Virus record (IMG/VR): IMGVR_UViG_3300042397_003635
DNA length: 64,000 nt
From: a virus
Lineage: Duplodnaviria; Caudoviricetes
Reading direction: 5' to 3' (one strand)
Shown: one piece after another, positions 1 through 64,000 of the stretch
How positions within the stretch are numbered: the first letter of the stretch is position 1
Layout: each line of letters begins with the position of its first letter
Notes under the pieces: model-generated
Databases searched by the model: none
Seen by the model: the letters and a program-made list of their open reading frames with translations, nothing else
Told to the model about the DNA's origin: nothing
Made by a program: the position numbers and the translations under genes

Positions 1-25
1 CATATGATAATACCTTTGGCATAGA

Positions 26-931
26 TTAACGACGACCGTATCTATTTAACATGCTCCAGTTTTTAGGTCCACCATTAACCGTGCAAATCTTAATAGATTT
101 GTGGCCGCTAGATTCTGCACAAACTGAAAGTTCTCTGCTTGTAATTCCACACTGATCTGCAATGTCAAATGCAACATGAGCAAGTTCGTCTGGATAATTA
201 AATCCTAATTCAACTATAACATCGTCATTTGTTAAAGTAATCTTTGCACCTTTACCGCTTGCTCTAAATTCATCGCAGAATTTTTCGAATTTTACGTCTA
301 GCCCTAAATCATTTTCAAATTCAATATTTTCTTCAACTGATTTAGATTTTGAATCTCCGCTAAAGAATGGTTCAACATCCTGTTTTTCATTCTTTTTAGG
401 GTTTTCTTTAGGATTAGTAAAGTGATCCTTTGGATATGTTGTAACGTTTAAAACAAATTTCTTGTTTTTAAAATCTACTTCGTAAGATTTTGAAATTTTG
501 GATCCATCTTCTTGTTCTTCCCATCCACCAACTGAAGCGCCTTTGGGCTTTTCTCCATTTAGTGTATCAAGACCAACTCCACCTTTAGAATATTGAAGTG
601 GCTTGTATTCAGATAATTTTTCAATTGCCTCAGCATCAGACTTAGCTTTAACTAACATCCAATCCTGATCAAAGTCTCCATAACTAGGAACCCAACCATA
701 CCAAGTAAAGTAGTAATCTTGTTCTTCAGCTTGAGGCTCGTCAGCTTTAACTTCTTCCTTAGGCTCATCTTCCATTTTAGGCTCTTCTGCTGCAGGTTCT
801 GCTTCTGGAGTAGGAACTTCTGGTGTAGCAGGTTCTGTTTCTGGTGCAGGAGCAGGAGGAGTTGGAACCGCTGGAGTTTCGTTTTCTTCTTCGTTTACTG
901 TAAATTTATCGAAGTTTGTTACAATTGACAT
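26..931 (-). CDS. Acidic Pro/Glu-rich protein with capsid-targeting-like N-terminus (putative internal head protein)
   Basis: 301 aa; starts MSIVTNFDKFTVNEE; PAPE-rich linker; GATAAATAA late-promoter motif at 953-961 upstream. Confidence 0.6.
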   Translation of the reverse strand: MSIVTNFDKFTVNEEENETPAVPTPPAPAPETEPATPEVPTPEAEPAAEEPKMEDEPKEEVKADEPQAEEQDYYFTWYGWVPSYGDFDQDWMLVKAKSDAEAIEKLSEYKPLQYSKGGVGLDTLNGEKPKGASVGGWEEQEDGSKISKSYEVDFKNKKFVLNVTTYPKDHFTNPKENPKKNEKQDVEPFFSGDSKSKSVEENIEFENDLGLDVKFEKFCDEFRASGKGAKITLTNDDVIVELGFNYPDELAHVAFDIADQCGITSRELSVCAESSGHKSIKICTVNGGPKNWSMLNRYGRR

Positions 932-952
932 AATTTTAGATCTTTTTCAGAA

Positions 953-1360
953 TTATTTATCTTCCGCTGTTATATCATAATGGAATCCATTACGTACCTT
1001 ATCTGAAATAGGGATAGGGCTTCCATCCTCGTCAATTCTAACAAATGTAATATGAGTAGACAGAACAATATCTTCTTCGTGAGTGTAGACATTAAATGAT
1101 CTTGCCTCCATATAAAGAGTAATGCTAGTATTTCCGACTTTAGTTATGGCACCATAGATTTTAAGTAGACTGCCTTCCTTTGCCGGCTTTTTAAAAATAC
1201 ACTCGTCAATTTTAACAGTAACCATTCTGCGATTATGTGCATATTCCATTGCATAACCAGCGGCAGCTGCATCAATCCAAGCTAGGAGCTTACCTCCAAA
1301 TAAGTTACCATGAAATCCTAGATCAGATTTCTTGATAGGGTGTTGATTCAAAAACTTCAC
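953..1360 (-). CDS. Acyl-CoA thioesterase (hotdog fold, YciA-like)
   Basis: DLGFHGNLFGGKLLAWIDAAA and VTVKIDECIFKKP hotdog-thioesterase motifs. Confidence 0.85.
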   Translation of the reverse strand: MKFLNQHPIKKSDLGFHGNLFGGKLLAWIDAAAAGYAMEYAHNRRMVTVKIDECIFKKPAKEGSLLKIYGAITKVGNTSITLYMEARSFNVYTHEEDIVLSTHITFVRIDEDGSPIPISDKVRNGFHYDITAEDK

Positions 1361-1547
1361 GTTTGTATATTGTTTTAAATTTTACCGGAAGATTTTTATA
1401 AAGATCCTCCTTTAACTTTTGAAATGCCACATCTAAAATATCAATACTAGAATTTTCTACCATTTCTTCAGTTAATCTAACTTGAACTTGAACAGTATCA
1501 TCGGGAGTTGCGCCCCGTTTTCTAATTAGTATTTCGTAATCGTGCAT
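1323..1547 (-). CDS. Hypothetical protein
   Basis: 74 aa ORF coupled to the topoisomerase stop codon. Confidence 0.55.
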   Translation of the reverse strand: MHDYEILIRKRGATPDDTVQVQVRLTEEMVENSSIDILDVAFQKLKEDLYKNLPVKFKTIYKREVFESTPYQEI

Positions 1548-2899
1548 TATTTAGTTTTTAGATTCTTCTTTAATTCTGCAAGATCAGTTCTGTACATATC
1601 GATTGGTGCAGTTTTCTTTACTGTTACCAATTCTGCAGATTTCTCTTTAACTTCATTTACTAACTGTTCGTATTTCTCTTTGGTTAAAGTTTGAATTTGC
1701 ATGCTCAACAAATAGTCAAAGCTAGAATTAATGCGGTCAAATTTTAGTTCTTCTAATTCGGTAACAATTTCTTGTTTTGGACGATTACCTAATTTAAGTT
1801 TACCATCAATAATCATCTTAATAAATCTAGCTCTATTTGAAAGATACACTAAATCCTTTTCTAAACTATCGATTAAGTAGGCTTTACGTTTATCATAATA
1901 GGTTAACCGGAATTTTACAAAGTATTCTACTAATTCAGGTAAAGCTGTAAATATTTTAAGCTTACCTCTTTCATCTAGACAAGTTAAGTTTTCGCTTTCT
2001 GTTTCGACTAATTTAAGAGTAGATTCTAATCTATCCTTTGCAATTAATTCTGAAAGTTTTGCTCGTTGAAACTTAAGAGTATACGAAATTCCATTTGAAC
2101 AATTATCTTCGTATGAAAAGATAATTCCTTTTTCTTGCAGAGAATTTAAATGGTTCTCATATTTTTGAAATGTCATTGATGGAGGCAATTCTGTAATTTC
2201 AACAGTTGTAGTATTAACTACTCGAGCAACCCCTTTAAATTGATATTGGTTATCTCCAATTCTAGAGATTGGCCCATTGAAATCCTTAAACCATGGTAAA
2301 AGTTCTCCGATTTTTTTACCATCTAAGACTTTGGTACAAGCGTCGATTAATTGAACCGGATTCCGGTTTAAGATATTTGTTGCAAATCCTACAGCAATAC
2401 CCGAACTTCCATTTAGGAGAACTGTTGGAATAATTGGTAGGAAATATTTAGGTTCGATTTCATTACCCTCTTCGATTTGAGAAGTTAAGAGCTCAAAATC
2501 TTTATAGAGTAGTCTGAAATTTGGAGTTAGCTTAGTTGAAATATAACGAGGGGCTCCAGCTTCTGGAGAACGTAGCGATCCAAACTGACCGACCTCATCT
2601 AATAGAGGAAGCGAGTTCTTAAATGATTGAGCCATTCCAATAATAGCTCCATTAAGGGATCCATCTCCATGATGATAGTGAGCATCTGCTGCAATTCTAC
2701 CACCCAATTGAAATATCTTTAGAGGTTTATCATTAGAACCTTTCCAAACTTTATCTGCAATAAAAATAATTTTACGCTGAGTTGGTTTAAATCCATCTAT
2801 TACAGAAGGAATTGCCCGATTCTCAAGAGTATACATACCATACATTGCATAGTCTTGATCTAAATATTCGGTTACTGTTTTATTATTTACTTTTATCAT
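1547..2899 (-). CDS. DNA topoisomerase II, GyrA/ParC-like subunit (T4 gp52-like)
   Basis: RAIPSVIDGFKPTQRK, YHHGDGSL, AGAPRYI (catalytic Tyr), PTVLLNGSSGIAVGFA. Confidence 0.95.
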   Translation of the reverse strand: MIKVNNKTVTEYLDQDYAMYGMYTLENRAIPSVIDGFKPTQRKIIFIADKVWKGSNDKPLKIFQLGGRIAADAHYHHGDGSLNGAIIGMAQSFKNSLPLLDEVGQFGSLRSPEAGAPRYISTKLTPNFRLLYKDFELLTSQIEEGNEIEPKYFLPIIPTVLLNGSSGIAVGFATNILNRNPVQLIDACTKVLDGKKIGELLPWFKDFNGPISRIGDNQYQFKGVARVVNTTTVEITELPPSMTFQKYENHLNSLQEKGIIFSYEDNCSNGISYTLKFQRAKLSELIAKDRLESTLKLVETESENLTCLDERGKLKIFTALPELVEYFVKFRLTYYDKRKAYLIDSLEKDLVYLSNRARFIKMIIDGKLKLGNRPKQEIVTELEELKFDRINSSFDYLLSMQIQTLTKEKYEQLVNEVKEKSAELVTVKKTAPIDMYRTDLAELKKNLKTK

Positions 2900-4022
2900 A
2901 GCTTAGTATTAATTTACCAACATAGAATACAATTGAACCCAAAATTACGCCTATTGCTAAATTATGTGTAACCACCGAAACTATAATTGTAGAAACGGTT
3001 GTTGTAAAATATAAAGGATTCTTATTAGTTAAACTGCGCCAATCTCCAGTTTCATATACAACAATTAGCATAACTCCAATTAGGCCAGCTAACGGTAACT
3101 GTTCTATATAGTTACCAAACACTAGAATTATTGAAATTAGCCCAACTGCGGCAACTATTCCAGATAGTCTGTGCTTTGCGCCAGCTCCAACATTAAGATT
3201 AGTTTGACCGACTAATACGCAACCGCCCATTGCTCCAAACAGGCCGCTTATAATATTGCCTAGACCTTGGGCAAATGTTTCTTTGGCTTTGCTGCCAGTT
3301 TCATTTAACTTATAAGATACTGAATCGACTGTCAATAGAGATTCAGTTAGACCTGATATTGCCATACCAAAAGAATAGGGCAACACAGTTAAGATTGAAG
3401 CTATTGTTATTTCGGGTAGGTTAAAACTTGGCAAGCTTGCCGTAACTGGCGAAAGATCACCAACTGTTGATAGCCCAAGTGGTATGCCAATAATACAGCC
3501 AGCTGCGATAGCAATAAGGGCTGGTGGAAAACTGAATTTCTTAGCTGACCACCACATTACTCCTGAACAGACTGCAACTGTTACTAACGTTAAACTTAGT
3601 GTTGCTGTACTGGGCAAGCCAACTGACAAATACCTGAATTGACTAGTAAGAATCATAATAGCTAGTGCAACCAAAAACCCTGAAATTGCGGATGGCGGAA
3701 TTTTGCCAAATATTTTCCAAGCAGATGTTGACCAAATTATAAGTTGAATAAGTCCTGCTACAATAACTCCAAGGAAAAGCAGATCCATTCCAGATTTTGC
3801 AACAAGACCTGCCATAATTACAGCAGTTGCACCAGTTGCACCAGAAATAAGACCAGGTCGACCACCAAAAATTGCAGTAGATAACGCCATAAATACAGCA
3901 GCCCATAATCCAACTTGAGGAGCTGCTCCAGCCAATAGCGCAAACGAAATTGCTTCAGGCACAAGTGCAACGGCAATAGTTAGACCCGATAAAATTTCGG
4001 TTCGTGTTTGAGATAATTGCAT
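2883..4022 (-). CDS. SulP-family inorganic anion transporter (membrane domain only, no STAS)
   Basis: LSGLTIAVALVPEAISFA, FGGRPGLISGATGA, AMGGCVLVGQTNLNV; many TM segments. Confidence 0.9.
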   Translation of the reverse strand: MQLSQTRTEILSGLTIAVALVPEAISFALLAGAAPQVGLWAAVFMALSTAIFGGRPGLISGATGATAVIMAGLVAKSGMDLLFLGVIVAGLIQLIIWSTSAWKIFGKIPPSAISGFLVALAIMILTSQFRYLSVGLPSTATLSLTLVTVAVCSGVMWWSAKKFSFPPALIAIAAGCIIGIPLGLSTVGDLSPVTASLPSFNLPEITIASILTVLPYSFGMAISGLTESLLTVDSVSYKLNETGSKAKETFAQGLGNIISGLFGAMGGCVLVGQTNLNVGAGAKHRLSGIVAAVGLISIILVFGNYIEQLPLAGLIGVMLIVVYETGDWRSLTNKNPLYFTTTVSTIIVSVVTHNLAIGVILGSIVFYVGKLILSYDKSK

Positions 4023-5857
4023 TAAAATGAAAGTTTAAGTAGTTTCTCTTTTCTTGGTGCAGAGTCGTTACCAAACCAATCTTCAAGAGACTGCTTGCTC
4101 TGCTTATCATTTGTTAACTGAACTAGATTTGGATTATGAATAATCTCACGATACTCATCATCTTCTAGAGCGGCAAGACCTTTTTTGTATTCAACATTCC
4201 AGCCAGTCATTTTAGTTTTAGCCTCCCATTTTAAGTAATCTTCTGCAGTATAGAATGGAACAATATCCTTTCCTTTTTTTGCAACAACTAACGGAGTCAT
4301 AACTTTAAAAATCTTTCCTTCGTTAACTAATTCTGGCCAATACTTATTAAAAAAGTTAATTAGCAATGCAGCAATAGAATCTCCATCTGGATCTGCATCA
4401 GTATAGATTAAGATTTTATTATATCGCATGTCCTTAGGATCTTCGCCAAGTTTAATTCCTAGCGATGCCATTAATTGAACGACTTCGTCATTTTTAATAA
4501 CATCACTGTTTTTCATTTCGCTTACATTAAGGAATTTACCTTTAAGAGGAAATGCGCCAAAAACTTGAGGATCTCTAAACTTACGAACAGCCGAAAGTGC
4601 AGACATACCTTCAAATATTCCAAGCGAACATTTATTGCGGTCTTTACCTTTAGCATCAATTAATTTAAGAACTTTAGTTGTGGCTAAAGATTTATTTAGT
4701 TTACGTAATTCAGCACGCTCTTCAGCTTGTTTCTTTTGTTGAATCCAATCCAATAAAGACTCAACTACTTCTGATGTAAAAACCGCCTTTGCAAATTTTT
4801 CAGAAACTGTGTGAGCCGTTCCAAATTCTTTGGGTTCGGTAATTAGCTTCTCTTTAGTTTGTGAAGAGAACGCTGGATTAATTACTGTACAGTTAATGAA
4901 TAAGAAAACATGATTACGGATTTCCGAAGGTTTAACTTCAACCTTATGCTTCTTTTTAATTAAGACTCTTAAGTCTTCAATTACCTGATTTAGGATATAG
5001 TTCTCATGGGTTCCACCATCTTTAGTTTCAATTGAGTTAACAAAAGAAATAGATTGATACCCATCTTTTGAATGACCTACTGCAAATTCCCAATGCTCGC
5101 TCTTTTCCCAAATAGGATTTTGAACATAGAGCTCAACATATTCTTTAAAGTTTTTAAATCTAAATTTCTCTCCATTAAATTCTAACTTAAGACCAGGATT
5201 TGCTGCTGCAATATCAATAACACGTTTACGCATCATTTTAATATGAGCTTCATCAAGAGCCTGCATTTCAAATCGGCTAAGGTCTGGTTCATATGAAATT
5301 TCGGTAAAACCTTGATTTGACGCAGATGTTTTAGCATCGCCTTTAACTGACATGTTTTTAGTAAAGAGCTGAACATATCTCTTTTTACCATCAGCCGTTT
5401 CAATCTTAAACTTATTAGAAAAGATATTTACTAGTGATGCACCAACACCATTGGTTCCAGCAACAGTTCTGCCTTCTTCATCATTAAAATTTGAACCGGC
5501 TCTAAGATTAGAGAAGATTAATTCGGGAATCCAAACTTTATGTTCTGGATGCTGAAGAACTGGAATACCTCCATTGTCCCAAACTGAAATAGAGTTGTCT
5601 TTAACTACAACTTTAATTTGGTTAATTTTGCCTGAGCGTTTATGCTCATCGACTGAGTTTGAAATAATCTCATCGAATAACTTTAGAAAGCCGGGATTGT
5701 AAGTCAATTCCTCTTTCTCATACATACCATCTTTTAAGATCCATTCCTGACTTGTATGTGGTTTAGTTGAACCAATATACATGCCAGGTCTTTTTAGGAC
5801 GTGCTCGATCTCATCAAGCAGCTGGTATTTCTTACTAATTTCTTTTGTTGATGCCAT
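4022..5857 (-). CDS. DNA topoisomerase II, GyrB-like subunit (T4 gp39+gp60-like fusion)
   Basis: EHVLKRPGMYIGS, EIISNSVDE, GTNGVGASL (GHKL ATPase), EGMSA, PLKGK, TDADPDG (TOPRIM). Confidence 0.95.
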   Translation of the reverse strand: MASTKEISKKYQLLDEIEHVLKRPGMYIGSTKPHTSQEWILKDGMYEKEELTYNPGFLKLFDEIISNSVDEHKRSGKINQIKVVVKDNSISVWDNGGIPVLQHPEHKVWIPELIFSNLRAGSNFNDEEGRTVAGTNGVGASLVNIFSNKFKIETADGKKRYVQLFTKNMSVKGDAKTSASNQGFTEISYEPDLSRFEMQALDEAHIKMMRKRVIDIAAANPGLKLEFNGEKFRFKNFKEYVELYVQNPIWEKSEHWEFAVGHSKDGYQSISFVNSIETKDGGTHENYILNQVIEDLRVLIKKKHKVEVKPSEIRNHVFLFINCTVINPAFSSQTKEKLITEPKEFGTAHTVSEKFAKAVFTSEVVESLLDWIQQKKQAEERAELRKLNKSLATTKVLKLIDAKGKDRNKCSLGIFEGMSALSAVRKFRDPQVFGAFPLKGKFLNVSEMKNSDVIKNDEVVQLMASLGIKLGEDPKDMRYNKILIYTDADPDGDSIAALLINFFNKYWPELVNEGKIFKVMTPLVVAKKGKDIVPFYTAEDYLKWEAKTKMTGWNVEYKKGLAALEDDEYREIIHNPNLVQLTNDKQSKQSLEDWFGNDSAPRKEKLLKLSF

Positions 5858-5905
5858 CTATTAGACGTAATTTAAATTAATATACCCAATTGATTTGGGT
5901 TTGGG

Positions 5906-6010
5906 CTAAGCAATTAGCCAGGCAATGAGTTTACCCCAAATAAAGCCACCGATAAGTAGGACGATTATCCAAGTAATAAGGAAGGTCCAGTTGTATTTTT
6001 TCCATTTCAT
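5906..6010 (-). CDS. Small membrane peptide (34 aa; not in ORF track)
   Basis: Read manually: MKWKKYNWTFLITWIIVLLIGGFIWGKLIAWLIA. Confidence 0.5.
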   Translation of the reverse strand: MKWKKYNWTFLITWIIVLLIGGFIWGKLIAWLIA

Positions 6011-6052
6011 GGAATATTATACTGGAACAATCTCTGAGAGTTTTAGTCAAAA

Positions 6053-6078
6053 AAATAGGGAGTCTGGGCTCCCTATTT
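6053..6078 (-). terminator. Rho-independent terminator after lipoprotein gene
   Basis: AAATAGGGAG-TCTGGG-CTCCCTATTT hairpin with T-tract on the minus strand. Confidence 0.7.
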
Positions 6079-6096
6079 AAATTATAATAGATTAGG

Positions 6097-7305
6097 TTAA
6101 AATCCCTTTACTGGAAATCTGGTCCAGCCATTAGACCAACTAGGCTTTGCAAGCGCATCCATTTCTGATTTAGTATATGATTTTTCTACAGTACCTTGGC
6201 TTAGGGCTTTGGCTTTAACTGAGTCAGAAGTCATAATTGAAGTTGCCTTACTAATAAAATTTAAAGAAGGATCAAATGCCTGAACTTCATTATTTAAAAA
6301 TATGCTTGTTCCATTTTTGTAGTGTTGAACTGTTTCAGTTGATTCCATACTAAAACTACCTTTTTGATAACCCAATACTTTAGAGTTAGTCATTGTAAAT
6401 TGAGTGGCTCTTCTAAATCTTAAACCTAGATTATGATTGGCTAGTGATCCAGCATCAAATGGCCCAATTAAAATTACATTATCTAACTTTGGATGGGTAG
6501 TTGGAATTGCAGCAGAACCTGTTCCATCATTATCGCACTCAACTCCATTTCCAGCATCGCCATTATCTACAAATTGTGGATCTCTTTTTGATGCTGAATA
6601 TGAAATAGTACCTCTATATCCAAAATCGAAATCGAAATCATCGTCAGCTGTTGCAAATGCATATAGGTTTTTTGCATTAACAGTTCCGCCGAAAAATTCA
6701 AAGGCATCGTCATTTGCATAGACCGTTTGAATATTCTCAAGGATTGTTCCACTACCAACTCCACCTAAGGTTAAGGCATTAATTTCTGAATTTGGCATTG
6801 CTGCAATACCAGCATATTCAATTCTTACATATTTTAAAATTCCAGAATTATCATAATCATCAGATCCACCGAATGGTCTACCAATACCGCCTTCAATTGT
6901 TGGTTCAGATGTTCTATTTGTGGTGGCTTTACCTAATATTACAATACCACCCCAATCGCCTGGAGAACGTTGACCAATTGGTTGACCGGATGTAAATACA
7001 ATTGGTTTGGTTGAAGTACCCTCAGCAATAATTTTTCCGCCTCTTTCAATACAAAGAGCTCCCTTTTCAATAAGATCGCTTTTTATAATTGTGCCAGGTT
7101 GAATAATTAATTTAGCGCCATTTACTACATAAACATATCCTTTAAGAATCCATTCTCTATCTGAAGTAAGAGTTACGGTTTGAGTTATGTTTCCTGTAAT
7201 AGTATTGGTAGATGGAACTCCAATTGGATCGTCTGCTCCGCCTAAATCTTTTTCGCAGCTCATTAAGGTTAGAGCAGAAATTAAAGTTAATAAAATCTTT
7301 TTCAT
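6097..7305 (-). CDS. Beta-helix lipoprotein of the family that accompanies TonB-dependent receptors
   Basis: Lipobox LMS-C; PGDWGGIVILGKA, DNSGILKYVRIEYAG, INALTLGGVGSGT, DDAFEFFGG. Confidence 0.75.
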   Translation of the reverse strand: MKKILLTLISALTLMSCEKDLGGADDPIGVPSTNTITGNITQTVTLTSDREWILKGYVYVVNGAKLIIQPGTIIKSDLIEKGALCIERGGKIIAEGTSTKPIVFTSGQPIGQRSPGDWGGIVILGKATTNRTSEPTIEGGIGRPFGGSDDYDNSGILKYVRIEYAGIAAMPNSEINALTLGGVGSGTILENIQTVYANDDAFEFFGGTVNAKNLYAFATADDDFDFDFGYRGTISYSASKRDPQFVDNGDAGNGVECDNDGTGSAAIPTTHPKLDNVILIGPFDAGSLANHNLGLRFRRATQFTMTNSKVLGYQKGSFSMESTETVQHYKNGTSIFLNNEVQAFDPSLNFISKATSIMTSDSVKAKALSQGTVEKSYTKSEMDALAKPSWSNGWTRFPVKGF

Positions 7306-7311
7306 AGTTTT

Positions 7312-9798
7312 TTAAATTTTTAAAGTTAGTGAAATTGAAATATTTTTTTCATTTTTAATATTGATTAGATCGGCCGATCTATTATGTTGAAAAAACCTAG
7401 AGTCTTGTGATAAAATGTCTGCTATTGATAGTTTTATTTCGCCACTCTTTATTTTTTTAATAAGAACTAAATCTAAAATATCTCTAGCATTTTCATAAAT
7501 ATCTGGATAACCTTGAAAACCTACGGCTGAAATTCTTTCGCCAATTCGATTATATGTAATTGATCCAGATAAGGTACCTTTATTGATAGTTGCACCAGCA
7601 TTAATAATATATGGAGACTGTCCTTGTAAAGGTCGAGTTTGACCTCTTTCGGTTACAGTTGAAATTATTCCAGAAACATTTGAATATAGAGTTAACCACT
7701 CTGTAACCTTTTTTCTGGCATCTACTTCTATACCAGCTACAATTGCTGAGGCTGGATTTGAATATGTCATTAAGAGATTTGATGGAACTGACCCAGCATC
7801 AACCACCAATTCAATCGGCTTATTAAAGTGTTTTGCAAATACTCCAACCGAAATATTCTCTCCATTTTTTGGATAGCGTTCAAACTTAAAATCAATATTA
7901 CTAACCTTTGTTCTTTCTAAATTTGGATTGCCTATTATTTGAGCACCTCTTATAAAATCATAATAAGCAAAATTAGCAATCTCTCTAAATTCTGGTCGAG
8001 CTAAGGTTTGACTTGCAGCAAATCTAATTTTATTTTTATCAGTAAGCGAATAGGTTATATTTAAAGATGGTAGTATGTCTAAATAGTTTCTATTAATTAC
8101 TAACGCGGCTCCTCCAAAATCTGCAGTATTAACTGAAAATTGATTGTATTCTGTTCTAATACCTGCATTGATTTTTAAATTATTAAAAGTTGAATCGAAC
8201 ATTACATAACCTCCAACTAAATCAAATGCAGCTGAATATTTGTCAGTATTATTTGTAATCTCATTTAATAAATCGGCGGCTTCATATCTAAAGGTTCGGG
8301 CTTTAAAGTGTCTTAACTTTGTTAAGTATGATCCACCAAATTTTAATTGTTTAACTGAATAATTAGCTGAAGCATTTATTGAATTTTCGTTCATTACACT
8401 CCAAAATCTATAAGTATCTCGCCATACAGTTGAAAAATTATCAGAGGTTCCCAATGATTTAGCTAATGGCTGAACTCGATAATCTGGTTGATCTCTCAAC
8501 ATTAAGTTATATCCAAGATTAAAATCAAACCTATCTTTCTTAAGATCTATTTGTGAATTTAAAATAGATTTAATTATATGGTTAGAGACTTCAGACGAAA
8601 TATTCTGCATATTGTCATAGTTTTCACCAAACCTTTTTAAATAATTAGATTCAATATTTCTATTAAAAATATTCTTAAATCCAATTCGGGTTTTTCCAAG
8701 ATACGTTAGATTAAGAAGGCCGTTTATTGATTTAGTATTTGTAAAAGAAAGATCTCTATAATCGTATGCAAATTCAGTTGAAGAAAAATATTCTTTTCTG
8801 GTAATAGTTGAAGTTGAATTGGATTCTCTATAGTTAGAGCTTAATATAATATTAAGTTTCTTTTTAGTATAACCTCCAGCCAAATTAAAGGTTGAATTTG
8901 GAAGAGCTGTTGTAAAATTAGCAGATGGATTTGCAATAAGAGTAGTAAAATATTTTCTATCTGAAATATCGCTTAGTCTAAATTTATAAATGGATGGAAA
9001 ATTGGTTGGAAAATCTACTTTGGCAATTTGACCAACTTCCTTAAATGTAGTAAGCGTTCCAATTCCAAATGAAGCTCCACCAGAAATAAAATTATCACCA
9101 GCTTCCTTTGTTGTTATTTGAACTAATCCACCTGAAAAATCTCCTGGTAAATTGGCAGCCGCTGATTTAATAATAATTAGATTGTCAATAAGTGCAGTTG
9201 GAATAATATCAAACGAAAATGAACGACGATCGGGTTCAGTTGAAGGTAGTGGAGTCTTGTTTAGCTGAACAGAATTATATCGGTCAGCCAAGCCTCTAAC
9301 TAAAACAAACTTGTCATTTTGTATAGTTACGCCACTTACTCGCTTAAGTGCATCGCTTACGGTTCTGTCTGGAGTCTTTTTAATTGTTTCAGAAGAAATA
9401 CCATCTGCAACTGGCGTACTGTTTTTTACAATATTAATAACAGAAGCGGCTGATTCCTTTTTAGCAATACCCCTTACCTCGACTGCGCCAAGCGTTTGGG
9501 TTATTTCTTCTAATTCAAAATCTATTTGGGTTGGGCCTTTAATAGAAACTTCTTTAGTTAAAGGCGTATGTCCAATATAGGATGCCTTAGCTAAATAGGA
9601 TGACTCAGATAAAAAGAGTTCATAATATCCGGTCGTTGATGTAATAGCTGCGTCAGTTTTACCGGTTGTAGAATTTGTAAACTGAACTACGACTCCAATT
9701 AGAGTATCGCTTTTAGATTTAACAAAGCCACTGACTTTGGTTTGGGAATAGGCTAGGGTTGGTAGTATTACCAAGGCTAGCAGGAATAATCTTAACAA
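7312..9798 (-). CDS. TonB-dependent outer-membrane receptor
   Basis: Signal peptide; carboxypeptidase-regulatory-like N-domain; plug ALKRVSGVTI..VLVRGLADRY; FSFDIIPTALID; LARPEFRE; TTG start. Confidence 0.9.
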   Translation of the reverse strand: MLRLFLLALVILPTLAYSQTKVSGFVKSKSDTLIGVVVQFTNSTTGKTDAAITSTTGYYELFLSESSYLAKASYIGHTPLTKEVSIKGPTQIDFELEEITQTLGAVEVRGIAKKESAASVINIVKNSTPVADGISSETIKKTPDRTVSDALKRVSGVTIQNDKFVLVRGLADRYNSVQLNKTPLPSTEPDRRSFSFDIIPTALIDNLIIIKSAAANLPGDFSGGLVQITTKEAGDNFISGGASFGIGTLTTFKEVGQIAKVDFPTNFPSIYKFRLSDISDRKYFTTLIANPSANFTTALPNSTFNLAGGYTKKKLNIILSSNYRESNSTSTITRKEYFSSTEFAYDYRDLSFTNTKSINGLLNLTYLGKTRIGFKNIFNRNIESNYLKRFGENYDNMQNISSEVSNHIIKSILNSQIDLKKDRFDFNLGYNLMLRDQPDYRVQPLAKSLGTSDNFSTVWRDTYRFWSVMNENSINASANYSVKQLKFGGSYLTKLRHFKARTFRYEAADLLNEITNNTDKYSAAFDLVGGYVMFDSTFNNLKINAGIRTEYNQFSVNTADFGGAALVINRNYLDILPSLNITYSLTDKNKIRFAASQTLARPEFREIANFAYYDFIRGAQIIGNPNLERTKVSNIDFKFERYPKNGENISVGVFAKHFNKPIELVVDAGSVPSNLLMTYSNPASAIVAGIEVDARKKVTEWLTLYSNVSGIISTVTERGQTRPLQGQSPYIINAGATINKGTLSGSITYNRIGERISAVGFQGYPDIYENARDILDLVLIKKIKSGEIKLSIADILSQDSRFFQHNRSADLINIKNEKNISISLTLKI

Positions 9799-9898
9799 AT
9801 GATGTCAATAGATTTTTTTCAATATTATCTATTGAGAGCTGTCTATCAAGATCAGTAAATTTAGATTAACAAATTATTATCAAATTGGAATATTAGTG

Positions 9899-10150
9899 TT
9901 AATCTTCCTCGAAATGTTCTAGGCTAAATGAGATGGGTTCCAGTTCAGAATAAGATTTATTCTTATCGATTGCTGAAACTGTTGAATAGGCAGCCCAACT
10001 TCCAGTTACAGTCCAGTGTAGAGTAGACTCGTCAGAGTGGGTCTTCCATTTTTTAACATGTCCGCCATCAGCCAACTGAGTCAGGACTGTTTCAATAACT
10101 CGTTCAGAAGTTGAGTTATAGGTTGTGATATAAAATTCTATAATTTGCAT
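9899..10150 (-). CDS. Hypothetical protein
   Basis: 83 aa ORF; GATAAATA upstream. Confidence 0.55.
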   Translation of the reverse strand: MQIIEFYITTYNSTSERVIETVLTQLADGGHVKKWKTHSDESTLHWTVTGSWAAYSTVSAIDKNKSYSELEPISFSLEHFEED

Positions 10151-10165
10151 AACTGAAAATATTTA

Positions 10166-10531
10166 TCAATTACTGTGGAGGCCTTTTAGGATAAGGCGTG
10201 CACAACTTGGATTAGTTGCAAGTGGGACATTGTGTACATCACAGATTCGCATTAGCATCTGTACATCGGGTTCATGTGGATGGGCATCAAGTGGATCCCT
10301 AAAAAATATAACTGCCCCGATTTCTTTTTCTGCAACTTTAGTTGCAATTTGAGCATCTCCACCCATAGGACCAGACAGGACCCGAGTTACCTTGAGTCCT
10401 GCCTGTTCTACGAATTTTCCGGTAGTGCCGGTTGAGATAAGATTAATTCCATCTAATGCTTCACGGTTTTCCATTAGGAATGCAACCATTTCTGCTTTTT
10501 TGCCATCGTGTGCAATTAGTGCAATTTGCAT
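10166..10531 (-). CDS. mgsA: Methylglyoxal synthase
   Basis: IALIAHDGKK, STGTTG, SGPMGGDAQI, DPLDAHPHEPDV, PLATN; start moved to MQIAL at 10531. Confidence 0.95.
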   Translation of the reverse strand: MQIALIAHDGKKAEMVAFLMENREALDGINLISTGTTGKFVEQAGLKVTRVLSGPMGGDAQIATKVAEKEIGAVIFFRDPLDAHPHEPDVQMLMRICDVHNVPLATNPSCARLILKGLHSN

Positions 10532-10536
10532 GTTGT

Positions 10537-10740
10537 TTAGTTCTGTTTTTCTGTTACTAACCATGTGTTTATTACTGCGCCAAACATGTCTCGATTACTC
10601 TTGGCATGTTGGAATCTTTGACTTGCTCTAACTGCGCATTTTTCGCGCTGCTCGACTACAAGTTTCTCAGCTTCAGCAACTGTTAAATATCCTGCCTTTT
10701 TTGCAAGACTATCCATCAGTTCTCTTAACTTTCTTTTCAC
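10537..10740 (-). CDS. Hypothetical protein
   Basis: 67 aa ORF in operon. Confidence 0.5.
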   Translation of the reverse strand: MKRKLRELMDSLAKKAGYLTVAEAEKLVVEQREKCAVRASQRFQHAKSNRDMFGAVINTWLVTEKQN

Positions 10741-11077
10741 GTGCTTTCTTTATATTTTTGAGATGATTAACTACTCTCTGTAGTTTATCAGCATCCTTTG
10801 GGTTTAGTATTACCTCGTCAAAAGCCCCAAAGCGGCTCTTACGACCAAACGCATAGGCTAATCCATACCATAAGCGTTTCCAAAAACTTCGATGGTTTGT
10901 TAGGTGAATATGCATAAACGCTAGTTGATCATCTATTTGTTTATCATACTCCCACATAAATAGTATTTGATGGTCAGTCGAGTGACACTCACAAATTAAA
11001 ACTTCTTGGTTTTCCATATATTTTATACTAAGGTTATTAAATAGGGTCTCCGGATTTCCACTGATGTCCACAGTCAC
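10709..11077 (-). CDS. Hypothetical phage protein
   Basis: LICECHSTDH...FWKRLWYGLAYAFGRKSRFGAFDE. Confidence 0.6.
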   Translation of the reverse strand: MTVDISGNPETLFNNLSIKYMENQEVLICECHSTDHQILFMWEYDKQIDDQLAFMHIHLTNHRSFWKRLWYGLAYAFGRKSRFGAFDEVILNPKDADKLQRVVNHLKNIKKAREKKVKRTDG

Positions 11078-11166
11078 TGCAATAGGTGCTAGATCTTAAA
11101 TCATAGTTGCTACCGCAATTAGTGCACTTATGCCAGATTTCATGGTTAAAGATTCTTTGTATTAAC

Positions 11167-11706
11167 TTAATCACGTTTTATTTCAATTTTATGTTTTTCA
11201 CCATTTGCCATTGAATAAACTGCATGACTTGGATGGATTTGATATTCCTTACCTTTAAATTGATCCGCATATTTTTTACCCATACCTTTTTTAATATAGG
11301 CGACTGTCATATGAGGATGATAGTCTGGAAAGTCTGATGTAAAAGGAAACTGCTTTAACTTAGTATTAAGTTCTGATAATTGATCGCCTTTAATATCAAA
11401 CTTTAAGACATCATACTTATCATTCTCAAATAGAGATGGGTTATGTGCCTTAACTGTTGTGTAAGTAGGCTCGCTAACAATTGGTTCAACCTTATCTAAG
11501 CCAACATTATTATGTAGACCATAAAGTAGTGTTACATGAGGTTCATCCTCTAACCCAAATGTTTGATCTTCTGGATCCACATACACATCATCGCGATCGA
11601 TTTGACCATGCAATTCTGACATTTGCGGAAAATCTAGATAAAGCATTGCACATGAAAAATCATAAGCTGCTTTCTTTTCATTAATAAAATCTTTAATTGT
11701 TTTCAT
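11167..11706 (-). CDS. 2H phosphoesterase, T4 gp57B/Acb1 (anti-CBASS nuclease)-like
   Basis: Two HxT motifs (EPHVTLLY, YHPHMTVAY); SDFPDYHPHMTVAY resembles T4 Acb1 HDFDDYTPHITLSY; capsid-targeting-like start MKTIKDFINE. Confidence 0.75.
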   Translation of the reverse strand: MKTIKDFINEKKAAYDFSCAMLYLDFPQMSELHGQIDRDDVYVDPEDQTFGLEDEPHVTLLYGLHNNVGLDKVEPIVSEPTYTTVKAHNPSLFENDKYDVLKFDIKGDQLSELNTKLKQFPFTSDFPDYHPHMTVAYIKKGMGKKYADQFKGKEYQIHPSHAVYSMANGEKHKIEIKRD

Positions 11707-11720
11707 TTTATATTTTAATT

Positions 11721-12221
11721 TTAACAGAATTCAGTTGAGCTTGAAACTCTTAGTCCATCAATTTCACGATCAGCATAGGCTTTCCAATTATTTCCTAAGT
11801 AGTGTTCCTTATCTCTCATGTATGCTTCGTCAGCGACTAATCCATCAGGTTGACCCCATTCCATAGCCATTTGAATAAACTCATCAGCTTCAAATTCTGT
11901 TCCATACTCATCAACTACTCTACCACTCTTAATAAACTTAAGTAGAGTTTCTTTATTGGTGTAATATCTTTCACCATTAAAATTCCAGCAGAATTTCCAA
12001 CCACTTGACCTTTTACCTAAGTGAATTAGAGTTTGATCACAGAACTCGTCCCATGGAGATTCGTGTTCCCATACATAATCAGAATCATGAGTAGGAATTG
12101 TAGAAAATCTACGTTCAATATTTGAAGGTGTCATCTCTAATTCCTGAATACGCTTAGCTAATCTAGCTTTACGCTCTTCCATTTCTTGTTCAGTTGGAAT
12201 TCTGTAATAGTTAGTTCCCAT
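11721..12221 (-). CDS. Hypothetical phage protein
   Basis: MGTNYY...IHLGKRSSGWKFCW...VVDEYG. Confidence 0.65.
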   Translation of the reverse strand: MGTNYYRIPTEQEMEERKARLAKRIQELEMTPSNIERRFSTIPTHDSDYVWEHESPWDEFCDQTLIHLGKRSSGWKFCWNFNGERYYTNKETLLKFIKSGRVVDEYGTEFEADEFIQMAMEWGQPDGLVADEAYMRDKEHYLGNNWKAYADREIDGLRVSSSTEFC

Positions 12222-12807
12222 TTCCTAAAAATTTTAAAATTGATTCTTTGACCCCACTTTGTTTTATTCCTTCTCTTGATTTTGGAGTTAAGACAAAATT
12301 AGAGAGACCCCAATCTCTATCCATATCTCCCCAATCTGGATCTGTGTATGGCGCTCCCATATTTAAATCGTCGACTGCAACCCAATGTGTTATTTCTGGA
12401 TGATCGATTAAGTATTGCTTGATTTCAATTGCGCGAGTCTGTTCTAAATCCCATTTAGGCGCCCAAACAAATGTACCTGCATTATACCAATTACACTCAG
12501 CCAGATTTGGAGTATATGCAATTGGTTTTTTAATAATACCTTTTGCCTCATAGTATTCTCCCATCTCTTCTACATTTGCCCAACGTTTCCAATCTGAACT
12601 AACTACAATTTCTGCTCCAGTTTCTTGCAAAATTTCATTTAAGACTGCGACTGCTTTCTTATTGAAATTATCAAAACGTGCATCAACAGATAATGACAAA
12701 ACAGATTGGCTCAGTTTTCGGCCAGCCTTTTGTTGCTTCTTAAATCTACCGCCCCATTCAGTTGCTAAGCAAATTACTCCATCATGATCTAAAAATATTA
12801 CTTTCAT
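12211..12807 (-). CDS. HAD-family protein (Swiss-army-knife RNA-repair-like, HAD_SAK_2)
   Basis: MKVIFLDHDGV, IVVSSDW, WVAVDD. Confidence 0.8.
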   Translation of the reverse strand: MKVIFLDHDGVICLATEWGGRFKKQQKAGRKLSQSVLSLSVDARFDNFNKKAVAVLNEILQETGAEIVVSSDWKRWANVEEMGEYYEAKGIIKKPIAYTPNLAECNWYNAGTFVWAPKWDLEQTRAIEIKQYLIDHPEITHWVAVDDLNMGAPYTDPDWGDMDRDWGLSNFVLTPKSREGIKQSGVKESILKFLGNGN

Positions 12808-12815
12808 AGTTTGTA

Positions 12816-13394
12816 TTAATAATATAAATCTACTAATGATTGGTTTAAGATTGCAATAGCCTTATCTGCAAGATCATCCGTTAGACCAGTTGGGTGCTGA
12901 GTTTTAATAAAATGTTCACGTTGTCCATATAACATATCCGAATCATCGTCTAAAATAATATAGTTCTTAACTATGGCTTTATCAATATGCTCGATTTGTT
13001 TCTCTTCGCTCCAATTAATTCTTTGAAAATCTCCATGATTATCTAACCACCAGTCAATTTCACAACCTCTTGGCATTCGGTATCCATCAAATTCTTCATA
13101 TGGTTTTTTACACCAAAGATGAGGTGTTACTCCAATAACTTCTCCAACAATACCAACTTGATCAAATAGCCTTTGTAAAGATTCGACAGTTTCGCCGCTT
13201 CTCCAACTTGAACTAACTACAATTTTAGCATCAGTTTCCTTTATAATTCGGTTTAGTCTCTCAATTGCACGGGGATCAAATTCATAGAATGGATATTGTG
13301 CATTAACTGAATCCATTTCAACCACATCTCTACGATAGACATACCAATCCTGTGAATTTAAAACTCCATCTATATCTAAAAATATTACTTTCAT
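12816..13394 (-). CDS. HAD-family protein (HAD_SAK_2), tandem paralog
   Basis: MKVIFLDIDGVLN, IVVSSSWR, RGCEIDWWL, YIILDDDSDM. Confidence 0.8.
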   Translation of the reverse strand: MKVIFLDIDGVLNSQDWYVYRRDVVEMDSVNAQYPFYEFDPRAIERLNRIIKETDAKIVVSSSWRSGETVESLQRLFDQVGIVGEVIGVTPHLWCKKPYEEFDGYRMPRGCEIDWWLDNHGDFQRINWSEEKQIEHIDKAIVKNYIILDDDSDMLYGQREHFIKTQHPTGLTDDLADKAIAILNQSLVDLYY

Positions 13395-13642
13395 TTTGTA
13401 TCTAATTTAGTAGAAATCCATACTAAGCTTTTCCAAATAAGGGAAATAACCATAGCTGCCCAAAACAGTGGCCACATAAAACTAATAGTTGCATAGGCTT
13501 CAGCATTTGAGTCATAATCATCATAGTAGTCTGGATGCGGCGGATCATAGTTATTAAGATCTAAGCCATTTTTAAATTTGTGCATTACATATAGGGATAT
13601 AAAATATCCAACTACGTAAATTAAGAATATTAGATTTATCAT
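13391..13642 (-). CDS. Hypothetical membrane protein
   Basis: Two hydrophobic segments. Confidence 0.6.
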   Translation of the reverse strand: MINLIFLIYVVGYFISLYVMHKFKNGLDLNNYDPPHPDYYDDYDSNAEAYATISFMWPLFWAAMVISLIWKSLVWISTKLDTK

Positions 13643-13655
13643 AAATTTATTTTAA

Positions 13656-13859
13656 TTACCAACTATCAATATCGGTTAGGTCTAATTCAACCTTTGCTAA
13701 ATGACTAAAGACACTAAGTTCCATACCAATTCCGTTTGGTGTGTATTTCCAAGTAAGTAGCCCAACCTGACCATATAGAGCCTTAATATGCTCAATCCAT
13801 TCCTCATACTTTGCCTGTTCTTTATCGTTTAATTCTATTTCAATTTTGTGATTTGCCAT
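13656..13859 (-). CDS. Hypothetical protein
   Basis: 67 aa ORF in operon. Confidence 0.6.
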   Translation of the reverse strand: MANHKIEIELNDKEQAKYEEWIEHIKALYGQVGLLTWKYTPNGIGMELSVFSHLAKVELDLTDIDSW

Positions 13860-13860
13860 C

Positions 13861-14160
13861 TTATCTGTTGGTTAAAAGGTATTCTGAGTTTTTGGTTTTA
13901 AATCTAACAAATTTTAAGTAACCTTCTTCATCCCTTTCCTCTTCTAAGATTTCAGTTACGACAGTTGTCAACCAATAGTCTTGATTAGAATAACTGCGAG
14001 CAGTAACAGATCCTACTAGGAGTGAACACCCGACTACCGGTTTATGATCGACTACTTCTTTAAATGTCTTGTCTTCATTCCAAGCAATAGCATCGACCCT
14101 TGCTCCTTGCTCCATAAATTCTTCTCGACCGTCTGGATGTATTTTAATTAGAGTTGGCAT
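13861..14160 (-). CDS. Hypothetical protein
   Basis: 99 aa; DYWLTTVVTEILEE..VRFKTKNSEY. Confidence 0.6.
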   Translation of the reverse strand: MPTLIKIHPDGREEFMEQGARVDAIAWNEDKTFKEVVDHKPVVGCSLLVGSVTARSYSNQDYWLTTVVTEILEEERDEEGYLKFVRFKTKNSEYLLTNR

Positions 14161-14161
14161 C

Positions 14162-14362
14162 TTAGTTACATTTACACTGGGATCCAGTTAAGTTATCAAT
14201 TTCGCAATCAGCTAGGTAAAGAGCTCCAGCGATTTTAGTCATTTGCTCTGCAGTTAAGGTATAAGTTGGCTGATCAAATCCAATTGTCATTGCGCCAGCT
14301 TCGTCAAAACTTTCCATAATGGCACGAGCTTCATTAATTGCCTTTTGTGTCGGTGTTTCCAT
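14162..14362 (-). CDS. Hypothetical protein
   Basis: 66 aa ORF in operon. Confidence 0.55.
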   Translation of the reverse strand: METPTQKAINEARAIMESFDEAGAMTIGFDQPTYTLTAEQMTKIAGALYLADCEIDNLTGSQCKCN

Positions 14363-14585
14363 CTTCTTCTATTACTAAATAATTAATACCAGATTCTGTC
14401 TTTTTAACAGTACCTGATTGAATAAGGTTATTAACTAGGTGTGGATCAATTTGAGCAAGCCAATTAATAGTCTGCTCCATGTATACTACTTTCATAGTAC
14501 TATTATACTTTAATCTTGACAGATTTGGTAAAAATGTTATTGCGGATTTTGTGGTGTAGAACCCACAGTTTAGAATTGTGCTCAC
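14334..14585 (-). CDS. Hypothetical protein (true start probably at MKVVYM)
   Basis: ORF track; 5' part overlaps the upstream gene. Confidence 0.45.
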   Translation of the reverse strand: MSTILNCGFYTTKSAITFLPNLSRLKYNSTMKVVYMEQTINWLAQIDPHLVNNLIQSGTVKKTESGINYLVIEEDGNTDTKGN

Positions 14586-14709
14586 TTATAATTAGATCTT
14601 GATATCGATCTAATAGCTTTTCACAAACTTTAAGATGGGCTTTGGTAGTTGCCGACTCGACTATCTTGTCAATCCATTGTGCTATTGCAATATAGTCGAG
14701 TTGCTTCAT
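14503..14709 (-). CDS. Hypothetical protein
   Basis: 68 aa ORF. Confidence 0.5.
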   Translation of the reverse strand: MKQLDYIAIAQWIDKIVESATTKAHLKVCEKLLDRYQDLIISEHNSKLWVLHHKIRNNIFTKSVKIKV

Positions 14710-14876
14710 GCTAGTTTTGAATTATACAGTACTTAACAAATAGTGCAATAAAACGAAGTGCAATACTTATACTTAATAGAGTAAAGACAAAATTCCAAAT
14801 GCTTGAAAATGCAAAATTTGAAAGTGATTTAATTTTTGATCGCATAGTATAGAGATTTATTCTATATTTTACTCTA

Positions 14877-15641
14877 TTATGCAATAGGGTTTCCGTCAGA
14901 GTGACGTTTACGATAGGCTTCCTTGCCTAAGTCAATTAGTTTTTCAATATGGCCTGAATTTCTTAAAGCTTTAAACGTTAGGTTCTCAACTGAGAACTCT
15001 CCCCGTTCACTCAGACCATCCTTACGAGCTTTCATGATTTTCTCTTTAAGCCAATCAACCCTTGAAATTAGAGGCTCCTGAATTAACCCGAAATCGCTTG
15101 TATCAATTTCCTTAGCTAACATTTCAATCTCAGTTTGTAGAGCTTCAACTCTGCGACTAACGTCCTTAGGATCAATTGAAGGTGGGGTAAAGCGAGGAAT
15201 TGTAATCCATTCGTCCTTTAGGAGAGAATAGAGTCCACTGGCAATATGCGGTTCGCTAATATCTTGTGCATAGAGTTCAACATCATGATCTAAGATCCTA
15301 ACTGGATGACGCTGATTCCACATAAATCTCTGACCGTCTAGAGCTTTTTTAACTAGAGCTGTATCTTCATTGATCTTTGTAAAATCAAAAAGTACATGCA
15401 CATCAAAATCAGAGTATTTGGTCCAGTTATAATTGGCAAGAGATCCAGTTAAGTGGATATCTTCAATTGGAATCTCAACCTTAAGGGCTTCATAAAAATC
15501 CTGAGCAATTACAAGTAGTCTGTTACGTAGAGTTGGATGTATTTTCGGTGCAGAGTTTACATCAGCGATACCCCAAACTCTTGGATTAAGTTTAGGTTGA
15601 TAAAATGGTTCTAGGTCTTCAAATAGTTTAATGTATCGCAT
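14877..15641 (-). CDS. Nucleotidyltransferase (Pol-beta superfamily) with capsid-targeting-like N-terminus
   Basis: DIHLTGSLANYNWTKYSDFDVHV (hG[S]x9-13DxD); starts MRYIKLFED. Confidence 0.8.
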   Translation of the reverse strand: MRYIKLFEDLEPFYQPKLNPRVWGIADVNSAPKIHPTLRNRLLVIAQDFYEALKVEIPIEDIHLTGSLANYNWTKYSDFDVHVLFDFTKINEDTALVKKALDGQRFMWNQRHPVRILDHDVELYAQDISEPHIASGLYSLLKDEWITIPRFTPPSIDPKDVSRRVEALQTEIEMLAKEIDTSDFGLIQEPLISRVDWLKEKIMKARKDGLSERGEFSVENLTFKALRNSGHIEKLIDLGKEAYRKRHSDGNPIA

Positions 15642-15648
15642 GCGTAAA

Positions 15649-16998
15649 TTAATACATTATTAAATTTTCTTTTGCAATTGCAACTGAGTTCATTTCTAAT
15701 ATTCCCCATTGACCATCTCCAATTGCAGTATAGAATATTACAAATGGCATACCTGTTTTTATTCCTTGCTGATCGGTTCCATATCCATATCTGTTTAGAT
15801 ATCTACTGTTTTCGGTTGAACACGTAACAGTATTGCCTTCATCAGATGGAGCAAATACTTTTCCTGATGGAACATTAAATGAAATCGAATAGGTTCTTTC
15901 TTTACCATATGAATTTTGAAGAGTATCAGCTTCACCCATTTCAATTGTTGCAGTAAGATTAGCAACTTCATCTGAACTCAATAATTCACCGCCTAAATAT
16001 TCTTTAGCCCATGCTTGTAGTGCGCCTATTTCAATTTTTTGGAAATCAGATTTTCCATTTTTATCTGGTCTAAATGGAGTAATTGCGCTAGATTCAATTT
16101 TATGGTTGCTAGCATCTCCAAAAAAGAATTCCAATAGATTATCAGTTAAGACTGAATAGGTTTTAGACGTTTCGCCGCTTGATCCAACTTGACCTGGAGT
16201 TTCTGTTCCTGGCGTAGTAGTTCCTGGAGTAACAACACCTGGAGTTTTTACATCGTATGGAGTAGCACTAGTTGTTATTTTAACATAACGACCGCCTCTA
16301 GGCAAGCCAACCTTAAATGAGGTTGTAATTTTACCTGAAATAAATGTAACCAAATCTGGAGTAAGTTTACCGGTTGCAGTTAAGGCCTTAACTATTTCTT
16401 CCTTCATTTTAATTGCGCGATTCTCTGCAAGAAATTCATTGCTTGGTTTAGCACCACCATAATTATGGTCTAGTTTAGTATAACCAGCTGGAATATCTAG
16501 AGTTGCATTTGCAATATCGGCTGCTCCTTCAATTGCAATTGATTTGAAATTGTTTTTTGCTTGTGTTGCATCTAACCTAAAATATTCAACTAGGTTTGTA
16601 ATAAAACCATCAAATAAAACTTTAGCGGTTTGAGCAACTGTCCAGTTTGGTGTAATAATATTATCTGGGTAAGGAAAATCTGTTCCTTTAAAATCAACCG
16701 ATGGGGTAACAGTCGGTGGTGCAACTTGTGGTTGAGTTGTTACAGCTGGTGTTGATTTAGGAGGGGTAACACTGGACCATTTAGATCCACGTTTAGCAGC
16801 TGAGCCGAATGATATACCAAGTGCTCCTTCTTTTCCGGATTTTTCAGCAATTCCAATTATACGTTGACCGCTTCCAGCCAAGCCTAATTTTGGGAATTTG
16901 CCACTTAGTTTTCCTCGCCAATCAATAAAAAGACTTGCATCTTGTTCAAAAATTCTATTTTCGCTTAACCAATTTTGGTATCTTAAAATATTTGCCAT
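15649..16998 (-). CDS. Putative internal head protein with divergent OmpA-like domain
   Basis: Starts MANILRYQNWLSE; SIAIEGAAD...SNEFLAENRA...RYVKIT; late promoter at 17022-17030. Confidence 0.5.
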   Translation of the reverse strand: MANILRYQNWLSENRIFEQDASLFIDWRGKLSGKFPKLGLAGSGQRIIGIAEKSGKEGALGISFGSAAKRGSKWSSVTPPKSTPAVTTQPQVAPPTVTPSVDFKGTDFPYPDNIITPNWTVAQTAKVLFDGFITNLVEYFRLDATQAKNNFKSIAIEGAADIANATLDIPAGYTKLDHNYGGAKPSNEFLAENRAIKMKEEIVKALTATGKLTPDLVTFISGKITTSFKVGLPRGGRYVKITTSATPYDVKTPGVVTPGTTTPGTETPGQVGSSGETSKTYSVLTDNLLEFFFGDASNHKIESSAITPFRPDKNGKSDFQKIEIGALQAWAKEYLGGELLSSDEVANLTATIEMGEADTLQNSYGKERTYSISFNVPSGKVFAPSDEGNTVTCSTENSRYLNRYGYGTDQQGIKTGMPFVIFYTAIGDGQWGILEMNSVAIAKENLIMY

Positions 16999-17025
16999 TA
17001 ATAATTATGGTTTGTTTGTAGTTAT

Positions 17026-17526
17026 TTATCTTACAGGTTCAGGTCCTGTTGAGTAGAGGATAACACATACACTCCAGTCCTTGGTTTCAATTCGGCTATA
17101 ACCAAATCTAACTTCAGTAAATTGACTGACTCCTCTAGTCATAATATCCCAATGTTTATCACTAAGTTTAAAATAGTAGATTGCAGATTTGGTTGAAGCT
17201 GGAATACCTGTATAGTTAGGATCCCCAGCCCAGCACACTTCATAGATTCCTAGGCCTGCATCTCCAAACTTTTCTGCACGTTTCATTGGAGTCCTGGTTT
17301 GAGGACGATCCTCTTCATAGTGGCCAGCCTTTTTACCAGAAATTAGATAGTTTGCATGAAGTGCAGCAGCTGAATCTAGTTTAGAGGTTCTGGTTACCTT
17401 TGTAGATGGAGCAATTAGACCTCTAACGAGGGTATAAACTGAATCCCTTTGAACCTGTGCAGTTGCAGCAGAACCAGTTGCAATAAGAATTAAGATTATC
17501 AGCTTCTTCATATAGTTAATATACAA
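17026..17526 (-). CDS. Secreted CAP/SCP-like domain protein
   Basis: Signal peptide; LDSAAALHANYL..GHYE..MKRAEKFG..SDKHWDIM. Confidence 0.6.
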   Translation of the reverse strand: MYINYMKKLIILILIATGSAATAQVQRDSVYTLVRGLIAPSTKVTRTSKLDSAAALHANYLISGKKAGHYEEDRPQTRTPMKRAEKFGDAGLGIYEVCWAGDPNYTGIPASTKSAIYYFKLSDKHWDIMTRGVSQFTEVRFGYSRIETKDWSVCVILYSTGPEPVR

Positions 17527-17604
17527 AAGAATACGTTATTTGATTTAGTATATTAAAAAATAATAATTGGTATATTAATTATAGTAACAATAGTATAGAG
17601 ATTT

Positions 17605-18168
17605 ATGAAAAGGTTAATTATTTCTTCTGTATTTGCACTATTATCAACTGGTGCATATACTCAATCTGGAACTCCGATAAGCGTTACGGAAGATAAAGAG
17701 TTATCTAAATATGTATTCAATCATATTAATAACTATCGATCAACTCTACCTGAAAAACCTTTTATTTGGACAGAATTCTGGTATAGCTCAGCCAAGAGGT
17801 GGAATAATGAAGTTTCAAAAAATGGTAATTGGGGCCACAATCGAGGAAAGGAGTGGGAAGACTTTAGAGGACAGGAAATGATTGTAGCTGTTCCAATTTT
17901 ATCTGAAGCAGAAGATAATTACCAATATATTGCAGAGACTGCCCTAACCAAATGGTTACAATCTAAATATCATGTTAGTGGAATTGTTGCACCAAGACAA
18001 GAAAAGGTTGGCGATACTGCAACTGTTCAGTTTGGAGATGCTCAAGTTACTGGAGTATTGTTATGTAGGTACGGAGCTATCTCTGTAAATATAATAAAAT
18101 ACCCTAACTACAAAATCGCATATATCGTTTTCCAGTTAGGGTATTATGGGAACAGTAGTGGTCTTTAG
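17605..18168 (+). CDS. Secreted CAP/SCP-like domain protein
   Basis: Signal peptide; VFNHINNYRS..WGHNR..KWLQSKYH. Confidence 0.55.
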   Translation: MKRLIISSVFALLSTGAYTQSGTPISVTEDKELSKYVFNHINNYRSTLPEKPFIWTEFWYSSAKRWNNEVSKNGNWGHNRGKEWEDFRGQEMIVAVPILSEAEDNYQYIAETALTKWLQSKYHVSGIVAPRQEKVGDTATVQFGDAQVTGVLLCRYGAISVNIIKYPNYKIAYIVFQLGYYGNSSGL

Positions 18169-19361
18169 GAGTTTTTTCCTTGAGGATTTGTAATTGCTGT
18201 CCAGGCGCTTAGAGTTCTAGTTGAGTCCAATCCAGTAGTTTGCTTAGGTTTTGATAAAATAGTGTCTAACTCAGTTTTAGTGAAAAGCTCAGCAGGTTTG
18301 CCTACTTTTTCAACGGTTACTGTAAGTTTAGCATACTGTGCATCATCTCCACCATTTTGAATAACTGCTTTAGTTGTTGTAGGAACGCCTAATCCTTTTA
18401 ATTTTGATACAATTGCGTCAGCTCTACCAAATGCTAATGTTGCATTTCCAGATTCGCCCGCAGTCTTTGGAAAATACTGAGTACCTGCTGGATGGTTTGC
18501 TGGATAACCGCTTTTTCCATCTGCTGCTTTACGATCACCGGATGCACTAGCCTCAACTTGAATTGTTTTAATTTTAGTACTTTTATCGGCCAATAGTGCT
18601 TGTAATTCAGCAATTGCTGAATCTAATTCTTTAGTATTAGATAAGGTAGTTTTTCCAGTTTCAAACATTGTACCAGGTAATGCCTTAACAATAGTTTTTC
18701 CAGTTGCTGGAACTTCCCAAGTGGTAGTCGTTGCAACTTCTTTAGACACAGCTGACGTTGTAGCCTTAGTTCCATACAATTTAAATTTAAATCCTGTTAC
18801 AGGTTTTTCCCAGGTTAGAGTACCTTCTGGACTTACTTCTAAGATTACTCCACCTCCGGGTAAACCACCCTTTTGATATTTTATTCGATACGCAATTTCA
18901 GATAAAGATTTATTATTGCAATATAGTGCAATATTCTCATATTTTGAAGCTTGATCAGGATTTCCTGGATCGCTTATTAACTCATTTGTGAAAACTCCAG
19001 TTGTAAGAACTTCGGTAGGCTTTTCTGGGTGGGGCATTAGTTTAATATCTCCACTTTTATTAATCCATGTAGCTGGAGTTAAATCAGTAATAGTTTGTTT
19101 AATACCAATAAACAAATTAGTTAAAATTGCAGCAGCGTGTTCAGGGGTGACTGAGAAAACTATGCCGTTTCTTATTAAAATCGATTTAATTTTTTCATAA
19201 TTTAAATTGTCTTCTCCTCCAAAATATTGCCGTAATCCTTCGTACATGCCGTCTGAGTCAAAGGCCTGCGTGATGTAACTCATTTCTATATCTCCATGAG
19301 GACCAAATTCATTGATTGCTTGAGACTGCAACCAAGATTCAAATAGTTTAATTGTTGCCAT
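18165..19361 (-). CDS. Putative internal head protein with C-terminal OmpA-like domain
   Basis: Starts MATIKLFESWLQSQAINE; MFETGKTTL..IQVEASAS..GNATLAFGRADAI; late promoter at 19388-19396. Confidence 0.55.
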   Translation of the reverse strand: MATIKLFESWLQSQAINEFGPHGDIEMSYITQAFDSDGMYEGLRQYFGGEDNLNYEKIKSILIRNGIVFSVTPEHAAAILTNLFIGIKQTITDLTPATWINKSGDIKLMPHPEKPTEVLTTGVFTNELISDPGNPDQASKYENIALYCNNKSLSEIAYRIKYQKGGLPGGGVILEVSPEGTLTWEKPVTGFKFKLYGTKATTSAVSKEVATTTTWEVPATGKTIVKALPGTMFETGKTTLSNTKELDSAIAELQALLADKSTKIKTIQVEASASGDRKAADGKSGYPANHPAGTQYFPKTAGESGNATLAFGRADAIVSKLKGLGVPTTTKAVIQNGGDDAQYAKLTVTVEKVGKPAELFTKTELDTILSKPKQTTGLDSTRTLSAWTAITNPQGKNS

Positions 19362-19435
19362 TTTAAAATTGTTAAATTTATTTGTAGTTATTTATCTTGT
19401 ACTAAAAGCTATGATTTAGTTAATTGATCTTAGCC

Positions 19436-20404
19436 TTAACTTCCATGGCCTAACGCCTTGGCTAGTGCTGCTTTATTGGCTGCACTGACGCCGACCGCAC
19501 CCTTCGGTAACATCCGTACTGGCTGTTTTACTGCAGTTGCATCTTGAGCCGATCGACTAAAGTCTGTGTTATGAATTGGCATTTTTAAATATGAACCAAA
19601 GTTAGAACCAGTATTAGATGAATAAAAAGAATTAAAGGTTGCAGCTGTTTGTTTGACCGTATTGTGTATAACCTGTGCTGATTGATTTACGGCAGCATCT
19701 GTTGCAAAAACAGTTACTAGGCCTTTACCGCCTGCCTTTGTAATAAGCTCAGCAAGCTCTCCACTCAGTGGCTGTGACCCTGCTCCAGATGGATTTAATC
19801 TAGCTAATAGTTCTAAAAAGGTTTTAATATAACCGGGTAGAGTTTGAGTTATAAATCTCCTAAGCCAACCAAGGACATCAGTTATTCCAAGTCTTCCACT
19901 TAACCATGAAATAACTTGACCAAATCTTGATTGAGATAGAGTTGTTATAACATTTCCGATAACCCTAAGCGCACTGTTTTTGAGTGCAATAATACCATCA
20001 CCCACACTACGAGCAGCCAAGCGAGCCGCGGCAATTGTAGTTGGTGAGGCTCCACCCCTAAGAGCAGTAAAAATTTGATTGAGTCCAGTCTTAAGCGTGG
20101 TTACTATATTAAGCGGATCAAATATTGCAACAAATTGAATAAGTCCACTGAGCGAAAGTTTAATAATATCATTGAGTTGAGTCTTTGCATTTTTAAAACT
20201 AGCCTCAACAAAATAGGAAAGCATGTTAATAACATCAATTACCATACCCGAACCTGGAACAACCACATCGGCAACTGCTGCTGAAATATCACCAATTGCA
20301 TGTAGAACCGTTGAAAGATCAAGATCAAATTCAAAGATTGGCACGGCTCCCGGACTAAGTTGACCGGTTGCACACCACTCTTCATATAGCATAAGGTGTT
20401 TCAT
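19436..20404 (-). CDS. Putative internal head protein with pre-toxin TG-like hydrophobic hairpin
   Basis: Starts MKHLMLYEEW; GDISAAVADVVVPGSGMVIDVINMLSYFVE; Ala/Leu-rich helices. Confidence 0.45.
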   Translation of the reverse strand: MKHLMLYEEWCATGQLSPGAVPIFEFDLDLSTVLHAIGDISAAVADVVVPGSGMVIDVINMLSYFVEASFKNAKTQLNDIIKLSLSGLIQFVAIFDPLNIVTTLKTGLNQIFTALRGGASPTTIAAARLAARSVGDGIIALKNSALRVIGNVITTLSQSRFGQVISWLSGRLGITDVLGWLRRFITQTLPGYIKTFLELLARLNPSGAGSQPLSGELAELITKAGGKGLVTVFATDAAVNQSAQVIHNTVKQTAATFNSFYSSNTGSNFGSYLKMPIHNTDFSRSAQDATAVKQPVRMLPKGAVGVSAANKAALAKALGHGS

Positions 20405-20739
20405 CGGGTTAATTCGCTAATTGATTTAAGAATATCATTAATTGTTTGGATTTTACCGCTCTTTACTCTTGCCTTAAGTTCCTTTTCTAATTGAGCAAAT
20501 GAGGCTCCACTCTTATCGGCTTTGCGAATTGCATCAATGCCTTCATCAACAAGATTAAGAAGGTCCGCTTCTTCAAGTTTTTGTTTGCCACCAACCCGCT
20601 TTGCGATATTTAAGAAAATTTGACGTAGACCAGCAAAACCAATTATAGCAAGTGCAATTGCTGCTTGAAGAGTTATTTCATAACCTTCATTAATTTGGCT
20701 AGTCTCCCTCCAGCTATTAAAGTTATTTACGTGTTTCAT
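20401..20739 (-). CDS. Putative internal head protein with one TM segment
   Basis: MKHVNNFNSWRETSQINEG; late promoter at 20746-20753. Confidence 0.55.
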   Translation of the reverse strand: MKHVNNFNSWRETSQINEGYEITLQAAIALAIIGFAGLRQIFLNIAKRVGGKQKLEEADLLNLVDEGIDAIRKADKSGASFAQLEKELKARVKSGKIQTINDILKSISELTR

Positions 20740-20755
20740 ATACTTTATTTATTTC

Positions 20756-21628
20756 CTAGAAGCCGGTGCCGATTGAAAAAAGAATAGGGTTACTCTTTTT
20801 AAAACCTTGACTGTTTTTTTCAATTGTACTATTAAATCTTAAACCGCTATTTAAGATAAAGTTTTTTCCTATTTTCCAATCTGCCTGTATACCATAATAG
20901 GCATCCAAATTAAAATCTGCTAGGTAACTAATATTAAGAGTACCATCACTAAATGACCTGTGAATATCACTAACTAAAATAATTTGTGGTGAAAGGGTCA
21001 CCCGTTTCTTTTTAATTGGATAAGAATAGACAATCATGGCACGGGTTGTCAGCTGTCTAGATGGTGGCATTATCGGATAGATGTTAGCGACCCAATTACC
21101 CAGCGAATCAACTGTGTATTCGCCTTGCCATGGGCCTTCCCACTCGCCCCAAAATGTTTGGCTTGCAGTTAAGTTATAGCCAATTGTGCCAAATCTATGG
21201 GTCTTAATCATATCAATAAATGATACATTAATATTTTTCTGAAAATCAAAATCAAACGAACCAACTACCTGTAGAGTTGTGCTACGCCAATCGCTCTTTC
21301 GGGTAAGGCCATAACCTATGCCATAATATTTCCAGCCTGGATTAATTGATAGGATTCCAGCATGATTCCACTCCCCACTAGTCGAAGCCCTGTTAAGGGT
21401 TAAGTTAAGTGTAGTTGATACCTTACGACCCACAACACCAAGCGAAAGATCTGAAGTATTTAGGACGTCCTTTGAAAAATCAATATAGGCTTGAGTTGTT
21501 CCCAATCCCAACCATTGAGAGTTAAATTCAAATAGTTCTTGTGGTGTCAGCTTTAGGGTATCGGCTGGGGTTTGTGCGGTTGCGGCTAGGCCAGTCACCA
21601 ATAGTAGTATGGTTAATAAAGTTTTCAT
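20756..21628 (-). CDS. Putative outer-membrane beta-barrel protein
   Basis: Signal peptide; alternating amphipathic strands; C-terminal ILFSIGTGF (terminal Phe, BAM-type signal). Confidence 0.55.
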   Translation of the reverse strand: MKTLLTILLLVTGLAATAQTPADTLKLTPQELFEFNSQWLGLGTTQAYIDFSKDVLNTSDLSLGVVGRKVSTTLNLTLNRASTSGEWNHAGILSINPGWKYYGIGYGLTRKSDWRSTTLQVVGSFDFDFQKNINVSFIDMIKTHRFGTIGYNLTASQTFWGEWEGPWQGEYTVDSLGNWVANIYPIMPPSRQLTTRAMIVYSYPIKKKRVTLSPQIILVSDIHRSFSDGTLNISYLADFNLDAYYGIQADWKIGKNFILNSGLRFNSTIEKNSQGFKKSNPILFSIGTGF

Positions 21629-21634
21629 AATAGT

Positions 21635-22072
21635 TTATAATCTTGAACCTAATTCATTAAATGCGCCAGTTGCAATAGCTCGGCCATCTGCAACTGCTTG
21701 TGACCAACGATCCTTAACCAAGAATCCATTTGACAAATAGTTGTCTAGATAATTATGGATTGGACAGCCTCGACCAGTTTGTTCCTGCCACCAACTATCT
21801 AATTCGATAAAGGCTTCTTCTGGTCCAGCAATAGCAACTGTTTGTGCAATTGGCTGGGTCCTCGATCTAAATACTTTAACAACAAGTACAACCAATCCAA
21901 GCTCAACCAACTTTTCTTTAAACTCTGCTTCATCGACTAGGCCACTTAGGAGTTTACCATGCAGATCAATGCGTTTAGTTGTAATACCACCTTCACCAAG
22001 ACCTAGATCTTGAAGCCTTTGCCAAGTAGCAAAGGAAAATGATTCGGATATAGTATGGCGATTAATCAACAC
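21635..22072 (-). CDS. Hypothetical protein with RLxDLGL motif
   Basis: MLINRHTISES..QRLQDLGL. Confidence 0.55.
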   Translation of the reverse strand: MLINRHTISESFSFATWQRLQDLGLGEGGITTKRIDLHGKLLSGLVDEAEFKEKLVELGLVVLVVKVFRSRTQPIAQTVAIAGPEEAFIELDSWWQEQTGRGCPIHNYLDNYLSNGFLVKDRWSQAVADGRAIATGAFNELGSRL

Positions 22073-22736
22073 GGCGCTCGCTAAATAATTGGTCTATCTT
22101 TTGTACAACTTTCCAAGGATCGCTTGAGTCAATTGACTCTTCCCTTACTGGATCCTTGCTTGAGTGCCACAAGATTCGTAGAGTACCAGGCTCTGCACCA
22201 TAGTCGCTAACTGTAAAGTTATAGTAGTTAGGATATTTCTTTTGGTGACGAGCTCCCATTCGCGAAAGATAAGTCGACTCTGCTTCCCAACGTACCAATT
22301 CAATATTAAGAGAGCCGTCCGCTGATTTGCTCCACTTCCAGCGTCTGCGTTGAATAAGATCCTCAACCGCATTTAGGGCTGAGTCAGCAAGACCCAAGTC
22401 CTCTAGTCGGCGCTTGTCAATATGTTGCTTTTGAATCTGATCCCACTGTTCGGGGTCAAAGCCCTCATTTTTCTTTAATTGACGTTTAACCTCTTCACGA
22501 ACCTTTTCCATTTTTTTGGCATAGGCTGGATTATCTCCACGATTAAAGACAATTTGCTGGTTTAGGGAACCAGTAATTTTACGCATATCACCCTTACGGC
22601 TAGAGATAAGCCACTTTGCTAGGGCCTTGATTCCAAGATCGCGGAATCGGCCATTGGCATCGGGTGCATCTGAGTCTTTCCACTCTGGGCGCCTTGCCTC
22701 ATTAATCCAAGCTGTGAATGTTTTAATTGAAGACAT
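22062..22736 (-). CDS. Putative internal head protein (two domains, RLxDLGL motif)
   Basis: MSSIKTFTAWINEA; internal RRLEDLGL. Confidence 0.6.
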   Translation of the reverse strand: MSSIKTFTAWINEARRPEWKDSDAPDANGRFRDLGIKALAKWLISSRKGDMRKITGSLNQQIVFNRGDNPAYAKKMEKVREEVKRQLKKNEGFDPEQWDQIQKQHIDKRRLEDLGLADSALNAVEDLIQRRRWKWSKSADGSLNIELVRWEAESTYLSRMGARHQKKYPNYYNFTVSDYGAEPGTLRILWHSSKDPVREESIDSSDPWKVVQKIDQLFSERRVD

Positions 22737-22743
22737 ATTCTAT

Positions 22744-23136
22744 TTAGATTTTTGTAAATTTAACACCAACTCCTAGGGTAGTATGGTCAACTGATTTACC
22801 ATTAGCAAGATCAGGTAAGATTTTGGTTAGATCGTCATACTCTACCGTATATGGATCAACGCCGCCCTGTACAGTACGACCAATTTGCATGCCGCCGTCT
22901 CCTAATTTCTTAAGCCAATTAAAATTAATTGCATATTGGTTATTAAGAGCAACTCCAATTATTTTGTAATTAAATACTTTGCCAGCACCGTTCTTAACTG
23001 CAATTGCATTGCCGCCTTTGTCCGCTGCCTTTGAAATAGTAGCCTTTACTGGATTTGCCCAGCTAATTGACCCTGGTCCAGGTACAGCTACATCAGCATC
23101 TTCCCGTAACCAACCTTCAAACAATTTTACCCACAT
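22744..23136 (-). CDS. Putative internal head protein
   Basis: MWVKLFEGWLRED; late promoter at 23159-23167. Confidence 0.6.
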   Translation of the reverse strand: MWVKLFEGWLREDADVAVPGPGSISWANPVKATISKAADKGGNAIAVKNGAGKVFNYKIIGVALNNQYAINFNWLKKLGDGGMQIGRTVQGGVDPYTVEYDDLTKILPDLANGKSVDHTTLGVGVKFTKI

Positions 23137-23158
23137 AATAGAATTAGTCTATTTCTTA

Positions 23159-23180
23159 TTATTTATCCCCCAAATAAATA
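23159..23180. promoter_or_regulatory. Back-to-back T4-late-like promoters
   Basis: ttatttatc (minus-strand GATAAATAA) and AATAAATA (plus) separated by 5 bp between divergent genes. Confidence 0.65.
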
Positions 23181-23202
23181 GCTATAACAAGACCATTATA
23201 CT

Positions 23203-23832
23203 ATGAATCATAACTATTACTATATCCTCTTAGGAAAAAAGGCAGGTGGACCGGGTACCCAACCCACATCTAACTGTTCGGACTCTCTACAATTTAGATA
23301 CTATTCAATTAATACTCCAGCTGGCCAAAGTGGCGATTGGTATTATGGTATATCGGATCCAGATCCTGCGCTTGCCTGGTCAGGTCTGGTCTTTGGCGGA
23401 ATCGTTGAGGTATGGGCTTCAACTCAAGTCCTAGAGGTCGGTACAAAACTCTATACGGACCAAGCCCAAACCCAAGAAATAAGGGCAGTAGATGACGGTG
23501 CGCAATTCAGGATAGAGGCAAATCTCTTTACCTATAAGGTTGGGCTTGGTATTATGGCGATTACCCAAATGGCTGAACCCCCTGATATTCAAATCAGGAT
23601 GAGCGGACCGGAGCCTGGTTCCTGTGCCCTAAGCGGACCCTATACCCAAACCGTATGGGTTGCCAGGGACCTGTGGCAGCAAGTTGACCGGGTATGGCTA
23701 GACCCTGCCCTAACCCAGCCCTATGTAGGCGGTGATAACTGGTACTATGCTGATGATACTACTATTCCAGCAGCCGGTACAACCTTACAGATTAATAACT
23801 GCGGTTGGGTTATTGGCTTCTATGCTTGCTAG
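23203..23832 (+). CDS. Putative structural/tail-associated protein with internal repeat
   Basis: Two related Trp/Tyr-rich modules (VWASTQVLEVGTKLYTD / VWVARDLWQQVDRVWLD); late promoter upstream. Confidence 0.45.
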   Translation: MNHNYYYILLGKKAGGPGTQPTSNCSDSLQFRYYSINTPAGQSGDWYYGISDPDPALAWSGLVFGGIVEVWASTQVLEVGTKLYTDQAQTQEIRAVDDGAQFRIEANLFTYKVGLGIMAITQMAEPPDIQIRMSGPEPGSCALSGPYTQTVWVARDLWQQVDRVWLDPALTQPYVGGDNWYYADDTTIPAAGTTLQINNCGWVIGFYAC

Positions 23833-23846
23833 TTCTAGGCTTTTTT

Positions 23847-23872
23847 CCGCCTCTAAACTTCGAGGGGCGGCT
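23847..23872. terminator. Hairpin terminator, possibly bidirectional
   Basis: CCGCCTCT-AAACTTCG-AGGGGCGG flanked by T-rich runs. Confidence 0.55.
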
Positions 23873-24008
23873 CTTTACCTATAATATGGGTACTGGTATC
23901 TAGACTACTCTTATTTCTATAGATACTATCTCTACTTATATTAATAATAGAAAGAACAAGCCTAACCCTATACCAGCCAGTCTAGACTCTTCTCTATATT
24001 ATACCTAT

Positions 24009-24196
24009 CTCTATATAGACCAGACCCTACCAGACCGGGACTACGGAGTACTCTATATAGACCAGACCCCAGCCAGCCAGTATACCTATAACCGGGACTA
24101 CGGAGTGCCGCCTGCCAGCCGACCCAAAGGAGTCCACTTGGTCCAGCTTAAGGACTACGGAGTGGTGCGTCTCTTCGTCGGGGCCCGCTACGGAAA
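24009..24196 (+). repeat. Direct-repeat cluster (ACCGGGACTACGGAGT x2, CTCTATATAGACCAGACCC x2, ACTACGGAGT x3)
   Basis: ACTACGGAGT at 24040, 24097, 24154 (57-bp period), variant at 24187. Confidence 0.8.
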
Positions 24197-24293
24197 TCCT
24201 CGGGGTCGGGCGACCGCAGGAGAATCGGACATTAGGTAGAAGCTTGTAGACACCGGGCGCCAGGCTGTCTACTAGTCTGGTATAAATAACCTT

Positions 24294-24929
24294 ATGAAGA
24301 AGCAAGACATACCCCAGCCAGACTCTATACCTACTGGCAGTCTGGTATCGCGAAAGATCGCAGCCCAGAGACTAGGTGTAACCTTAAGAACACTAGACCG
24401 CTATATAGAGCAGGGTAAGCTAAGTCCCTATAAGAACAGGGTTAATGGTAGACTCTATATAGACTCAGACCAGATACTCTATCTACTAGGGAGTAGGGTA
24501 CCCCAAGACCGGTTGGTTATAATATATTGTAGAACGGCCCCCATTCCGGACTCTGGAGCCTCGGGAATCTCCAGCGCGACTCGTCTCAAGGAGCAGGTAG
24601 ACAGGGTACAGGGCTATTGTACGGCTAGGGGAATCCGGGTCGATGAGGTAATCCAAGAGGTACGTCGCGCGAATAGACTAGATGATAATGCACCGGGCTT
24701 GAATAAGATTATGGATTTAGTTGTACGCAAGAAGGTCAGTACCCTGATAATAGAGACCCCAGACAGGCTTGCTCGTTTTCTTGCTTGGGATATACTCGAA
24801 CGTGTCCTTATCTATCATGGTGTAGATGTACATATAATCCAGCCCAAGGTCGGGCGGCAGGAATTCGTCGACGAAATAAAGGAAGAATTAGTAGATATAA
24901 TAGCTAGCGCCAAGGAGCTCGGCATATAA
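24294..24929 (+). CDS. IS607-family TnpA-like serine recombinase, apparently lacking the catalytic Ser
   Basis: MerR-like HTH (AAQRLGVTLRTLDRYIEQGKL); resolvase domain IIYCRTA (canonical YARVS), LKEQ, IIETPDRLARF, EELVDII. Confidence 0.8.
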   Translation: MKKQDIPQPDSIPTGSLVSRKIAAQRLGVTLRTLDRYIEQGKLSPYKNRVNGRLYIDSDQILYLLGSRVPQDRLVIIYCRTAPIPDSGASGISSATRLKEQVDRVQGYCTARGIRVDEVIQEVRRANRLDDNAPGLNKIMDLVVRKKVSTLIIETPDRLARFLAWDILERVLIYHGVDVHIIQPKVGRQEFVDEIKEELVDIIASAKELGI

Positions 24930-25285
24930 TTAAAAACTTTAATATAGAGCAGAGTAGTATAGACCATTAGTCCACCTCCCCTAGAGAGAGGTAGGTCGGA
25001 GTATACTCTCCTGGATCTCTATGCGGGGTCCAGCCCTGGTCGGAGTTCTTGTCCTTATACCTATAGCTAATATACCACTTTTCCATGACACTGGACAATT
25101 TTTTTAAATAAAGTTATTAACAATTTCCCGGGCCTCTATTAGGCGGACATTTCTCCAGGGGCCGGGGATCCCCACGGAGCGGGGTGCGTAAAAATACCTA
25201 TGCCCCGTCGGCATGGCCCAGGGGTTTGGGCCTATTTCTATTATACCTATTTCTAATAAATAATTGCAAATAACCCGGTCTAGAT

Positions 25286-25414
25286 ATGGCAGCAAAGAAA
25301 GGCGCTACCGCTGGAACCCCCTTCCGAGTAAAGGTAAAGAAGGTTGGCAAAGCGAAGAAGAGCTTCGGTCCTAAGGAGCAGAAACCTAAGAAGTACGTAG
25401 GACAAGGTCGATAA
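25286..25414 (+). CDS. Small basic late protein ending YVGQGR (42 aa; not in ORF track)
   Basis: Read manually: MAAKKGATAGTPFRVKVKKVGKAKKSFGPKEQKPKKYVGQGR; AATAAATA at 25255-25262. Confidence 0.7.
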   Translation: MAAKKGATAGTPFRVKVKKVGKAKKSFGPKEQKPKKYVGQGR

Positions 25415-25611
25415 GCCCGGGCCCGGGCTCTAGACAAAAAAGAAAGGGACCGCTTGCGCAGATCCCTTTGGGTTAGCTATCGAAACGGTCTAGATTTAAA
25501 TAGCTGGATAAGAACTCCAAGATCTTATACTGGACTACGGAGTACGGTTTTAACTAAAAAAGAAAAAGGCCCTCTTTCGGAGGGCCAGCTTCTAATCAAT
25601 CAATCATCAAA

Positions 25612-26733
25612 CTATATAGTAGCAAACTGTGCTGCTTCTAAATCATAGTTACTCTTAGCGAAGAGACTTCCACCTGCTGCTTTAAAGCGTGCACGGTTTT
25701 CATACTCTTCTACTGTGTTATGGCTACCTAACCAAGTCAACTCGTTAACAAGATCCCATACACTCATACCTGTCTTGATAAAGCTTTTCTGCTTGTCAGT
25801 CAAGAAATCCGGGTTATGACCTGCATTAAATACTCTGGCCATAGTAGACTTGTACATTGGGAAGTGGTTGTCTACTACGCTTTCCTGTAGACGGCGTCTC
25901 ATTTCAGGATCCTCATGTTTAAGGTTACCTACTACGGAGTCCACCGCTCTTTGTACCTCGCTTAGACTTGCTCGTGTACCAGTTGCGCGTTCCAATCTTT
26001 CAGAGAAGGCACGCGGTACAAAACCATTCTTACCATAAGCTTTAAGGGATTGGAATAACTCGGCAATACCTTGAGCATTTGCCTGTTTTAATTGGAAGGC
26101 CGCTGTCATGTCTTTAGCTACTGCTCCATTAGCACATACTAATCTGTAGAAGAAATCATCTACCTGAGTTTGTGTAGGGTTATTCACCAAAGAGATTCCG
26201 AAACGGAAGACCTCGTCTTTACCGATACGTTCGAAACCTACTTCGCTGGTATGGATAAGGTTAATACGGCTAGTGCCGCCACCATTGTCAATAGACTCGA
26301 TATGCATGTCAGGAACCTCGTTAAGGATCTCCTCTGCAGTTTTAAATAGAGTCTCATTAGAGATACGTGCAAACTTGTCAGCTTTCACGATACCTGTTAC
26401 TTCGCGCTGATCGCGGTTAGCGACCATCATAAGAGGAACATCTCCACCTCTACGCTCTGTATAATGTTTAACTGCACCGATAAGTTTATTACCGATTGCT
26501 GCATCACCGTTCTTCTCAAACTTAGAGTTTAAGGTTTGGTTGATGTTAAGTAGGGAAGCCAGCTGTTTGAAAAACGCGCCGCTAGCTGGGACCCTTGAGT
26601 CATTCAAGTGGATGAAGCCATCCTTCTGTGAATTGTCACTCAATTTGATCTCACTTAGCATTACGGGTTTTGTCAGCGGTTCAGACTTGATTGCGGCTGC
26701 TTTTGCCTCGTTGAATTGTGCTTGTGATAACAT
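25612..26733 (-). CDS. DUF932-like protein
   Basis: FRFGISLVNN..FFYRLVCANGA motif typical of DUF932. Confidence 0.6.
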   Translation of the reverse strand: MLSQAQFNEAKAAAIKSEPLTKPVMLSEIKLSDNSQKDGFIHLNDSRVPASGAFFKQLASLLNINQTLNSKFEKNGDAAIGNKLIGAVKHYTERRGGDVPLMMVANRDQREVTGIVKADKFARISNETLFKTAEEILNEVPDMHIESIDNGGGTSRINLIHTSEVGFERIGKDEVFRFGISLVNNPTQTQVDDFFYRLVCANGAVAKDMTAAFQLKQANAQGIAELFQSLKAYGKNGFVPRAFSERLERATGTRASLSEVQRAVDSVVGNLKHEDPEMRRRLQESVVDNHFPMYKSTMARVFNAGHNPDFLTDKQKSFIKTGMSVWDLVNELTWLGSHNTVEEYENRARFKAAGGSLFAKSNYDLEAAQFATI

Positions 26734-26787
26734 ATATTCTATTTGGTTTTTTTGGTTAATATTATTATACTAAAGAGGAGAGCAGAA

Positions 26788-27906
26788 TTACTGCTCTACC
26801 TCAACTTTATTTTCTTCAGTAAATTCAGTTGGCTCCTCTACTGATGAGGTTTGCAAGGTTGCGCTTAGGAATAGATCATCGAACTCGCTCTCTAATTCTT
26901 CTCGCCTTGCCTCTTCTGTGTGGGCTACCTCTTCAGCTCGGACTAGTTGGTCCCAACTTGCTTGGTCGTAAACTACTTGACCGTCGGCCATTGAGTAGAA
27001 GAGAGGTTTATTTACTAAGCTTCCGCCTCGACGATTCTTTGTAAACTCTAGGTATCTACGATTTCCTGGTCCAAACTTAATCTCCATCATAGAGGTTGTA
27101 GCATGCTTAAGATAAGTAGAACCTACATAGGTACCGCCCTTCGTCATGTGCTGAATACAGAAGATTGATTTACCCATACCATCAGCAGCTTTGATTACAA
27201 GATTAGTTAACCATGCCTCTGCGTAGGTTGACTTCCAGCCTAAGACATCTTTTAGCTTTACAATAATATCTTGGTGCGAGTCAATTAGGATTACATCGTG
27301 TTCTCCAGTCAAGGCCTTTTCAATTGCTTTCACAAAACCCGTTTGAATATAATCCATTAGCAAGAGGGTAGGAACCTCTGCGATAATTGGCATTTTACGG
27401 TAGTAGAAGAAAAGGTCATTACGCGTCATCTCACTAGAAATATACAAGACCTTTGCTTCAGGTTGATTGCGTTTAATCTTCGCCAAGATATCTAGCATCA
27501 CTGTCGACTTACCTACACCTGATTCGCCGATTACAATATTAGCAGTACCGCCATAGATACCTCCACCTTCTTCGTGGTCTGAGAATAGCTTGTCTAGCAA
27601 GGTACCTGTCTTAAAGCATTTAAAATCGGGGAAATCCATGTTTCCAATCTCAACAATCTCCAACTCAACTTCCTTTGCAGCTGCGGATGGGGTTGCAACT
27701 ACTCTGCTTGTTTGTGTTACCTCAGCTACCGTTTGAGGGCCACGCAGTTTTTTAATAACTCCATTAAAAAGGGAGTAAGAGATTCCCTCGCCTAGAGGAT
27801 GGGTTTGAAAGTTTTGGAATAGATCCAATACCTTGCCGGTTGGAACTTCGCCGCTGAATTCCTGTGTAAAATACTTGCGGACTTGGACTTCTTTTTTTCC
27901 GATCAT
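26788..27906 (-). CDS. RadA/Sms-like RecA-fold ATPase (no Zn finger or Lon domain)
   Basis: GESGVGKST (Walker A), VLYISSE, ILIDS (Walker B), HMTKGG, KNRRGG (KNRFG-like). Confidence 0.8.
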   Translation of the reverse strand: MIGKKEVQVRKYFTQEFSGEVPTGKVLDLFQNFQTHPLGEGISYSLFNGVIKKLRGPQTVAEVTQTSRVVATPSAAAKEVELEIVEIGNMDFPDFKCFKTGTLLDKLFSDHEEGGGIYGGTANIVIGESGVGKSTVMLDILAKIKRNQPEAKVLYISSEMTRNDLFFYYRKMPIIAEVPTLLLMDYIQTGFVKAIEKALTGEHDVILIDSHQDIIVKLKDVLGWKSTYAEAWLTNLVIKAADGMGKSIFCIQHMTKGGTYVGSTYLKHATTSMMEIKFGPGNRRYLEFTKNRRGGSLVNKPLFYSMADGQVVYDQASWDQLVRAEEVAHTEEARREELESEFDDLFLSATLQTSSVEEPTEFTEENKVEVEQ

Positions 27907-28087
27907 ATGTTTGATTTTTAATTGATTACTATTATTATACTAATGCAGAGTAGTTATTGGCACTGCTCTTTAGTTTATCTATTTACTACGGAGTCCGGCC
28001 TTGGTCTAAACTGCATAAGCTAATATAATAAAAAAACCCCAAACTAAAAAATCTGGGGTTAATTATTTTTGGAAAAGTTATTAACAA

Positions 28088-28342
28088 TTATTCGATCGTT
28101 TGGACCATGTCCCTAAGTACTGCACACTTCTCGTATTCTTCCCTGTCTTGGAAGTATTGAATCATAGAGTTGAGTGCTTCCTGTTTTTCAAAGGTTGGGG
28201 TCTGGTCGAAGATCGCGCCGCTAAGCTCGTTCTGTAGAGCATCGTATAACAGATTCATGAACGCATCGAAATCTGTATGGCGAAGACTTACCAGCTCGGC
28301 TAGCATTTGGGAAGTCTTAAGGTCTCGTTTTATTTCGTTCAT
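28088..28342 (-). CDS. Small protein with UVR (UvrB/UvrC) motif
   Basis: YFQDREEYEKCAVLRD. Confidence 0.65.
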   Translation of the reverse strand: MNEIKRDLKTSQMLAELVSLRHTDFDAFMNLLYDALQNELSGAIFDQTPTFEKQEALNSMIQYFQDREEYEKCAVLRDMVQTIE

Positions 28343-28403
28343 TGTACAGGTTATTTATCTTGTTATTAATATACCCAATCTACTAGGGAGTAGGCCAGGT
28401 CTA

Positions 28404-28784
28404 TTACCACCATGAGGTGTAATAGACATATTCTCCAGCCGCGATCGCCTCTCTCGCTTCTCTAATAAACTCGAGGTCGCCTTTAATTTCGTCCTCATCC
28501 AATTGGCTATTACCAAAGAAGAAGCCGGCAGTTTGGGGTAATTGACCCTCTTTAATATGGCGCTCTAGCTGGTCCAAATCGTCGAGGTCTACTTCAACAT
28601 TTACACAGTTGAAGCTATCAGCTGTACCGCCTTTAAGGTAATACAAGCTTTCCATCCAACCGTGCAGGTTAGGGTGCTTACGCCAGTAGTGAAGCTCTCT
28701 GTCTTCAACTCCTTCTTCGCTTTTGAAATCTACTGCAGTTTCTGGTTTGGTACTGCGAACCTGTGCATACATGTCTAATCCCAT
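28404..28784 (-). CDS. Conserved hypothetical phage protein
   Basis: MGLDMYA..YWRKHPNLHGWM..FNC..TAGFFFG..VYYTSWW. Confidence 0.75.
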   Translation of the reverse strand: MGLDMYAQVRSTKPETAVDFKSEEGVEDRELHYWRKHPNLHGWMESLYYLKGGTADSFNCVNVEVDLDDLDQLERHIKEGQLPQTAGFFFGNSQLDEDEIKGDLEFIREAREAIAAGEYVYYTSWW

Positions 28785-28834
28785 TTTAGTTTGATTTAAT
28801 TGATTAATATTATTATACTTACTACGGAGTTATC

Positions 28835-29020
28835 TTATTCGTTACCGGCCCCATCGAAGTAGAGGAATTCTACTACCTCAGCTTGGTCAAAGATTCCTAG
28901 GTCTTCGAACATTGTGTAGGCCCCATCGGGGTCGGACATTGCTACGACCTCCATTGCTTGGTAGACCGCGTCCTGACCCCATATTTCGATTGCTTCGTCG
29001 ATTGCTTCTTGCGTTGCCAT
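28835..29020 (-). CDS. Hypothetical acidic protein
   Basis: 61 aa ORF. Confidence 0.6.
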   Translation of the reverse strand: MATQEAIDEAIEIWGQDAVYQAMEVVAMSDPDGAYTMFEDLGIFDQAEVVEFLYFDGAGNE

Positions 29021-29022
29021 AG

Positions 29023-29436
29023 TTAGATAGATTTTAAGAGTTGAGTAAAGTTAGGAGCTTCAGCTAAAGGTTCGTTGAATCCTTTTTCGCGTGAAAAGAT
29101 TTCAGCTTGGCCGCTATGACCAGATTTAGGAGTTACCCAATAGAGTACCTCACCGGATTCGCGATCGCAGATAGAGAATGAATCATAAAGCGGTCCACCC
29201 ATTGGGCAGTTATTCTTAAAGAATACATACACCTTACTGCAATCGATTGGGTTTCCTTTTTCGCGAAAGTACTTTACCAACTTGATTACCTTGCTCTGAA
29301 GGGATTTAGCTCTACGCTCCAATGAAGCATCACTACAAAACCAGTCATAGAAATCATGACAGTGAGAGTACAGAGCAGATTCACCTTGACCCCATGCGTA
29401 CATTTGGTCTACTAATGTTACTTGATTTTCTTGCAT
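29023..29436 (-). CDS. Hypothetical phage protein
   Basis: DFYDWFC..YVFFKNNCPMGGPLYDSFSICD; follows early promoter. Confidence 0.7.
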   Translation of the reverse strand: MQENQVTLVDQMYAWGQGESALYSHCHDFYDWFCSDASLERRAKSLQSKVIKLVKYFREKGNPIDCSKVYVFFKNNCPMGGPLYDSFSICDRESGEVLYWVTPKSGHSGQAEIFSREKGFNEPLAEAPNFTQLLKSI

Positions 29437-29526
29437 AATTAGATTGTTTAAGTATTAATTGATATGTAAATATAACCAAAATCTTTGACAGTAAAAAATA
29501 TTTGGCTACTTTTTTTTAAAATATTT

Positions 29527-29646
29527 TTACACGTAACCTCCGCAATCTCTGCATTTTCTTAGGACCAGTCCAGATACGTGACGGACAGCAATGTAGGTTT
29601 TTTCGTGCGGGCAGCTCTTTGGTTTTTCTATTTGTTTATTTTGCAT
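29527..29646 (-). CDS. Zn-ribbon microprotein (39 aa; not in ORF track)
   Basis: Read manually: MQNKQIEKPKSCPHEKTYIAVRHVSGLVLRKCRDCGGYV; ATG 2 nt after the promoter motif. Confidence 0.55.
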   Translation of the reverse strand: MQNKQIEKPKSCPHEKTYIAVRHVSGLVLRKCRDCGGYV

Positions 29647-29936
29647 ATGTAAATATAACCAATTAGTTTGACACTAAAAAACTTTTTTATACTTTTTTTC
29701 AAATTATTTTTCAGAAGTTATTAACATACTTATTAACATTCCAAAAAGTCTGAGGTAGGTCGGAGTATACCTCCCGCTTCCTTGTTCCGAACCGTCCCGT
29801 CATATTGATTGATTGACATAGTAAATATAACCAATTAGTTTGAAAGAAAAAAATATTTGATGAATTATTTTCAAAATATTTTAAACAAAAAAGGGAGAAC
29901 TTTCGATCTCCCAATTTCTATCAATTAACTACTAAA

Positions 29937-30353
29937 CTAAAACTCACTTCGTAATTCGTCGAGACGGGCTTTTTCTTGTGGAGTTAGACCACTTAAACCT
30001 TTAACTGAAATCAATTCCAGTAAATCGTCCATTGTGAGGTCCACAGTGAAATTGGTTTGGGATGAGGTTTCACCTAAACCAAAAACGGATTTACGAACTT
30101 TTTCTGGAAGATTAACATCGAAATCTTCTAAGGTCGTAACCATAAATGGTACTTCACTTAACTCACTATCGTTTTTAAAACGATCTCTAATTTGAGTTGG
30201 GGTCAACTCACTTTTGAAAACTGAAATAATAATTCCTGGAAGTGGAAGAATTTTCGCTTCAGTTTTGTTAGCGATAATTTCAGACATTAGGACTTCTGAA
30301 ACTCTTGGGTCTGGACCCATCCCGAAACGGGCGAACACGATTTGATTTGACAT
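29937..30353 (-). CDS. Hypothetical protein
   Basis: C-terminal LTMDDLLELISVKGLSGLTPQEKARL; follows early promoter. Confidence 0.65.
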   Translation of the reverse strand: MSNQIVFARFGMGPDPRVSEVLMSEIIANKTEAKILPLPGIIISVFKSELTPTQIRDRFKNDSELSEVPFMVTTLEDFDVNLPEKVRKSVFGLGETSSQTNFTVDLTMDDLLELISVKGLSGLTPQEKARLDELRSEF

Positions 30354-30454
30354 ATAGATTGGTTTTAATTATAAAGTAAATATAAACAATATTCTTGACA
30401 AGTAAAAACTTTTAGTGAATTATTTTCCAAAAAGTTATTAACAATTGGGAGAGA

Positions 30455-30670
30455 TTAATCTTCTCTCTCCCATTCTTCAATGACCTCCGCATCATAAAGG
30501 TCTCCACGACTTCCAAATCCAAATGTTCCTTCGATCGTTGGTTTACATAGGATTACTTTGTAGTTATAGGCTTCTTCGCAACACGCCTCAAACTCCGCTT
30601 GGGCTTTTTCAAGATTTTCAGTTAAGAAATAGGAATCACCATCGTGATTAAGATTGATAATTAGGTACAT
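30455..30670 (-). CDS. Hypothetical protein
   Basis: Follows early promoter at 30699. Confidence 0.6.
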   Translation of the reverse strand: MYLIINLNHDGDSYFLTENLEKAQAEFEACCEEAYNYKVILCKPTIEGTFGFGSRGDLYDAEVIEEWERED

Positions 30671-30756
30671 AAGTTTTTATTTAGTTGATTAATATAAGGC
30701 TAATATAACCAAAATACTTGACACTAAAAAATTTTTTTACACTTTTTTTCAAAAAA

Positions 30757-30912
30757 TTATGGGACTATAAAATCCCATAACTCTTCTCCTGTTGGCTTGC
30801 CATCTCGAAGAATCTCGTAGTTTGGATCCATGCCGCTGGACATGACATCATCGATAAGTTCTTGTAGCGTTGGGAATTCCTTCTTGTAGTAGCTGCAATC
30901 TAGTGTCCACAT
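30757..30912 (-). CDS. Hypothetical microprotein (51 aa; not in ORF track)
   Basis: Read manually: MWTLDCSYYKKEFPTLQELIDDVMSSGMDPNYEILRDGKPTGEELWDFIVP. Confidence 0.65.
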   Translation of the reverse strand: MWTLDCSYYKKEFPTLQELIDDVMSSGMDPNYEILRDGKPTGEELWDFIVP

Positions 30913-31009
30913 AATTTCTAGTTTAATTGGTTATAATGCTAATATAATAAAAAATCCCCAAAGAAAAAAATCTTTGAGGACTTATTTTAAGAAAAGTTAT
31001 TAACAGTTC

Positions 31010-31237
31010 TTATAGCTCCATAACCAACTGGGCTAAGCCACTAGCTAGCCAGTCTTGAATCTCTTTAAAAGCATTGTCTGCTTCTTCTTGAGTTCCAAAA
31101 GAAATGGTCTTAATTTGACGTGTAGTCTCCGGCCAAACAATACGGATTACCGCATTTGTTAAGTGGATTTCTTCGCCACCACCCAAGCAATAGATTACTT
31201 TGGTGTCTTCTCTGTGTAGTACTAGTGTCTTAACCAT
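31010..31237 (-). CDS. Hypothetical protein
   Basis: 75 aa, coupled to the upstream gene. Confidence 0.55.
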   Translation of the reverse strand: MVKTLVLHREDTKVIYCLGGGEEIHLTNAVIRIVWPETTRQIKTISFGTQEEADNAFKEIQDWLASGLAQLVMEL

Positions 31238-31599
31238 TACTTTGTTGTTTTAGTTGTCTTGGATTTAGGAGTAGTTGCCTTTGCAGCTGGCTTGCTTGCC
31301 TTCTGCGCAGGTTTTGCAGAGGTCTTAGACGTCTTTGCAGTTGTCTTAGTTGTCTCTTTAGCAGGCTTAGTCGAAGCTTTCTTAGGAGCTTTCTTCTCAG
31401 CTTTAGTAGGGGCTGGTGCTACGGTTTCTTCAGCTACTACTGGATAAGGTTTCGCAACCTCTTCCGCTTTTGCTGTAGGAATCTCGTTAACAACCGCTGA
31501 CCATTTCTCGAATGAATCAACGATTTGTTTATCCTTAGCTACTTCTTGTTCTGCTTTACCCGTCAATCCTTTAAACCAGTTTGCGATCGCTTTAAACAT
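31237..31599 (-). CDS. Lys/Ala/Thr-rich histone-H1-like protein
   Basis: C-terminal KKAPKKASTKPAKETTKTTAKTSKTSAKPA tail. Confidence 0.55.
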   Translation of the reverse strand: MFKAIANWFKGLTGKAEQEVAKDKQIVDSFEKWSAVVNEIPTAKAEEVAKPYPVVAEETVAPAPTKAEKKAPKKASTKPAKETTKTTAKTSKTSAKPAQKASKPAAKATTPKSKTTKTTK

Positions 31600-31716
31600 G
31601 AGTATAAGTATTTTTGATATCTTTTATTAATATACATTAAAAGGTTTTAATATTAACCCAAAACAGGAGGTCGCTGGGACACTCCTGTTGGATTATCTTT
31701 TGAGGGATAATAGAAT

Positions 31717-32022
31717 CTATTGAATCGCTAAAAGGGCTGTCAACTCAATAAGAGCTTGTCTTGTAACAATACCCGAATCTCCGCCAATATGCCATTCAAT
31801 AATCTCGTCTTTCTTTATTGGTCTATACTCTTTCCAATCATAGATTGTGAATACTCGTCCGTCATTTAATTCGCAAGTCCAGTCAAAGTTTACTTTATCC
31901 TCGCCAGTATTCTCGCTATGCTGGGGCTCACCAATCGCCTGGACTAATTGGTTATAAGAACACACGATTACAGTGTCGTGAAAGGACGTCATGTTAGCAG
32001 ATTTAAAACTTAGTTTAGCCAT
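31717..32022 (-). CDS. Hypothetical phage protein
   Basis: SYNQLVQAIGEP..DKVNFDW..FTIYDWK..WHIGG. Confidence 0.7.
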   Translation of the reverse strand: MAKLSFKSANMTSFHDTVIVCSYNQLVQAIGEPQHSENTGEDKVNFDWTCELNDGRVFTIYDWKEYRPIKKDEIIEWHIGGDSGIVTRQALIELTALLAIQ

Positions 32023-32152
32023 AGTTATATTTGATTTAATTGATTACTAGATTCCAGCTGGCCCCTGTGCGGAGGCCTTGTCAGAGATTTGATGTGCAGA
32101 TTGTTTTTGTTTCATATGTAAATATAAACAATTTCTTTGACACTAAAAAATT

Positions 32153-32392
32153 TTATTTCAAATTTTTATACCAGTTAAGGGTACCTTGCATCTTTCGAAT
32201 TTTCATGTCTAGACCAAAGTTAGATCCAACTAATCGACCTACTTTCATAGGATAGAATCCCATCTCGTCTTTACCTGTTTCGTCAGCTCCAATTTCTTCA
32301 ATGGATTTGGAGTGTTCTTCTAATTCTGTTATAAATTTTTCAATATCTTCCATTAAGGAAGCATAAGCCCGGGCTTTTTCGTGTACTGTCAT
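32153..32392 (-). CDS. Hypothetical protein
   Basis: 79 aa ORF. Confidence 0.55.
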   Translation of the reverse strand: MTVHEKARAYASLMEDIEKFITELEEHSKSIEEIGADETGKDEMGFYPMKVGRLVGSNFGLDMKIRKMQGTLNWYKNLK

Positions 32393-32398
32393 ATCTTT

Positions 32399-32710
32399 TT
32401 ATTTTAATAATTTAATTGGAGTTCCAACATTATAGATTAAGCTTGAAAAGAATTTGAATCCTTTATAGCTTGTCTTATCTGCGCGACCAATAGCACCCAT
32501 AAGATCGTTAGCAATAAAGCTCTGTACAAAGCTTCCACCTTCATATCCTACCTTCCACTTAGTGCAAAGCATAGAAGTTCCTATATCGATGAGGTGTAAT
32601 CTTTCGCTTTCTGATATTTCGGATAATCCTGTCCATTGAGCATTATCATCAAGGTAGGTTTCTACCTCTGCTCTTACGATGTTAATTTGTTCTTCTCTAG
32701 TCATTGTCAT
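32399..32710 (-). CDS. Hypothetical protein
   Basis: GYEGGSFVQSFIANDLMGAIGRAD; follows early promoter. Confidence 0.65.
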   Translation of the reverse strand: MTMTREEQINIVRAEVETYLDDNAQWTGLSEISESERLHLIDIGTSMLCTKWKVGYEGGSFVQSFIANDLMGAIGRADKTSYKGFKFFSSLIYNVGTPIKLLK

Positions 32711-32795
32711 ATTGTTTGATTTACATAGTAAATATAATAAAAAAACCTGAATTAAAAAAATCCAGGCTTAATTATTTTCTAAAAAGTTATTAACA

Positions 32796-32936
32796 TTATT
32801 CAGGCTTACCGTCTATACCCCATCTCTCTTTTTGTTCTTCTTCAAGTATATCCAGTTCTTTATCAAGATCCTCTAGCCATTGATCCAGGTCTTGTTGCGC
32901 AGGTTGTTCTGCCCCTTCTTTTTCTTTTGGATCCAT
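32796..32936 (-). CDS. Acidic microprotein (46 aa; not in ORF track)
   Basis: Read manually: MDPKEKEGAEQPAQQDLDQWLEDLDKELDILEEEQKERWGIDGKPE. Confidence 0.5.
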   Translation of the reverse strand: MDPKEKEGAEQPAQQDLDQWLEDLDKELDILEEEQKERWGIDGKPE

Positions 32937-32945
32937 AATAATAGA

Positions 32946-33111
32946 TTATTTTTTACTTACTGCCCATATTTGCAAGAATGCTTTAAGCGGTAGATTCTTG
33001 CGATTTGCGAAGTGTTTAGCGGCGGCCAATCTGCCAGTTGTAAAAACTTTATCAACAGCCTCGGTTGATTTATCAAGTTTTGCGTAATAGTAATAGGTTC
33101 CTACTGACATG
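32946..33111 (-). pseudogene. Small gene with an apparent +1 frameshift near its start
   Basis: ATG frame gives MSVGT then stops after 12 aa; an alternative frame without a start gives YYYYAKLDKSTEAVDKVFTTGRLAAAKHFANRKNLPLKAFLQIWAVSKK. Confidence 0.35.
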
Positions 33112-33147
33112 ATTATATGTTATGTTATAGTATTATCTATTCTTATA

Positions 33148-33459
33148 CTAATAGCTTGCATTTCTGGTTTCGCCAGTTCGCCTATTATGTGCATACTTTA
33201 TTCCTAATCCCTTATGCTCGTATAATAAGATTCCATTAGTAAAAGAAATAGGTTCTTCTTTTTCTAATCCTAATCTATACATACCTCTGCTTTCGCCAGT
33301 TGCAGTAAAGAAATTGCATTCGCCGGTTCTAGACATGCAACAGATTTCTTCTCTATCCCAACCAATTATCTCGTAATTACCTAAGACAAACTGGGTTCGT
33401 GTACCATCGTCGTGTACAACGCTAGCATAGCTTCCTTGCTCTTCGACATAGCTTATCAT
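33148..33459 (-). CDS. Hypothetical protein
   Basis: 103 aa ORF. Confidence 0.55.
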   Translation of the reverse strand: MISYVEEQGSYASVVHDDGTRTQFVLGNYEIIGWDREEICCMSRTGECNFFTATGESRGMYRLGLEKEEPISFTNGILLYEHKGLGIKYAHNRRTGETRNASY

Positions 33460-33857
33460 ATCTTTCCTTCTTTAAATTGTTTATTAAAATCTTCTTCTGT
33501 CATAAACCCATCCTTAATCATGTCATCGTAGGCACAACCCTTTGCGCTGGTCTTATAGACTACTTCACCACTTGGATCCAGCTCAGCCTCAAGTAATCCA
33601 GCATCTACCATTTCTGAAATAGTATTCCGCAATTGCGCCTTTTCTGCTGACTCTATTGCAGCTACTACTTGTGCTTCGCTAAGCTGAGGTGTAGCTTCCA
33701 TTACCAACTGGCCTCGCATATTATCAAGGGCCATGTTAGTTATTTCAAGAATTAGAGTTTCTTGATCTAGGTCTCCTTCTTTATCGTCGTCTAAAATTGC
33801 GATAGCGATTTCAAGAGCATATCCTTTAGCGATCCATTGTTTAAGTTGGTCTTGCAT
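33456..33857 (-). CDS. Hypothetical acidic protein
   Basis: 133 aa ORF. Confidence 0.55.
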   Translation of the reverse strand: MQDQLKQWIAKGYALEIAIAILDDDKEGDLDQETLILEITNMALDNMRGQLVMEATPQLSEAQVVAAIESAEKAQLRNTISEMVDAGLLEAELDPSGEVVYKTSAKGCAYDDMIKDGFMTEEDFNKQFKEGKI

Positions 33858-33878
33858 TTTCTTTAGATTTAAAATTGA

Positions 33879-34595
33879 TTAGTTAAAAGCTTTACGTAGT
33901 TTGTGACGAGCTAAGCGAAGAGTTTGATTCACTTTAGAAATTTCCATTCCTAATTCATCAGCAGTTTCTTTAGCAGAGCGAGCTTCGCCTCTGTCGATTC
34001 CATAGAAAGTTTCGATTACCTTACGGTCATGGTCATTTAACTTGTTTAGCACTGCTGCAACTTGTTGCTCAACACTTTGCTCTTCAAATGGATCTACAAA
34101 ATCTGCACGAAGAATAAGATCACCTAAGGTATTATCTCCATCCTCGCCGATTGGGCGGTCTAATCTAATATTAGTAAGATTAATATCCTCACCAGCCATT
34201 TTGCGCTTGTAGATATCGTATTCCTGATTCATAGGCAAACGTACAGTACGTCCATACTCGCCAAGCGCAGTATTTAATTTCTTACGAATCCAAAACTGTG
34301 CATAAGTAATAAATTTAACATCTTTATCTGGAGTAAAACGACGAGCAGCTTCAATTAGACCGCAATTAGCTTCCATGATAAGGTCATCGATTGGTAGACC
34401 TAGTCCAATAAACTTATTCGCTAAGGTTACAGCGAACTTAAGGTTAGCATTTACTAGGGAGTGCAATGCTGCCTCGTCTCCGGCCTGAATCCGGATAGCT
34501 AATTCTTTTTCCGCAGCCTTGCTTAAAGGCTTCGCCAGTTTGTCAATACTCTTAAAGTATGCTGGTAAGTTAGATGATGCTTCAAATTTTGCCAT
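33879..34595 (-). CDS. RNA polymerase sigma-70 family factor (group 2/3-like; regions 1.2, 2, 4)
   Basis: YFKSIDKLAKPLSKAAEKEL, LVNANLKFAV, DDLIMEANCGLIEAARRF, KFITYAQFWIR, C-terminal HTH. Confidence 0.9.
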   Translation of the reverse strand: MAKFEASSNLPAYFKSIDKLAKPLSKAAEKELAIRIQAGDEAALHSLVNANLKFAVTLANKFIGLGLPIDDLIMEANCGLIEAARRFTPDKDVKFITYAQFWIRKKLNTALGEYGRTVRLPMNQEYDIYKRKMAGEDINLTNIRLDRPIGEDGDNTLGDLILRADFVDPFEEQSVEQQVAAVLNKLNDHDRKVIETFYGIDRGEARSAKETADELGMEISKVNQTLRLARHKLRKAFN

Positions 34596-34716
34596 AATTA
34601 TTTTTTTAAATTGATTGATTTATAATGTAAATATAATACTTTTTCTTGACATAGTACAATGTTTTTTAAAAAAGTTATTAACATTGTTTACTAGGGAGTG
34701 GCCCCTAGCCGGGGCC

Positions 34717-35106
34717 CTAGCCGAAGATTATGTCTTCAAAGAACACGGTCTGTAGTACTACATCAGCAGTGCATGCATCGTCATTCTCATTGATCATATC
34801 CATAAGATGGCTGGTTGGGGTAAGAGCTACTCGTTCATGTACATCCTTAAGGGTAATAGATTTTGTGTATTCTCCCTCACAGCCAATATCTACTAAGGTA
34901 ATCTTGTTACCATCACGTAGCATCTGCATAAGAACATCTTCGAAGCAAGGGCTGGTACCTGCATCTTTTAGCTTGGTTGCTGCGGTCTTGTATTCCGCTT
35001 CGTTAAAGTCCAATTCTAAATCGTAGCCGGTTACATAACCTAGGCCATTACACATTGCGTTAAAGAATATTTCTTCCGCTTCCTGTTTTTCTAATATTAT
35101 CTTCAT
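34717..35106 (-). CDS. Hypothetical phage protein
   Basis: C-terminal NDDACTADVVLQTVFFEDIIFG; follows early promoter. Confidence 0.7.
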   Translation of the reverse strand: MKIILEKQEAEEIFFNAMCNGLGYVTGYDLELDFNEAEYKTAATKLKDAGTSPCFEDVLMQMLRDGNKITLVDIGCEGEYTKSITLKDVHERVALTPTSHLMDMINENDDACTADVVLQTVFFEDIIFG

Positions 35107-35171
35107 GATTGGTTTATTTTATAATGTAAATATAATAAAAATTCTTGACAGTAAAAAATTTATTTTAAGGA

Positions 35172-35309
35172 TTAGAACTCGAAACTTGCTGTACTGCAAT
35201 AGTTTCCTGTTGCTAAGTTAAAGATTGCTGTGGTTAAACCGAAGATAAACAATCCGATTAAAACAATTTGCCATACTTTGAATACTCTTTCTAAAACTAA
35301 ATCTTTCAT
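35172..35309 (-). CDS. Membrane microprotein (45 aa; not in ORF track)
   Basis: Read manually: MKDLVLERVFKVWQIVLIGLFIFGLTTAIFNLATGNYCSTASFEF; follows early promoter. Confidence 0.55.
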   Translation of the reverse strand: MKDLVLERVFKVWQIVLIGLFIFGLTTAIFNLATGNYCSTASFEF

Positions 35310-35408
35310 ATCTCTATTTGTTTAATTGATTAATATAAGTAAATATAATACTTTTTCTTGACAGTAAAAAACTTTTTAGCACTTTTTTTCAAAAAAGTTA
35401 TTAACAAT

Positions 35409-35597
35409 TTACAGGATAGCTATTCCTAAATCAAGGAGTTCCGCTCTAAGAATAATATCATTATCAAATTTTTCCTGTCCGCTTTTCGCGAAAATTAAAG
35501 TTGGACCTTGAAGAGATATAACATAATCTTGTTGGGATAATCCTGCTTCGCTTAAAGATTTCTCAACTTTCTTAATAAGATTCATTTTACTTTTCAT
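35409..35597 (-). CDS. Hypothetical protein
   Basis: Start moved to MKSKMNL because the track start lies inside the promoter. Confidence 0.55.
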   Translation of the reverse strand: MKSKMNLIKKVEKSLSEAGLSQQDYVISLQGPTLIFAKSGQEKFDNDIILRAELLDLGIAIL

Positions 35598-35697
35598 TGT
35601 GTTTGTTTTTAAGTTATAAGTAAATATAATACTTTTATTTGAAAGTAAAAAACTTTTTAGCACTTTTTTTCAAAAAAGTTATTAACAATTTTTAGAG

Positions 35698-35889
35698 TTA
35701 GTTAATTAACTGGGTAAGGTTAAAAAGTTCTTCAGCAATTGGGAGTATTTCTTCTTTCGCAAAGCTATAACACTCTACAGTTTCTACTGCTTCTTCTTTG
35801 GTCATTCCACTTAGGGAGAAAAGATCGTGTTCTTGTTTTAAATCTCTTAAGATTGCCTTTGCTTCTTTTAGCGGATTTAATTTTTTCAT
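35698..35889 (-). CDS. Hypothetical protein
   Basis: Follows early promoter at 35911. Confidence 0.6.
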   Translation of the reverse strand: MKKLNPLKEAKAILRDLKQEHDLFSLSGMTKEEAVETVECYSFAKEEILPIAEELFNLTQLIN

Positions 35890-36034
35890 AGGTATAGCGT
35901 TTTAGTATATGCTAATATAAACAAAAAACCCCAAATAAAAAAATCTGGGGTCAATTATTTTTAAAATATTTTCCTAAAAGAAAAAGGCCCTATTACTAGG
36001 ACCTCTTCTCATTATTAACCAATCAATCAAACAA

Positions 36035-36424
36035 TTATTTCTCGCTTTTATTAATAACTATCTTACCACTTTTACTTGCGCTTTTGGCAATAGCTACTTC
36101 AACGGTTAAGACCCCATCTACAAGACGAGCTTCAATAGCATCGCGTCTGCTTGGCAGACCAAACTGGAATTCCTGCGCAGGAATCCAACCTGCTTTCTTT
36201 GCTTTAACAACTAAGTAATCATTGATAATATCGATATCAATCTCGTCTTCTGACCGGCCAGCAATAATCATTTGATATACTGCACGCTCATCAGTAATTT
36301 TGACATCATAGTTATCATGACTATGTGTAGTTGACATTAGTGTTGACCACATTGGGTCTCTTAATCCTTTAAGGATTTCTTGTGTTAAGCTCGGTTCGCC
36401 CGAGAAAAAAGTACGTAATCTCAT
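36035..36424 (-). CDS. Small heat-shock protein (Hsp20/alpha-crystallin, divergent)
   Basis: IAGRSEDEIDIDIINDYLVVKA, IEARLVDGVLTVEV. Confidence 0.75.
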   Translation of the reverse strand: MRLRTFFSGEPSLTQEILKGLRDPMWSTLMSTTHSHDNYDVKITDERAVYQMIIAGRSEDEIDIDIINDYLVVKAKKAGWIPAQEFQFGLPSRRDAIEARLVDGVLTVEVAIAKSASKSGKIVINKSEK

Positions 36425-36538
36425 GTTACATATAATTATTTTAATATTAATAAATCAAATTCTGTGCCAATACATTCTTGTATGACAATGTGTCCTACTA
36501 GACTGGGCCAATAGGACATAGTGTCATGTTAAATCAAA

Positions 36539-36751
36539 TTACTTGTACTGGGCTTGGATTTCTCTATGGATATGCTGAGCCCATTGATTAAAATCAGGTG
36601 CAGTGCTTGGAGCATAGGTTGACATTATCCTTGGCTTGGCCGGAATCGAAAGGTCAATTGAATCACCTTCTACTTGGCGGTTAGAGAATCCGCGGATTAA
36701 GATTTCTACTCCGCTTAGGAATTGTAGGATTGCTGCTTTGATTTTTTTCAT
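36539..36751 (-). CDS. Hypothetical protein
   Basis: 70 aa ORF. Confidence 0.55.
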   Translation of the reverse strand: MKKIKAAILQFLSGVEILIRGFSNRQVEGDSIDLSIPAKPRIMSTYAPSTAPDFNQWAQHIHREIQAQYK

Positions 36752-36752
36752 G

Positions 36753-36929
36753 TTATTGAATTTTAAGTTTCATTAAGATTTCACGCTTTACTAATTCAGG
36801 CCAGGTCTTTGCGAATATTGGGGTTTTACCCTTATCCATTAGAGCTTGGATTTCTGCTTGGAATCCTTCGACCCATAAGTCCATTCCTGCTTTGATTGCT
36901 TCCTTTTCTACTTCAGTTAATTTTGCCAT
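36753..36929 (-). CDS. Hypothetical microprotein (58 aa; not in ORF track)
   Basis: Read manually: MAKLTEVEKEAIKAGMDLWVEGFQAEIQ...; follows early promoter. Confidence 0.6.
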   Translation of the reverse strand: MAKLTEVEKEAIKAGMDLWVEGFQAEIQALMDKGKTPIFAKTWPELVKREILMKLKIQ

Positions 36930-37004
36930 ATCTTATTTGTTGTTTGGTTATAGTGTAAATATAATACTTTTTCTTGACAGTAAAAAATTTTTAATAGACT
37001 ATTT

Positions 37005-37133
37005 TTAATCCATCCATTTACCATCATGAATTAAATGCCAAAACCTATGCTTTAATACTTCGAATATTAGGGAACCTAAGCTATCACACTTGTAAACTCC
37101 AGCTCCCTTTACTATAAGTTTGAATTTAGACAT
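37005..37133 (-). CDS. Hypothetical microprotein (42 aa; not in ORF track)
   Basis: Read manually: MSKFKLIVKGAGVYKCDSLGSLIFEVLKHRFWHLIHDGKWMD. Confidence 0.55.
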   Translation of the reverse strand: MSKFKLIVKGAGVYKCDSLGSLIFEVLKHRFWHLIHDGKWMD

Positions 37134-37200
37134 TATATTTGTTGTTTAGTTACATAGTAAATATAACCAATTAAGTTGACAGTAAAAAACTTTTTATTAA

Positions 37201-37464
37201 TTATTTTTCAATAATAATATATGTTCCTTCCATTACGCCAAAGCTTGCCTTCTCTGCGAATCTATACTCGCTCTTAACTGAATCAGCTGCAGCTCTAACC
37301 TTTGTGGTAATCCAAAGATTCTCGTCTTTCCATGTAGCCAGCACAAATTTCTGGTCTGCTGGAATCTCGATTGTACTTGTTCCGCCAAAGCTTTTAACTT
37401 TCATGTTTTCAGTACAGCTTGATAAAGCTAAAGCTGCGCAGAATAGGAATACTAATTTCTTCAT
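37201..37464 (-). CDS. Hypothetical lipoprotein
   Basis: Lipobox LSS-C; KSFGGTSTIEIPADQKFVLATWKD. Confidence 0.7.
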   Translation of the reverse strand: MKKLVFLFCAALALSSCTENMKVKSFGGTSTIEIPADQKFVLATWKDENLWITTKVRAAADSVKSEYRFAEKASFGVMEGTYIIIEK

Positions 37465-37487
37465 AGTTGTTTAGTGTTTAATTATTA

Positions 37488-37772
37488 TTACTTCATTTTA
37501 ATTAAGGGTACTATCGAGACCTGGATATGGTGGGCTTCTGGATTATACAGTGCTTGTTCTTCCGTCTCCCACTTGTCCTTATCCCATAAGAGAACTGGTT
37601 TGGTCGCAGCTTCTCGACATAGAGTTTTATATTCTATATTTAGGCACTTAGCATCTAGCTGGACTTTAGCAATGGCATGGACTCCTTTGAGTGTTGTAAC
37701 TACACTGCGCCCGCTTAGGATATCTGAATTCCAGAGTTCCACTAACCATAACCTGTCTTTCTTTGTCTTCAT
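37488..37772 (-). CDS. Hypothetical protein
   Basis: 94 aa ORF. Confidence 0.5.
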   Translation of the reverse strand: MKTKKDRLWLVELWNSDILSGRSVVTTLKGVHAIAKVQLDAKCLNIEYKTLCREAATKPVLLWDKDKWETEEQALYNPEAHHIQVSIVPLIKMK

Positions 37773-37783
37773 ATAATCTTATA

Positions 37784-37984
37784 TTACCCAATCCGGTTTG
37801 GGTTCTTACCTAACCATTTAAGCGCAACTCCAATTATAGGACCGCCAAAAACAAATAGTTTAAATGTTCGCGAGCTAGAATAAGTAGTATCGCATATTTG
37901 ATTGGGATCTGCAGTGAGGGCAGCAAAGAATACTAGCGCCCATACGAATAGGATAATTGATCCTAAGATATAAAGCTTTGACAT
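37784..37984 (-). CDS. Hypothetical membrane protein
   Basis: Two TM segments. Confidence 0.55.
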   Translation of the reverse strand: MSKLYILGSIILFVWALVFFAALTADPNQICDTTYSSSRTFKLFVFGGPIIGVALKWLGKNPNRIG

Positions 37985-37987
37985 AGT

Positions 37988-38188
37988 TTAGAATTTAGAA
38001 GGTTTAGGTTTATCAGGAGTACACGCTCCCCAAAAGGTTACGATCCCCATAAGGAATGCAATAAAGCAGCAACCCATCTCGTTTTCAGGTCCTGCGAAAT
38101 GGATAACTCTTTGAGGAATTCCCATAATAAGAAGAAACGCTAATCCAAAAGAAAGGATTGAAATAAGTGTTAATTGTAATCTAGACAT
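37988..38188 (-). CDS. Hypothetical membrane protein
   Basis: Two TM segments; follows early promoter. Confidence 0.55.
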   Translation of the reverse strand: MSRLQLTLISILSFGLAFLLIMGIPQRVIHFAGPENEMGCCFIAFLMGIVTFWGACTPDKPKPSKF

Positions 38189-38321
38189 AGTTAATTGGTT
38201 TTAAGATTAATTGATATGTAAATATAAACAATTAATTTGACAGTAAAAAATTTATTTTAATCTTTTTTACAAAAAAAACCTGCCTTACGGGGCAGGTTCA
38301 AGGCTTAAAGAGATTCTCTAC

Positions 38322-38564
38322 TTAGACAAGCTGAGAATTCTTGATACGACCGCGAGTCATATCGAAAGCTTTGTTTACAATTTTCGTGTTAGTGTATAGG
38401 CCACCAATAACTTCACTTGTGTAGTTAGGTGAGAATCCTGTACGTGCAGCTACTTTAACTACATCGCCTTGACGTAAGCGAGAGTTGATAACTGCTAACT
38501 TTGCCGTGTAAGGCAATTTGCGATAGGTCATTCCTATCTTGGTTTGGTTTGCTGTGTTTGACAT
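38322..38564 (-). CDS. Putative HTH DNA-binding protein
   Basis: RLRQGDVVKVAARTGFSPNYTSEVIGG; start moved to MSNTAN. Confidence 0.55.
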   Translation of the reverse strand: MSNTANQTKIGMTYRKLPYTAKLAVINSRLRQGDVVKVAARTGFSPNYTSEVIGGLYTNTKIVNKAFDMTRGRIKNSQLV

Positions 38565-38652
38565 AGTTGTTGGTTTGGTTTTAAATTTCGCAGCAACTGC
38601 TGCAAATACTTTTGATATAGACATAGATAATGTTAAGTTTAAGATATTATAC

Positions 38653-38880
38653 CTAATCCTTCCGCTTATTGGCACTAGCGATTGCAGCTTTAATTGCTCC
38701 TGTTCCCAAGACAGTTTTACCAATAATCATCCAGCCCATAGCCCCAACCCAAGTAATTTCGCGCAGACCTTGATCAGGACCAAGTCCGTTCCATATTAGT
38801 TTAAGAATAAAAGCTTCTATCATGAAGCTACAAATAGCGACGAAGAGTTTACCTAACGCTTCTGATGTTTTTGAATCCAT
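38653..38880 (-). CDS. Hypothetical membrane protein
   Basis: AFILKLIWN..EITWVGAMG. Confidence 0.55.
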   Translation of the reverse strand: MDSKTSEALGKLFVAICSFMIEAFILKLIWNGLGPDQGLREITWVGAMGWMIIGKTVLGTGAIKAAIASANKRKD

Positions 38881-38987
38881 TATATCCAGTTTAATAATTT
38901 AATTAATACTTTCGCGATGATTAAGAACGCGATAATCTTTAGGGCTAATATACCCAATTTTTCGATAGTGGAAAAGAAATCATTCAT
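38880..38987 (-). CDS. Membrane microprotein (35 aa; not in ORF track)
   Basis: Read manually: MNDFFSTIEKLGILALKIIAFLIIAKVLIKLLNWI; TAATG coupling to the next gene. Confidence 0.55.
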   Translation of the reverse strand: MNDFFSTIEKLGILALKIIAFLIIAKVLIKLLNWI

Positions 38988-39069
38988 ATAAATCTATTTG
39001 TAGTTAATTATTATAGAGTAAATATAAACAATTAATTTGACACCAAAAAATATTTTACCACTTATTTCT

Positions 39070-39252
39070 TTAATCCCAAACCTTAGTCGGAGAATCAGCA
39101 TCGGTAACCTGCCAGAAATTACCGAGATTATCTCGGACTGTTAGGAACTCTTGACCTACTATCTCTACTATTCCCCGTATTGGGTAATCTATCTCTTCGA
39201 AACTCTGTAACCATTGGATAGGATCCCCTACCCTGAATTCTTGTATCTGCAT
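39070..39252 (-). CDS. Hypothetical protein (SH3-like)
   Basis: FRVGDPIQW..RGIVEIVGQEFLTVRD. Confidence 0.5.
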   Translation of the reverse strand: MQIQEFRVGDPIQWLQSFEEIDYPIRGIVEIVGQEFLTVRDNLGNFWQVTDADSPTKVWD

Positions 39253-39255
39253 ATG

Positions 39256-39561
39256 TTATAATTTGTTTATACCTGTTTCGCGCTTAACTCTATAAAAGAG
39301 CTCGGCAGCCCATTCGTATTCTTCCCTTGCTATAGCTTCGTCTAGCGCAGCTTGACATCCATTATACAGGGCATGTAATAAGTATTCTAGATACTCAGCA
39401 CTCCAGTCTTCTTCTCCTGCAGTACGGCCTAGATCTTCAGCTATCTTGCCTAGACAGGATCTGATCTTGGTCTGGTCTCGACCTACTCCTTCTAGGCCGG
39501 TTAAGATACGTTGTTTAATTATCTGGGATAGGTACTCTGGCATTGCATTATCTTTAAACAT
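39256..39561 (-). CDS. Hypothetical protein with UVR-like motif
   Basis: LDEAIAREEYEWAAELF. Confidence 0.55.
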   Translation of the reverse strand: MFKDNAMPEYLSQIIKQRILTGLEGVGRDQTKIRSCLGKIAEDLGRTAGEEDWSAEYLEYLLHALYNGCQAALDEAIAREEYEWAAELFYRVKRETGINKL

Positions 39562-39578
39562 TATAGTTATTATACTAG

Positions 39579-40017
39579 CCTGGTAGGATAGGTTTAAGCT
39601 GCGCAGAGACCTGCCAGGCTAGCTACCAGGACCGGTCTGGAGGCAGCCCAGGAGTACTGTCCTGGCCTGTCCAGGGGTATACTATATACTGCTCCAGGAC
39701 TAGCCTGGGGACTGCTCCTGGCTGCCCTGGGGCTGTACCTGGCAGCTGCCCCCAGGTGACTCCAGGGGTACTCCAGGGGACTGCCTGGCTGCTCCCAGGT
39801 GACCCTGGGGGACTACCCAGGGGCTACCCCGGGGGCTATCCCTGGTATAGTTTTTTGTAGCCAGGGGGAAGCAAGCATTTTTACTTTTTTCTCTTTCCTC
39901 CCCGGCCTGGAAGCTGCGCTGGAACCTTTTTGACCAGACGGGCTTTTATCCCGAGCTTTTCCCAAGGTCATTTCTACTGGTGGAGATTTTCCCCTGGCCT
40001 GGGGCAGGTTATCCAGG
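39579..40017. repeat. GC-rich non-coding island with 24 CCWGG sites and several G4-G5 runs
   Basis: Manual count of CCAGG/CCTGG from 39579 to 40013; no ORF of 60 aa or more in the track. Confidence 0.9.
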
Positions 40018-40059
40018 TCTTTTGCTAAATAAATATCTTTATAATAATAAAGAAATACT

Positions 40060-40485
40060 ATGAATAAGATTAAATCGTTTAAGGAATACCTAGTAGAGTC
40101 TGCTGATATAGCTCAGCTTGCTCAAGACCTAGGTGGTACAGTGGAACCTGTAGAGGGCCAGACAGACTGGTCAGCAGTTAGAGGTTATCTAGATGTTAAC
40201 CGTGAAAAACTTAAAGAAACCCTTATCAAGATAACTGGTGATAGGATAACTGCAATGGTAGTTATTAAGGTTGCAGATATCTATGCTGAAGACAAGCGTG
40301 ATGGGGTAACTCCAAATCCAGACTGGTTAGGAGAAGCTCCAATCGTAGATGAAAACACGCCAGATCTACAAGAAATGGTTAAGGTGGTTATTGCGGCTAT
40401 TCAGCGTAATCTAGCTAAATCAGATCCAGCTACCCTTGCTAAGTTGAGTACTGCAGGTAAAGGGATTAAAACAAGCCGTTATTAA
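40060..40485 (+). CDS. Putative internal head protein
   Basis: MNKIKSFKEYLVES; AATAAATA at 40028. Confidence 0.6.
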   Translation: MNKIKSFKEYLVESADIAQLAQDLGGTVEPVEGQTDWSAVRGYLDVNREKLKETLIKITGDRITAMVVIKVADIYAEDKRDGVTPNPDWLGEAPIVDENTPDLQEMVKVVIAAIQRNLAKSDPATLAKLSTAGKGIKTSRY

Positions 40486-40488
40486 CCT

Positions 40489-41493
40489 GTGAAGTATATT
40501 AAACCCTATCAATTATTTGAATCTGCCGAATCTCTATATAGAGAGGTTGGCTGGAAGGAGTGGTGTCAGATTGCGGATCTGGGTAGATTCCTTGCTAAGC
40601 TAGATACGGGTAACGGAACCGGTGCTAGTTCTCTAGGTGTAGATTCGATGGAGATCGATGGAGACCTGGTCTACTGGAGTTGCAATGGAGTGGACCGTCA
40701 AGATCCTATTAAGGACTGGAGCCATGCTGAAGTTGGTTCTACTATAGATACCCGACCAGTTATTATACTAGATATTGAATTAGGGCCCCATAAGTTATCC
40801 GGAGTTCCAATAGCCCTAACCGATCGTTCTGACAAAAGTACACCTGTCCTGGTTAACAGGGACCTACTATCACAGCTAGGGGTTGTTGTAGCACCTGACC
40901 GCGAATTCCTATTAGGAGAATCCCAAGAAGAGGTTGACCAAGCTAAACGTCTCCTAGACCTAGGCCTAATGGAACCTCAAGATTATAAACAAAAATTACG
41001 GGAACTTGGCTGGGACAAGCGGTATCGTAGCGAATTTGTTGAATCACTTGAAAAGCTATTTGCGGATCTAGGATTAGAGTGGCGAAACTGGGCAACCGAT
41101 CGTCAAAAAGCAAACGGTACTGTACTCCTCAAATTTAGTCCAGCTGATGCAGTTGAATTACTCTTTACTGCCGATTTACCAAGCGGCTTGACCCCACGTC
41201 AGGAGGTTAGATTCAGGAATATTAAAGAAAGATTGGTAGGGGTTAGGCGCGAAATGGAAATGGATTCGACTGTAAGAGGCCGTTCTGCCTTTGAATACTG
41301 GATTTTTCCAGGCTCATTCCGCCCAAGCGGTCACTTTGGTGAACCTACCTCCAGTGAAACGGTAAAGTTTAGTGATGGAATGGATCCCCAAGCGGTTATG
41401 GCCAGATTCCTCTACCAAGTTGCTCTGGATGCAGACGCCAAGGCCTGGTACTGGAATCCTCAGCACCCCCACTATGCATGGGCAAGACGATAA
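40489..41493 (+). CDS. Retropepsin-like (RimK-associated, 'ATP-dependent Zn protease' family) domain fused to an unknown domain
   Basis: AKLDTGNG..RPVIILDIELG..LTDRSDKSTPVLVNRDLL; capsid-targeting-like start; KRLLDLGL. Confidence 0.7.
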   Translation: MKYIKPYQLFESAESLYREVGWKEWCQIADLGRFLAKLDTGNGTGASSLGVDSMEIDGDLVYWSCNGVDRQDPIKDWSHAEVGSTIDTRPVIILDIELGPHKLSGVPIALTDRSDKSTPVLVNRDLLSQLGVVVAPDREFLLGESQEEVDQAKRLLDLGLMEPQDYKQKLRELGWDKRYRSEFVESLEKLFADLGLEWRNWATDRQKANGTVLLKFSPADAVELLFTADLPSGLTPRQEVRFRNIKERLVGVRREMEMDSTVRGRSAFEYWIFPGSFRPSGHFGEPTSSETVKFSDGMDPQAVMARFLYQVALDADAKAWYWNPQHPHYAWARR

Positions 41494-41852
41494 GATTTTG
41501 GCCTCAACCCCCTGGCGCGGGGCGCAATCGGGCGAATCCGTGGAGACTCCTAAGAAATAAATATCCTAATCCGGGTCAAACTATCTATGTTGACCTAAAA
41601 TTTAAATACAAGAAAGATATTCCTGGAGAAAAACCAGCGGAACCTACCCCAACTAAAACTCCAATTGACCCAGTTGGTGATATCCAAGATTATAAACAAA
41701 TCAAATCTAATATGATTATGATTGGTTCTTATTATTGTAATGGCACAAATGGAGCAGGTGGAACCAATATTCACGATGACCTTATTACACCATGTGATGC
41801 GCTGCCTAATAAAAAAAGGGACTCAATTGGGTCCCTTCTTCTTTTAAATTAG
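41478..41852 (+). CDS. Hypothetical protein
   Basis: 124 aa ORF overlapping the upstream stop. Confidence 0.45.
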   Translation: MGKTIRFWPQPPGAGRNRANPWRLLRNKYPNPGQTIYVDLKFKYKKDIPGEKPAEPTPTKTPIDPVGDIQDYKQIKSNMIMIGSYYCNGTNGAGGTNIHDDLITPCDALPNKKRDSIGSLLLLN

Positions 41853-41863
41853 ATTGGTATCTA

Positions 41864-42529
41864 TTAGCCTTGGTGAACTGGTAACTTTGTATTGTCAACC
41901 GTCCAATTATCATCAGTAAACATTTTCTCAACATCAGCGATACTTTTCTCGCTGTGCGTTCTCCAAAAATCAACAATAGTTTTACCTTCAGTTGCCTCTT
42001 TATTAAAGGTAATTTCACCATGACCCCAAACGTCTCCTTTATCAAATCCTAACCATTTCATTAATTTAAATGCAGCTAGCACCTGTACTGGCAATACATC
42101 TGAATCATTTGACGCAATTACCTCAACCCCTTGAGCAGTATCATTTTCAAGATCAGATGGCGCGCCAGGCTTACGGTCTTTTTTTGCAGTACCTGCATGC
42201 CATGCAGTTAGGCCTTCTGGAAAAGTTCTAAATACCTTACCTTCGCGATCAATAACCCACTGTACGCCAAGATTACGATTATTTAGAATATCCACTACAT
42301 CTTCAGCTTTACCTCGACCTGCAGTATGGTGAACAACAAAATATTTTTCCTTGTTTTTCATTGGACGTAGAGAGGATTGGTGTGCAGTATCAGATAAATC
42401 TTCAATGTCACCCTCAAACTCTTTAAACTCTGTGTTATCTGAGCCAAATGAAGATTTAGCAGCAACTCCGGTAAATAGTTGCGCAACATCGCTCAACCAA
42501 CCTTCAAATAATTTTACGTGCTTAGCCAT
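41864..42529 (-). CDS. N-acetylmuramoyl-L-alanine amidase (Amidase_2) with capsid-targeting-like N-terminus
   Basis: FVVHHTAG, QWVIDREG, AWHAG, QGVEV, VWGHGEI; starts MAKHVKLFEGWLSD. Confidence 0.85.
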   Translation of the reverse strand: MAKHVKLFEGWLSDVAQLFTGVAAKSSFGSDNTEFKEFEGDIEDLSDTAHQSSLRPMKNKEKYFVVHHTAGRGKAEDVVDILNNRNLGVQWVIDREGKVFRTFPEGLTAWHAGTAKKDRKPGAPSDLENDTAQGVEVIASNDSDVLPVQVLAAFKLMKWLGFDKGDVWGHGEITFNKEATEGKTIVDFWRTHSEKSIADVEKMFTDDNWTVDNTKLPVHQG

Positions 42530-42564
42530 TTTTAATTTGCTATTTCTTATTATTTATCCAAAGA

Positions 42565-42870
42565 CTATTCAGTCTCGTGGTCGTAGAATCGGGAAAACTT
42601 AACAACTGCCTCTGGCTCAACTTGGTTAAGATAGTCCAGTGAAAGTTCCCACCTGCCAATCGTCGAGTTGGAAATGAACAGCTCTCCGTGTAGTGAATCA
42701 ATTAGGGCATGTTGTTTTTCAATTAGTTCACGCTGCTCAGCAACTTGAAATTGAATTGATGACTTGGTTTGGTGCTGAGTAAGGGCAATTACAGAAACTA
42801 AAACCAGCCCAATCGTCAAATAAATTTCTCGGGTTTTCATATATTTAGATTTTGTTGTAGTCTTATACAA
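42565..42870 (-). CDS. Hypothetical membrane-anchored protein
   Basis: N-terminal TM segment followed by coiled coil. Confidence 0.55.
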   Translation of the reverse strand: MYKTTTKSKYMKTREIYLTIGLVLVSVIALTQHQTKSSIQFQVAEQRELIEKQHALIDSLHGELFISNSTIGRWELSLDYLNQVEPEAVVKFSRFYDHETE

Positions 42871-42927
42871 GAAACCAACTAAATGGGTTTTAGTACAAAT
42901 AAATAACTACAAATAAACCAAATAGTA

Positions 42928-44643
42928 ATGGAAATTAAAAGGTACCAAGACTGGCTATTTGAACAAAAATCCATGCAAGCTGATTGTGGCTGTAATTCAC
43001 CACTAACTGAGCAGGACGATAAAGTTCAAATTGGCACTGAGCGGATTAAAGTTGGTGAAAAAACAACTACCTCTGAAAAAACATTTGAGTTAGACAATAA
43101 AACCTACCCAGCTGGCATCTATTCGCCAGATAAATTAGTGCAGGCAAATAAAACGGCTCTTGATGCAAAGCTACAGGAAATTGCAAATTTCTGTGCACAA
43201 AATAAAGCATCTGTCGTTGAAATTCAAATTGAAGTTGGAGAAAGTGCAGTAACCAACTATGACCGTGAAAAGTTTCCATCAAAAGGAGACGCTAAAGTTG
43301 ATTACACCGATGAAAAGAAACTTGCACCTGGTAAATTGGCAGAACTACGTGGTCAAAAGCTACAGGAATATTTAACTAAGTATTTTGCAGGCCTGGTTAC
43401 AAGCAAAGTCTTAACTAATGCTCCACAAATTCCACAATTTAAAACCAATGCTGGAAAGCAAAAACATACCTATACTAAAGGTAAAGATAATCCAAGCGAC
43501 CCTAAGTATCTTGAAGATCAATATATTAAATTTACAGTTAAGGTCTTAACTACCAAAACTGAAGATATTATTGAAGAGCGCCCAATTTATGATTGTCTAG
43601 TTAACTTAACAATTGACGTAAGTTACTTTAAAACCAAAGACTCAAACTTTCCGTGTCGAGGTAATCACACCTGCGATAAGGCAAAATTTGACCTCTATTT
43701 AAATTCAACTAAATTAGGTACAGCTAACCTAAATAATGCCGGTGATGGTGGAGACCGTACTGCACAATTTAAAGTTACCAATGAAATGGTAAAAGGTATT
43801 GTTAATGATCCAGCGTTTAAAGCAAAAGAAGGTAAGGCTAAAACCCTAGTTTTGTGGACACAGTGTTTAATGCAATCTGGTGATTGTCACACTTCAGTTC
43901 AAGAGGTTAAAATTGTAGATCCAAAGGGTGGTATAATTTATCACTCATGTGTAAATCCACAAGCTGAACGAGGTAATACTAAAAAGAGTATTTTATCTGT
44001 TCTAGATGTATGCGGAAAACCTGTACCAGGAGCCACTCAAGATAATCTTAGTATGGATGACTTTATTGCAGCCGCAGATCAAGCAGTAAAAGCTTCTCTT
44101 GAAGGAGATGCTAAAAAGTTAAATGATGCAATTCAAGCAAATGGTCTTGAAATTTTCCCAGAATCAGAAGGAGCTGGTACTAATGTTTACCTATTTAATA
44201 AAAGATTTAATCAGGTAAATAAGGTAACCTCAATTACAGATGATACTGCAAACGGTAAAGTTAAAATTGCATTTCAGGTAACAAACGTTGCAGATCAGCC
44301 CGTAACCTATGTTAAAAATCCAGTTGATCCAACTGCGACTAGAAAATGGAATACTACCTTTAAAAAGGGCGAAAGTTATCCACGAATCTTTAAATTAGTT
44401 CAGCCAAGTGCATTTACAAAAGCCGGAGGAATTTTAGGTAAAAGAAATATCCAAATGTCAGAACAGGAAATTAGAGCAGCCCTGGCATCAGATATTGAAG
44501 ATTTAGCAGTTCGTCCAATTAATGGAACAGTTCAAACTGCAACGTATTTCTATTCAGCAACTGATATTAGCAAATATGGAATAACTCCAGGTTCAGTAAT
44601 CAAGGTTTCTCCAGTTACTAATGCTGGTGAAAAGCTTAAGTAA
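42928..44643 (+). CDS. Putative internal head protein with divergent OmpA-like domain
   Basis: MEIKRYQDWLFEQ; IQIEVGESAV..KLAELRGQKL..DQYIKFTV; late promoter at 42898. Confidence 0.5.
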   Translation: MEIKRYQDWLFEQKSMQADCGCNSPLTEQDDKVQIGTERIKVGEKTTTSEKTFELDNKTYPAGIYSPDKLVQANKTALDAKLQEIANFCAQNKASVVEIQIEVGESAVTNYDREKFPSKGDAKVDYTDEKKLAPGKLAELRGQKLQEYLTKYFAGLVTSKVLTNAPQIPQFKTNAGKQKHTYTKGKDNPSDPKYLEDQYIKFTVKVLTTKTEDIIEERPIYDCLVNLTIDVSYFKTKDSNFPCRGNHTCDKAKFDLYLNSTKLGTANLNNAGDGGDRTAQFKVTNEMVKGIVNDPAFKAKEGKAKTLVLWTQCLMQSGDCHTSVQEVKIVDPKGGIIYHSCVNPQAERGNTKKSILSVLDVCGKPVPGATQDNLSMDDFIAAADQAVKASLEGDAKKLNDAIQANGLEIFPESEGAGTNVYLFNKRFNQVNKVTSITDDTANGKVKIAFQVTNVADQPVTYVKNPVDPTATRKWNTTFKKGESYPRIFKLVQPSAFTKAGGILGKRNIQMSEQEIRAALASDIEDLAVRPINGTVQTATYFYSATDISKYGITPGSVIKVSPVTNAGEKLK

Positions 44644-44645
44644 TT

Positions 44646-44966
44646 TTAATTAGATTTCTTAGAAGTCGGTTTCCGTTTGGGAGCCGGCTTTTTTTGTGGA
44701 GTAGGTTTTACATATTCAACCTTCATGTTTGGACCAGTAATTAATTTAAGGTCCTTTTCTGGAATAGAATCCACAAATTTCTTAGTGTATTTTGCAATAG
44801 CAATTGAATCAGCAACACGCTGTTCTTCCTCTGCAGCCTTCATTCTGGCTAGGGTTTCTTCACTCAATTGTGGAACAACTACTTTAGCAGTATCTTTTGG
44901 TTGAGTTTGTGCGCATGCAATACTTGAGATTGCGGTTAAGGCTAAGATTAAAATTTGCTTTTTCAT
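44646..44966 (-). CDS. Secreted hypothetical protein
   Basis: Signal peptide MKKQILILALTAISSIACA. Confidence 0.55.
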   Translation of the reverse strand: MKKQILILALTAISSIACAQTQPKDTAKVVVPQLSEETLARMKAAEEEQRVADSIAIAKYTKKFVDSIPEKDLKLITGPNMKVEYVKPTPQKKPAPKRKPTSKKSN

Positions 44967-45000
44967 ATTAAATCTACTTTGGTTAAATTTAATATACTAA

Positions 45001-45372
45001 CTATTCTGCACTTTTAGCACGTTCGTATTGCTTTAGGAATTGCCAAGTAGATTCATGGGAATAGCAGATAGGTTCACCATTTTCATCATGAGCTCCCCAT
45101 CTTTCACCTTCTACTTTAACCAATTTGCCGTCCACTTTTTTATAGCTTGGAGTTTGGCTAAAATCCTTTTGACCAAAGTCAGCTTCCCACATAAACCAGG
45201 TTAGCCAGTCAACACCCTCGGGAGTCCAGATTTCACCCAATAAGTTATGGATGATTTGACTATAAGGATCAGTAAAATCTATCAGGTCGACCCCTAATTT
45301 ATTGAGTTCTTCTAATTGTCTACTTGTTTTTTGTAAACCTAAGGTTAGCTTTAAGAAATTTTCGTATGTCAT
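45001..45372 (-). CDS. Hypothetical phage protein
   Basis: EGVDWLTWFMWEADFG. Confidence 0.6.
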   Translation of the reverse strand: MTYENFLKLTLGLQKTSRQLEELNKLGVDLIDFTDPYSQIIHNLLGEIWTPEGVDWLTWFMWEADFGQKDFSQTPSYKKVDGKLVKVEGERWGAHDENGEPICYSHESTWQFLKQYERAKSAE

Positions 45373-45608
45373 GCTTTATTATAGATTTTTTCTTCTAGAA
45401 ATTTTAAGAGTTGACGCTTTTCACCAAACGATAAGCCATCAGCCATTGCCAAATCCAATTCATCCTCAGTTGAAATATCACACAATAGATCCAGTTCTTC
45501 TTCACTGATTCTACAAGTCTCCTTAATCATGGAATCAAATAGTCCAAAGATTCCGCCGTTTCGGTCTTCTCCTAAGTAGACCCCTTTTCTTGATAGTCTA
45601 GTATTCAT
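45369..45608 (-). CDS. Hypothetical protein
   Basis: 79 aa, coupled. Confidence 0.55.
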   Translation of the reverse strand: MNTRLSRKGVYLGEDRNGGIFGLFDSMIKETCRISEEELDLLCDISTEDELDLAMADGLSFGEKRQLLKFLEEKIYNKA

Positions 45609-46213
45609 TATGCTATGTATAAAATTGTTGGGTTATCCTTGTGTACGTCAATATCAGGAAACTCTTCCCTAAATTTTTGCAGATTAAATGGAGCACTAAT
45701 AATATGGATTCCACTTTTAGTTTTAATAAATTCCATATAGATTGGATTGCCAGTTTCGGTTTGTAATTCAATAATTCGGCGTCTAATCTGAATCATGCTA
45801 GGCTGATGATTAAACCCATCAATTGAAATATTATCAATATCAATAATCCATTTCTTATTGGGCTCATTTGCATAGGCTCCACACACTGATTCATACGCCT
45901 TACGAACTGACGCAAAATCCTTGTTCATAATTTGATCAGTAACCTTTTTTAGGGTATGAAAAGCCATTTTTTCAAATGAGCGACGATTAAGATTAATACA
46001 TGCTCTTGCTCCATGAAAATTGCACAGTGCAATAATTTCTGGCTCGACTTTTGCTAGGTGCTCTTCAGATTTAATGTAATATGTCTTAATAACCAAAGAG
46101 TTAGAGCCAATTTCAGGATGGTCCTTTTTTCGTTTGATTATTTGTAGATGATAAAAATCATCGCCACTCCTAAATTGGAGCATTTTTAAAATTTGTTGAA
46201 AGTTATTAGTCAC
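45608..46213 (-). CDS. Hypothetical protein, possibly AEP (Prim-Pol)-like
   Basis: WIIDID and KTKSGIHII resemble the AEP DxD and SxxGxH motifs. Confidence 0.4.
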   Translation of the reverse strand: MTNNFQQILKMLQFRSGDDFYHLQIIKRKKDHPEIGSNSLVIKTYYIKSEEHLAKVEPEIIALCNFHGARACINLNRRSFEKMAFHTLKKVTDQIMNKDFASVRKAYESVCGAYANEPNKKWIIDIDNISIDGFNHQPSMIQIRRRIIELQTETGNPIYMEFIKTKSGIHIISAPFNLQKFREEFPDIDVHKDNPTILYIA

Positions 46214-46524
46214 TAGTCGTCGATTTTAAAGGTTAAAACCTTCCAGTTAAAGTTAAACCAAACTTTAATCCAGATTAGGTTAAAACCAATATACCAACTT
46301 GGTGATAGGTTTGACTTATTAAACATAGCCTTGCCCTTTAAACGAGTCCCTACTGCCATATCCTTTTTAAACCAAATACCTAATTCATGTCGACGATGCC
46401 ATAGCGTAATGTCATCCATTAGCTTGGTAGAATATTCAGAATTTTTGTACGACTCCCACTTGTGTCGAATTACCATGGTCGTTTGAAAGTGACCTAACTT
46501 AAGAGTTTTAATTATGCCAGCCAT
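46213..46524 (-). CDS. Hypothetical protein
   Basis: 103 aa, coupled. Confidence 0.55.
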   Translation of the reverse strand: MAGIIKTLKLGHFQTTMVIRHKWESYKNSEYSTKLMDDITLWHRRHELGIWFKKDMAVGTRLKGKAMFNKSNLSPSWYIGFNLIWIKVWFNFNWKVLTFKIDD

Positions 46525-46922
46525 TGATTAACTATTTGTATTAATAAGTATGAAAGTTTATATCCAACAAAAGCGCCTAGTGCACTTGGGATTGGAAAGA
46601 CTACGAGTTTACCAAGATCGGTTACATATTTTGGGCGATTAACAATTCTGCCCATAAAGAAGTAATATGTAATATAGCCAACTAAAACTGCAATATCAGT
46701 TCGAGTTGCAATAAAAACAACTAGGGTTGCACCGATAAAACCAAATAGGAAATTATCCCTAACCCCTTCCCAAACCTCAGCTCGGGTTGCGCCTTGCCAG
46801 TCTTTAACAATTTGCTGTAGTTTTGTTTTATTTTTCATTTTAAATTTCGGATATATTTCCGTTTTTATATTTGAACTTGGCCCTTTGAGTTTTTGCCATA
46901 GCTCCCAATTGATAATCGACAT
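46512..46922 (-). CDS. Hypothetical membrane protein
   Basis: Three hydrophobic segments. Confidence 0.55.
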   Translation of the reverse strand: MSIINWELWQKLKGPSSNIKTEIYPKFKMKNKTKLQQIVKDWQGATRAEVWEGVRDNFLFGFIGATLVVFIATRTDIAVLVGYITYYFFMGRIVNRPKYVTDLGKLVVFPIPSALGAFVGYKLSYLLIQIVNQWLA

Positions 46923-46993
46923 AATATATTATACTTAAGTTTTAGTAAGTCGGCACTAATAAATATCTCTATAAATCATAAAATCTTTGACTA

Positions 46994-47404
46994 ATGAAAT
47001 ACGCTAAACCCTTTACTCAATTTATAAGTGAAGCTCGAGCAGATATGACGCCAGCTGAATTGGAAATGCTGGATAGAATCGAAGCTAGAACTAGAGAAGC
47101 TTATCCTGAAACCTCGCCTGACGAAAAGAAAATTGACTCCAGACTTAGAGACCTAGGTCTTGCTCCTAAAGAAGAGTTCGATGACCGTTGGGATAATATG
47201 GTCGACGAGTGGGGTAGTGATCCTGAAATTAGCCGCGCAATTGATGTACTTAAGTCTCGTACAAGTGCAATCATGAACAAATACATTGACTATGGCGATC
47301 CAGAAGATGAGGCCAATTACGATCAGCGTAGAGAATGGATTTGGGAAGCTTCAATCGATGATATTGGATTCTTAGAATTTATGATTGCCCAAGGCGATAT
47401 CTAA
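46994..47404 (+). CDS. Putative internal head protein (RLxDLGL)
   Basis: MKYAKPFTQFISEA; SRLRDLGL; AATAAATA at 46958. Confidence 0.6.
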   Translation: MKYAKPFTQFISEARADMTPAELEMLDRIEARTREAYPETSPDEKKIDSRLRDLGLAPKEEFDDRWDNMVDEWGSDPEISRAIDVLKSRTSAIMNKYIDYGDPEDEANYDQRREWIWEASIDDIGFLEFMIAQGDI

Positions 47405-47619
47405 TTTTTAACTGGCACCTTACGTGCAACTTGCGGTTTTTCTATTTTTATTTTAATTGTGTCTCCAGCTTGATGAGGAGTTCGGCAATACACAGTTCCT
47501 TCAATACAGGTTTCTGCATCATATACATTATATTGGTAGGTACCTTGAAAATCTGGTGTACCTGTTCCAGATGTTACGATTAATACTAGATACGTAACAA
47601 TTTTTCCTAATTCTATCAT
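47401..47619 (-). CDS. Hypothetical protein
   Basis: 72 aa ORF. Confidence 0.45.
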   Translation of the reverse strand: MIELGKIVTYLVLIVTSGTGTPDFQGTYQYNVYDAETCIEGTVYCRTPHQAGDTIKIKIEKPQVARKVPVKN

Positions 47620-47690
47620 AATTCTATTATACCTAATCTCTGGTAAAGAGTATTAGATCTGGATAAATAACTACAAATAAGATATACTTA

Positions 47691-48320
47691 ATGTCATACT
47701 TCAAAAAATTTGGTGAATTTCTTAATGAAGATGAATCTTCGGAAGAACAATTAGCCAAACTAGCTAGATTAAAGGACCTTGGTTTGCTTGACACAGATCA
47801 ATATAGACAAGATTCCAAGAATATCCGAAAGGATGTAATGCTTGCTGCTAAAGACCGAGGAGACTATGCAGGAACAGCTCTTCCAGAAATTAGAGAAATA
47901 TTAGATTCTCCAGAAGCTCAACTACTAAGGGACAAAGGTCTTGAAGTAGTTTCAAGTCCAACTCAACTCTTAAATGGTACCCTTGTTTGGGCAAAACCTG
48001 GTTATAGAAGATCAGATGGTTGGGGTCTAGGATTTTTTCCTGGCCCAAGTAAAATACGCAGAATGACTCCAAAGGGAATTAATATTGGAGTATGGGGCCG
48101 CAGAGTAGGTTCAATGGATGTTGAAATGAAAGCTATTCCAAAATCAGCATATTCTAATGAGGCTGAATTTTATAGAGTTGCAATGAAGTGGGCAGCTGAA
48201 CATATCGATTGGGATCAATTAGAAATGGCTGAAAGACAGAGCCGCGAAGCTTGGAGATATTACGTAAAAGGAAAAACAAAACAAGGTTATTTTAACGATG
48301 AGAATAATAGAATCATTTAA
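47691..48320 (+). CDS. Putative internal head protein (RLxDLGL)
   Basis: MSYFKKFGEFLNED; ARLKDLGL; GATAAATA at 47662. Confidence 0.6.
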   Translation: MSYFKKFGEFLNEDESSEEQLAKLARLKDLGLLDTDQYRQDSKNIRKDVMLAAKDRGDYAGTALPEIREILDSPEAQLLRDKGLEVVSSPTQLLNGTLVWAKPGYRRSDGWGLGFFPGPSKIRRMTPKGINIGVWGRRVGSMDVEMKAIPKSAYSNEAEFYRVAMKWAAEHIDWDQLEMAERQSREAWRYYVKGKTKQGYFNDENNRII

Positions 48321-49929
48321 TAGCTGGAAACGTTCGGACAGACTCTTAAACGAGAATGTTCAGGCAGCTAAACAATATATGTTAAAACGTTTTGCTCAAG
48401 CAAAAGGAATTGAATCTTCTGAAATTACGCCAGAGGATCAAGCTAGAATTTTTGCAAATGAAGATTATAAAAAAGTTTTACAGTTAATTCAGCCACTTCC
48501 TGGTTATGCATCAACCTTTGTCAAATTTAAATTTGATCATAGAGTTTCATTTGAGCAATTAGCAGAATTGCTTGAGAAAATTAAAGCAAATTCCCAATTT
48601 TTAGGGGAATTATCAATGCCAATTATTGAATTTCCAAATCAAAAGGAAGTAAATGGAGTTTCTCCATTTGAGGCGCTAATAGATGAGTTTAATCAAATTG
48701 AAACCCGTCGTAAAGCAAAATGGATTCTTAACGAATTACCAGGAAATTTACGTAGAGCAGCTAGAGAATTACCAAAAGAAGATCTACAGAGACTTTTTAA
48801 TGCAGCAACTATTATGAATGATTTGGGTCAAGAAGTTAAAGTGCGTTTGTTAAAAAAGGCAAAGGCTTTTACTAATCCAATTGATTTTATAGTTTATGCT
48901 GAAAATTATGTTAAAGGTTACCTAAACTCTGACGTTCAAAGTAAAATTGATAAATTAGAACAATTAGAACCAGAAGGCTCTGTGATTTATGCAGATGATC
49001 GTTACCTAATGTTAAGCGCACGTACAGAAAAGGCGCAAAAGGAATTATGCTCAGTTGCAAACTGGTGTATTAATAGAGGAAGTTTTAATAATAGAGGTTA
49101 TGGTGGAAGCGCTGTACAAATTAATACATTTGATTTTGGTTTACCACCAACTGATCCTCATCACCTAATTGGTACAACTATTTCATATGAAGGAAAGGTT
49201 ACATATAGTCATGATATTAACGATAGGAGTGTTAAGACAACTGATGATATTGCAACACACCTTAAGAAATTTGGTTATCCAGATAAAATGATTAACACAT
49301 TAATTCAGGTTTTTCCAATTGAGGCCATGATTAAAAAGGTAATTACTGAACTTAGTATTGATAAAAAATCTCCGATTCAAGTTCTTGATTCAGTTATTAA
49401 AGCAAGTTATAAAGTAAATCCAGAAGACGATCAAGAATCAGCTAGAGTAATTCTTAATATCCTAATGGAGAGAATTGCACCAGCTGTTAAAGAAGAAGAA
49501 ATTATTGCACTCTACATGAAGTTCGGTGTAATGTCAATTTTCTCTGCTAAACTATTTAATATGTTATTACCTAATATTAATCCTCAAACAAGATCTGAGG
49601 TTATTCAAAATGCAAAGGCGATTCTTGATGAAATTAAAGGTTATGCAAGCACCGGTTTATTTAAATATCCACAATTGCTAAATGCAGTTAAGAGCGAACC
49701 TAAAATTATAGAATTACTTGGTGAAAGTATAGTAAATGAATTTTATGCAGCTGAACCTGCAATTAAAGAACCTACTACAAAACCTAAAGTAACTCCAAGA
49801 CCAGGTCCAATTCCAACTAAAAAACCATCAGTTAACCCTGAACCAAGCGCAACTGCAGAAGATGTAGTTAATGTATTTTTAGCTGAATTAAAAAAATTAG
49901 GTACTACACCAAAGGAATTCCTTAAGTAA
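48298..49929 (+). CDS. Putative internal head protein (large)
   Basis: MRIIESFNSWKRSDRLLNEN; Pro-rich C-terminal linker. Confidence 0.55.
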   Translation: MRIIESFNSWKRSDRLLNENVQAAKQYMLKRFAQAKGIESSEITPEDQARIFANEDYKKVLQLIQPLPGYASTFVKFKFDHRVSFEQLAELLEKIKANSQFLGELSMPIIEFPNQKEVNGVSPFEALIDEFNQIETRRKAKWILNELPGNLRRAARELPKEDLQRLFNAATIMNDLGQEVKVRLLKKAKAFTNPIDFIVYAENYVKGYLNSDVQSKIDKLEQLEPEGSVIYADDRYLMLSARTEKAQKELCSVANWCINRGSFNNRGYGGSAVQINTFDFGLPPTDPHHLIGTTISYEGKVTYSHDINDRSVKTTDDIATHLKKFGYPDKMINTLIQVFPIEAMIKKVITELSIDKKSPIQVLDSVIKASYKVNPEDDQESARVILNILMERIAPAVKEEEIIALYMKFGVMSIFSAKLFNMLLPNINPQTRSEVIQNAKAILDEIKGYASTGLFKYPQLLNAVKSEPKIIELLGESIVNEFYAAEPAIKEPTTKPKVTPRPGPIPTKKPSVNPEPSATAEDVVNVFLAELKKLGTTPKEFLK

Positions 49930-49930
49930 T

Positions 49931-51226
49931 ATGAAAACACTAAAACAATTTTTACAAGAGGCAAGTTTACAGGGAAATCCTGGAACACCCGATCAATACC
50001 TAAAGGGAGTTGAACGCAGAGCAATGCAAGATGTTCAAGGAACTGAACAAAGACTTGGAAGAGAAATGAGTCAGTTTATGCAATTTGTTTCTCAAGTGCA
50101 AAGAATGCAAACTCCTCAAGTTAAAGCACAATTAGAAAAACTTGCAGAAGATATTATAATGAAAGAGTATGGATCAATCTTAACTCAAACTAAATTAAGT
50201 ATTAAATTTGCAAAGGCTGGAGAAATCCAACAAATGATGGAAGAGGTTCCTATGGAAACACCAGAACCCCAAAAAGAAATTGAAGATCAGGCAACTATTT
50301 CAAAAATCCATGCTAGAAAAATTGGTAACGCAATTATGCAAGGCGAGGCTAAAAATGCAAAGCGTATGTTAGCTTTACCTGAAACCATGGATGGTATGAT
50401 TAAAATTTTTGGACCAGCGGACGCTGCAAAAATGGTAGATCTTCTTAAGAAAATTACAGACATTGCCTCTGCTCTTGATTGGAGAATTCCAATGGAAGTT
50501 CAAAAGCAAATGTGGGAAAGAGATAAAGGCGGATTTAGCGGATCAGTTAAAGTTGATTTTAAACCAGTTGAAGCTGACGAAAAAACTGCAGAGGATCTTA
50601 TTAAATCTCTAGAAAGTGGTGATCTTGAAACTCAAGAAATAGAAGATACTTTAAATGAAATGGAGCCTACTATTACTGCAATTGGTACAGATTTTGCAAT
50701 GCTACTTCATGAAGCAATTAAAGGAATCTATAAATTAATTGGAACTGCTTCTATTCCAGATGATGAAGAAGAAGCTGGAAAGGTTGTTGCAAATACTGGA
50801 ACACTTAGTGATGAATTAGAAGATTTAAGATATGGACCCTACTTAGCAGCAGATCTTAGAGATTTTGTAAATCGATTTACCAATTCAAGTTCAGTTGAAA
50901 ATATCAGAGAACACGTTTTTGGAAAATTAATGATTCTTGCAAAAGAGGAAACTCAAGCATTTTTACAATTAATGAAAGAAATTTTTACTGAAGATGCTGG
51001 AGCAATTAATAAAATGAAATCGATTGTTTCAGAAATTGAACAAGAAATTAAGGATTGGGAACGCAGTCAATTTGATGAAGAGGTTCCAGACCTTGGAGTT
51101 GAACTGGTTGCCACTGAAACTGACCCATCTCAATTAAGTAAAAAGGACATTCAAGCCTTAATTGATGCAGCACTAGATGCTGGAGATTACGCTGAAGTTG
51201 GAAAACTTGCAAAATATTTAGATTAA
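49931..51226 (+). CDS. Putative internal head protein
   Basis: MKTLKQFLQEA; C-terminal UVR-like IDAALDAGDYAEV. Confidence 0.6.
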   Translation: MKTLKQFLQEASLQGNPGTPDQYLKGVERRAMQDVQGTEQRLGREMSQFMQFVSQVQRMQTPQVKAQLEKLAEDIIMKEYGSILTQTKLSIKFAKAGEIQQMMEEVPMETPEPQKEIEDQATISKIHARKIGNAIMQGEAKNAKRMLALPETMDGMIKIFGPADAAKMVDLLKKITDIASALDWRIPMEVQKQMWERDKGGFSGSVKVDFKPVEADEKTAEDLIKSLESGDLETQEIEDTLNEMEPTITAIGTDFAMLLHEAIKGIYKLIGTASIPDDEEEAGKVVANTGTLSDELEDLRYGPYLAADLRDFVNRFTNSSSVENIREHVFGKLMILAKEETQAFLQLMKEIFTEDAGAINKMKSIVSEIEQEIKDWERSQFDEEVPDLGVELVATETDPSQLSKKDIQALIDAALDAGDYAEVGKLAKYLD

Positions 51227-51227
51227 T

Positions 51228-51884
51228 ATGAAAATTCAAAGATTTAAACAATTTATAAATGAAAGCGAGGAATATCTCGATGAACCTGCAAAAGAAATGT
51301 TTAATGAGCTTCTAACTCAAATTGCAGATGAAATAGACGGTCAATCTGGCTGGATGGCTTCCGTAAATGAAAACTCTAGTACCCTACGTATTGACCAAGA
51401 TTGGAATATTGATGATTTAAACTATGAAGGCGATGAGCCTAGAGTTTATGCAAGTTATACTGCAACCTTTAAAATTGCTTTTCAAGATGATTCAACTCAA
51501 TTATCCCCAGAAGTAGTTAGACTTTGGAAATTAGGATTAGCGCCAATTACTGAATTAATTAAAGGATTCGATCATATTTGGGGTTTTAGTATTGATTCAA
51601 AGGATGTCCCAGAATTAGATATTCAAGAAGGAAATAGCGAATTTGAGTTTATGTCAATTGAAGATTTGACTGGAGGCGCAACTGCTGATTTAACTGACAT
51701 TGAAGCTTTTGCAACTGACTTAATTGAAACTCTTAATGGTTGGTTAGACGAACAAACTTATATGTTACACGATAGAGTTCAAGAAGAATTAGACATGATT
51801 TCTGGTTATGGTGATGACGACGAAGAAGAGGATGACGATGATTATGAAAACGATGATGACGATTTTTCTGAAGACGAAATTTAA
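51228..51884 (+). CDS. Putative internal head protein (acidic)
   Basis: MKIQRFKQFINES; VRLWKLGL; poly-Asp/Glu tail. Confidence 0.6.
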   Translation: MKIQRFKQFINESEEYLDEPAKEMFNELLTQIADEIDGQSGWMASVNENSSTLRIDQDWNIDDLNYEGDEPRVYASYTATFKIAFQDDSTQLSPEVVRLWKLGLAPITELIKGFDHIWGFSIDSKDVPELDIQEGNSEFEFMSIEDLTGGATADLTDIEAFATDLIETLNGWLDEQTYMLHDRVQEELDMISGYGDDDEEEDDDDYENDDDDFSEDEI

Positions 51885-51889
51885 GATAG

Positions 51890-51970
51890 TTGAGGTTTGA
51901 AGACCTCACTTAGGACCGGGACTAGTTCACGGGTTTGGGCAGGGAATTCGCTACTCTCTGCCCTTTTTTA
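51890..51970 (+). ncRNA. Candidate structured RNA ending in a terminator
   Basis: TGAGGT/ACCTCA hairpin, AGGACCG element, GGGCAG-GGA-ATTCGCTAC-TCT-CTGCCC hairpin plus T-tract. Confidence 0.35.
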
Positions 51971-52447
51971 TCTCTGCTTAGTATTACCTACAAATTGATT
52001 AAAGACGTGCTGAATAAGCCACTGTTCAACATTTGGAATAGTTTGTAAAAATTCCAATTCCCATAAATAGCAGTCAGCCTCTTCTGCATTTCCACTAAGA
52101 TAAACTATACCATTCCTGGAGATCCATAGGTGTTTGCTCTCGTGAACTATTACTGCAGCTATATTGTTTATTGATCCCAACTTAAAATCATCCCTAGATA
52201 TTACAATGGTTCCCTTTGCACTGCCCTTTCCAGGTTGGGTCGTTGATACTTTTCCATTCCACATTGAAATATGATCACATGATTCTTCAATCATTTGCCA
52301 ATGTTTAGGTGAAGTTTTTTTAATTAAGACCAGCGCTGAATCTACTTGAGTAGACCAACCATCTCCTCCTTTATCTACTACAATTTGAGCATTAACCAAA
52401 TTTGTAATAAAAAATAGAATAATTATAATTATAATATGTCTCAACAT
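51968..52447 (-). CDS. Secreted protein with HExxH motif
   Basis: Signal peptide; VIVHESKH..EEADCY. Confidence 0.55.
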   Translation of the reverse strand: MLRHIIIIIILFFITNLVNAQIVVDKGGDGWSTQVDSALVLIKKTSPKHWQMIEESCDHISMWNGKVSTTQPGKGSAKGTIVISRDDFKLGSINNIAAVIVHESKHLWISRNGIVYLSGNAEEADCYLWELEFLQTIPNVEQWLIQHVFNQFVGNTKQR

Positions 52448-52490
52448 AGCTAAAAAAAGCCGAGGTTTTATGCTCGGCTCTAAATTTTAA

Positions 52491-53114
52491 TTAAAGATCT
52501 TTTGGTTCTTTGCCGGTCGCCTTTCTTATAAAAGCAGCTGCCGCTGCTTCAGGATCCTTTGCCCAACCAAAATATTTTTTAGATTTTTGTTTAAAGTCCT
52601 TTGCTCCTTTTTCCTGATCTTTAAGCATTTTTTTCATTTCTGCTTTTTTTAGATTTGGAAATTTCTTATCTGCATCTTTTAAAACTTCTTCTCTTTTCTT
52701 TTCTAAGATAATAAAGTCTGAGCATCTCATTACTCTCTTACTTTCAAAACCATCATATGAAGGCTCGTCGTCTAATACGGAGTCCATCCACTGCTGTTTT
52801 TTAAGGTGAGATTTTTTGGCCTTTACTTCAGCAGCTTCTCTACGTTTAATATAACCCGTATCTTCTGCTGCTAATTTTTTATGTAGATCTAGGATTCTAA
52901 CTGCCAATTCTTTTTTCATTGGATGACCTTTAGGAAGCTCTCTAAGTTTTGCTTGTAGTTCCTTTAGTTCAGCTTCATCTCCGGAACCATATATAGGTTC
53001 GTCTTTTTCTACTGGTTCAAACTCGTCTTCAAAATCAAATTTTGAGGCTGGAGTAGCGTCGAAGTCGTCTGGATTGAACTCCATTTCGTCTTCATCATGG
53101 AATCTAGGTTTCAT
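52491..53114 (-). CDS. Hypothetical protein (charged; internal capsid-targeting-like segment)
   Basis: Internal FESKRVMRCSDFIILEKK. Confidence 0.5.
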   Translation of the reverse strand: MKPRFHDEDEMEFNPDDFDATPASKFDFEDEFEPVEKDEPIYGSGDEAELKELQAKLRELPKGHPMKKELAVRILDLHKKLAAEDTGYIKRREAAEVKAKKSHLKKQQWMDSVLDDEPSYDGFESKRVMRCSDFIILEKKREEVLKDADKKFPNLKKAEMKKMLKDQEKGAKDFKQKSKKYFGWAKDPEAAAAAFIRKATGKEPKDL

Positions 53115-53190
53115 TGGAATAGACTCGTTATTTTAGTTTATCTATCTTAGTGACGATAAATAATAATGTAGTACAAGATAATTAAATCAA

Positions 53191-54042
53191 ATGCAAAATA
53201 TGCAAGTTAGACAATTTACAGACTGGTTAGGCGAAGCAGTGGCTCCAGCAAAGACTTATACAAAAAAGCTTTCTGAGCTTAATCCGCAGCGAAAATACAT
53301 TGGAGATACCTATAATACAGATCTTTTTTTAAGATTTAAACACCTGGCTTCAATTAGAGACAAACATGGAAAAAGAATTGGTGTTGAAAAATGGTTTGAA
53401 CTTGCTCAACTTGAAGATAAGGGATTCTATTCTGCTGTGTTGGCTGACCAAATGGGACAGCCCGATGTTCGCGAACTTTGGAGAGATATGATGGGTAGAA
53501 ATGCAAGTAAAGTTAAAGGTCAAGTTAATTTTAAAGATCCATTTAAAGGAAGCGAAGATACTGAAGATGAAGTTAGAGATTTAAGCCTAAGTGAAAGTGT
53601 TGAAGAACCTATTACAATGCAGTCAAATCTAGATTCAACTTGGACTTTAGTTATTACTTATCCAAATGATTCATTATATGCTAAAGCTCAGCCATACTTT
53701 GAAAAGCTTGGAATTGCATTTGCAAATTTGGCAAGCCAAACTGTTTATTTTGATGGATCGGAAGTAAGCGAAGCCTATTTCACAAAGGATCATATGCTTG
53801 CAGTTGAAGCACATGAAATTGGACACTCTATTGCAAATCATCAAGGGGAACCATATTATTCTAAAAGACAGGAACAAGAAGCAGACTTTATTGGAATCAA
53901 TTTGCTAATTCAAAATTCTTTAACTAAAGCTGCAAATATTCTAGCAGAAAGATTCTCAAATCATTATAATATTGAATATACAAAACTGGCTGATTCTGAA
54001 CAACTTACTGAACTACTAGAAGATTACTTACTAGATAAATAA
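53191..54042 (+). CDS. Putative internal head protein with C-terminal zincin-like metallopeptidase motif
   Basis: VRQFTDWLGEA; EAHEIGH..EQEADFIG; GATAAATA at 53155. Confidence 0.6.
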   Translation: MQNMQVRQFTDWLGEAVAPAKTYTKKLSELNPQRKYIGDTYNTDLFLRFKHLASIRDKHGKRIGVEKWFELAQLEDKGFYSAVLADQMGQPDVRELWRDMMGRNASKVKGQVNFKDPFKGSEDTEDEVRDLSLSESVEEPITMQSNLDSTWTLVITYPNDSLYAKAQPYFEKLGIAFANLASQTVYFDGSEVSEAYFTKDHMLAVEAHEIGHSIANHQGEPYYSKRQEQEADFIGINLLIQNSLTKAANILAERFSNHYNIEYTKLADSEQLTELLEDYLLDK

Positions 54043-54059
54043 TAAAAAATCTTTCAATC

Positions 54060-54344
54060 ATGGCCATACCTAAAATCGGAGACATTAAGAAATTTTCATT
54101 TGGTGAAATGACATCAAATGACACTGGAAAAACTTCTTCTACTTCAACTGCTGGTGTTTATATCATTTTCATTGGAGGTCTTTGCTTCTTATTGGGATGC
54201 ATTGATAAAATGTTTTTAGATAAATCAATTGATATTATCAACCAATCTGTAATGTTTACAACTATTGGAGCAGCTCTACTTGGAGTTAAAAACGTAGTAG
54301 GAAGCGGTAAGAAAACTGAAGCTCCAGCCGAAGAGACTAAATAA
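54060..54344 (+). CDS. Small two-TM protein (holin-like candidate)
   Basis: Two TM segments, charged C-terminal tail, late promoter at 54034. Confidence 0.45.
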   Translation: MAIPKIGDIKKFSFGEMTSNDTGKTSSTSTAGVYIIFIGGLCFLLGCIDKMFLDKSIDIINQSVMFTTIGAALLGVKNVVGSGKKTEAPAEETK

Positions 54345-54366
54345 TTTTATCCAACCTGGATAAACT

Positions 54367-54396
54367 AAAAGAGGAGATTAATCTCCTCTTTTTTAT
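54367..54396. terminator. Bidirectional terminator (perfect palindrome)
   Basis: AAAAGAGGAGATTAATCTCCTCTTTT between convergent genes. Confidence 0.8.
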
Positions 54397-54653
54397 TTTA
54401 AAATGCTTGTAATGTAGTGTCCTATAAAACAGTGGATTCTGGGTATTCCAAGTTTTCGTCTAAAGGAATTTTCTAAATCGGTAAGCGGACTTGCGCCTCC
54501 GGCCCAAATAAAATTTATAAACATAAAAATTATTGGAAATGCAAACCAGGCTGGAACGTGTAGAAGTAGGTGAGGTAGAGTTGCGGCCATTCCAAAAAGA
54601 AGGATTCCATGTAGAATCGAAGTTAAGACTAAGCCAATTTTATATTGTGTCAT
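54393..54653 (-). CDS. Hypothetical membrane protein
   Basis: Two TM segments; SPLTDLENSFRRKLG. Confidence 0.6.
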   Translation of the reverse strand: MTQYKIGLVLTSILHGILLFGMAATLPHLLLHVPAWFAFPIIFMFINFIWAGGASPLTDLENSFRRKLGIPRIHCFIGHYITSILK

Positions 54654-54838
54654 TTGAGAGGGTCTATGTAGAACTTTTTATAATCATAAAGATCAGCACA
54701 CTTTTCATATTCCTCTCTGGATTCTAGCCAGTGAATTACTTCATCTATCTTAGACCAGTATTTGGAATTATATCCATACTTATCAAGGTCTTTATAGATT
54801 TTTTCCATTTCCTCATCAGACGAGAGCTGCTTTGCCAT
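54650..54838 (-). CDS. Small protein with UVR motif
   Basis: WLESREEYEKCADL. Confidence 0.6.
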   Translation of the reverse strand: MAKQLSSDEEMEKIYKDLDKYGYNSKYWSKIDEVIHWLESREEYEKCADLYDYKKFYIDPLK

Positions 54839-55784
54839 ATGAATGTTTGGGCTGTACCTTTATAGTATATTTAACCTCAAGGTCCAACAAATTATTCATA
54901 CACTCAACAAAGTCTGCAGTGTGCAGATTTAATACACTTTGATAATTGTCTTTTCTATATCCTCCAAAAAGAGCGCAACTTACGGGAAGATGTCGCCCTA
55001 ATTTTTCATCCATTGATTTTACCCAATTCCAAAAAATTGTAGAGCACTCTAGCCATTGTTCAGTTGAACACTGGAATCCTAAATCATCCCATTCATGCGA
55101 ATCTGCTCCATGGCACCATACAACATATCCAATCCGACCGTCTATAATAGCTTCTTCTAGGTTTTGCAAATTCCATTTTAGATCATTGATATAAATTTGG
55201 CCTCTTCCAGTTGGATTAATATTAAATTCTTTTGGAACGGCCCTGTTTAAATCCTTGACAAAATCTCTAGAATCTTCAATTGAATTTCCAAAATGGCCAT
55301 CTAAATCTAAATATGCACCGCTTATACCAAATTCTTCTAGGATTTTAATTGATGCAATAACTTGGCCGCTAAACGTACAAAAGCCGCTTCCTCCAGTTGG
55401 TCGAGCATGGTGAAATCCGCTAGTTGGACTAAAGTGAACTTGATCTGGTTCTAATATAGATCCTTTTATTGCAGCGTGCAGTGATGCATTAGTGTAGCGA
55501 ACAGAGTCTGCGAATTGAGTAGACCAATCTAGACCATTTGATTCGCAGCCATTTTGACCACTAAAAAATGAATTGACATATTGTTTGTTGTGGGCAATTT
55601 TAAAATCCTTATTTGTATATGGGGTAAAATCTTCAACTATTTCAAAATGTTTAATTAGTCCCTCTGCTTCAAAATTTTCAAGTAACCTCTTTGGCTTTAG
55701 CGGAGACTTACTAAAATTGCCTCCAGAGTCCTTTGCCAAGACCTGTTTAGGTGAATAGTGTACTTTAATTGTGTTTTTTCTCAT
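54816..55784 (-). CDS. Histone-deacetylase-family (Zn-dependent, AcuC/HdaH-like) protein
   Basis: GFHHA, GSGFCTFSG, YLDLDGHFGNS, GADSHEWDDLG, LFGGY. Confidence 0.9.
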   Translation of the reverse strand: MRKNTIKVHYSPKQVLAKDSGGNFSKSPLKPKRLLENFEAEGLIKHFEIVEDFTPYTNKDFKIAHNKQYVNSFFSGQNGCESNGLDWSTQFADSVRYTNASLHAAIKGSILEPDQVHFSPTSGFHHARPTGGSGFCTFSGQVIASIKILEEFGISGAYLDLDGHFGNSIEDSRDFVKDLNRAVPKEFNINPTGRGQIYINDLKWNLQNLEEAIIDGRIGYVVWCHGADSHEWDDLGFQCSTEQWLECSTIFWNWVKSMDEKLGRHLPVSCALFGGYRKDNYQSVLNLHTADFVECMNNLLDLEVKYTIKVQPKHSYGKAALV

Positions 55785-55967
55785 AATCCTTGTAATACTG
55801 TAATACTAGAAATGGCCGAGACCAACTGGTCTAAGCTTTCTATAGTTAATAATACCAAAAAATCTGTAAAAGTGGCACCTGGGTATTCATATTCAATTAT
55901 ACCCTCCAGCTGCTCCAGGGCTACCCTGGTGACTGCCAGGGACTCATTTGGAACCCTAATTAGGTAA

Positions 55968-56705
55968 CTAGTCCTCATCGTCATCATCGTCCAGGAGGTC
56001 ATCTGTATTATCGAGTTCGATCTCTTTCTTTAAGAGCTCCATTTCTTCAACATATTCCATTAATTCAGAAAACGATAGTTTAGATTCTTTATTTAGTTCA
56101 TCAATCATTTGCTGTTTATCTTCTGGCGATCCATATCTAGAAATCTCAGAAAGAAATCCAGAAATAATATCAAATAGTGTCCATCTGCGCTCAGCCTCAA
56201 CTGCAATTTGATAAGTTCTATCATCTGGTATATCAAGTGCAGTTTGCTCGCATATAGTAAATTGACAAATATCTCTTAATCTAATAAAATCTAACTCTGT
56301 AACTACATCTGAGTCACTACCCTGAATTGCGCTTATTCCAAGAATATTTGGAACAATATCTAAAATTGTCATATCTGAGGCAGCAATCATTCTAACCTTC
56401 CATGCAAGTTCAACATAGTCAATCGCTGGCGATTTAATTGATAAAATTTGAGTTTCTTGTAAAAATAGATCAAACTCTACTCCATTTAAATATCCATCAA
56501 ATACCTGGTTAATTTCATCAGTAAAGTCTCCAAGAACCTCCAAAAAGGTTTTGATTGTAATATTTTCGTCAAACTCGGCAAAATATCCAAAAAAGCTCGA
56601 AAGTCTTCCTGTAATTTGGGTTTGATTGGTTGGCTGGTTTGTGGTCAAATCCCAGTCAACTAGATAGAACCCGTCCTGCTTTATTAAAATACTTTTGTGT
56701 AACAC
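55968..56705 (-). CDS. Hypothetical acidic protein
   Basis: 245 aa ORF. Confidence 0.6.
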   Translation of the reverse strand: MLHKSILIKQDGFYLVDWDLTTNQPTNQTQITGRLSSFFGYFAEFDENITIKTFLEVLGDFTDEINQVFDGYLNGVEFDLFLQETQILSIKSPAIDYVELAWKVRMIAASDMTILDIVPNILGISAIQGSDSDVVTELDFIRLRDICQFTICEQTALDIPDDRTYQIAVEAERRWTLFDIISGFLSEISRYGSPEDKQQMIDELNKESKLSFSELMEYVEEMELLKKEIELDNTDDLLDDDDDED

Positions 56706-56785
56706 TTACAATTAAAGTTTGTTTTTTATACTCTAGAAAAAGGGTTTGAACCCAAATAAATATCTATAGAAATATTTAATAACTT

Positions 56786-58600
56786 ATGCACAAATCATTC
56801 CTAGACCTAGTATTAGAGTCAAATCAGATTGAGGAAATGGCCCTAAAGCCAGAAGATTTTCCAGATACCTATCTCAAAAAGGCAAAGGATCGTCAAGCTA
56901 TCGCTAGAGAAATTGCTCCACTTGCTAAACAGTTTCAAGAAGCTTTAGTTAATTTAAATTGGAGAGAAATTACTTGGTCAACTAGAGGAAGTAACTATTA
57001 TCCAATCTTACCTGCTCCAATTTTGGCAATTTATGCTGAAGCAAAAGGTAAAATTGGTGGAAATGGCGATTCATTTATTAATAATTATATGAATAACAAT
57101 TTTGGTAAATGGGCTGATGCAAATAACCAAAGTGACTGTATTCATATGGAAGTAGACTCAAGTGGTCGTTCACACTTTCCAGGCGGAGGAATTCCAAGTT
57201 CGCTTAGAGGAGCTAGACTTGGTTATAAGTTGTATAGAGGTCTTCTTGAACAAAAGAAATGGTTAAAATCAAATACTGCTGGGACACTAGAAAAAGATAA
57301 TGCTTGGGCATCTTTAATTTCTCCAAAATTAAATGCAGATGGATCTCTTAGTGATGATGATGTACATGCAATTCTTGGACCAGACTGTGTGTTTGCAATG
57401 GTTAAAACAATATCTAATGATCAAAAAATTAGATTTGCAACAAGTTTCCTAGATAATAATATTAGTTATAGTTCAGTTAATACCAGAAATTTTGGAATTG
57501 ATGATGAACTTAAAGCAATTTTGCCAGCTGAGCTGATGTCAAGGTTTGACCCAGCAGAGCGTGAACGTCTTGAAAGAGAACGTCGAGAAAGAGAACAAAG
57601 GGAACAGGCCGAAAGGGCGCGTCAATATGGGATTGATCGAGGAATTCAATGGGAAGATCAGCCTGAAGTCGGAGACCTTGTTTATGTTAGAAACTATGCT
57701 GCAAATAGAGACACCAGTATTCCAATGAGAATTATTGTTGGTGAAAGAGGCGGAAGTGTTTACGCTATAAACCTTGTACATTTCCTAATGTGGAGAGATC
57801 AACTAAATTCTGATATGAGCGAACTTGGTGGATTTGATACTAGAAGCTGTTCTAATAATCCTCAATCAATTAAAGAATATTTTGTTAAAGTAGATCCTGC
57901 ACAAATTCCAGGTTTAGAAGAAGATTCAACAGTTGTTCGTAGTAGATATTCAACGTCAGAATGGCAACAAGTTAAAGATCTTATCTTAAGTATGGTTGAT
58001 CCAGAACTTGCAGCTAGAATGAGAGCAGAACGCGAAGAAAGAGAACGTACAGAAAGAGAAGAGCGTGAAAGAGCTGAAGCAGAAAGACAAGCTCAACGCG
58101 CACAAAATGAAGAAAGATTTGGACCAAGCGTAGATAATTTCCAAGATGCCCAATATAAAGAGGCTCTAGACGGTCGTAACCCTGGCGGAACTTATATTGC
58201 TAAAATATTTAAGAGAGGCCAAATTACAGATATTGCACTTTCACCAGATCAACTAGATCGATTTAACAGAAGAAAATCAACTCCAGTATTTTTACCAGCA
58301 AGAAATGCTTATTGGAATTCAATAAATGGATTTAAGATTGATGAACCAATCGATGGATTGGGACTTACTCGATTCCGTTTAGAAAGATTTGATAGCAAAC
58401 GAGCAACCACTCCAAATGAAATGCTTTATATTGCATCGCATAATACTTATTATGGTTTAGTTGCGCCAGTTGATTACTTTGTATTCAATCAATCAAGAAA
58501 CGAAGAATACATTTACCTAAGAGTGTTTGATAACACTACCGGTAGAGCAAGAAAAATTGCAATTAAGGTTGCAGCTCTAAGAAAAATTGTTGCTTATTAA
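56786..58600 (+). CDS. Putative internal head protein with GNAT-like N-terminal motif and E/R coiled coils
   Basis: MHKSFLDLVLES; IPSSLRGARLGYKLY; AATAAATA at 56755. Confidence 0.5.
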   Translation: MHKSFLDLVLESNQIEEMALKPEDFPDTYLKKAKDRQAIAREIAPLAKQFQEALVNLNWREITWSTRGSNYYPILPAPILAIYAEAKGKIGGNGDSFINNYMNNNFGKWADANNQSDCIHMEVDSSGRSHFPGGGIPSSLRGARLGYKLYRGLLEQKKWLKSNTAGTLEKDNAWASLISPKLNADGSLSDDDVHAILGPDCVFAMVKTISNDQKIRFATSFLDNNISYSSVNTRNFGIDDELKAILPAELMSRFDPAERERLERERREREQREQAERARQYGIDRGIQWEDQPEVGDLVYVRNYAANRDTSIPMRIIVGERGGSVYAINLVHFLMWRDQLNSDMSELGGFDTRSCSNNPQSIKEYFVKVDPAQIPGLEEDSTVVRSRYSTSEWQQVKDLILSMVDPELAARMRAEREERERTEREERERAEAERQAQRAQNEERFGPSVDNFQDAQYKEALDGRNPGGTYIAKIFKRGQITDIALSPDQLDRFNRRKSTPVFLPARNAYWNSINGFKIDEPIDGLGLTRFRLERFDSKRATTPNEMLYIASHNTYYGLVAPVDYFVFNQSRNEEYIYLRVFDNTTGRARKIAIKVAALRKIVAY

Positions 58601-59352
58601 TTAATAGGAAACATTTCGTAGAATTTCTCAAGTCTCTCTAAGAATTTATTATAATACAATTTAAGATCCTCAGTATTCATTTCGAAATATTGAGGGTCCA
58701 TTGTTTGCTCGTTAGAGATCCAAATCTGTGCTTGAGAAATCTTAATTTTATGTCGATCCCAAACGGCAACTGCATATGCTGCAACTTGGTGTTTATAATC
58801 TTCAATCCACTCTTCCTTTTTAGGTTTACGTGCAGTTTTAAAATCAATTACAGCATAGGTACCATCAACTAATTCTGAAACATTATCGACTGTTCCAGCA
58901 TAACCGCCATTTCTGTGAGTCCACAAAAATTCTTCTTGCATTACAGTTCTTTTAATTCTGTCAAACGAACCAGATCGAATATAATTATAGAACATCATTC
59001 CGCCTACAATTTTAGCACGATTGTCTTGTTTATCAATTTCTTCGTCTAATCGGGTAAGCGCTAGGGTTTCTTCCAATCTATTTTGAGTAGTCATTGATCC
59101 AGGAAGATTAAGATAAATCTCACAAAGCCTGTGCATAATATTACCTCGGTCTAGAGCATTTTGACTAATACGATTAGCCTCAGCTTCACCAACTCGTTCT
59201 TTCCATTTATCAATACCTGTAGTATCTGCGGTGGATCCTAAAACTGTAGTTACACTTGGAAATGGGCCTAATTGACCATGTTCTTCAGAATTTACTTGGT
59301 AATATCGTTTGTTATTAAGCGTTACTCGCTTGATTGTGTCTCTAGTTTGCAT
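58597..59352 (-). CDS. PD-(D/E)xK exonuclease (Cas4/lambda-exo-like)
   Basis: PSVTTVL, RGNIMH, YAGTVD, VIDFKT, QVAAYA. Confidence 0.85.
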   Translation of the reverse strand: MQTRDTIKRVTLNNKRYYQVNSEEHGQLGPFPSVTTVLGSTADTTGIDKWKERVGEAEANRISQNALDRGNIMHRLCEIYLNLPGSMTTQNRLEETLALTRLDEEIDKQDNRAKIVGGMMFYNYIRSGSFDRIKRTVMQEEFLWTHRNGGYAGTVDNVSELVDGTYAVIDFKTARKPKKEEWIEDYKHQVAAYAVAVWDRHKIKISQAQIWISNEQTMDPQYFEMNTEDLKLYYNKFLERLEKFYEMFPIN

Positions 59353-59951
59353 TTTAATTCTTCTATCTTGTCAATCATCCAATCGGCGTTGACGGGTTTA
59401 TAACCTGTTATACACGCACAAGCTGACATAGTTCCCGCTAATGGGTGAACGTGAGCGTGTGAGTGTCCATATAAGTGATAGGCTCCACGATATTTACCAT
59501 TCCATTCGTAAAGAGGATAGTGGAATAGGACAAATCTTTTAAGACCCCATTCGCTATCATCTTTAATCATAATTTCTTTGTAGTTTGTAAATTCTACAAT
59601 ATCCATTACTGAGCTTAAATTATAGAGCCATGCTTGATCTATGTGAAGATCGTGGTTTCCAATAATCCAGTGAACTTTTCCAGGAAGTTTTCCAAACTTT
59701 CCTAGGTTTTCACGAATGTGTTTGAATTTAGTTCGCTCCATTGCAAGATCACCTAAGAAAAAAACGTGATCATCCGGTCCTACCGCTTCATGCCAGTTTT
59801 TGGCAATTGCATGATCGTGTTCTTTTATATCAGAAAAGTTGTGTAAGCCTTGTTCAAATCGTAAGACATTTCCATGTCCTATGTGTAAATCGCTAATGAA
59901 CCAAGTTGTGGCTCTGTCAAATGTGTTTTCTGTACTAAATATTTGTTCCAT
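59322..59951 (-). CDS. Calcineurin-like metallophosphoesterase
   Basis: SDLHIGH, LGDL, GNHD, HYP, GHSH. Confidence 0.9.
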   Translation of the reverse strand: MEQIFSTENTFDRATTWFISDLHIGHGNVLRFEQGLHNFSDIKEHDHAIAKNWHEAVGPDDHVFFLGDLAMERTKFKHIRENLGKFGKLPGKVHWIIGNHDLHIDQAWLYNLSSVMDIVEFTNYKEIMIKDDSEWGLKRFVLFHYPLYEWNGKYRGAYHLYGHSHAHVHPLAGTMSACACITGYKPVNADWMIDKIEELKCKLETQSSE

Positions 59952-61011
59952 CTAATAGTTTATTACTAACATACTCGAATGCAGTTTCAGCGTCGTGCAT
60001 TACTTTATCTTTCTGTTGGTTAGCTAAATCAGTTAAGGCTTTATCGTATTTGGATGAGGTTCTGTGTTTATGCAGTTTTTGTGCATAGATCTTAACAACT
60101 TCTTCTAAAAATTCCTTTGAACTATTATACTTAAAATTTGGTAAATCGTATGTACCAGTTTTTTCAAGAGTTCTGGCAAATCCTAAAATTCCATTACAGA
60201 TTTGTTCAAGTGAAAGTTGAGTTACATCAATTCCAGGGTGTTCATTTAGATAATCATCAATTACAAGTTCGCGTTTAGTACCTGCAAACTCATCAACAAA
60301 TTCTGCAAGGTGAAGAATAAATTTAGAAAAATCTCTAGTAATAATTTTTTCTTCAACGTCTTTGCGCATATTAGGTCCAACTAATTCGCCATTCTTAATT
60401 TTAGCAACAACTCCACGATCTGTAACTGAAACATCGAGCGCATTACCAAATGATTGATATAGGAACCCTACAACAAATCCTTTTACACCTCTAATTGGAG
60501 TATATCTAGATTTTGCCCATTCTGCAGAATAGGTAAAAGTTGGAATAATATCTACCTGAACTGGGCCGTCTTTCAAATTAATTACAAGTTTAAGACTACC
60601 GTCAGAAATTGCATCGCTTTCTTCTGCATCAATTTCGGGTTGGGGATTTTCTTGAATCCACTTTAACATAAGTTGATTGTACTCTTTCATTGTATCAATT
60701 TCAACTCTCCTTGATTGAGGTTCAGTTAAAGGATATTCAACTAAAATATCAACATCACCATATGCTTTATCTGGGTTTTCTGTCATGTCTTGTTTAAAAT
60801 AAACACCAGATCCACCTGGACCGAGCACTTTTAGTGGAGCCATTTCTAGTGACTTTGCGTACTTATTAAATTTAGAAAAAATCATTTCTAAAACTGAGAC
60901 AGATTCTTCCAGCACAGCTGGCGTAATTTTAGTCCCCTGAGTTTTTGTGGTTGCCCAACCTCCCATTTCCTGTATTTTTAAAAATCCTTGAAAAGATTCA
61001 ATAATTCTCAC
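59935..61011 (-). CDS. Nucleotidyltransferase-like protein with capsid-targeting-like N-terminus
   Basis: GSG..YGDVDILVE..VQVDII; starts MRIIESFQGFLKIQE; late promoter at 61031-61039. Confidence 0.55.
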   Translation of the reverse strand: MRIIESFQGFLKIQEMGGWATTKTQGTKITPAVLEESVSVLEMIFSKFNKYAKSLEMAPLKVLGPGGSGVYFKQDMTENPDKAYGDVDILVEYPLTEPQSRRVEIDTMKEYNQLMLKWIQENPQPEIDAEESDAISDGSLKLVINLKDGPVQVDIIPTFTYSAEWAKSRYTPIRGVKGFVVGFLYQSFGNALDVSVTDRGVVAKIKNGELVGPNMRKDVEEKIITRDFSKFILHLAEFVDEFAGTKRELVIDDYLNEHPGIDVTQLSLEQICNGILGFARTLEKTGTYDLPNFKYNSSKEFLEEVVKIYAQKLHKHRTSSKYDKALTDLANQQKDKVMHDAETAFEYVSNKLLDGTNI

Positions 61012-61030
61012 TGTAATTAAGTAATTTTAG

Positions 61031-61588
61031 TTATTTATCGAAACCTAGCTTCTTTAGCTCTGCAATAGTTTCCTTGGCACTAGTATGTAAAATGCCAGTT
61101 CCACCGGCTGCAATCCAAGCATCAAGTTTCTTTGGCGTATCATCAATTAAAATATCCTGAGGCCCTGTTGCAAATTCAAATTTGTTACCATAGAAAATAG
61201 TCTTTTCTTTACCTGTCCAGTCTTCCTTTTTTGTAATATATGGAAAATCCCAATTTAAATTTTTCTTAAGCCATTTAGCTTTACCGGTAATTGACTTTGG
61301 ATCAAGCGACGGTGAAGATAAGATAGTTGGGTTAAACTTTCTAATAAAAGACCAAAGGTCAATACCATCAGTCATCCATTCCATGCCTGCCCAAAACTCT
61401 TCTCCGGCTTTTCCAACAAGTTTCCAACTTGCATTTTTTGAATATTCCCTTTGAAATTCTTCGATAGTCATGCCAGCCTCCTTTTCAAACTGGGAATCCC
61501 AATCTGAAAGTACTCCATCCATGTCGCAAAAGATTCTCATCGGTTGAGCGCTCTCGTTAAATTGTGTGTATGGTTTAATGTATTGCAT
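61031..61588 (-). CDS. 5'(3')-deoxyribonucleotidase (HAD, NT5C-like) with capsid-targeting-like N-terminus
   Basis: IFCDMDGVL, ILSSP, ILIDD, GGTGILH; starts MQYIKPYTQFNESA. Confidence 0.8.
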   Translation of the reverse strand: MQYIKPYTQFNESAQPMRIFCDMDGVLSDWDSQFEKEAGMTIEEFQREYSKNASWKLVGKAGEEFWAGMEWMTDGIDLWSFIRKFNPTILSSPSLDPKSITGKAKWLKKNLNWDFPYITKKEDWTGKEKTIFYGNKFEFATGPQDILIDDTPKKLDAWIAAGGTGILHTSAKETIAELKKLGFDK

Positions 61589-61595
61589 ATTATAT

Positions 61596-62396
61596 TTATT
61601 GTTGTAGACTTGGAACCCAATGTGTAGTTCTGCCGTCTGCAGTTTTTTCTCTAATTACTGTATTTCCATGAGGATCTTCTTTTTTTCCATATACCTCAAA
61701 TTCAAAAACAAAGTCTCCCGATTCTCCAGTAACTTGCTGATAATTTCTAATACTTGCTCCGCCCTGTGCGTATGATACCCTACTAATTAATTTAGAATAG
61801 TCCCATAGTAATTGAATCTCATTATCGGTAAGATCCTTAACCAATCTATGTGGGGAAATCTTAGAACGATATAGCATTTCACATTTAATATAGTTTCCAA
61901 TTCCTGCAAAAAGTCTCTGATCCATTAGTGCTTCTACAACAGTTTTATTTGGAACCCTCTCAAATGATCTAAGCGTATTATAAACAGATGCAGTTGTATC
62001 ATTTAGTGCATCGACTCCTAGGGTTTTTAATTTTGCGTCTAACTCAACCTTACTTGCAAATTTAAGAGTACCGAATCGGCGCTGATCAATAAAAAATAGT
62101 TCAAGACCATCATCAAATACAAGTTTAATATGCGCATGGGGTTTTTGATAGATTGACCAAAATCCGCTCATTCCCAATGTAATCCAGATAGACATGGCGC
62201 CTTCCAATTCTAACCAGATGAATTTGCCTTTAACTCCACCGCCAACTACCTCCAGGGGCAGCTCCAGGGCTCCCAGGCCAACTGGGGGAGTCTTTAAGAA
62301 TCGACCGCCAAGTATGTCTACCCTAGCTAGTTTTTTATTAATTGTGTAATTTAGCAAACCTTCATATACGCGTCTGCACTCTGGTCCTTCTGGCAT
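61596..62396 (-). CDS. Fpg/Nei DNA glycosylase (zincless finger)
   Basis: MPEGPE, KGKFIW, LGMSG, DQRRFG, AGIGNYIKCEML (H2TH); C-terminus lacks the four Cys. Confidence 0.9.
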   Translation of the reverse strand: MPEGPECRRVYEGLLNYTINKKLARVDILGGRFLKTPPVGLGALELPLEVVGGGVKGKFIWLELEGAMSIWITLGMSGFWSIYQKPHAHIKLVFDDGLELFFIDQRRFGTLKFASKVELDAKLKTLGVDALNDTTASVYNTLRSFERVPNKTVVEALMDQRLFAGIGNYIKCEMLYRSKISPHRLVKDLTDNEIQLLWDYSKLISRVSYAQGGASIRNYQQVTGESGDFVFEFEVYGKKEDPHGNTVIREKTADGRTTHWVPSLQQ

Positions 62397-62461
62397 ATCC
62401 TATTTTTTGATATTATACCCAATTCGCGCAAATAAATAACTACAAAATAGATCTATTTAAA

Positions 62462-62890
62462 ATGATTTACAATTTCAAAGATTTCGTTACTAAGGTTGAC
62501 GAAAACGTAAACTCTGAAGAGTTTTTAAACAAATTTGGTTTAACTGAAGAAGAAGATGCAACAGCAGCAGACGCTCCAGTTGAAGATGCACCAGAAGAAG
62601 ACGCTCCAGTTGCTGACGAAGCTGCTGATTTAGAAGCTTTCAAAAAGGAACACCTTGATGTAATGTTCAATGAACTTTCATCTGATGACTTTGATTCATT
62701 CTATTCTTCAGAATTCAAAGAGTGGAAAGAAATGGAAGATGGTGAAGACAAAGAAGCTAAAAAAGAAGAACTCCTTACTAAAATCAAGGATATGTTCCAA
62801 TTAGGTGAAGAAGACAAAGAAGAAGCTCCAGCAGAAGACGAAGCACCAGCTGAAGATGAGCCGGCAGCAGAAGAAGCGCCAGAAGCATAA
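62462..62890 (+). CDS. Highly acidic putative prohead core/internal protein
   Basis: MIYNFKDFVTKVDEN; EDAP repeats; AATAAATA at 62431. Confidence 0.55.
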   Translation: MIYNFKDFVTKVDENVNSEEFLNKFGLTEEEDATAADAPVEDAPEEDAPVADEAADLEAFKKEHLDVMFNELSSDDFDSFYSSEFKEWKEMEDGEDKEAKKEELLTKIKDMFQLGEEDKEEAPAEDEAPAEDEPAAEEAPEA

Positions 62891-62903
62891 TTAAATTTTT
62901 CCT

Positions 62904-63311
62904 ATGAAATCTCAACAAAAAGCAAAGCTTAAAGAAGAGGGTATTAAAATTGTTGAATTTGCAAAAGCAAATAAGAGCAAATGGCGCTATATTTTATATG
63001 TAATTGGCGGTCTTATTGTTCTTTATGGGTTAATTTATGTTTTTACTCCAAAGCCACAAATGCCAGTAGAGTATAAAGCAATAATTGATTCATTAACTGT
63101 TGCAAATAAAGAATTAGAAGCAAAACAACTAAAGATTGATAGTTCAATTCAAGTTTATGAAACTGAAGTAAAGGCTATTGATTTCCAAGTTGATCACATT
63201 AAAGAAAGGACTACAATTATTCGTGAATATTATCATGAACAAAGCGCAGCAGCTTCTAGTTATACACCAACTCAAATTGATTCCTTCTTTAAAGCTAGAT
63301 ACAATTATTAA
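62904..63311 (+). CDS. TM-anchored coiled-coil protein (i-spanin-like)
   Basis: N-terminal TM segment followed by a long coiled coil. Confidence 0.45.
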   Translation: MKSQQKAKLKEEGIKIVEFAKANKSKWRYILYVIGGLIVLYGLIYVFTPKPQMPVEYKAIIDSLTVANKELEAKQLKIDSSIQVYETEVKAIDFQVDHIKERTTIIREYYHEQSAAASSYTPTQIDSFFKARYNY

Positions 63312-63312
63312 T

Positions 63313-63714
63313 ATGAAGAAATTACTTTTTATAATTGCACTATTTCCAGTTTTTGCGTTTGCTCAAACTGCACCACAGGACACGGTTAAAATTCCAGCAC
63401 CTGTTGCAAAGCAGATTGTTAAGGATTTAATTGGTGGTGATAGCGCAAAGGCTGAACTTAAACTTGCAAATGAACAATTAGTTTTACTTAATCAAAAGAT
63501 TGTGCTAAAAGATAGTATCATTTCAGGTCATGTTCAAAAGGGTGTTATGTACGAAGATCGTATTAAAAATGAGCAATTGAAATTTGAAACTCAGGGTTTA
63601 TGGGTTAAAGATCTTCAAAAGCAAAATAAGAAGCTTAAAACTAAATTAACCTTTACTAAAATTATTAGTGGAATTTTGGTTGGTAGTTTAGGATATCTTT
63701 ATATCATGAAATAA
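63313..63714 (+). CDS. Signal-peptide coiled-coil protein with C-terminal TM (spanin-partner-like)
   Basis: Start moved to MKKLLFII; C-terminal IISGILVGSLGYLYI. Confidence 0.45.
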   Translation: MKKLLFIIALFPVFAFAQTAPQDTVKIPAPVAKQIVKDLIGGDSAKAELKLANEQLVLLNQKIVLKDSIISGHVQKGVMYEDRIKNEQLKFETQGLWVKDLQKQNKKLKTKLTFTKIISGILVGSLGYLYIMK

Positions 63715-63732
63715 GACAAACCTTATTAAATT

Positions 63733-63770
63733 AAAAAAGGGACAGCTTTTCAGTTGTCCCTTTCTTTTTT
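63733..63770. terminator. Bidirectional terminator
   Basis: AAAAAAGGGACAGC-TTTTCA-GTTGTCCCTTTCTTTTTT. Confidence 0.75.
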
Positions 63771-63785
63771 ACATGGCATGCAAGA

Positions 63786-63983
63786 TTATTCGATAATTCC
63801 AAGGATTTTGGATTCTTGAACAGACTCAACAGTCATTGCTGAAATTCCATCTCCAAATCTAGCTCGGATTTTAGCTTCTGCATCAGATACAGAGTTAGCA
63901 CTTACAACATACAATTCTTTAATGAATTTACGTTTACCACTTTCGGTTTCGGTCTCAAATTTGATTCTTACTAAATAATACAT
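63786..63983 (-). CDS. DUF4494-like protein (Bacteroidota family)
   Basis: YLVRIKFETETESGKRKFIKELYVVSANSVSDAEAKI. Confidence 0.7.
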   Translation of the reverse strand: MYYLVRIKFETETESGKRKFIKELYVVSANSVSDAEAKIRARFGDGISAMTVESVQESKILGIIE

Positions 63984-64000
63984 AGCTTTTAATTTATAGG

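Follow-up and report, generated by a model that had tools for sequence, protein, structure and literature searches.

Why should roughly one gene in five along a stretch of phage DNA begin with the same few residues, when the proteins that follow are mutually unrelated? The window, meaning the whole 64,000-nucleotide stretch that was analysed, comes from an uncultured T4-related jumbo phage of Bacteroidota. The tag is best explained, with a probability of about 0.7 judged from sequence, as a greatly expanded T4-style system of capsid-targeting prohead leaders that would be clipped off by a protease.

The leader motif

In 21 of the 112 window ORFs, the motif [IVL]-K-x-[FY]-x-x-[WF]-[LI]-x-E, or a shorter T4-like form such as MKTIKDFINE or MKTLKQFLQE, lies within five residues of Met1. 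Two or three further ORFs have weaker variants. Each of the 24 coordinates listed as tagged in the original prediction is an ORF start, with the N-terminus as quoted. At 931 and 62462 the tag is a probable variant, and at 56786 a possible aliphatic one; 22072 does not hold, and the tags at 49931 and 11706 have the short T4-like form.

The predicted enrichment at N-termini stands against the background. A simple regular expression matched 19 of 112 N-termini and 6 of 17,645 internal positions. A position matrix (PSSM), built from the tagged N-termini themselves, gave 20 of these 9.6 to about 25 bits, while the maximum elsewhere was 12.2 bits among 49,161 internal positions. Three N-termini of G001 from outside the window, which were kept out of the training, scored 11.9, 17.8, and 18.2 bits. 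In an unbiased search for gapped residue triplets, K...L.E, LFE, and IK.F were overrepresented at N-termini, with p values as low as 2.6e-11. Such de novo enrichment extends from the window to G002, and is very strong in the megaphage LR745206. The literature search found no paper describing such tags in huge phages.

Position 4 of the tag is I, V, or L, and position 7, which is F or Y, is the most conserved column (3.6 bits). The commonest residue at position 10 is Trp. The motif [LI]-x-E occurs within residues 7-22 in 16 of 20 tagged versus 6 of 61 untagged proteins, and INE is the most frequent ending. It is absent from residues 7-22 of the tagged ORFs that start at 931, 15641, 20404, and 61588. 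In four tags without [LI]-x-E at its usual position, I/L-x-E (I-N-E, L-N-E, I-Q-E) follows 3-6 residues later.

Promoters and gene timing

Of the 21 solid tagged genes, 13 are preceded by the box [AG]ATAAATA at a distance of 12-36 nt, compared with 7 of the 91 genes without a tag (Fisher p 2.6e-7). The other eight each come immediately after a tagged gene read in the same direction. The earlier statement that most tagged ORFs have this box is confirmed. Its companion statement, that the early cassette lacks the tag, also agrees with the data, as none of the approximately 35 small ORFs at 28-39.5 kb carries one. Judged by the shared promoter box, the tagged genes are late genes. Late expression is also compatible with functions in lysis or assembly, for example for the amidase.

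The resemblance among the tags might reflect AT-rich codon usage or 5' translation-initiation constraints on late mRNAs rather than a protein signal, given a genome of 35% G+C, A/T-rich codons for Lys, Ile, Phe, Asn, and Glu, and a late leader common to all tagged genes. This is highly improbable. The commonest residue at position 10 is encoded by TGG, and codons vary freely at the variable positions of the tag, which therefore points to selection on the protein level. Moreover, the tail and baseplate genes have the same late-promoter box without the tag, and the AT-rich control, the Bacteroidota jumbo phage PTm1, shows no tag enrichment (10 of 311 N-termini versus 25 of 957 controls).

Proteins behind the leader

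The proteins behind the tag include 2H, NTase, Amidase_2, and NT5C-like members, and most have no recognisable family in Pfam and PHROG searches. In two AF2 models (11167..11706 and 49931..51226), exactly the tag is unfolded ahead of a confident fold. Leaderless homologues exist for two tagged enzymes, and the tagged repertoire differs between close strains while the tag is retained. The tag is a detachable, portable, late-expressed leader.

The candidate ORFs at 26-23,136 all lie on the minus strand. ORF 26..931 (301 aa) begins with MSIVTNFDKFTVNE followed by a Pro/Ala-rich linker, and is a probable tag variant (PSSM 9.6). It has the promoter box GATAAATA at 954-961 and no Pfam or PHROG match, and its G003 orthologue has the same tag. 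ORF 11167..11706 (179 aa) is an Acb1-like 2H phosphoesterase with the short T4-like tag MKTIKDFINE. It matches PF23474 at 32.4 bits (cut-off 27), both HxT motifs are invariant, and its model has a pLDDT of 91 with residues 1-12 below 50. Structure comparison shows that the fold resembles phage and poxvirus cyclic-nucleotide phosphodiesterases and Acb1. The homologue from Maribacter phage Molly_1 lacks the leader.

ORF 14877..15641 (254 aa, tag MRYIKLFEDLE, PSSM 14.7) contains a nucleotidyltransferase domain, with PF01909 at 23.2 bits (cut-off 21), and lies directly behind the tagged ORF 15649..16998. The latter (449 aa, MANILRYQNWLSE, PSSM 21.2) belongs to no known family and has the box GATAAATAACTACAAA at 17023-17030. 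ORF 18165..19361 (398 aa, MATIKLFESWLQSQAINE, PSSM 24.3) has a promoter box at 19389-19396 and a weak OmpA-like C-terminal part (PF00691 at 18.6 bits, below cut-off); G003 has a different tagged gene at this position. ORF 19436..20404 (322 aa, MKHLMLYEEW, PSSM 14.3) is directly behind ORF 20401..20739 (112 aa, MKHVNNFNSWRETSQINE, PSSM 16.4), which has I-N-E six residues past the core and the box AATAAATA at 20746-20753. ORF 22062..22736 (224 aa, MSSIKTFTAWINE, PSSM 22.2) has a G002 orthologue bearing MNNILTYTEFITE, and ORF 22744..23136 (130 aa, MWVKLFEGWLRE, PSSM 24.9) has the box GATAAATA at 23160-23167. ORF 21635..22072 (145 aa, GTG start, VLINRHTISESF), claimed earlier as tagged, was rejected, since its N-terminus VLINRH... 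is below threshold in both the regular expressions and the PSSM.

The right half (40,060-62,890) has tagged genes on both strands. On the plus strand, ORF 40060..40485 (141 aa, MNKIKSFKEYLVE, PSSM 19.2) has the box AATAAATA at 40028-40035. ORF 40489..41493 (plus, 334 aa, GTG start, MKYIKPYQLFES, PSSM 17.6) has a weak Zn-protease-like domain at residues 20-141 (PF05618 at 24.5 bits, below the cut-off of 27); in its G002 orthologue the inserted domain is missing, with the tag and the C-terminal half still present. ORF 41864..42529 (minus, 221 aa, tag MAKHVKLFEGWLSD, PSSM 21.1) is an N-acetylmuramoyl-L-alanine amidase (PF01510, 43 bits) with the box GATAAATA at 42551-42558. ORF 42928..44643 (plus, 571 aa, MEIKRYQDWLFE, PSSM 25.3) has the box AATAAATAACTACAAA at 42898-42905. 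ORF 46994..47404 (plus, 136 aa, MKYAKPFTQFISE, PSSM 21.2) has the box AATAAATA at 46958-46965, and shares only its C-terminal 97 aa with its G002 relative, which has a different tag.

Four tightly packed tagged genes on the plus strand (47691-51884) start with ORF 47691..48320 (209 aa, MSYFKKFGEFLNE, PSSM 17.3, box GATAAATAACTACAAA at 47662-47669). ORF 48298..49929 (543 aa, MRIIESFNSWKRSDRLLNE, PSSM 19.2) has a weak megaphage homologue, which lies beside the 431-aa family represented here by ORF 49931..51226. This conserved helical protein, a putative cargo protein, has the short tag MKTLKQFLQE followed by ASL. Among the best 120 of its 248 homologues, nearly every one opens with a tag variant followed by E-A-S-L, and megaphage orthologues begin MKNFKDFMNE and MKNFSKFLEE. 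Its model (pLDDT 85, residues 1-10 below 50) found no fold match in the PDB. The fourth gene is ORF 51228..51884 (218 aa, MKIQRFKQFINE, PSSM 20.2). A fifth tagged gene, ORF 53191..54042 (plus, 283 aa, MQNMQVRQFTDWLGE, PSSM 20.2), follows about 1.3 kb past the cluster with its own box GATAAATA at 53155-53162, and has a weak metalloprotease-like motif (PF01435 at 18.8 bits, below cut-off; phrog_87 at E 5e-4).

ORF 56786..58600 (plus, 604 aa, MHKSFLDLVLE, box AATAAATA at 56755-56762) was missed by the PSSM and the regular expression. Its leader, a possible aliphatic variant, is akin to the L-L-D-L-L-x-E leaders of 2H homologues in other phages. ORF 59935..61011 (minus, 358 aa, GTG start, MRIIESFQGFLKIQE, PSSM 18.6, box GATAAATA at 61032-61039) belongs to a viral-only family with a faint NTase lead. 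ORF 61031..61588 (minus, 185 aa, tag MQYIKPYTQFNES, PSSM 20.1) is a 5'(3')-deoxyribonucleotidase-like HAD enzyme, whose tag is upstream of the internal Met that begins the domain (MRIFCDMDGVL). Its homologues bear PF06941; some are leaderless, with the DMDGV motif from residue 7-10, and others have various leaders. ORF 62462..62890 (plus, 142 aa, MIYNFKDFVTKVDE, box AATAAATAACTACAAA at 62431-62438), a probable variant, was matched by a relaxed regular expression.

The enzyme list of the original prediction is therefore partly verified. The 2H enzyme (Pfam and fold), one NTase (barely over its Pfam cut-off), the Amidase_2 protein, and the nucleotidase (through its PF06941 homologues) are firm; the second NTase and both proteases are leads below cut-off.

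The presence of intact enzymes bears on a rather unlikely reading, that the tag is a protease or scaffold substrate and an assembly tag, and that the majority of the tagged proteins never act as delivered effectors. On this reading they would serve transiently in the core or scaffold and then be degraded and expelled, or would be enzymes inactive until clipped that act late in the same infection, such as the amidase in lysis. The T4 core proteins gp22, gp67, and gp68 are indeed cut to fragments that exit the head (PMC9026906), many tagged proteins are helical or of low complexity without an enzyme domain, and the amidase and the OmpA-like protein could act in lysis. However, the 2H phosphodiesterase, nucleotidase, and NTase are intact, confidently folded catalytic domains right behind the tag, which is the pattern of T4 IPs and Alt and not of scaffolds, and a repertoire so variable between strains is unusual for structural core parts.

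The head module in relatives

A gp21-type protease is shown only in the close relatives G003 and G002. G003 is 91-97% identical to the left half of the window (1-29.8 kb), and about 77 kb upstream it encodes a 677-aa fusion of protease and scaffold together with a gp23-like capsid protein. In G002, the Pfam matches are PF07068 (E 3e-49) and PF03420 (E 2.8e-14). The relatives' protease aligns with T4 gp21 at the GELxHP and SSR motifs. I-N-E is conserved in the N-arm of the capsid protein in G002, G003, and two megaphages, near the FLTE|A cut of T4, although the MAFFT alignment is not column for column. The capsid protein is presumably cut at this site.

The G002 scaffold comprises 11 tandem 14-residue repeats, seven of which match [FYW]xx[FYW][LIV]xE, and megaphage scaffolds have about 13 such repeats. 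The tag core, aromatic-x-x-aromatic-[LIV]-x-E, occurs in the G002 proteome at 14 N-termini, in seven scaffold repeats, and in 16 other places in 68,629 residues; the likeness is a shared 7-residue core, and the repeats are tandem duplicates and not independent events. The capsid module is flanked by tagged small proteins, of which one, directly after the capsid gene, is Lys/Ser-rich and basic. About 25 genes are tagged in G002, and probably at least 60 in 400 kb of a megaphage.

The tag could instead address a partner other than the capsid, such as a modifying enzyme (as a RiPP-like leader), a phage GroEL/GroES, a membrane site, or another hub protein. G001 apparently encodes GroEL- and GroES-like proteins, judged from ORF N-termini alone. 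Such an address is nevertheless unlikely. No radical-SAM gene was found in G001 or G002, while all control genomes gave matches, and no signal peptide or transmembrane segment follows the tag. Apart from the tagged proteins, the core motif is concentrated only in the protease-scaffold fusion, and the tag ends in a gp21 cleavage motif and fits the T4 signal position by position.

Comparison with T4

Two T4 genes begin MKTYQEFIAE, in line with the original prediction. Experiments on the T4 capsid-targeting sequence (CTS) assigned targeting to residues 4 and 7 and processing to residues 8 and 10, and gp21 cleaves after L/I-x-E (PMC9026906). The window tags conserve positions 4, 7, 8, and 10, and two of them share 5-6 of 10 residues with MKTYQEFIAE. 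As in IPI, IPII, IPIII, and Alt of T4, a 10-13 residue N-terminal leader with a hydrophobic position 4, Phe at 7, and an [LI]-x-E end precedes otherwise unrelated proteins. Further likenesses to T4 and the T-evens are late expression, the occurrence of a gp21-type protease in the lineage, and, as at the polymorphic ip loci, a repertoire that varies between strains. The T4-CTS reading, as originally proposed, is thus the best supported, by the tag positions, the gp21/gp23-type relatives, and the detachable late leader.

The systems differ in scale. There are three Ips in T4, and the T-evens together are reported to have at least 10 (PMC12373910), whereas 21-24 genes in 64 kb are tagged here. 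In addition, most window tags are longer by one helical turn (x-x-W/F), placed ahead of [LI]-x-E; the tagged set includes recognisable enzymes, and in the relatives the protease is joined to a scaffold with the tag core in its tandem repeats. The T4 CTS was established experimentally, while the window system is predicted from sequence.

Given how closely the tag resembles the T4 head-loading signal, the virion probably contains a large and swappable set of proteins, including several enzymes. Tagged proteins would be made late in infection together with the head proteins, and the amphipathic tag (hydrophobic at 4, aromatic at 7 and 10) would bring them into the prohead scaffold core, perhaps by mimicking one unit of the 14-residue repeat. 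A gp21-type prohead protease would then cleave after the Glu of the terminal [LI]-x-E and free the mature protein in the capsid, and the cargo would exit with the DNA at the next infection. This cargo would comprise the 2H phosphodiesterase, the nucleotidyltransferase, the deoxyribonucleotidase-like enzyme, the cell-wall amidase, and many proteins of unknown fold. With 10-20% of genes tagged, the capsid would be very crowded, and therefore some tagged proteins may be of low copy number or not packaged.

Other known systems

The 2H enzyme resembles Acb1 of phages FBB1 and T4 in its fold, HxT motifs, and PF23474 match. It differs in being about 16% identical to solved Acb1, and Usb1 and LigT score similarly; its Acb1-like activity is putative. 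No report of an Acb1 with a capsid-targeting leader was found in the literature.

The giant phages phiKZ, 201phi2-1, and SPN3US have inner-body and ejection proteins that are processed by a protease. In these phages a distant gp21 homologue cuts after Glu in many proteins of the head (19 of them in 201phi2-1), and a large packaged protein mass is ejected into the host (PMC9026906). Propeptides of the phiKZ type vary in length, have S/A-x-E sites, and lack a common N-terminal tag. In contrast, a single recognisable leader marks the window set, and its cargo is therefore predictable from sequence.

Lambda C/Nu3, P2 gpO, and the Tenacibaculum phage PTm1 protein, annotated as 'prohead core scaffolding protein and protease', likewise have protease and scaffold domains in one polypeptide beside the capsid gene. 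The relatives' scaffold differs from these fusions in being built of a 14-residue unit, present in 11-13 copies, whose core Y-x-E-Y-[LIV]-A-E is tag-like, while PTm1 has other repeats and no tag expansion.

Sequence and enrichment of the N-terminal tag

The short tag at the N-terminus of many open reading frames (ORFs) of the window has the consensus [IVL]-K-x-[FY]-x-x-[WF]-[LI]-x-E, starting one to five residues past Met1. A short form, which lacks the x-x-[WF] turn, is found in the ORFs starting at 11706 (MKTIKDFINE) and 49931 (MKTLKQFLQE). The ORFs are simple longest-ORF calls, and each of the 24 coordinates in the original prediction is an ORF start with the quoted peptide. Its figure of about 24 tagged ORFs is close: 21 tags are solid, those at 931 and 62462 are probable variants, and that at 56786 is a possible aliphatic variant. 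The ORF 21635-22072, starting at 22072, has no tag and was rejected.

Matches to the core regular expression occur at 19 of the 112 N-termini, compared with 6 of 17,645 internal positions. With a position matrix, the tags score 9.6-25 bits, and the top internal position scores 12.2 (n = 49,161). The window's own tags served as the training set for this matrix; independent evidence is provided by three related IMG/VR contigs (G001, G002, and G003) and the megaphage LR745206. N-termini not used in training score 17.8 and 18.2. Unbiased counting of gapped triplets over residues 1-16 also recovers the predicted enrichment, with pieces of the motif returned in the window and in G002. The first 400 kb of LR745206 show enriched gapped residue triplets (p down to 9e-23) and the relaxed pattern in 87/571 N-termini versus 50/1,656 internal-Met controls.

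An artefact of codons or translation is excluded as the origin of the motif. The tag codons vary freely at the variable positions, leucine comes from four codons, and tryptophan is frequent, which places the constraint on the peptide and not on the RNA. Late genes without the tag have the same promoter, and the AT-rich Tenacibaculum jumbo phage PTm1 shows no tag enrichment (10/311 N-termini versus 25/957 controls). PTm1 was thus rejected as a cultured model and serves as a negative control.

Two ORFs of G002 contain tag-like sequences internally, RVLTFSSFLNE and KVLRFADFLNE, at residue 89 of 165764-166483 (minus strand) and residue 52 of 188076-189452 (minus strand), respectively. They might mark sites of cleavage or targeting within the protein, or the starts may have been mis-called. 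A DNA-ligase-like ORF in G001 (IQEFIES) scores under the threshold and was set aside as unproven; its peptide may be an N-terminal helix common to ligases.

Late promoters and the early-type cassette

A late promoter had been claimed upstream of most tagged genes. The [AG]ATAAATA box precedes 13 of the 21, versus 7 of 91 untagged genes (p 2.6e-7), and the other eight lie directly behind a tagged gene, so the claim stands for the majority. The box is located 12-36 nt upstream of the gene and is often extended to ...AACTACAAA. It also precedes about twenty tail, baseplate, and sheath genes without a tag in G001, which makes the tagged genes one part of the late gene set. Late timing makes sense for enzymes destined for the next cell. 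The early-type cassette (window 28000-39600, minus strand) lacks the tag, as had been proposed, in all of its approximately 35 small ORFs. Upstream of many of these ORFs, 12-25 nt from the ATG, lies a conserved (T)AATCAATTAAA box.

Resemblance to the T4 capsid targeting sequence

T-even phages have a capsid targeting sequence (CTS) and polymorphic ip genes, which encode internal proteins. MKTYQEFIAE opens two T4 genes. Residues 1-10 of the T4 internal protein IPIII are enough for packaging, with residues 4 and 7 responsible for targeting and residues 8 and 10 for processing, and L/I-x-E is the motif after which the prohead protease gp21 cuts (PMC9026906). Judged by sequence, the tags of the window conserve exactly these mapped positions. 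The motif begins one to five residues past Met1 in 21/21 solid tags, which places the leader in the first 10-15 residues. Position 4 is occupied by I/V/L/F, and the F/Y of position 7 forms the most informative column (3.6 bits). The gp21 motif [LI]-x-E occurs within residues 7-22 in 16/20 tagged versus 6/61 untagged proteins, and INE is the commonest ending. The I/L-x-E site is displaced 3-6 residues downstream of its usual place in four tags, and four tags have no [LI]-x-E within residues 7-22.

At least 10 T-even internal proteins have been reported, all identified by their leader (PMC12373910; PMC3012670), and the CTS has already been suggested to be an evolutionary device for loading varied proteins (PMC9026906). 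No paper was found to link "capsid targeting" to jumbo, huge, or mega phages, and a comparative survey of jumbo phages does not mention such tags. Compared with the T-even system, the window phage adds the scale of the expansion, a long form of the tag, and recognisable enzymes among the predicted cargo. In addition, its relatives have a tag core in common with a repeat-built scaffold fused to the protease. The short forms are near enough to the T4 CTS for trial in the T4 packaging system.

Proteins behind the tag

The tag is portable and dispensable for the fold: the Pfam families behind it differ, it is unfolded in two AF2 models, and homologues without a leader exist. The tagged proteins are unrelated and include a 2H phosphoesterase, a nucleotidyltransferase, an Amidase_2 protein (41864-42529), and one with a weak OmpA-like part. 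Protease-like motifs are present at sub-threshold level only. Most tagged proteins belong to no family at all, nine of the ten compared with PHROGs have no match there, and neither the nucleotidase-like protein nor the amidase had a match in a sequence search of solved structures. Comparison of the window with G002 and G003 shows cargo genes that have been exchanged, truncated, or given a different tag variant, with a tag persisting at the N-terminus.

The 2H protein (11167-11706) is modelled with a pLDDT of 91, which falls below 50 solely in residues 1-12. The top Foldseek matches of the model are phage and poxvirus cyclic-nucleotide phosphodiesterases, Usb1, and Acb1. Both HxT/S motifs of the 2H fold, H57-x-T59 and H132-x-T134, show little or no variation across 48 sequences, and PF23474 is matched at 32.4 bits (cut-off 27). 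Usb1 and LigT equal Acb1 in fold score against the model, so a CBASS cyclic oligonucleotide is only a candidate substrate. Almost all of about 75 distinct N-termini examined in the 2H family have an [ILV]-x-E-ending leader a few residues before the domain, and these leaders differ from lineage to lineage. The homologue in Molly_1, a Maribacter phage that is not T4-like, begins directly with the domain. A cluster look-up of 2H homologues named no cultured relatives.

The 431-aa conserved protein (49931-51226) is modelled at pLDDT 85, with values below 50 only in residues 1-10 and two internal loops; a fold search gave no PDB match. The NT5C-like nucleotidase family (window copy 61031-61588) has some members without a leader and others with various leaders. 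The window copy consists of the tag, then AQP, then the Met that opens the canonical domain. In other lineages of uncultured phages, the leaders on 2H and NT5C enzymes include MIKLLDLLKEE, MxxxFKRMQKLAGI-I-x-E, and MYKLTDLYKQLKEEE. As the same enzymes carry differing leaders, lineage-specific versions of the loading code may be widespread.

Protease, scaffold, and capsid protein

The evidence for a gp21-family (S77) protease and a gp23-type capsid protein comes from the relatives G003 and G002 and not from the window's own genome. On G003, genes of the left half of the window share the contig with a gp23-like capsid protein and a protease-scaffold ORF of 677 aa, the first 180 or so residues of which are a gp21-family protease. 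G002 has the capsid protein (PF07068, E 3e-49) and the protease (PF03420, E 2.8e-14), which aligns with T4 gp21 via the GELxHP (His) and SSR (Ser) motifs. Neither family occurs in G001, since this fragment does not include the head module. The protease domain has matches in 815 deposited phages, mostly T4-like.

The protease-scaffold fusion lies at 156284-158314 in G002 and 10106-12139 in G003 (both minus strand), also occurs in L012 and L013, and has been conserved across genome sizes from 260 kb (jumbo phages) to 640 kb (megaphages). The scaffold-like remainder of the ORF comprises 11 tandem 14-residue units, I-x-Y-[ST]-E-Y-[LIV]-A-E-N-L-x-K-x, and megaphages have about 13 such units. Seven of the 11 match the tag core [FYW]xx[FYW][LIV]xE. 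The whole G002 proteome contains this core 37 times: 14 at N-terminal positions 5-9, seven in the scaffold repeats, and 16 elsewhere. PTm1 also has the fusion, with different repeats, and its capsid protein has I-N-E sites. Across the few lineages available, the sequences are suggestive of a co-variation of tag expansion with the type of scaffold repeat.

The N-arm of the capsid protein has a conserved I-N-E, as AGSINE before A (G002), AGAINE before S (G003), and QINE or SINE before N (megaphages), near the position of the T4 gp23 cut after FLTE65. Directly after the capsid gene is a tagged, Lys/Ser-rich (basic) protein of 117 aa (MANQVLSYTEFLTE; G002 154089-154442 and G003 7989-8342, both minus strand). 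By analogy with the T4 internal proteins, it is a candidate DNA-associated internal protein.

The tag may mimic the scaffold by copying the core, aromatic-x-x-aromatic-[LI]-x-E, of its 14-residue repeat, a reading given a chance of roughly three in ten. A protein gaining the tag would co-assemble with the scaffold, and would be released by the same cuts that dismantle it. On the T4 model, the tagged proteins would be packaged in the prohead and their leader removed by the protease. A recognition leader for a radical-SAM maturase was rejected as a rival reading, since no radical-SAM enzyme was found in G001 or G002. The tag may instead bind another partner, and a portion of the tagged proteins may be dispensable parts of the core, or late enzymes that the protease activates, and not injected effectors.

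Huge phages have hundreds of genes of unknown role and large capsids that leave space for protein cargo. Should the tag prove to be what it seems, sequence alone would suffice to list the proteins that uncultured huge phages bring in with their DNA. These would be the first actors against host defences, and the T4 loading code would be shown to extend from a few proteins to 10-20% of a gene set. The predicted packaged enzymes that degrade nucleotide signals or modify nucleotides are candidate counter-defences. Scaffold mimicry, if true, would be a cheap code that let huge Bacteroidota phages make about 10% or more of their genes pre-packaged, injected cargo. The injected proteome of uncultured huge phages would then be readable from the genome sequence alone, and an Acb1-like phosphodiesterase among the cargo could begin to destroy immune second messengers as soon as infection starts.

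The window and its relatives

The window has a G+C content of 35-45% and is densely coding. Its genes include those for the two subunits of a T4-type topoisomerase II and for secreted proteins that carry Bacteroidota-style lipoprotein signals, along with many small ORFs. Megablast with two 11-12 kb pieces found no near-identical record among deposited phages, and the closest deposited genomes are uncultured megaphages of 634-735 kb. G001 is 98-99% identical over 44.9-64 kb and more divergent at 37.5-43 kb (84-98% in the aligning stretches). G003, from the same sample as G001, shows 91-97% identity over most of 1-29.8 kb, with one stretch at 78%. G002 (216.8 kb, estimated completeness 84%) has orthologues 59-94% identical at the protein level.

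Window 6097-9798 (minus strand) encodes a TonB-dependent receptor of 828 aa (Plug, barrel, and CarboxypepD_reg domains) and, behind it, a lipoprotein of 402 aa; the two form a phage-encoded SusC/SusD-like pair. This block is absent from the close relative G003 and is therefore a strain-specific insertion. A SulP-family sulfate-permease ORF (2883-4022, minus strand; PF00916, E 4e-38) lies exactly between the topoisomerase II subunit genes, and is not at the corresponding junction in G003. GroEL-like and GroES-like proteins appear, from their N-termini only, to be encoded in G001 at 114679-116271 and 129009-129323 (both plus strand). Window 23200-28000 is a G+C-rich island (0.41-0.45 versus about 0.35). 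It contains a MerR-HTH and resolvase protein (24294-24929), a 372-aa ORF (26788-27906) with weak P-loop NTPase matches, all under the Pfam cut-offs, and an adjoining 373-aa ORF of no family. The island looks like a mobile insertion.

Follow-up and report, generated by a model that had tools for sequence, protein, structure and literature searches.

In Flavobacterium johnsoniae, the genes for a transporter (Fjoh_0545) and a lipoprotein (Fjoh_0546, 'FII') lie in the phoBR operon (phoBR cluster 'PUSIV') and are induced by Pi depletion only, not by Fe or N depletion (Lidbury et al. 2020, PMC8115612). In Caulobacter crescentus, the gene for the surface lipoprotein ElpS (cc0170) adjoins that of a dedicated TonB receptor (cc0171) and a type II secretion system that releases ElpS, which is made only under phosphate starvation (Le Blastier et al. 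2010, PMC2996285). The BT4055/BT4056 family of non-SusD lids spans 621 genera; the lipoprotein is predicted on the outer face of its transporter, and the paper itself, concerned with bacteria only, links the family to Fjoh_0546 and ElpS (Price 2023, bioRxiv 10.1101/2023.03.17.533168). The phage phosphorus genes known so far are mainly those for periplasmic PstS and the phosphatases of cyanophages, host-derived genes (pstS, phoA) that lytic phages carry with host Pho boxes; cyanophage pstS is under the control of host PhoBR, and the same source cautions against relying on Pho boxes predicted in phages (PMC10976474). A survey of barrels in huge phages describes 22-stranded outer-membrane proteins, including a TonB-dependent receptor of a Lak phage, notes phosphate-acquisition neighbours in aquatic phages and favours superinfection exclusion as their role; its text has no partner lipoprotein, ElpS/FII or Pho box (bioRxiv 10.64898/2026.10.24.761521).

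The window, a 64,000-nucleotide stretch of DNA from a large lake phage of Bacteroidota, carries a transporter-lipoprotein pair of this kind (Table 1). The transporter gene comes first, 6 nt (7306-7311) separate it from the lipoprotein gene, and a terminator-like hairpin starts 19 nt past the lipoprotein stop; the 828-aa transporter, the lipoprotein 6 bp on and the terminator that a preliminary description had reported are all present, on the minus strand. As in Fjoh_0545/0546, a transporter with PF07715, PF13715 and PF14905 is followed by a pectin-lyase-fold lipoprotein, and phosphate-gene surroundings of the OprP and glycosyltransferase type recur in bacterial relatives, as in Aquirufa. The window copy differs in that the phage genome around it has neither phoBR nor inner-membrane phosphate genes, and it is nearest to Aquirufa, not Flavobacterium, the likeness being one of architecture. 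With ElpS/CC0171 it shares the combination of surface lipoprotein and dedicated TonB receptor, but the kinship is distant, the transporter gene comes first in the window and no such secretion system is present there. Unlike the periplasmic binding proteins and phosphatases of cyanophages, the window's genes would encode an outer-membrane TonB importer and its lid, in phages of Bacteroidota and under a predicted regulation. SusC/SusD pairs would work alike, but the window pair is no member, its lid being a beta-helix. The pair is placed in the family of ElpS/FII lipoproteins with a dedicated transporter; kinship with ElpS, Fjoh_0546 and BT4056 rests on shared Pfam family, fold, architecture, gene context and published statements.

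Table 1. Features of the transporter-lipoprotein locus, with positions in the window.
Feature	Position	Strand	Basis
Intrinsic-terminator-like hairpin closing the pair	6053-6078	-	10-bp stem (4 GC pairs), then T-run
Lipoprotein gene, 402 aa, surface beta-helix; ElpS/FII family, PF28492 Beta_helix_4	6097-7305	-	Translation, homologues, model
Lipobox L-M-S-C (Cys17), then E-K-D	7255-7266	-	Sequence
Transporter gene, 828 aa, TTG start directly after an in-frame TGA	7312-9798	-	ORF list, translation
Beta-barrel, residues 225-828	7315-9126	-	Pfam; model
Plug domain, residues 131-222	9133-9408	-	Pfam PF07715, E = 1.6e-10
TonB-box-like strand LGAVEVRGI, residues 103-111	9466-9492	-	Alignment with relatives
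CarboxypepD_reg-like N-terminal domain, residues 22-107	9478-9735	-	Pfam
Transporter signal peptide, residues 1-19, end ..AYS|Q	9742-9798	-	Read from sequence
Pho-box-like direct repeat TGATAATAATTTGTTA	9867-9882	-	9/10 match to TGTTA-N6-TGTTA
Methylglyoxal synthase gene (mgsA), two genes upstream of transporter	10166-10564	-	NCBIfam equivalogs

The window DNA is phage DNA and not a host-phage chimera. Phage-type genes lie on both sides of the pair, among them split topoisomerase II genes of the T4 type and an Acb1-like gene, and five JGI contigs share the gene order Acb1-like gene, mgsA, 83-aa ORF, transporter, lipoprotein, topoisomerase II. Logan contigs from other studies, 6675 and 4408 nt long, bridge both junctions. 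These independent assemblies, together with the shared synteny, rule out the assembly chimera that the preliminary description had named among the findings that would undo it. The stretch is present in 18 lake or freshwater DNA runs. IMG/VR yielded 112 loci, 80 of them confirmed as transporter relatives, and the lipoprotein gene is kept in every one of the 72 loci with enough flank; other genes of the window are common to many of these loci and to no bacterial locus. Pair-bearing viral records of 326 kb and 162 kb are 95-100% complete (CheckV) and encode terminase. More than 40 non-redundant phage lineages have kept the pair, with transporters 51-58% and lipoproteins 70-77% identical to the window's; the copies closest to the window's pair are all in phage contexts, none in bacteria. 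The nearest virus record (G001), a fragment of 142 kb, lacks the pair, which is uninformative either way.

The transporter protein has the parts of a TonB-dependent transporter: signal peptide, TonB-box-like strand, plug and C-terminal barrel. Its Pfam matches are CarboxypepD_reg, Plug, TonB_dep_Rec_b-barrel and OMP_b-brl_3. The best NCBIfam match, TonB-Xanth-Caul (Xanthomonas/Caulobacter subfamily), falls below that model's cut-off, and no SusC/RagA model is among the matches listed. A PDB sequence search returned plug matches only, to the colicin I receptor Cir, and neither protein of the pair matched a PHROGs family. Q19 is nearly invariant in an alignment of 56 sequences, and the 72 invariant columns of the transporter alignment are all matched by the window protein, itself a row of that alignment. 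The TonB-box-like strand aligns with a conserved L-x-E/D-V-V-V-K/R motif of phage and Aquirufa relatives. The N-terminal domain, missing from about half of the phage copies, is the most divergent part of the protein (53% identity to the relative L002, versus 96% for the plug), while the plug has a pN/pS ratio of 0.04-0.11 in 40-codon windows. In the structural model the barrel has pLDDT values mostly of 85-93 and the N-terminal domain is confident; confidence in the plug is low.

The lipoprotein begins with MKKILLTLISALTLMS-C17, and the lipobox cysteine is nearly invariant (at least 90% conserved among 73 homologues). The E-K-D that follows resembles, in our judgement, the surface-export signal of Bacteroidota. 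That signal is discussed in bioRxiv 10.1101/2023.03.17.533168. Of the alignment's columns, 62 are invariant, and the window protein, being one of the rows, necessarily shares them all. PF28492 is precomputed for homologues at 88-93% identity to the window lipoprotein, and the model (pLDDT 92.7), a right-handed parallel beta-helix of the pectin-lyase-like type, is matched at TM 0.83-0.89 by ESM Atlas clusters whose members are 100% PF28492. Against the PDB, Foldseek returned weak generic beta-helices, the best including pectate lyase Pel9A (TM at most 0.42), with nothing at an E-value of 0.001 or less; the PDB sequence search gave no solved relative, and there was no match to the SusD family (PF07980/PF14322). 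A reading of the beta-helix as a tailspike or depolymerase was rejected because of the lipobox and because bacterial orthologues are always paired with a transporter.

When the lipoprotein was modelled with the barrel only (residues 225-828), the complex reached an ipSAE of 0.75, whereas the best of 3 controls scored 0.01; in calibration, the mark applied to this score was reached by 58 of 80 solved complexes and by 2 of 110 mismatched pairs. Agreement between runs is at least 91% of contacts, the partner is modelled with a pLDDT of 91 or more, and the predicted interface lies on the long extracellular loops of the barrel. The model thus supports binding of the lipoprotein to the extracellular face of the transporter. 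The concept is that of BT4055/BT4056, for which, in contrast, few high-confidence contacts were obtained.

The nearest bacterial relatives are in Aquirufa, and the nearest bacterial lipoproteins are 66-70% identical to the window's. Phage and Aquirufa copies form one clade in both trees (SH-aLRT 100). In 80 GTDB loci the lipoprotein homologues sit directly downstream of a transporter gene wherever the flank allows, and the two genes are adjacent on one strand in every phage or bacterial locus that extends far enough to show it. The preliminary description, which had called for such searches and trees, was right in regarding the two-gene unit as typical of bacteria: both genes are of a bacterial-type family. 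Its link to ElpS and phosphate starvation is borne out by PMC2996285 and extended by Fjoh_0545/0546 in PMC8115612. Downstream of the pair in Aquirufa come an alkaline-phosphatase-like gene, two PHO4 genes and Porin_O_P; PhoU_div is also among the bacterial neighbours. Of 8 Aquirufa-group loci, 7 have core phosphate genes within 10 kb of the pair, as do 26 of 46 other Bacteroidota loci. None of 80 phage loci has the inner-membrane phosphate genes found alongside the pair in bacteria, so uptake would depend on host transporters, which may be shut down in infection.

A Pho-box-like direct repeat lies 69-84 nt upstream of the phage transporter start. A repeat is present at the same position in L002, and an identical 18-mer occurs in L030 and L049. 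Sites of this class (9/10 or better) number three on both strands of the window, this one included. The phage site has 9 of 10 positions and lies in AT-rich DNA. Among bacteria, 5 of 6 Aquirufa loci have a perfect TGTTA-N6-TGTTA upstream of the pair, as have 23 of 47 others, the background rate being 0.008 per 150 nt; both PHO4 genes of Aquirufa are likewise preceded by this direct repeat, whose spacing is 11 bp. That PhoB binds TGTTA repeats in Bacteroidota is itself an inference. Among 43 non-redundant phage loci, 10 have a site of 9/10 or better, compared with 3.1% of the other upstream regions of the same loci (p = 6.6e-7). The cassette would probably be switched on by host PhoB through this putative Pho box. 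Scans of the region for sigma-70-type promoters did no better than on shuffled sequences. Transcription of the pair is weakly hinted at by two metatranscriptome runs that contain small shares of the stretch; their contigs match without differences at 7766-8039 and 9629-9864 but leave most of both genes uncovered and cannot prove transcription or regulation.

Both genes are under purifying selection. Compared with a relative, dN/dS is 0.157 for the transporter and 0.083 for the lipoprotein, values that are approximate because dS is near saturation, and it stays well below 1 along the whole transporter gene. Since neither frame has an internal stop and selection acts on both genes, the pair is intact far beyond chance. 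Within the window's lineage the transporter evolves at about five times the rate of its neighbours (dN 0.169 versus 0.03), with 76% identity versus 95-97% for the flanking genes. In the barrel strands, the halves distal to the periplasmic turns vary more than the others (63% versus 75% identity). A surface arms race and uptake would account for this pattern equally well.

We consider the pair a host-derived auxiliary cassette for phosphorus scavenging, probably switched on by host PhoB, and give this reading a probability of roughly 0.6. The phage would probably help a starving host to scavenge phosphorus during replication. The preliminary description had left two functions side by side, an uptake machine of the phage's own and a change in receptor availability; plug, TonB box, invariant residues, Pho-box-like site and lid model favour the former. 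In the receptor scheme, the Pho-induced transporter and lid would be plentiful on the cell surface and serve as receptors for other phages or for this one, and the phage alleles would replace or mask the host's, blocking later phages. T5 Llp, which blocks FhuA, is one precedent for exclusion of this kind. Another, lambda Lom blocking LamB, is cited in the huge-phage survey, which proposes the role (bioRxiv 10.64898/2026.10.24.761521). The lower identity of the transporter relative to its flanking genes, the variability of the distal strand halves and the dispensability of the N-terminal domain in about half of the phage copies are as this scheme would have it. A mask or decoy, however, needs neither a conserved plug (96%) nor an aligned TonB box nor the family-invariant residues of the lid; dN/dS remains low throughout the gene, and the retained Pho-box-like site would tie expression to nutrient status and not to the stage of infection. 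We regard receptor remodelling by itself as unlikely. Also unlikely is a phosphate-gated dual switch that would combine both functions, the phage's own fast-evolving allele, installed by way of the host's Pho switch, importing phosphorus while being unrecognisable to competing phages, with superinfection exclusion that depends on nutrients; transporter and lid would be an obvious phage receptor because a phosphorus-starved host fills its surface with them.

Import of a nutrient other than phosphorus, such as an iron chelate, would be in keeping with most TonB-dependent receptors, siderophore uptake being their classic role, and the only solved sequence relatives are the plug matches to Cir; the AT-rich operator, in our reading, also partly resembles GATAAT-type Fur boxes. 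Yet the orthologous-type pair of F. johnsoniae responds to Pi depletion only and not to Fe or N (PMC8115612), in bacteria the pair has PHO4, PhoU_div, Porin_O_P and phosphatase-like genes as neighbours, and the upstream direct repeat with its 11-bp spacing is shared with PHO4 genes, which makes such import improbable. The clearly bacterial type of the genes and the 66-70% identity of the nearest bacterial lipoprotein would be compatible with a neutral passenger, that is, recent host DNA without a role in infection, or with an assembly chimera. Either is scarcely credible against junctions spanned by independent assemblies from several studies, conservation in more than 40 phage lineages, purifying selection and closest copies that are all in phage contexts.

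Under the preferred reading, phosphorus scavenging, two early steps we count as established: capture of the cassette from an Aquirufa-like (Cytophagales) lineage, and its retention, intact and under purifying selection, across a large freshwater jumbo-phage family. In a phosphate-starved infected cell, host PhoB would then bind the retained Pho-box-like repeat and drive transcription, and the host's Sec, Bam and lipoprotein-export machinery would deliver both proteins to the outer membrane. The lipoprotein, seated on the transporter loops, may capture a phosphorus-containing solute whose size or scarcity puts it beyond the reach of porins; import would be powered by host TonB-ExbBD, and the imported phosphorus would feed replication of a genome of about 260 kb, a size estimated from related records. 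Phosphorus is often limiting in lakes, and copying a genome of a few hundred kilobases takes a great deal of it. If this reading is true, phage phosphorus genes would extend to the outer membrane, where importer and lid would form a complete TonB-powered unit, and to heterotrophic Bacteroidota, with the host phosphate switch apparently retained. Because the cassette is common, occurring in many jumbo-phage lineages and in 18 runs, it could affect the flow of phosphorus through infected lake cells. The pair also offers a compact two-gene handle on a lid family of hundreds of bacterial genera and, if the dual-switch reading holds, the phage alleles would be a natural series of variants for finding the substrate of the ElpS family.

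The product of the nearby mgsA gene matches both methylglyoxal synthase models above their cut-offs (NF003559, 169 bits, cut-off 84; TIGR00160, 163.8 bits, cut-off 146.9). Methylglyoxal synthase is a Pi-releasing bypass enzyme, and its gene is also kept in the relative L002.

The reading frames, the spacing, the Pfam domains and the hairpin at the minus-strand cassette all match the preliminary description, which spoke of an 828-aa TonB-dependent receptor, a 6-bp gap, a lipoprotein and a closing terminator and is therefore accurate. A spacer of 6 bases separates the two genes. The transporter matches a CarboxypepD_reg-like N-terminal domain, the Plug and a TonB-dependent/OMP_b-brl_3 barrel in Pfam; its top NCBIfam model, a Xanthomonas/Caulobacter receptor subfamily, scored below the cut-off.

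Coordinates of the transporter-lipoprotein pair and of other features of the window
Feature	Position	Strand	Remarks
T4-type split topoisomerase II, medium subunit	1547-2899		downstream of the pair
SulP-family anion permease	2883-4022	minus	379 aa, without STAS domain; overlaps both topoisomerase II subunit genes
T4-type split topoisomerase II, large subunit	4022-5857		downstream of the pair
34-codon ORF	5906-6010	minus	between terminator and topoisomerase gene; hydrophobic single-helix peptide MKWKKYNW...
Hairpin	6078-6053	minus	10-bp stem and T-run; 19 nt past lipoprotein stop
Lipoprotein ORF	6097-7305	minus	402 aa; N-terminus MKK...LMS-C17
Transporter ORF	7312-9798	minus	828 aa; TTG start, in-frame TGA immediately before
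TGTTA repeat	9867-9882		9/10 match; 69-84 nt upstream of transporter start
Methylglyoxal synthase	10166-10564	minus	two genes upstream of the pair
Acb1-like 2H phosphoesterase	11167-11706	minus	candidate anti-CBASS gene; just upstream of cassette region
Two tandem HAD_SAK_2 paralogues	12211-13394	minus	just upstream of cassette region
GC-rich island	23000-27000		up to 47% GC, about 35% elsewhere
IS607-type resolvase/MerR-HTH gene	24294-24929		inside the GC-rich island

The topoisomerase encoded downstream of the pair has its nearest relatives in uncultured huge phages (55% identity). Upstream lie an 83-aa ORF, genes for methylglyoxal synthase and an Acb1-like protein, two HAD_SAK_2 genes and a nucleotidyltransferase gene; elsewhere the window encodes a sigma factor, an amidase and many ORFs without family. 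Gene order across both junctions is identical in five JGI lake contigs, and both junctions are also bridged by contigs of 6675 nt and 4408 nt from two further studies. These independent contigs rule out a chimera of host and phage DNA. The stretch was found in 18 lake or freshwater DNA runs (at least 70% of sampled words). The closest viral record, a fragment of 142 kb with a completeness rating of 55%, suggests a phage genome near 260 kb; relatives with an 81%-identical topoisomerase have complete genomes of about 271 kb.

The closest database relatives of the transporter fall into two groups: one, with 76-100% identity, is its own lineage, and the other is large and shares about 55% identity. 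Gene neighbourhoods were inspected for three members of the second group; these lie on contigs of 120-280 kb that encode a clamp-loader, Cpn10, a phage clamp, DUF5856, Lipase_3, peptidases and many unknown ORFs; in each, the next gene encodes a protein of PF28492 (Beta_helix_4), the family of the lipoprotein. A scan of IMG/VR detected 112 stretches encoding transporter relatives. Among the best 80 of these 112 loci, the lipoprotein gene lay beside the transporter gene in all 72 with enough flank. Other window genes are common to many of the phage loci, but to none of 80 bacterial loci. Two pair-bearing records, of 326 kb and 162 kb, have a CheckV completeness of 95-100%, and both encode a large terminase. 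An uncultured huge phage of 635 kb (LR745206.1, 77455-81295) carries the genes in reversed order, a 431-aa ElpS-like lipoprotein being encoded upstream of an 882-aa TonB-dependent receptor; identities to the window proteins are 33% and 27%, respectively, and this pair was probably captured independently.

That the two genes form a unit of bacterial type, as first proposed, was borne out in 80 GTDB loci, where a lipoprotein homologue is encoded immediately downstream of the transporter gene wherever the flank permits. The nearest bacterial copies are those of Aquirufa and other Spirosomataceae (lipoprotein 66-70%, transporter 53% identical), followed by those of Chitinophagaceae (51-63% and 31-42%). 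The genes that follow the pair in Aquirufa antheringensis encode an alkaline-phosphatase-like protein, two PHO4 transporters, a phosphate-selective porin, a glycosyltransferase and a metallophosphoesterase. At a distance of no more than 10 kb, core phosphate genes are present in 7/8 Aquirufa-group loci and in 26/46 loci of other Bacteroidota. Fjoh_0545 of Flavobacterium johnsoniae matches the same three Pfam families as the window transporter; the phoBR cluster encodes it along with the pectin-lyase-fold lipoprotein Fjoh_0546 (FII), and only Pi depletion induces the two (PMC8115612). Lipoproteins FI-FIII are 31-36% identical to Caulobacter ElpS (PMC8115612). The phosphate-starvation link of ElpS and a neighbouring receptor, named in the preliminary description, is documented: ElpS (cc0170), encoded beside the receptor cc0171, is exposed at the cell surface, is produced exclusively during phosphate starvation and does not act as a phosphatase itself (PMC2996285). 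BT4055/BT4056, Fjoh_0546 and ElpS have been grouped as one transporter-lid family found in 621 genera (Price 2023, bioRxiv 10.1101/2023.03.17.533168).

A perfect TGTTA-N6-TGTTA direct repeat, which has a background frequency of about 0.008 per 150 nt, is found in the 150 nt before the transporter gene in 5/6 Aquirufa loci and in 23/47 other bacterial loci. Its 11-bp spacing resembles that of the E. coli Pho box. In three Aquirufa loci (L007, L097 and L099) all perfect sites except one precede either the pair's operon or a PHO4 gene, and in L007 and L099 both PHO4 genes are so preceded; from this placement we infer that the repeat is a Bacteroidota Pho box. Only three sites of at least 9/10 quality are found on both strands of the 64-kb window. 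The position of the copy upstream of the pair is unchanged in the relative L002, though the rest of the intergenic region has diverged, and an identical 18-mer is present in two distant phage loci. Scores of at least 9 were obtained for 10 of the 43 non-redundant phage loci, versus 3.1% of other upstream regions there (p = 6.6e-7), and scores of at least 8 for 35 of the 43, versus 36%; such p-values overstate independence because the phage loci are related. A 9/10 TGTTA repeat likewise precedes the divergent pair of the 635-kb phage, at a distance of about 90 nt. Predicted phage Pho boxes have proved unreliable without gel shifts (PMC10976474).

Comparison with L002 gave dN/dS values, approximate because dS is near saturation, of 0.157 for the transporter, 0.083 for the lipoprotein and about 0.04 for the topoisomerase genes. 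Within the transporter, identity to L002 is 96% in the plug, 76% in the barrel and 53% in the N-terminal domain. The latter, present in the window copy and in Aquirufa, is the fastest-evolving part in the window lineage and is missing from about half of the phage transporters (about 747-750 aa; L020, L022, L025, L044, L047 and others). The TonB-box strand lines up with the L-x-E/D-V-V-V motif that the relatives conserve. All invariant alignment columns, 72 for the transporter and 62 for the lipoprotein, are kept in the window proteins, themselves rows of those alignments; in the lipoprotein they include an acidic cluster (D199-D200, E203, D221-D223, D225, D227, D247, D250, E256, D258) and R298-R299.

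The lipoprotein was modelled as a confident right-handed beta-helix (pLDDT 92.7); it matches solved beta-helices only weakly and PF28492 clusters closely, and many of these clusters bear type IX secretion tails. The transporter model is confident in the barrel and the N-terminal domain and poor in the plug. When the barrel (residues 225-828) was folded together with the lipoprotein in its mature form (residues 30-402), ipSAE, an interface score, had a median of 0.75, versus 0.01 for the highest-scoring of three controls; in calibration, 58/80 solved complexes and 2/110 mismatched pairs attained this mark. Contact agreement between runs was at least 91%, as was partner pLDDT (at least 91). A PDB sequence search returned no solved relative of the lipoprotein, leaving nothing for the model to have memorised. 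The transporter contributes long inter-strand loops (337-342, 395-398, 442-463, 504-516, 560-564, 611-620, 667-676 and 762-764), extracellular by barrel topology, and the lipoprotein residues 131-142, 167-173, 247-251, 260-266 and 289-300; the invariant D247, D250 and R298-R299 sit at this interface. The invariant acidic patch (D199-D200, D221-D227, D247-N259) and R298-R299 are predicted to take part in ligand binding, since residues 247-251 and 298-300 face the barrel at the modelled interface. The model supports the lipoprotein acting as a lid on the outer face of the transporter.

We favour, with a probability of roughly 0.6, the view that the pair scavenges phosphorus under host Pho control, on account of its phosphate regulon context, the retained motif, the conserved transport parts, the lid model and the precedent of cyanophages, whose phosphorus genes are already known to be under such control (PMC10976474). 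The distal part of the barrel evolves fast, as could suit superinfection exclusion, a role already proposed for phage outer-membrane proteins (bioRxiv 10.64898/2026.10.24.761521); for the phage pair we consider it unlikely. Import of a substrate other than phosphorus seems less probable still, and it is hard to credit that the pair is a neutral passenger. The same preprint, an October 2026 survey, reports phage-encoded TonB-dependent receptors and also phosphate-acquisition neighbours in aquatic huge phages. Our literature search found no description of a complete ElpS/FII-type transporter-lid cassette in Bacteroidota jumbo phages, nor of the breadth, the Pho-box-like site or the Aquirufa-like origin of the phage cassette.

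All phage lipoproteins together make up a single clade of the lipoprotein tree (SH-aLRT 96), sister to the Aquirufa clade (95), the two standing together (100) apart from other Bacteroidota. Phage and Aquirufa transporters also form one clade (100), with the window lineage as first branch and Aquirufa beside one phage subgroup. On the simplest reading of these trees, the pair would have been captured from an Aquirufa-like lineage and exchanged further, the transporter evolving faster in the window lineage. The trees thus indicate Cytophagales relatives as the donors, and perhaps as the hosts.

Several neighbouring genes deserve mention. Some strains lack the SulP-family permease gene (the relatives L003 and L004; also run X6, which shows a joint 2863->4104), and run X8 has it; related jumbo phages, about 270 kb in size, retain a 56-74% identical copy, mostly at the same site between the topoisomerase II subunit genes. 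The permease might serve anion uptake as a partner in the inner membrane. The peptide of the 34-codon ORF shows 70% protein-level conservation in L002-L006 and is probably a real small membrane protein. The methylglyoxal synthase passes both NCBIfam equivalog cut-offs, is also kept in L002 and has its nearest bacterial copies in Cytophagales, Saprospiraceae and Flavobacteriaceae (63-74% identity). Methylglyoxal synthase frees Pi from DHAP, an activity in keeping with a phosphate theme. In one phage locus (L092, 13685-15206), genes for a GT2 glycosyltransferase and an LpxH/PlcP-like metallophosphoesterase directly follow the lipoprotein gene, and in 9/80 phage loci (L092, L010, L014, L030, L033, L038, L064, L074 and L082) a homologue of the metallophosphoesterase found beside the bacterial pair is encoded no more than 10 kb from the phage pair. 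The two genes may represent a captured lipid-remodelling module which, if real, would spare phospholipid phosphorus.

What the first reader, a model, noticed from the sequence alone, without database searches (positions are those of the whole stretch)
15649..19361. OmpA-like cargo proteins paired with secreted CAP-domain proteins
Seen: the order is OmpA-like(-), CAP(-), CAP(+), OmpA-like(-). Two capsid-tagged proteins with degenerate OmpA_C signatures (I-x-I/V-E-x-x-A...N-x-x-LA-x-x-RA) flank two signal-peptide CAP/SCP-like genes. A third OmpA-like tagged paralog (42928-44643) is also followed by a convergent secreted protein (44646-44966). Inference: a periplasmic module in which ejected peptidoglycan-binding proteins anchor or build the ejection conduit, while the exported partners act as cognate inhibitors or superinfection-exclusion factors (effector-immunity-like).
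Basis: inference. Interest (0 to 1): 0.7.

Follow-up and report, generated by a model that had tools for sequence, protein, structure and literature searches.

The report
Phage wall-binding cargo with exported partners
An uncultured T4-like giant phage and many relatives keep each gene for a capsid-tagged protein with a cell-wall-binding (OmpA-like) domain beside a separately promoted gene for an exported protein. This looks like a new kind of injected-protein/protective-partner pair, but what it does has not been tested.

Summary

**Fold of the tagged proteins**
- Proteins 18165-19361 (A) and 15649-16998 (B) have a clear OmpA-like fold in AlphaFold models: Z 10.7 and 11.3, and the first 34-35 matches among 48,161 PDB chains are all OmpA-like.
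- By sequence they stay below Pfam's threshold, and they share a long loop insertion.
- The third protein, 42928-44643 (C), is only probably OmpA-like (domain-cut hhalign to B: 71.5%, E 3.6e-5).

**Exported neighbours**
- 17605-18168 and 17026-17511 are CAP-domain proteins with signal peptides.

**Pairing in relatives**
- 8 of 8 distinct A loci and 16 of 16 B or B-like loci have a CAP gene within 150 bp. The background rate is 7 of 561 genes.
- Flanking genes are often unrelated, orientation varies, and one conserved genomic slot holds different pairs.
- C travels with a small exported, mostly lipoprotein, family: 34 of 40 loci have an exported neighbour.

**Promoter-like motifs**
- Cargo genes sit behind a late-like motif (ATAAATAAC).
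- Partner genes sit behind a different motif (GTATATTAA).

**Reading**
- Most likely: virion-delivered wall-binding proteins plus periplasmic partners that protect the infected cell, comparable to T4 gp5/Spackle or T5 pb5/Llp. This is inference.
- The complex prediction gave no verdict.
- No cultured phage carries these genes.
- The scan had noted this stretch once before, on an overlapping window.

The parts
18165..19361 (-). Cargo protein A (398 aa): N-terminal T4-CTS-like tag (1-18), variable N-domain (19-208), OmpA-like domain (209-352), short tail.
   Evidence: AF2 model pLDDT 79. Foldseek and VIA top hits are all OmpA-like, Z 10.7. Pfam OmpA 18.6 bits, below threshold. 58 homologues. Identity to the window protein by segment: tag 81%, OmpA-like domain 65%, N-domain 38%.
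17605..18168 (+). Exported CAP-domain partner of A (187 aa). Signal peptide MKRLIISSVFALLSTGAYTQ. Convergent with A; the 3' ends overlap by 4 nt.
   Evidence: Pfam CAP 27.5 bits against cut-off 21.1. 28 homologues; H78, E91 and H123 are invariant. Adjacent to an A homologue in 8 of 8 distinct loci.
17512..17604 (.). AT-rich divergent intergenic region with three copies of GTATATTAA: one facing CAP-B (17516-17524, -) and two facing CAP-A (17548, 17570, +).
   Evidence: GTATATTAA occurs 8 times in the window against 1.5 expected; 4 of the 8 lie in front of the three partner genes.
17026..17511 (-). Exported divergent CAP-domain partner of B (161 aa from the ATG at 17511). Signal peptide MKKLIILILIATGSAATAQ. 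Lies 28 nt upstream of B on the same strand.
   Evidence: Pfam CAP 17.5 bits, below threshold. Family alignment A11 against verified CAP neighbours: hhalign 89.5%, E 2e-6. Found directly upstream of B homologues in L005, L010, L011, L021-L023.
15649..16998 (-). Cargo protein B (449 aa): tag (1-18), beta-rich N part, OmpA-like domain (96-247), Thr/Pro/Gly linker, C-terminal domain (281-449) of unknown fold.
   Evidence: AF2 model pLDDT 79.6. VIA Z 11.3, rmsd 2.8-2.9 A over 107-109 of 119-120 residues against A. baumannii OmpA-like domain; the first 35 of 48,161 chains are all OmpA-like.
17019..17029 (-). Late-like promoter motif ATAAATAACTA in front of B, overlapping the 3' end (stop codon) of the CAP-B gene.
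19385..19395 (-). Late-like promoter motif ATAAATAACTA in front of A.
   Evidence: 10 matches in the window against 1.2 expected
42928..44643 (+). Cargo protein C (571 aa): tag, probable OmpA-like domain (about 45-215), Cys/His-rich domain (about 216-370), variable C-terminal part. The late-like motif lies at 42899-42909.
   Evidence: 196 representative homologues. Domain-cut hhalign to B's OmpA-like domain: 71.5%, E 3.6e-5. Pfam OmpA in 2 of 47 members only.
44646..44966 (-). Small exported partner of C (106 aa; signal peptide, possible lipobox SSIAC). Convergent with C, gap 2 nt. GTATATTAA lies at 44989-44997 in front of it.
   Evidence: Member of one small exported family: 27 of 28 distinct downstream partners are BLAST-linked, sharing the motif YTK.FV.SIP..DL.L. 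Most have a lipobox.

Best explanation
These are conserved two-gene modules of T4-like giant phages that probably infect Bacteroidota. One gene is late-expressed and encodes a protein with no signal peptide. That protein carries the phage's capsid-targeting-type N-terminal tag and a divergent OmpA-like (peptidoglycan-anchor type) domain, so it is probably packed into the head and released into the cell envelope at infection, along with tagged wall hydrolases. The adjacent gene has its own, different promoter-like motif and encodes a protein exported to the periplasm of the infected cell: a CAP domain for families A and B, a small lipoprotein-like protein for family C. The most likely role of the partner is to neutralise the matching incoming cargo protein, or to mask its target in the wall. 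That would protect an already infected cell from later-arriving sibling virions (superinfection exclusion, or resistance to lysis from without). T4 Spackle does this against the gp5 lysozyme, and T5 Llp does it against the pb5 receptor. Shown here: folds, tags, signal peptides, linkage, swapping of pairs as units, and distinct promoter-like motifs. Inferred: packaging, delivery to the periplasm, peptidoglycan binding, and the protective action of the partner.
For: OmpA-like fold in A and B. The signature D...N-x-x-L-A-x-x-R is conserved, and the OmpA-like domain and the tag are the best conserved parts. The exported partners are CAP domains with a conserved His-Glu-His set. A CAP gene lies within 150 bp in 8/8 A loci and 16/16 B or B-like loci, and an exported neighbour in 34/40 C loci; background is 7/561 CAP genes and 40/561 signal-peptide genes. 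Only the pair is shared in L003, L007, L009, L010, L011. Orientation can be convergent, tandem or divergent. Orthologous flanks hold different pairs in L012 versus L009/L007. A fourth tagged OmpA-like lineage is again convergent with a CAP-like gene. Cargo genes lie behind ATAAATAAC and partner genes behind GTATATTAA, which also precedes the 611-aa ORF 4022-5857 that reads like a GyrB/T4 gp39-type topoisomerase subunit by its N-terminus only. The same tag sits on an amidase in the window and a lysozyme in relatives, so part of the tagged set acts on the wall. A T4-type prohead protease family is present in 4 of 5 related records. Precedents: Spackle-gp5 (PMC7677548, PMC7650644) and Llp-FhuA-pb5 (PMC9586334); OmpA-like domains binding periplasmic proteins appear among the structural matches (YfiB-YfiR 6ikk, Pal-TolB 2hqs).
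Against: There is no experimental data, and no homologue in any cultured phage. In T4 itself, CTS-tagged internal proteins are known to act in the cytoplasm, so release of head cargo into the periplasm is an assumption. The OmpA-like domains carry a 20-30-residue insertion in the loop that forms the peptidoglycan pocket, so the ligand may differ. CAP domains are not known as protein inhibitors in bacteria, and their conserved His/Glu set hints at a catalytic or metal-binding role of their own. CAP-A evolves more slowly than its cargo partner (80% against 47% identity in L003), which is not what an arms-race inhibitor pair usually shows. A CAP-A homologue at about 60% identity lies on a bacterial-looking contig without any OmpA-like neighbour. 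The timing of the two promoter-like classes is inferred from motif resemblance, not measured.
Confidence: 0.4

Rival explanations
1. Target masking or wall remodelling. The exported CAP or lipoprotein partner does not touch the phage protein. It binds or chemically alters the envelope component (peptidoglycan stem peptide or an envelope protein) that the OmpA-like cargo needs. This closes the door behind the first phage and keeps progeny from wasting themselves on debris, as T5 Llp does with FhuA.
For: The CAP partners keep the His-Glu-His set of the CAP cavity in all lineages, which suggests an activity of their own. CAP-A is more conserved than its cargo partner, as expected if it recognises a conserved host structure. 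A close CAP-A homologue stands alone on a bacterial-looking contig. T5 llp is described with the receptor-binding protein pb5 as a superinfection-exclusion pair (PMC9586334); that llp lies next to the pb5 gene is from memory.
Against: No wall-modifying activity is known for bacterial CAP domains. The strict pair-wise swapping of cargo and partner types at one slot is easier to explain by direct recognition. Family C uses an unrelated small lipoprotein for the same position.
Confidence: 0.2
2. Self-recognition sensor. The exported partner is a periplasmic receptor that detects the matching cargo protein spilled by a superinfecting sibling phage. It relays this to lysis timing (a lysis-inhibition-type signal) rather than blocking entry.
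For: The phage family is T4-like, and T4 is known to delay lysis on superinfection (established knowledge, not tested here). Tight linkage of ligand and sensor and swapping as units fit a kin-recognition pair. Partner genes have a non-late promoter-like motif.
Against: No holin or antiholin genes were identified near the pairs. The partners have no membrane anchor other than a possible lipid in family C. Three to four parallel sensor pairs in one genome seems excessive.
Confidence: 0.07
3. The pairs work together at the end of infection, not at entry. Unpackaged OmpA-like protein released when the inner membrane is permeabilised, together with the periplasmic partner, competes with host OmpA/Pal-type tethers and helps detach or break the outer membrane (a spanin substitute for Bacteroidota hosts).
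For: No spanin-like pair was noticed in the window. Family C partners are small lipoproteins, like o-spanins. OmpA-like domains are the host's wall-to-outer-membrane tethers (structural matches).
Against: The cargo proteins carry the capsid tag, which is invariant. They have no membrane anchor. Cargo and partner are mostly convergent with different promoter-like motifs, whereas spanin genes are co-transcribed (established knowledge). Several parallel pairs occur per genome.
Confidence: 0.08
4. There is no direct functional coupling. Exported CAP and lipoprotein genes are accessory 'moron'-type insertions that happen to sit beside cargo genes in a plastic region and are inherited together by descent.
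For: The region is a plastic accessory region with many small genes of unknown function. Related sequences are not independent samples, so the P values are overstated.
Against: The association recurs in at least four cargo lineages with no detectable sequence similarity between some of them. It occurs in three orientations, with unrelated flanks, and whole pairs are exchanged between orthologous flanks. CAP genes are otherwise rare: 7 of 561 background genes.
Confidence: 0.1

Closest known systems
T4 tail lysozyme gp5 and the periplasmic inhibitor Spackle (gp61.3) (PMC7677548, PMC7650644)
   Same: A virion-delivered protein that acts on the cell wall, and an early, signal-peptide-bearing periplasmic protein of the same phage that neutralises it in already infected cells. 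The phage lineage is T4-like.
   Different: Here the delivered protein has a wall-binding OmpA-like domain, not a lysozyme. It carries a head-cargo tag rather than being a baseplate spike. The partner is a CAP domain or a small lipoprotein, unrelated to Spackle. In T4 the two genes are not adjacent (from memory); here they always are. Binding is not shown here.
T5 receptor-binding protein pb5 and lipoprotein Llp (PMC9586334)
   Same: A small exported lipoprotein that gives superinfection exclusion, paired with a virion protein that engages the envelope. From memory, llp lies next to, and opposite to, the pb5 gene. This resembles family C with its convergent small lipoprotein.
   Different: Llp blocks the host receptor FhuA at the outer membrane. 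The cargo here is not a receptor-binding tail protein, and no target is known.
Periplasm-acting T6SS effector/immunity pairs (such as Tse1-Tsi1 and Tse3-Tsi3; recalled from memory, not tested)
   Same: An injected protein without a signal peptide acts on the wall. The adjacent gene encodes a small periplasmic or lipoprotein immunity protein. Pairs are exchanged as cassettes.
   Different: Delivery would be by a phage particle, not a T6SS. No enzymatic toxic domain was identified in A or B. The benefit would be to the phage, not to a bacterial competitor.
OmpA-like peptidoglycan anchors of envelope machines (OmpA C-domain 3td3/3td5, Pal, MotB/PomB, T6SS TagL 5m38 and TssL, Dot/Icm T4SS 6x62)
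   Same: The same fold at Z 8-11, and conserved Asp/Asn/Arg positions of the wall-binding signature.
   Different: No signal peptide, lipobox or membrane helix. Instead there is a capsid-type tag. There is a 20-30-residue conserved insertion in the binding loop (GYP in A, GYT..DH.Y.G in B). Sequence scores are below Pfam's threshold.
T4 internal proteins IPI-III and Alt with the capsid targeting sequence (PMC3012670, PMC9026906)
   Same: A short N-terminal tag of the same pattern on unrelated proteins. A prohead protease of the T4 family is present in relatives.
   Different: Known T4 internal proteins act in the cytoplasm. None has a wall-binding domain or a linked exported partner.

Membership tests
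OmpA-like / OmpA_C peptidoglycan-binding domain (PF00691) | beta-alpha-beta-alpha-beta-beta fold superimposable on solved OmpA-like domains | tested here: met
   A: Z 10.7, rmsd 2.5 A over 112 residues (6x62_DK); first 34 rows are OmpA-like. B: Z 11.3, rmsd 2.8-2.9 A over 107-109 residues (3td5, 3td3); first 35 rows are OmpA-like. C: not folded.
OmpA-like / OmpA_C peptidoglycan-binding domain (PF00691) | Sequence score above Pfam's gathering threshold (27.2 bits) | tested here: not met
   A: 18.6 bits. 7 of 40 family members hit at E<=0.1, none over the cut-off. B: no hit. C: 2 of 47 members at E>=0.012. Profile searches of PDB sequences with the A and C family alignments found no OmpA-like entry.
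OmpA-like / OmpA_C peptidoglycan-binding domain (PF00691) | Conserved Asp and Arg that hold the diaminopimelate of the stem peptide (D...N-x-x-L-S-x-x-R-A) | tested here: inconclusive
   D276, N306, L309, A310 and R313 are invariant in A. N187, L190, A191 and R194 are invariant in B (D161 in the core family). E105, S106, N110 and R141 are invariant in C. The loop between them is 20-30 residues longer than usual. No residue-level superposition on a ligand complex was possible.
OmpA-like / OmpA_C peptidoglycan-binding domain (PF00691) | Binds peptidoglycan | not testable with these tools
   Needs a sacculus pull-down.
CAP / SCP / PR-1 superfamily (PF00188) | Sequence score above Pfam's gathering threshold (21.1 bits) | tested here: met
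   CAP-A 27.5 bits. Partners in relatives score 27.4-48.5 bits (L012, L037, L038, L019, L014, L007). CAP-B scores only 15-17.5 bits but links to the verified set by hhalign at 89.5%, E 2e-6. Six further partners link at 98.7%, E 3.5e-16.
CAP / SCP / PR-1 superfamily (PF00188) | Conserved His/Glu residues of the CAP cavity | tested here: inconclusive
   H78, E91 and H123 (and E29) are invariant in CAP-A; H80, E114 and H146 in A8; H88 and E95 in A9; H64, E91 and H120 in CAP-B. Their equivalence to the canonical tetrad was judged from alignment patterns only; no CAP structure model was made.
T4-type capsid-targeted internal (ejected) proteins | N-terminal targeting peptide followed by a prohead-protease site (L/I-x-E) | tested here: met
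   MATIKLFESWLQSQAINE, MANILRYQNWLSENRIFE, MEIKRYQDWLFE. About 20 ORFs of the window share the pattern. The tag is invariant in family A.
T4-type capsid-targeted internal (ejected) proteins | Phage encodes a T4-type prohead protease (Peptidase_S77) | tested here: met
   PF03420 scores over its cut-off in 4 of 5 related IMG/VR records that carry these modules. The window's own genome is not held.
T4-type capsid-targeted internal (ejected) proteins | Protein present in the mature head and ejected | not testable with these tools
   Needs virion proteomics. No cultured relative exists.
Superinfection-exclusion / effector-immunity pair | Partner gene adjacent and co-inherited with the delivered protein | tested here: met
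   8/8, 16/16 and 34/40 loci; unit swapping.
Superinfection-exclusion / effector-immunity pair | Partner located in the compartment where the delivered protein acts | tested here: inconclusive
   Signal peptides and lipoboxes on the partners were judged by inspection and a simple rule. The destination of the cargo is unknown.
Superinfection-exclusion / effector-immunity pair | Partner protects against the delivered protein or the phage | not testable with these tools
   Needs expression of the partner in a host and a challenge experiment.

The most novel reading that the evidence does not exclude
T4-like giant phages of Bacteroidota carry a polymorphic, cassette-swapping system of head-packaged, periplasm-acting wall-binding 'effectors', each with a cognate exported 'immunity' protein (CAP domain or mini-lipoprotein). 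This would be a phage counterpart of bacterial effector-immunity systems that governs competition between co-infecting phages. It would also give bacterial-type CAP domains their first defined job, as specific periplasmic neutralisers.
Probability: 0.3. Interest if true: 0.8.

Novelty: new variant of a known kind. Interest (0 to 1): 0.68.

Why it matters
**Injected proteins acting on the envelope.** If the reading is right, it shows that giant phages inject proteins aimed at the cell envelope as well as the cytoplasm. It also shows that they encode matched periplasmic antidotes, so which phage can enter an already infected cell could be read from sequence.

**A testable role for CAP domains.** The function of prokaryotic CAP/SCP domains is essentially unknown. 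This gives a testable hypothesis for it.

**A new OmpA-like subfamily.** It defines a phage-specific subfamily of OmpA-like domains that sequence libraries miss.

**Experimental handle.** The modules are compact, two genes each, and could be tested in any genetically tractable Bacteroidota host.

**Value without the mechanism.** Even if the mechanism is wrong, the strict linkage across at least four lineages is a robust and apparently undescribed genomic rule.

Tried and rejected
- **Complex prediction.** Cargo A (19-398) with CAP-A (21-187), both as alignments, scored 0.01 and 0.04 against a mark of 0.32. This is no verdict and was not used as evidence either way.
- **BLASTP between the three cargo proteins.** Nothing significant beyond the tag, so 'paralogues' was rejected as a description.
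- **PDB sequence-profile searches** with A1 and A4: no OmpA-like entry, only one weak glycosyl-hydrolase row for A4.
- **PHROGs.** No family for any of the cargo or partner proteins.
- **Atlas feature searches** on parts of C: no usable lead.
- **tblastn of B and C against 50,697 GenBank phage records.** No match. DNA search of the region found only about 150-base matches to uncultured megaphages.
- **BFVD fold search with B.** Only uncharacterised proteins of uncultured phages.
- **Scan of 185,579 bacterial species genomes with the CAP-A profile.** No relative found.
- **T4 late promoter TATAAATA.** Only 1 copy against 9.4 expected, so this phage does not use that exact motif; a variant, ATAAATAAC, is used instead.
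- **The generic sigma-70 and terminator scan** was no better than shuffles.
- **Spanin-type reading.** Considered and ranked low (see rivals).
- **Promoter motifs in distant family C relatives.** The counts did not follow the window's pattern, so the promoter argument is limited to the window and its closer relatives.
- **The window's own genome** is not held.
- **Literature searches.** No description of phage OmpA-like cargo or of a cargo-CAP pairing was found.

Full report
**What is there**

- B: 15649-16998 (-), 449 aa.
- CAP-B: 17026-17526 (-). Homologues show the real start is the ATG at 17511, giving 161 aa.
- CAP-A: 17605-18168 (+), 187 aa.
- A: 18165-19361 (-), 398 aa.

The third locus is C, 42928-44643 (+), 571 aa, followed after 2 nt by the convergent 44646-44966 (-), 106 aa.

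A, B and C begin with MATIKLFESWLQSQAINE, MANILRYQNWLSENRIFE and MEIKRYQDWLFE. About twenty ORFs of the window share this pattern. It resembles the capsid targeting sequence of T4 internal proteins (PMC3012670, PMC9026906). In a 40-sequence alignment of family A the tag residues M1, I4, K5, L6, F7, E8 and W10 are invariant. Earlier notes of this scan had already described the tag family. I used them as a lead and checked one point myself: a T4-type prohead protease family (PF03420) scores above its cut-off in 4 of 5 related IMG/VR records that carry these modules. The window's own genome is not held.

**Are the large proteins OmpA-like?**

By sequence, hardly. Only A touches Pfam OmpA, at 18.6 bits against a cut-off of 27.2. 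Seven of 40 family members hit at E<=0.1 and none passes. BLASTP finds nothing between A, B and C beyond the tag.

By structure, clearly yes for A and B.
- The AlphaFold model of A (pLDDT 79) matches OmpA-like domains over residues 209-352. The best match is Z 10.7, rmsd 2.5 A over 112 residues. The first 34 of 48,161 representative PDB chains are all OmpA-like, and unrelated folds start at Z 5.6.
- The model of B (pLDDT 79.6) matches over residues 96-247. The best match is Z 11.3, rmsd 2.8-2.9 A over 107-109 of 119-120 residues, 20% identity, to the Acinetobacter OmpA-like domain. The first 35 rows are all OmpA-like.

They therefore form divergent phage-specific branches of the fold, and their ligand need not be canonical.

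The OmpA-like domain and the tag are the best conserved parts. In A, identity to the window protein is 81% for the tag and 65% for the domain, against 38% for the N-domain. In B the domain is at 84%.

The evidence is indirect:
- hhalign of the whole families against B gives E 9e-4, and against A E 0.036.
- After cutting to the domains, C against B reaches 71.5% probability, E 3.6e-5 over 105 columns.
- Pfam OmpA hits 2 of 47 members weakly.

I call C probably OmpA-like. Its second, Cys/His-rich domain (about 216-370) also occurs in subtilases, a GTA TIM-barrel protein and an RCC1-repeat protein, so it looks like a mobile binding module.

**Are the neighbours exported CAP proteins?**

- CAP-A passes Pfam CAP at 27.5 bits against 21.1. 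Its 28 homologues keep H78, E91 and H123.
- CAP-B is below threshold at 17.5 bits, but its family aligns to a set of Pfam-verified CAP neighbours at 89.5%, E 2e-6.

Both start with a basic residue, a hydrophobic stretch and A-x-A-Q or Y-T-Q, which are signal peptides by inspection.

**Is the pairing conserved?**

This is the main result. I fetched 85 related loci from metagenomes and IMG/VR and scanned them with family profiles.

| Anchor family | Distinct loci | Loci with the neighbour within 150 bp |
|---|---|---|
| A | 8 | 8 with a CAP gene |
| B and B-like | 16 | 16 with a CAP gene |
| C | 40 | 34 with a signal-peptide gene |
| Background (561 other genes) | - | 7 CAP genes, 40 signal-peptide genes |

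The sequences are related, so the binomial P values (1e-7 to 1e-24) overstate the case. Four observations do not depend on them.

1. In L003, L007 and L009 (family A) nothing but the pair is shared with the window, and L010 and L011 (family B) lie in visibly different gene neighbourhoods.
2. The orientation differs between lineages: convergent for A and the distant B-like groups, tandem with the partner upstream for core B, and divergent in L012.
3. Pair B is present or absent as a unit. It is present in the window and L005/L006 and absent from L001-L004.
4. L012, L009 and L007 have orthologous flanks (helicase 86%, glycosylase 73%, a 191-aa protein 83% identical), yet the slot between them holds different pairs. 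L012 has one B-like pair. L009 has an A pair plus a further pair. L007 has an A pair plus an extra CAP.

The further pair in L009 is a 531-aa tagged protein with the same signature (VLTSSASPD...NAKLAYDRG), convergent with a CAP-like gene. That makes a fourth lineage.

Six partners that Pfam misses are CAP domains by profile comparison (98.7%, E 3.5e-16).

Family C travels with a different partner, a 60-129-aa exported protein, usually with a lipobox. It is convergent, with gaps of -19 to +31 nt. Of the distinct partners, 27 of 28 are BLAST-linked into one family that includes the window's 106-aa protein, sharing the motif YTK.FV.SIP..DL.L. Some C loci also have CAP genes upstream: L014, L040, L046 and L078/79.

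**Regulation**

Upstream regions show two distinct motifs.
- ATAAATAAYWA occurs 10 times against 1.2 expected. It lies directly in front of A (19385), B (17019, overlapping the 3' end of CAP-B) and C (42899), as well as other tagged genes. It resembles the T4 late promoter TATAAATA, which itself is nearly absent here (1 copy against 9.4 expected).
- GTATATTAA occurs 8 times against 1.5 expected. All copies are intergenic and face the next gene. Four of the eight face CAP-A (two copies), CAP-B and the 106-aa partner. One faces the 611-aa ORF 4022-5857, whose N-terminus reads like a GyrB/T4 gp39-type topoisomerase subunit (not checked against a family library).

In relatives the late-like motif precedes 7 of 8 A genes and 11 of 16 B genes, but 0 of 8 A partners and 4 of 16 B partners. 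GTATAWTA precedes no anchor, but 3 of 8 and 9 of 16 partners. Cargo and partner therefore appear to be transcribed separately, probably at different times. The timing itself is inferred.

**How it most likely works**

Shown:
- A tagged, signal-less protein with a wall-anchor fold.
- A linked exported partner.
- Exchange of pairs as units.
- Separate promoter-like motifs.

Supporting context: the same tag sits on an amidase (41864-42529, Pfam Amidase_2 at 43 bits) and, in relatives, on a lysozyme. Part of the tagged set is therefore aimed at the wall.

Inferred: the tagged proteins are packed into heads, released into the envelope at infection, and bind the wall. The partner, made in the infected cell and exported, neutralises the matching incoming protein or masks its target.

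The closest precedents are T4 Spackle, an early periplasmic protein that inhibits the virion lysozyme gp5 (PMC7677548, PMC7650644), and T5 Llp, a small lipoprotein that blocks the receptor used by pb5 (PMC9586334). OmpA-like domains that hold periplasmic protein partners (YfiB-YfiR, Pal-TolB) are among the structural matches.

Weak points:
- T4's own tagged proteins are known to act in the cytoplasm.
- The binding loop is remodelled.
- CAP domains have no known inhibitor role.
- CAP-A evolves more slowly than its cargo.
- A CAP-A homologue stands alone on a bacterial-looking contig.
- The one complex prediction gave no verdict, which counts neither way.

**Novelty**

No homologue exists in 50,697 GenBank phage records, in PHROGs or among named BFVD entries. 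I found no paper describing phage OmpA-like cargo or a cargo-CAP pairing. The scan's index shows the same stretch noted once more from an overlapping window and nothing similar elsewhere.

The architecture belongs to a known kind: a delivered envelope-acting protein plus an exported protective partner. The components are new, the linkage is strict and cassette-like, and it is multiplied within one genome.

I rate it a new variant of a known kind. The module is real with high confidence. Confidence in the proposed mechanism is moderate to low, at 0.4.

Noticed in passing
window 41864-42529 (-) and 42565-42840 (-): A capsid-tagged N-acetylmuramoyl-L-alanine amidase (Pfam Amidase_2, 43 bits), behind the late-like motif at 42547. 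Directly upstream on the same strand lies a 91-aa protein with an N-terminal hydrophobic anchor or signal. This is the same layout as CAP-B/B and may be a further cargo/exported-partner pair.
   Followed up: partly
window 20756-21628 (-); L005 1335-2773; L001 3071-4549: A 290-aa exported protein ending in ...SIGTGF (C-terminal Phe, as in outer-membrane beta-barrels), 78-90% identical in relatives. In those relatives it lies next to a capsid-tagged lysozyme (Phage_lysozyme2; MMIQNFKGWLNES, MKIQTFAGWLNEA) that the window lacks at this place.
   Followed up: partly
window, e.g. 29437-29500, 30354-30420, 34596-34660, 35107-35170, 38189-38250: A third upstream motif class (TTTTTTACTGTCAAG ... TTATATTTAC) in front of many small minus-strand genes between about 29 and 38 kb. 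It is distinct from both ATAAATAAC and GTATATTAA and is probably the early promoter class.
   Followed up: no
L009 3074-4669 (-) and 2488-3039 (+): A fourth lineage of tagged OmpA-signature protein (531 aa, MSYLLNYKNW..., VLTSSASPD...NAKLAYDRG), convergent with a CAP-like exported 183-aa protein.
   Followed up: partly
L008 5001-5534: A CAP-A homologue (about 60% identity) on a 52.9-kb contig with bacterial-looking genes (MFS transporter, GT4 glycosyltransferase, alanine racemase) and no OmpA-like neighbour. This is either the source of the phage gene or a bacterial capture of it.
   Followed up: partly
L024-L036, L039-L084 (N-termini of B-like and C-family proteins): In other phage lineages these proteins start with a different shared N-terminal motif (e.g. 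LTEELRRMKNLMVYN, EELYRMKYLFGYQRG, ITEEDRKHILS). It may be the capsid-address tag of those phages.
   Followed up: no
L046 536-2339: Three CAP genes in tandem (176, 174, 196 aa) upstream of a family C gene that also has the small lipoprotein downstream.
   Followed up: no
window 42928-44643, residues about 216-370: A Cys/His-rich domain (FPCRG.H.CD ... C..CH) that also occurs in large proteins with Peptidase_S8, GTA_TIM or RCC1 domains. No family name was found.
   Followed up: partly
L088 (G002 99381-99737) and G004 11684-12037: The T4-type prohead protease domain lies inside open frames of about 700 aa in two related records.
   Followed up: no
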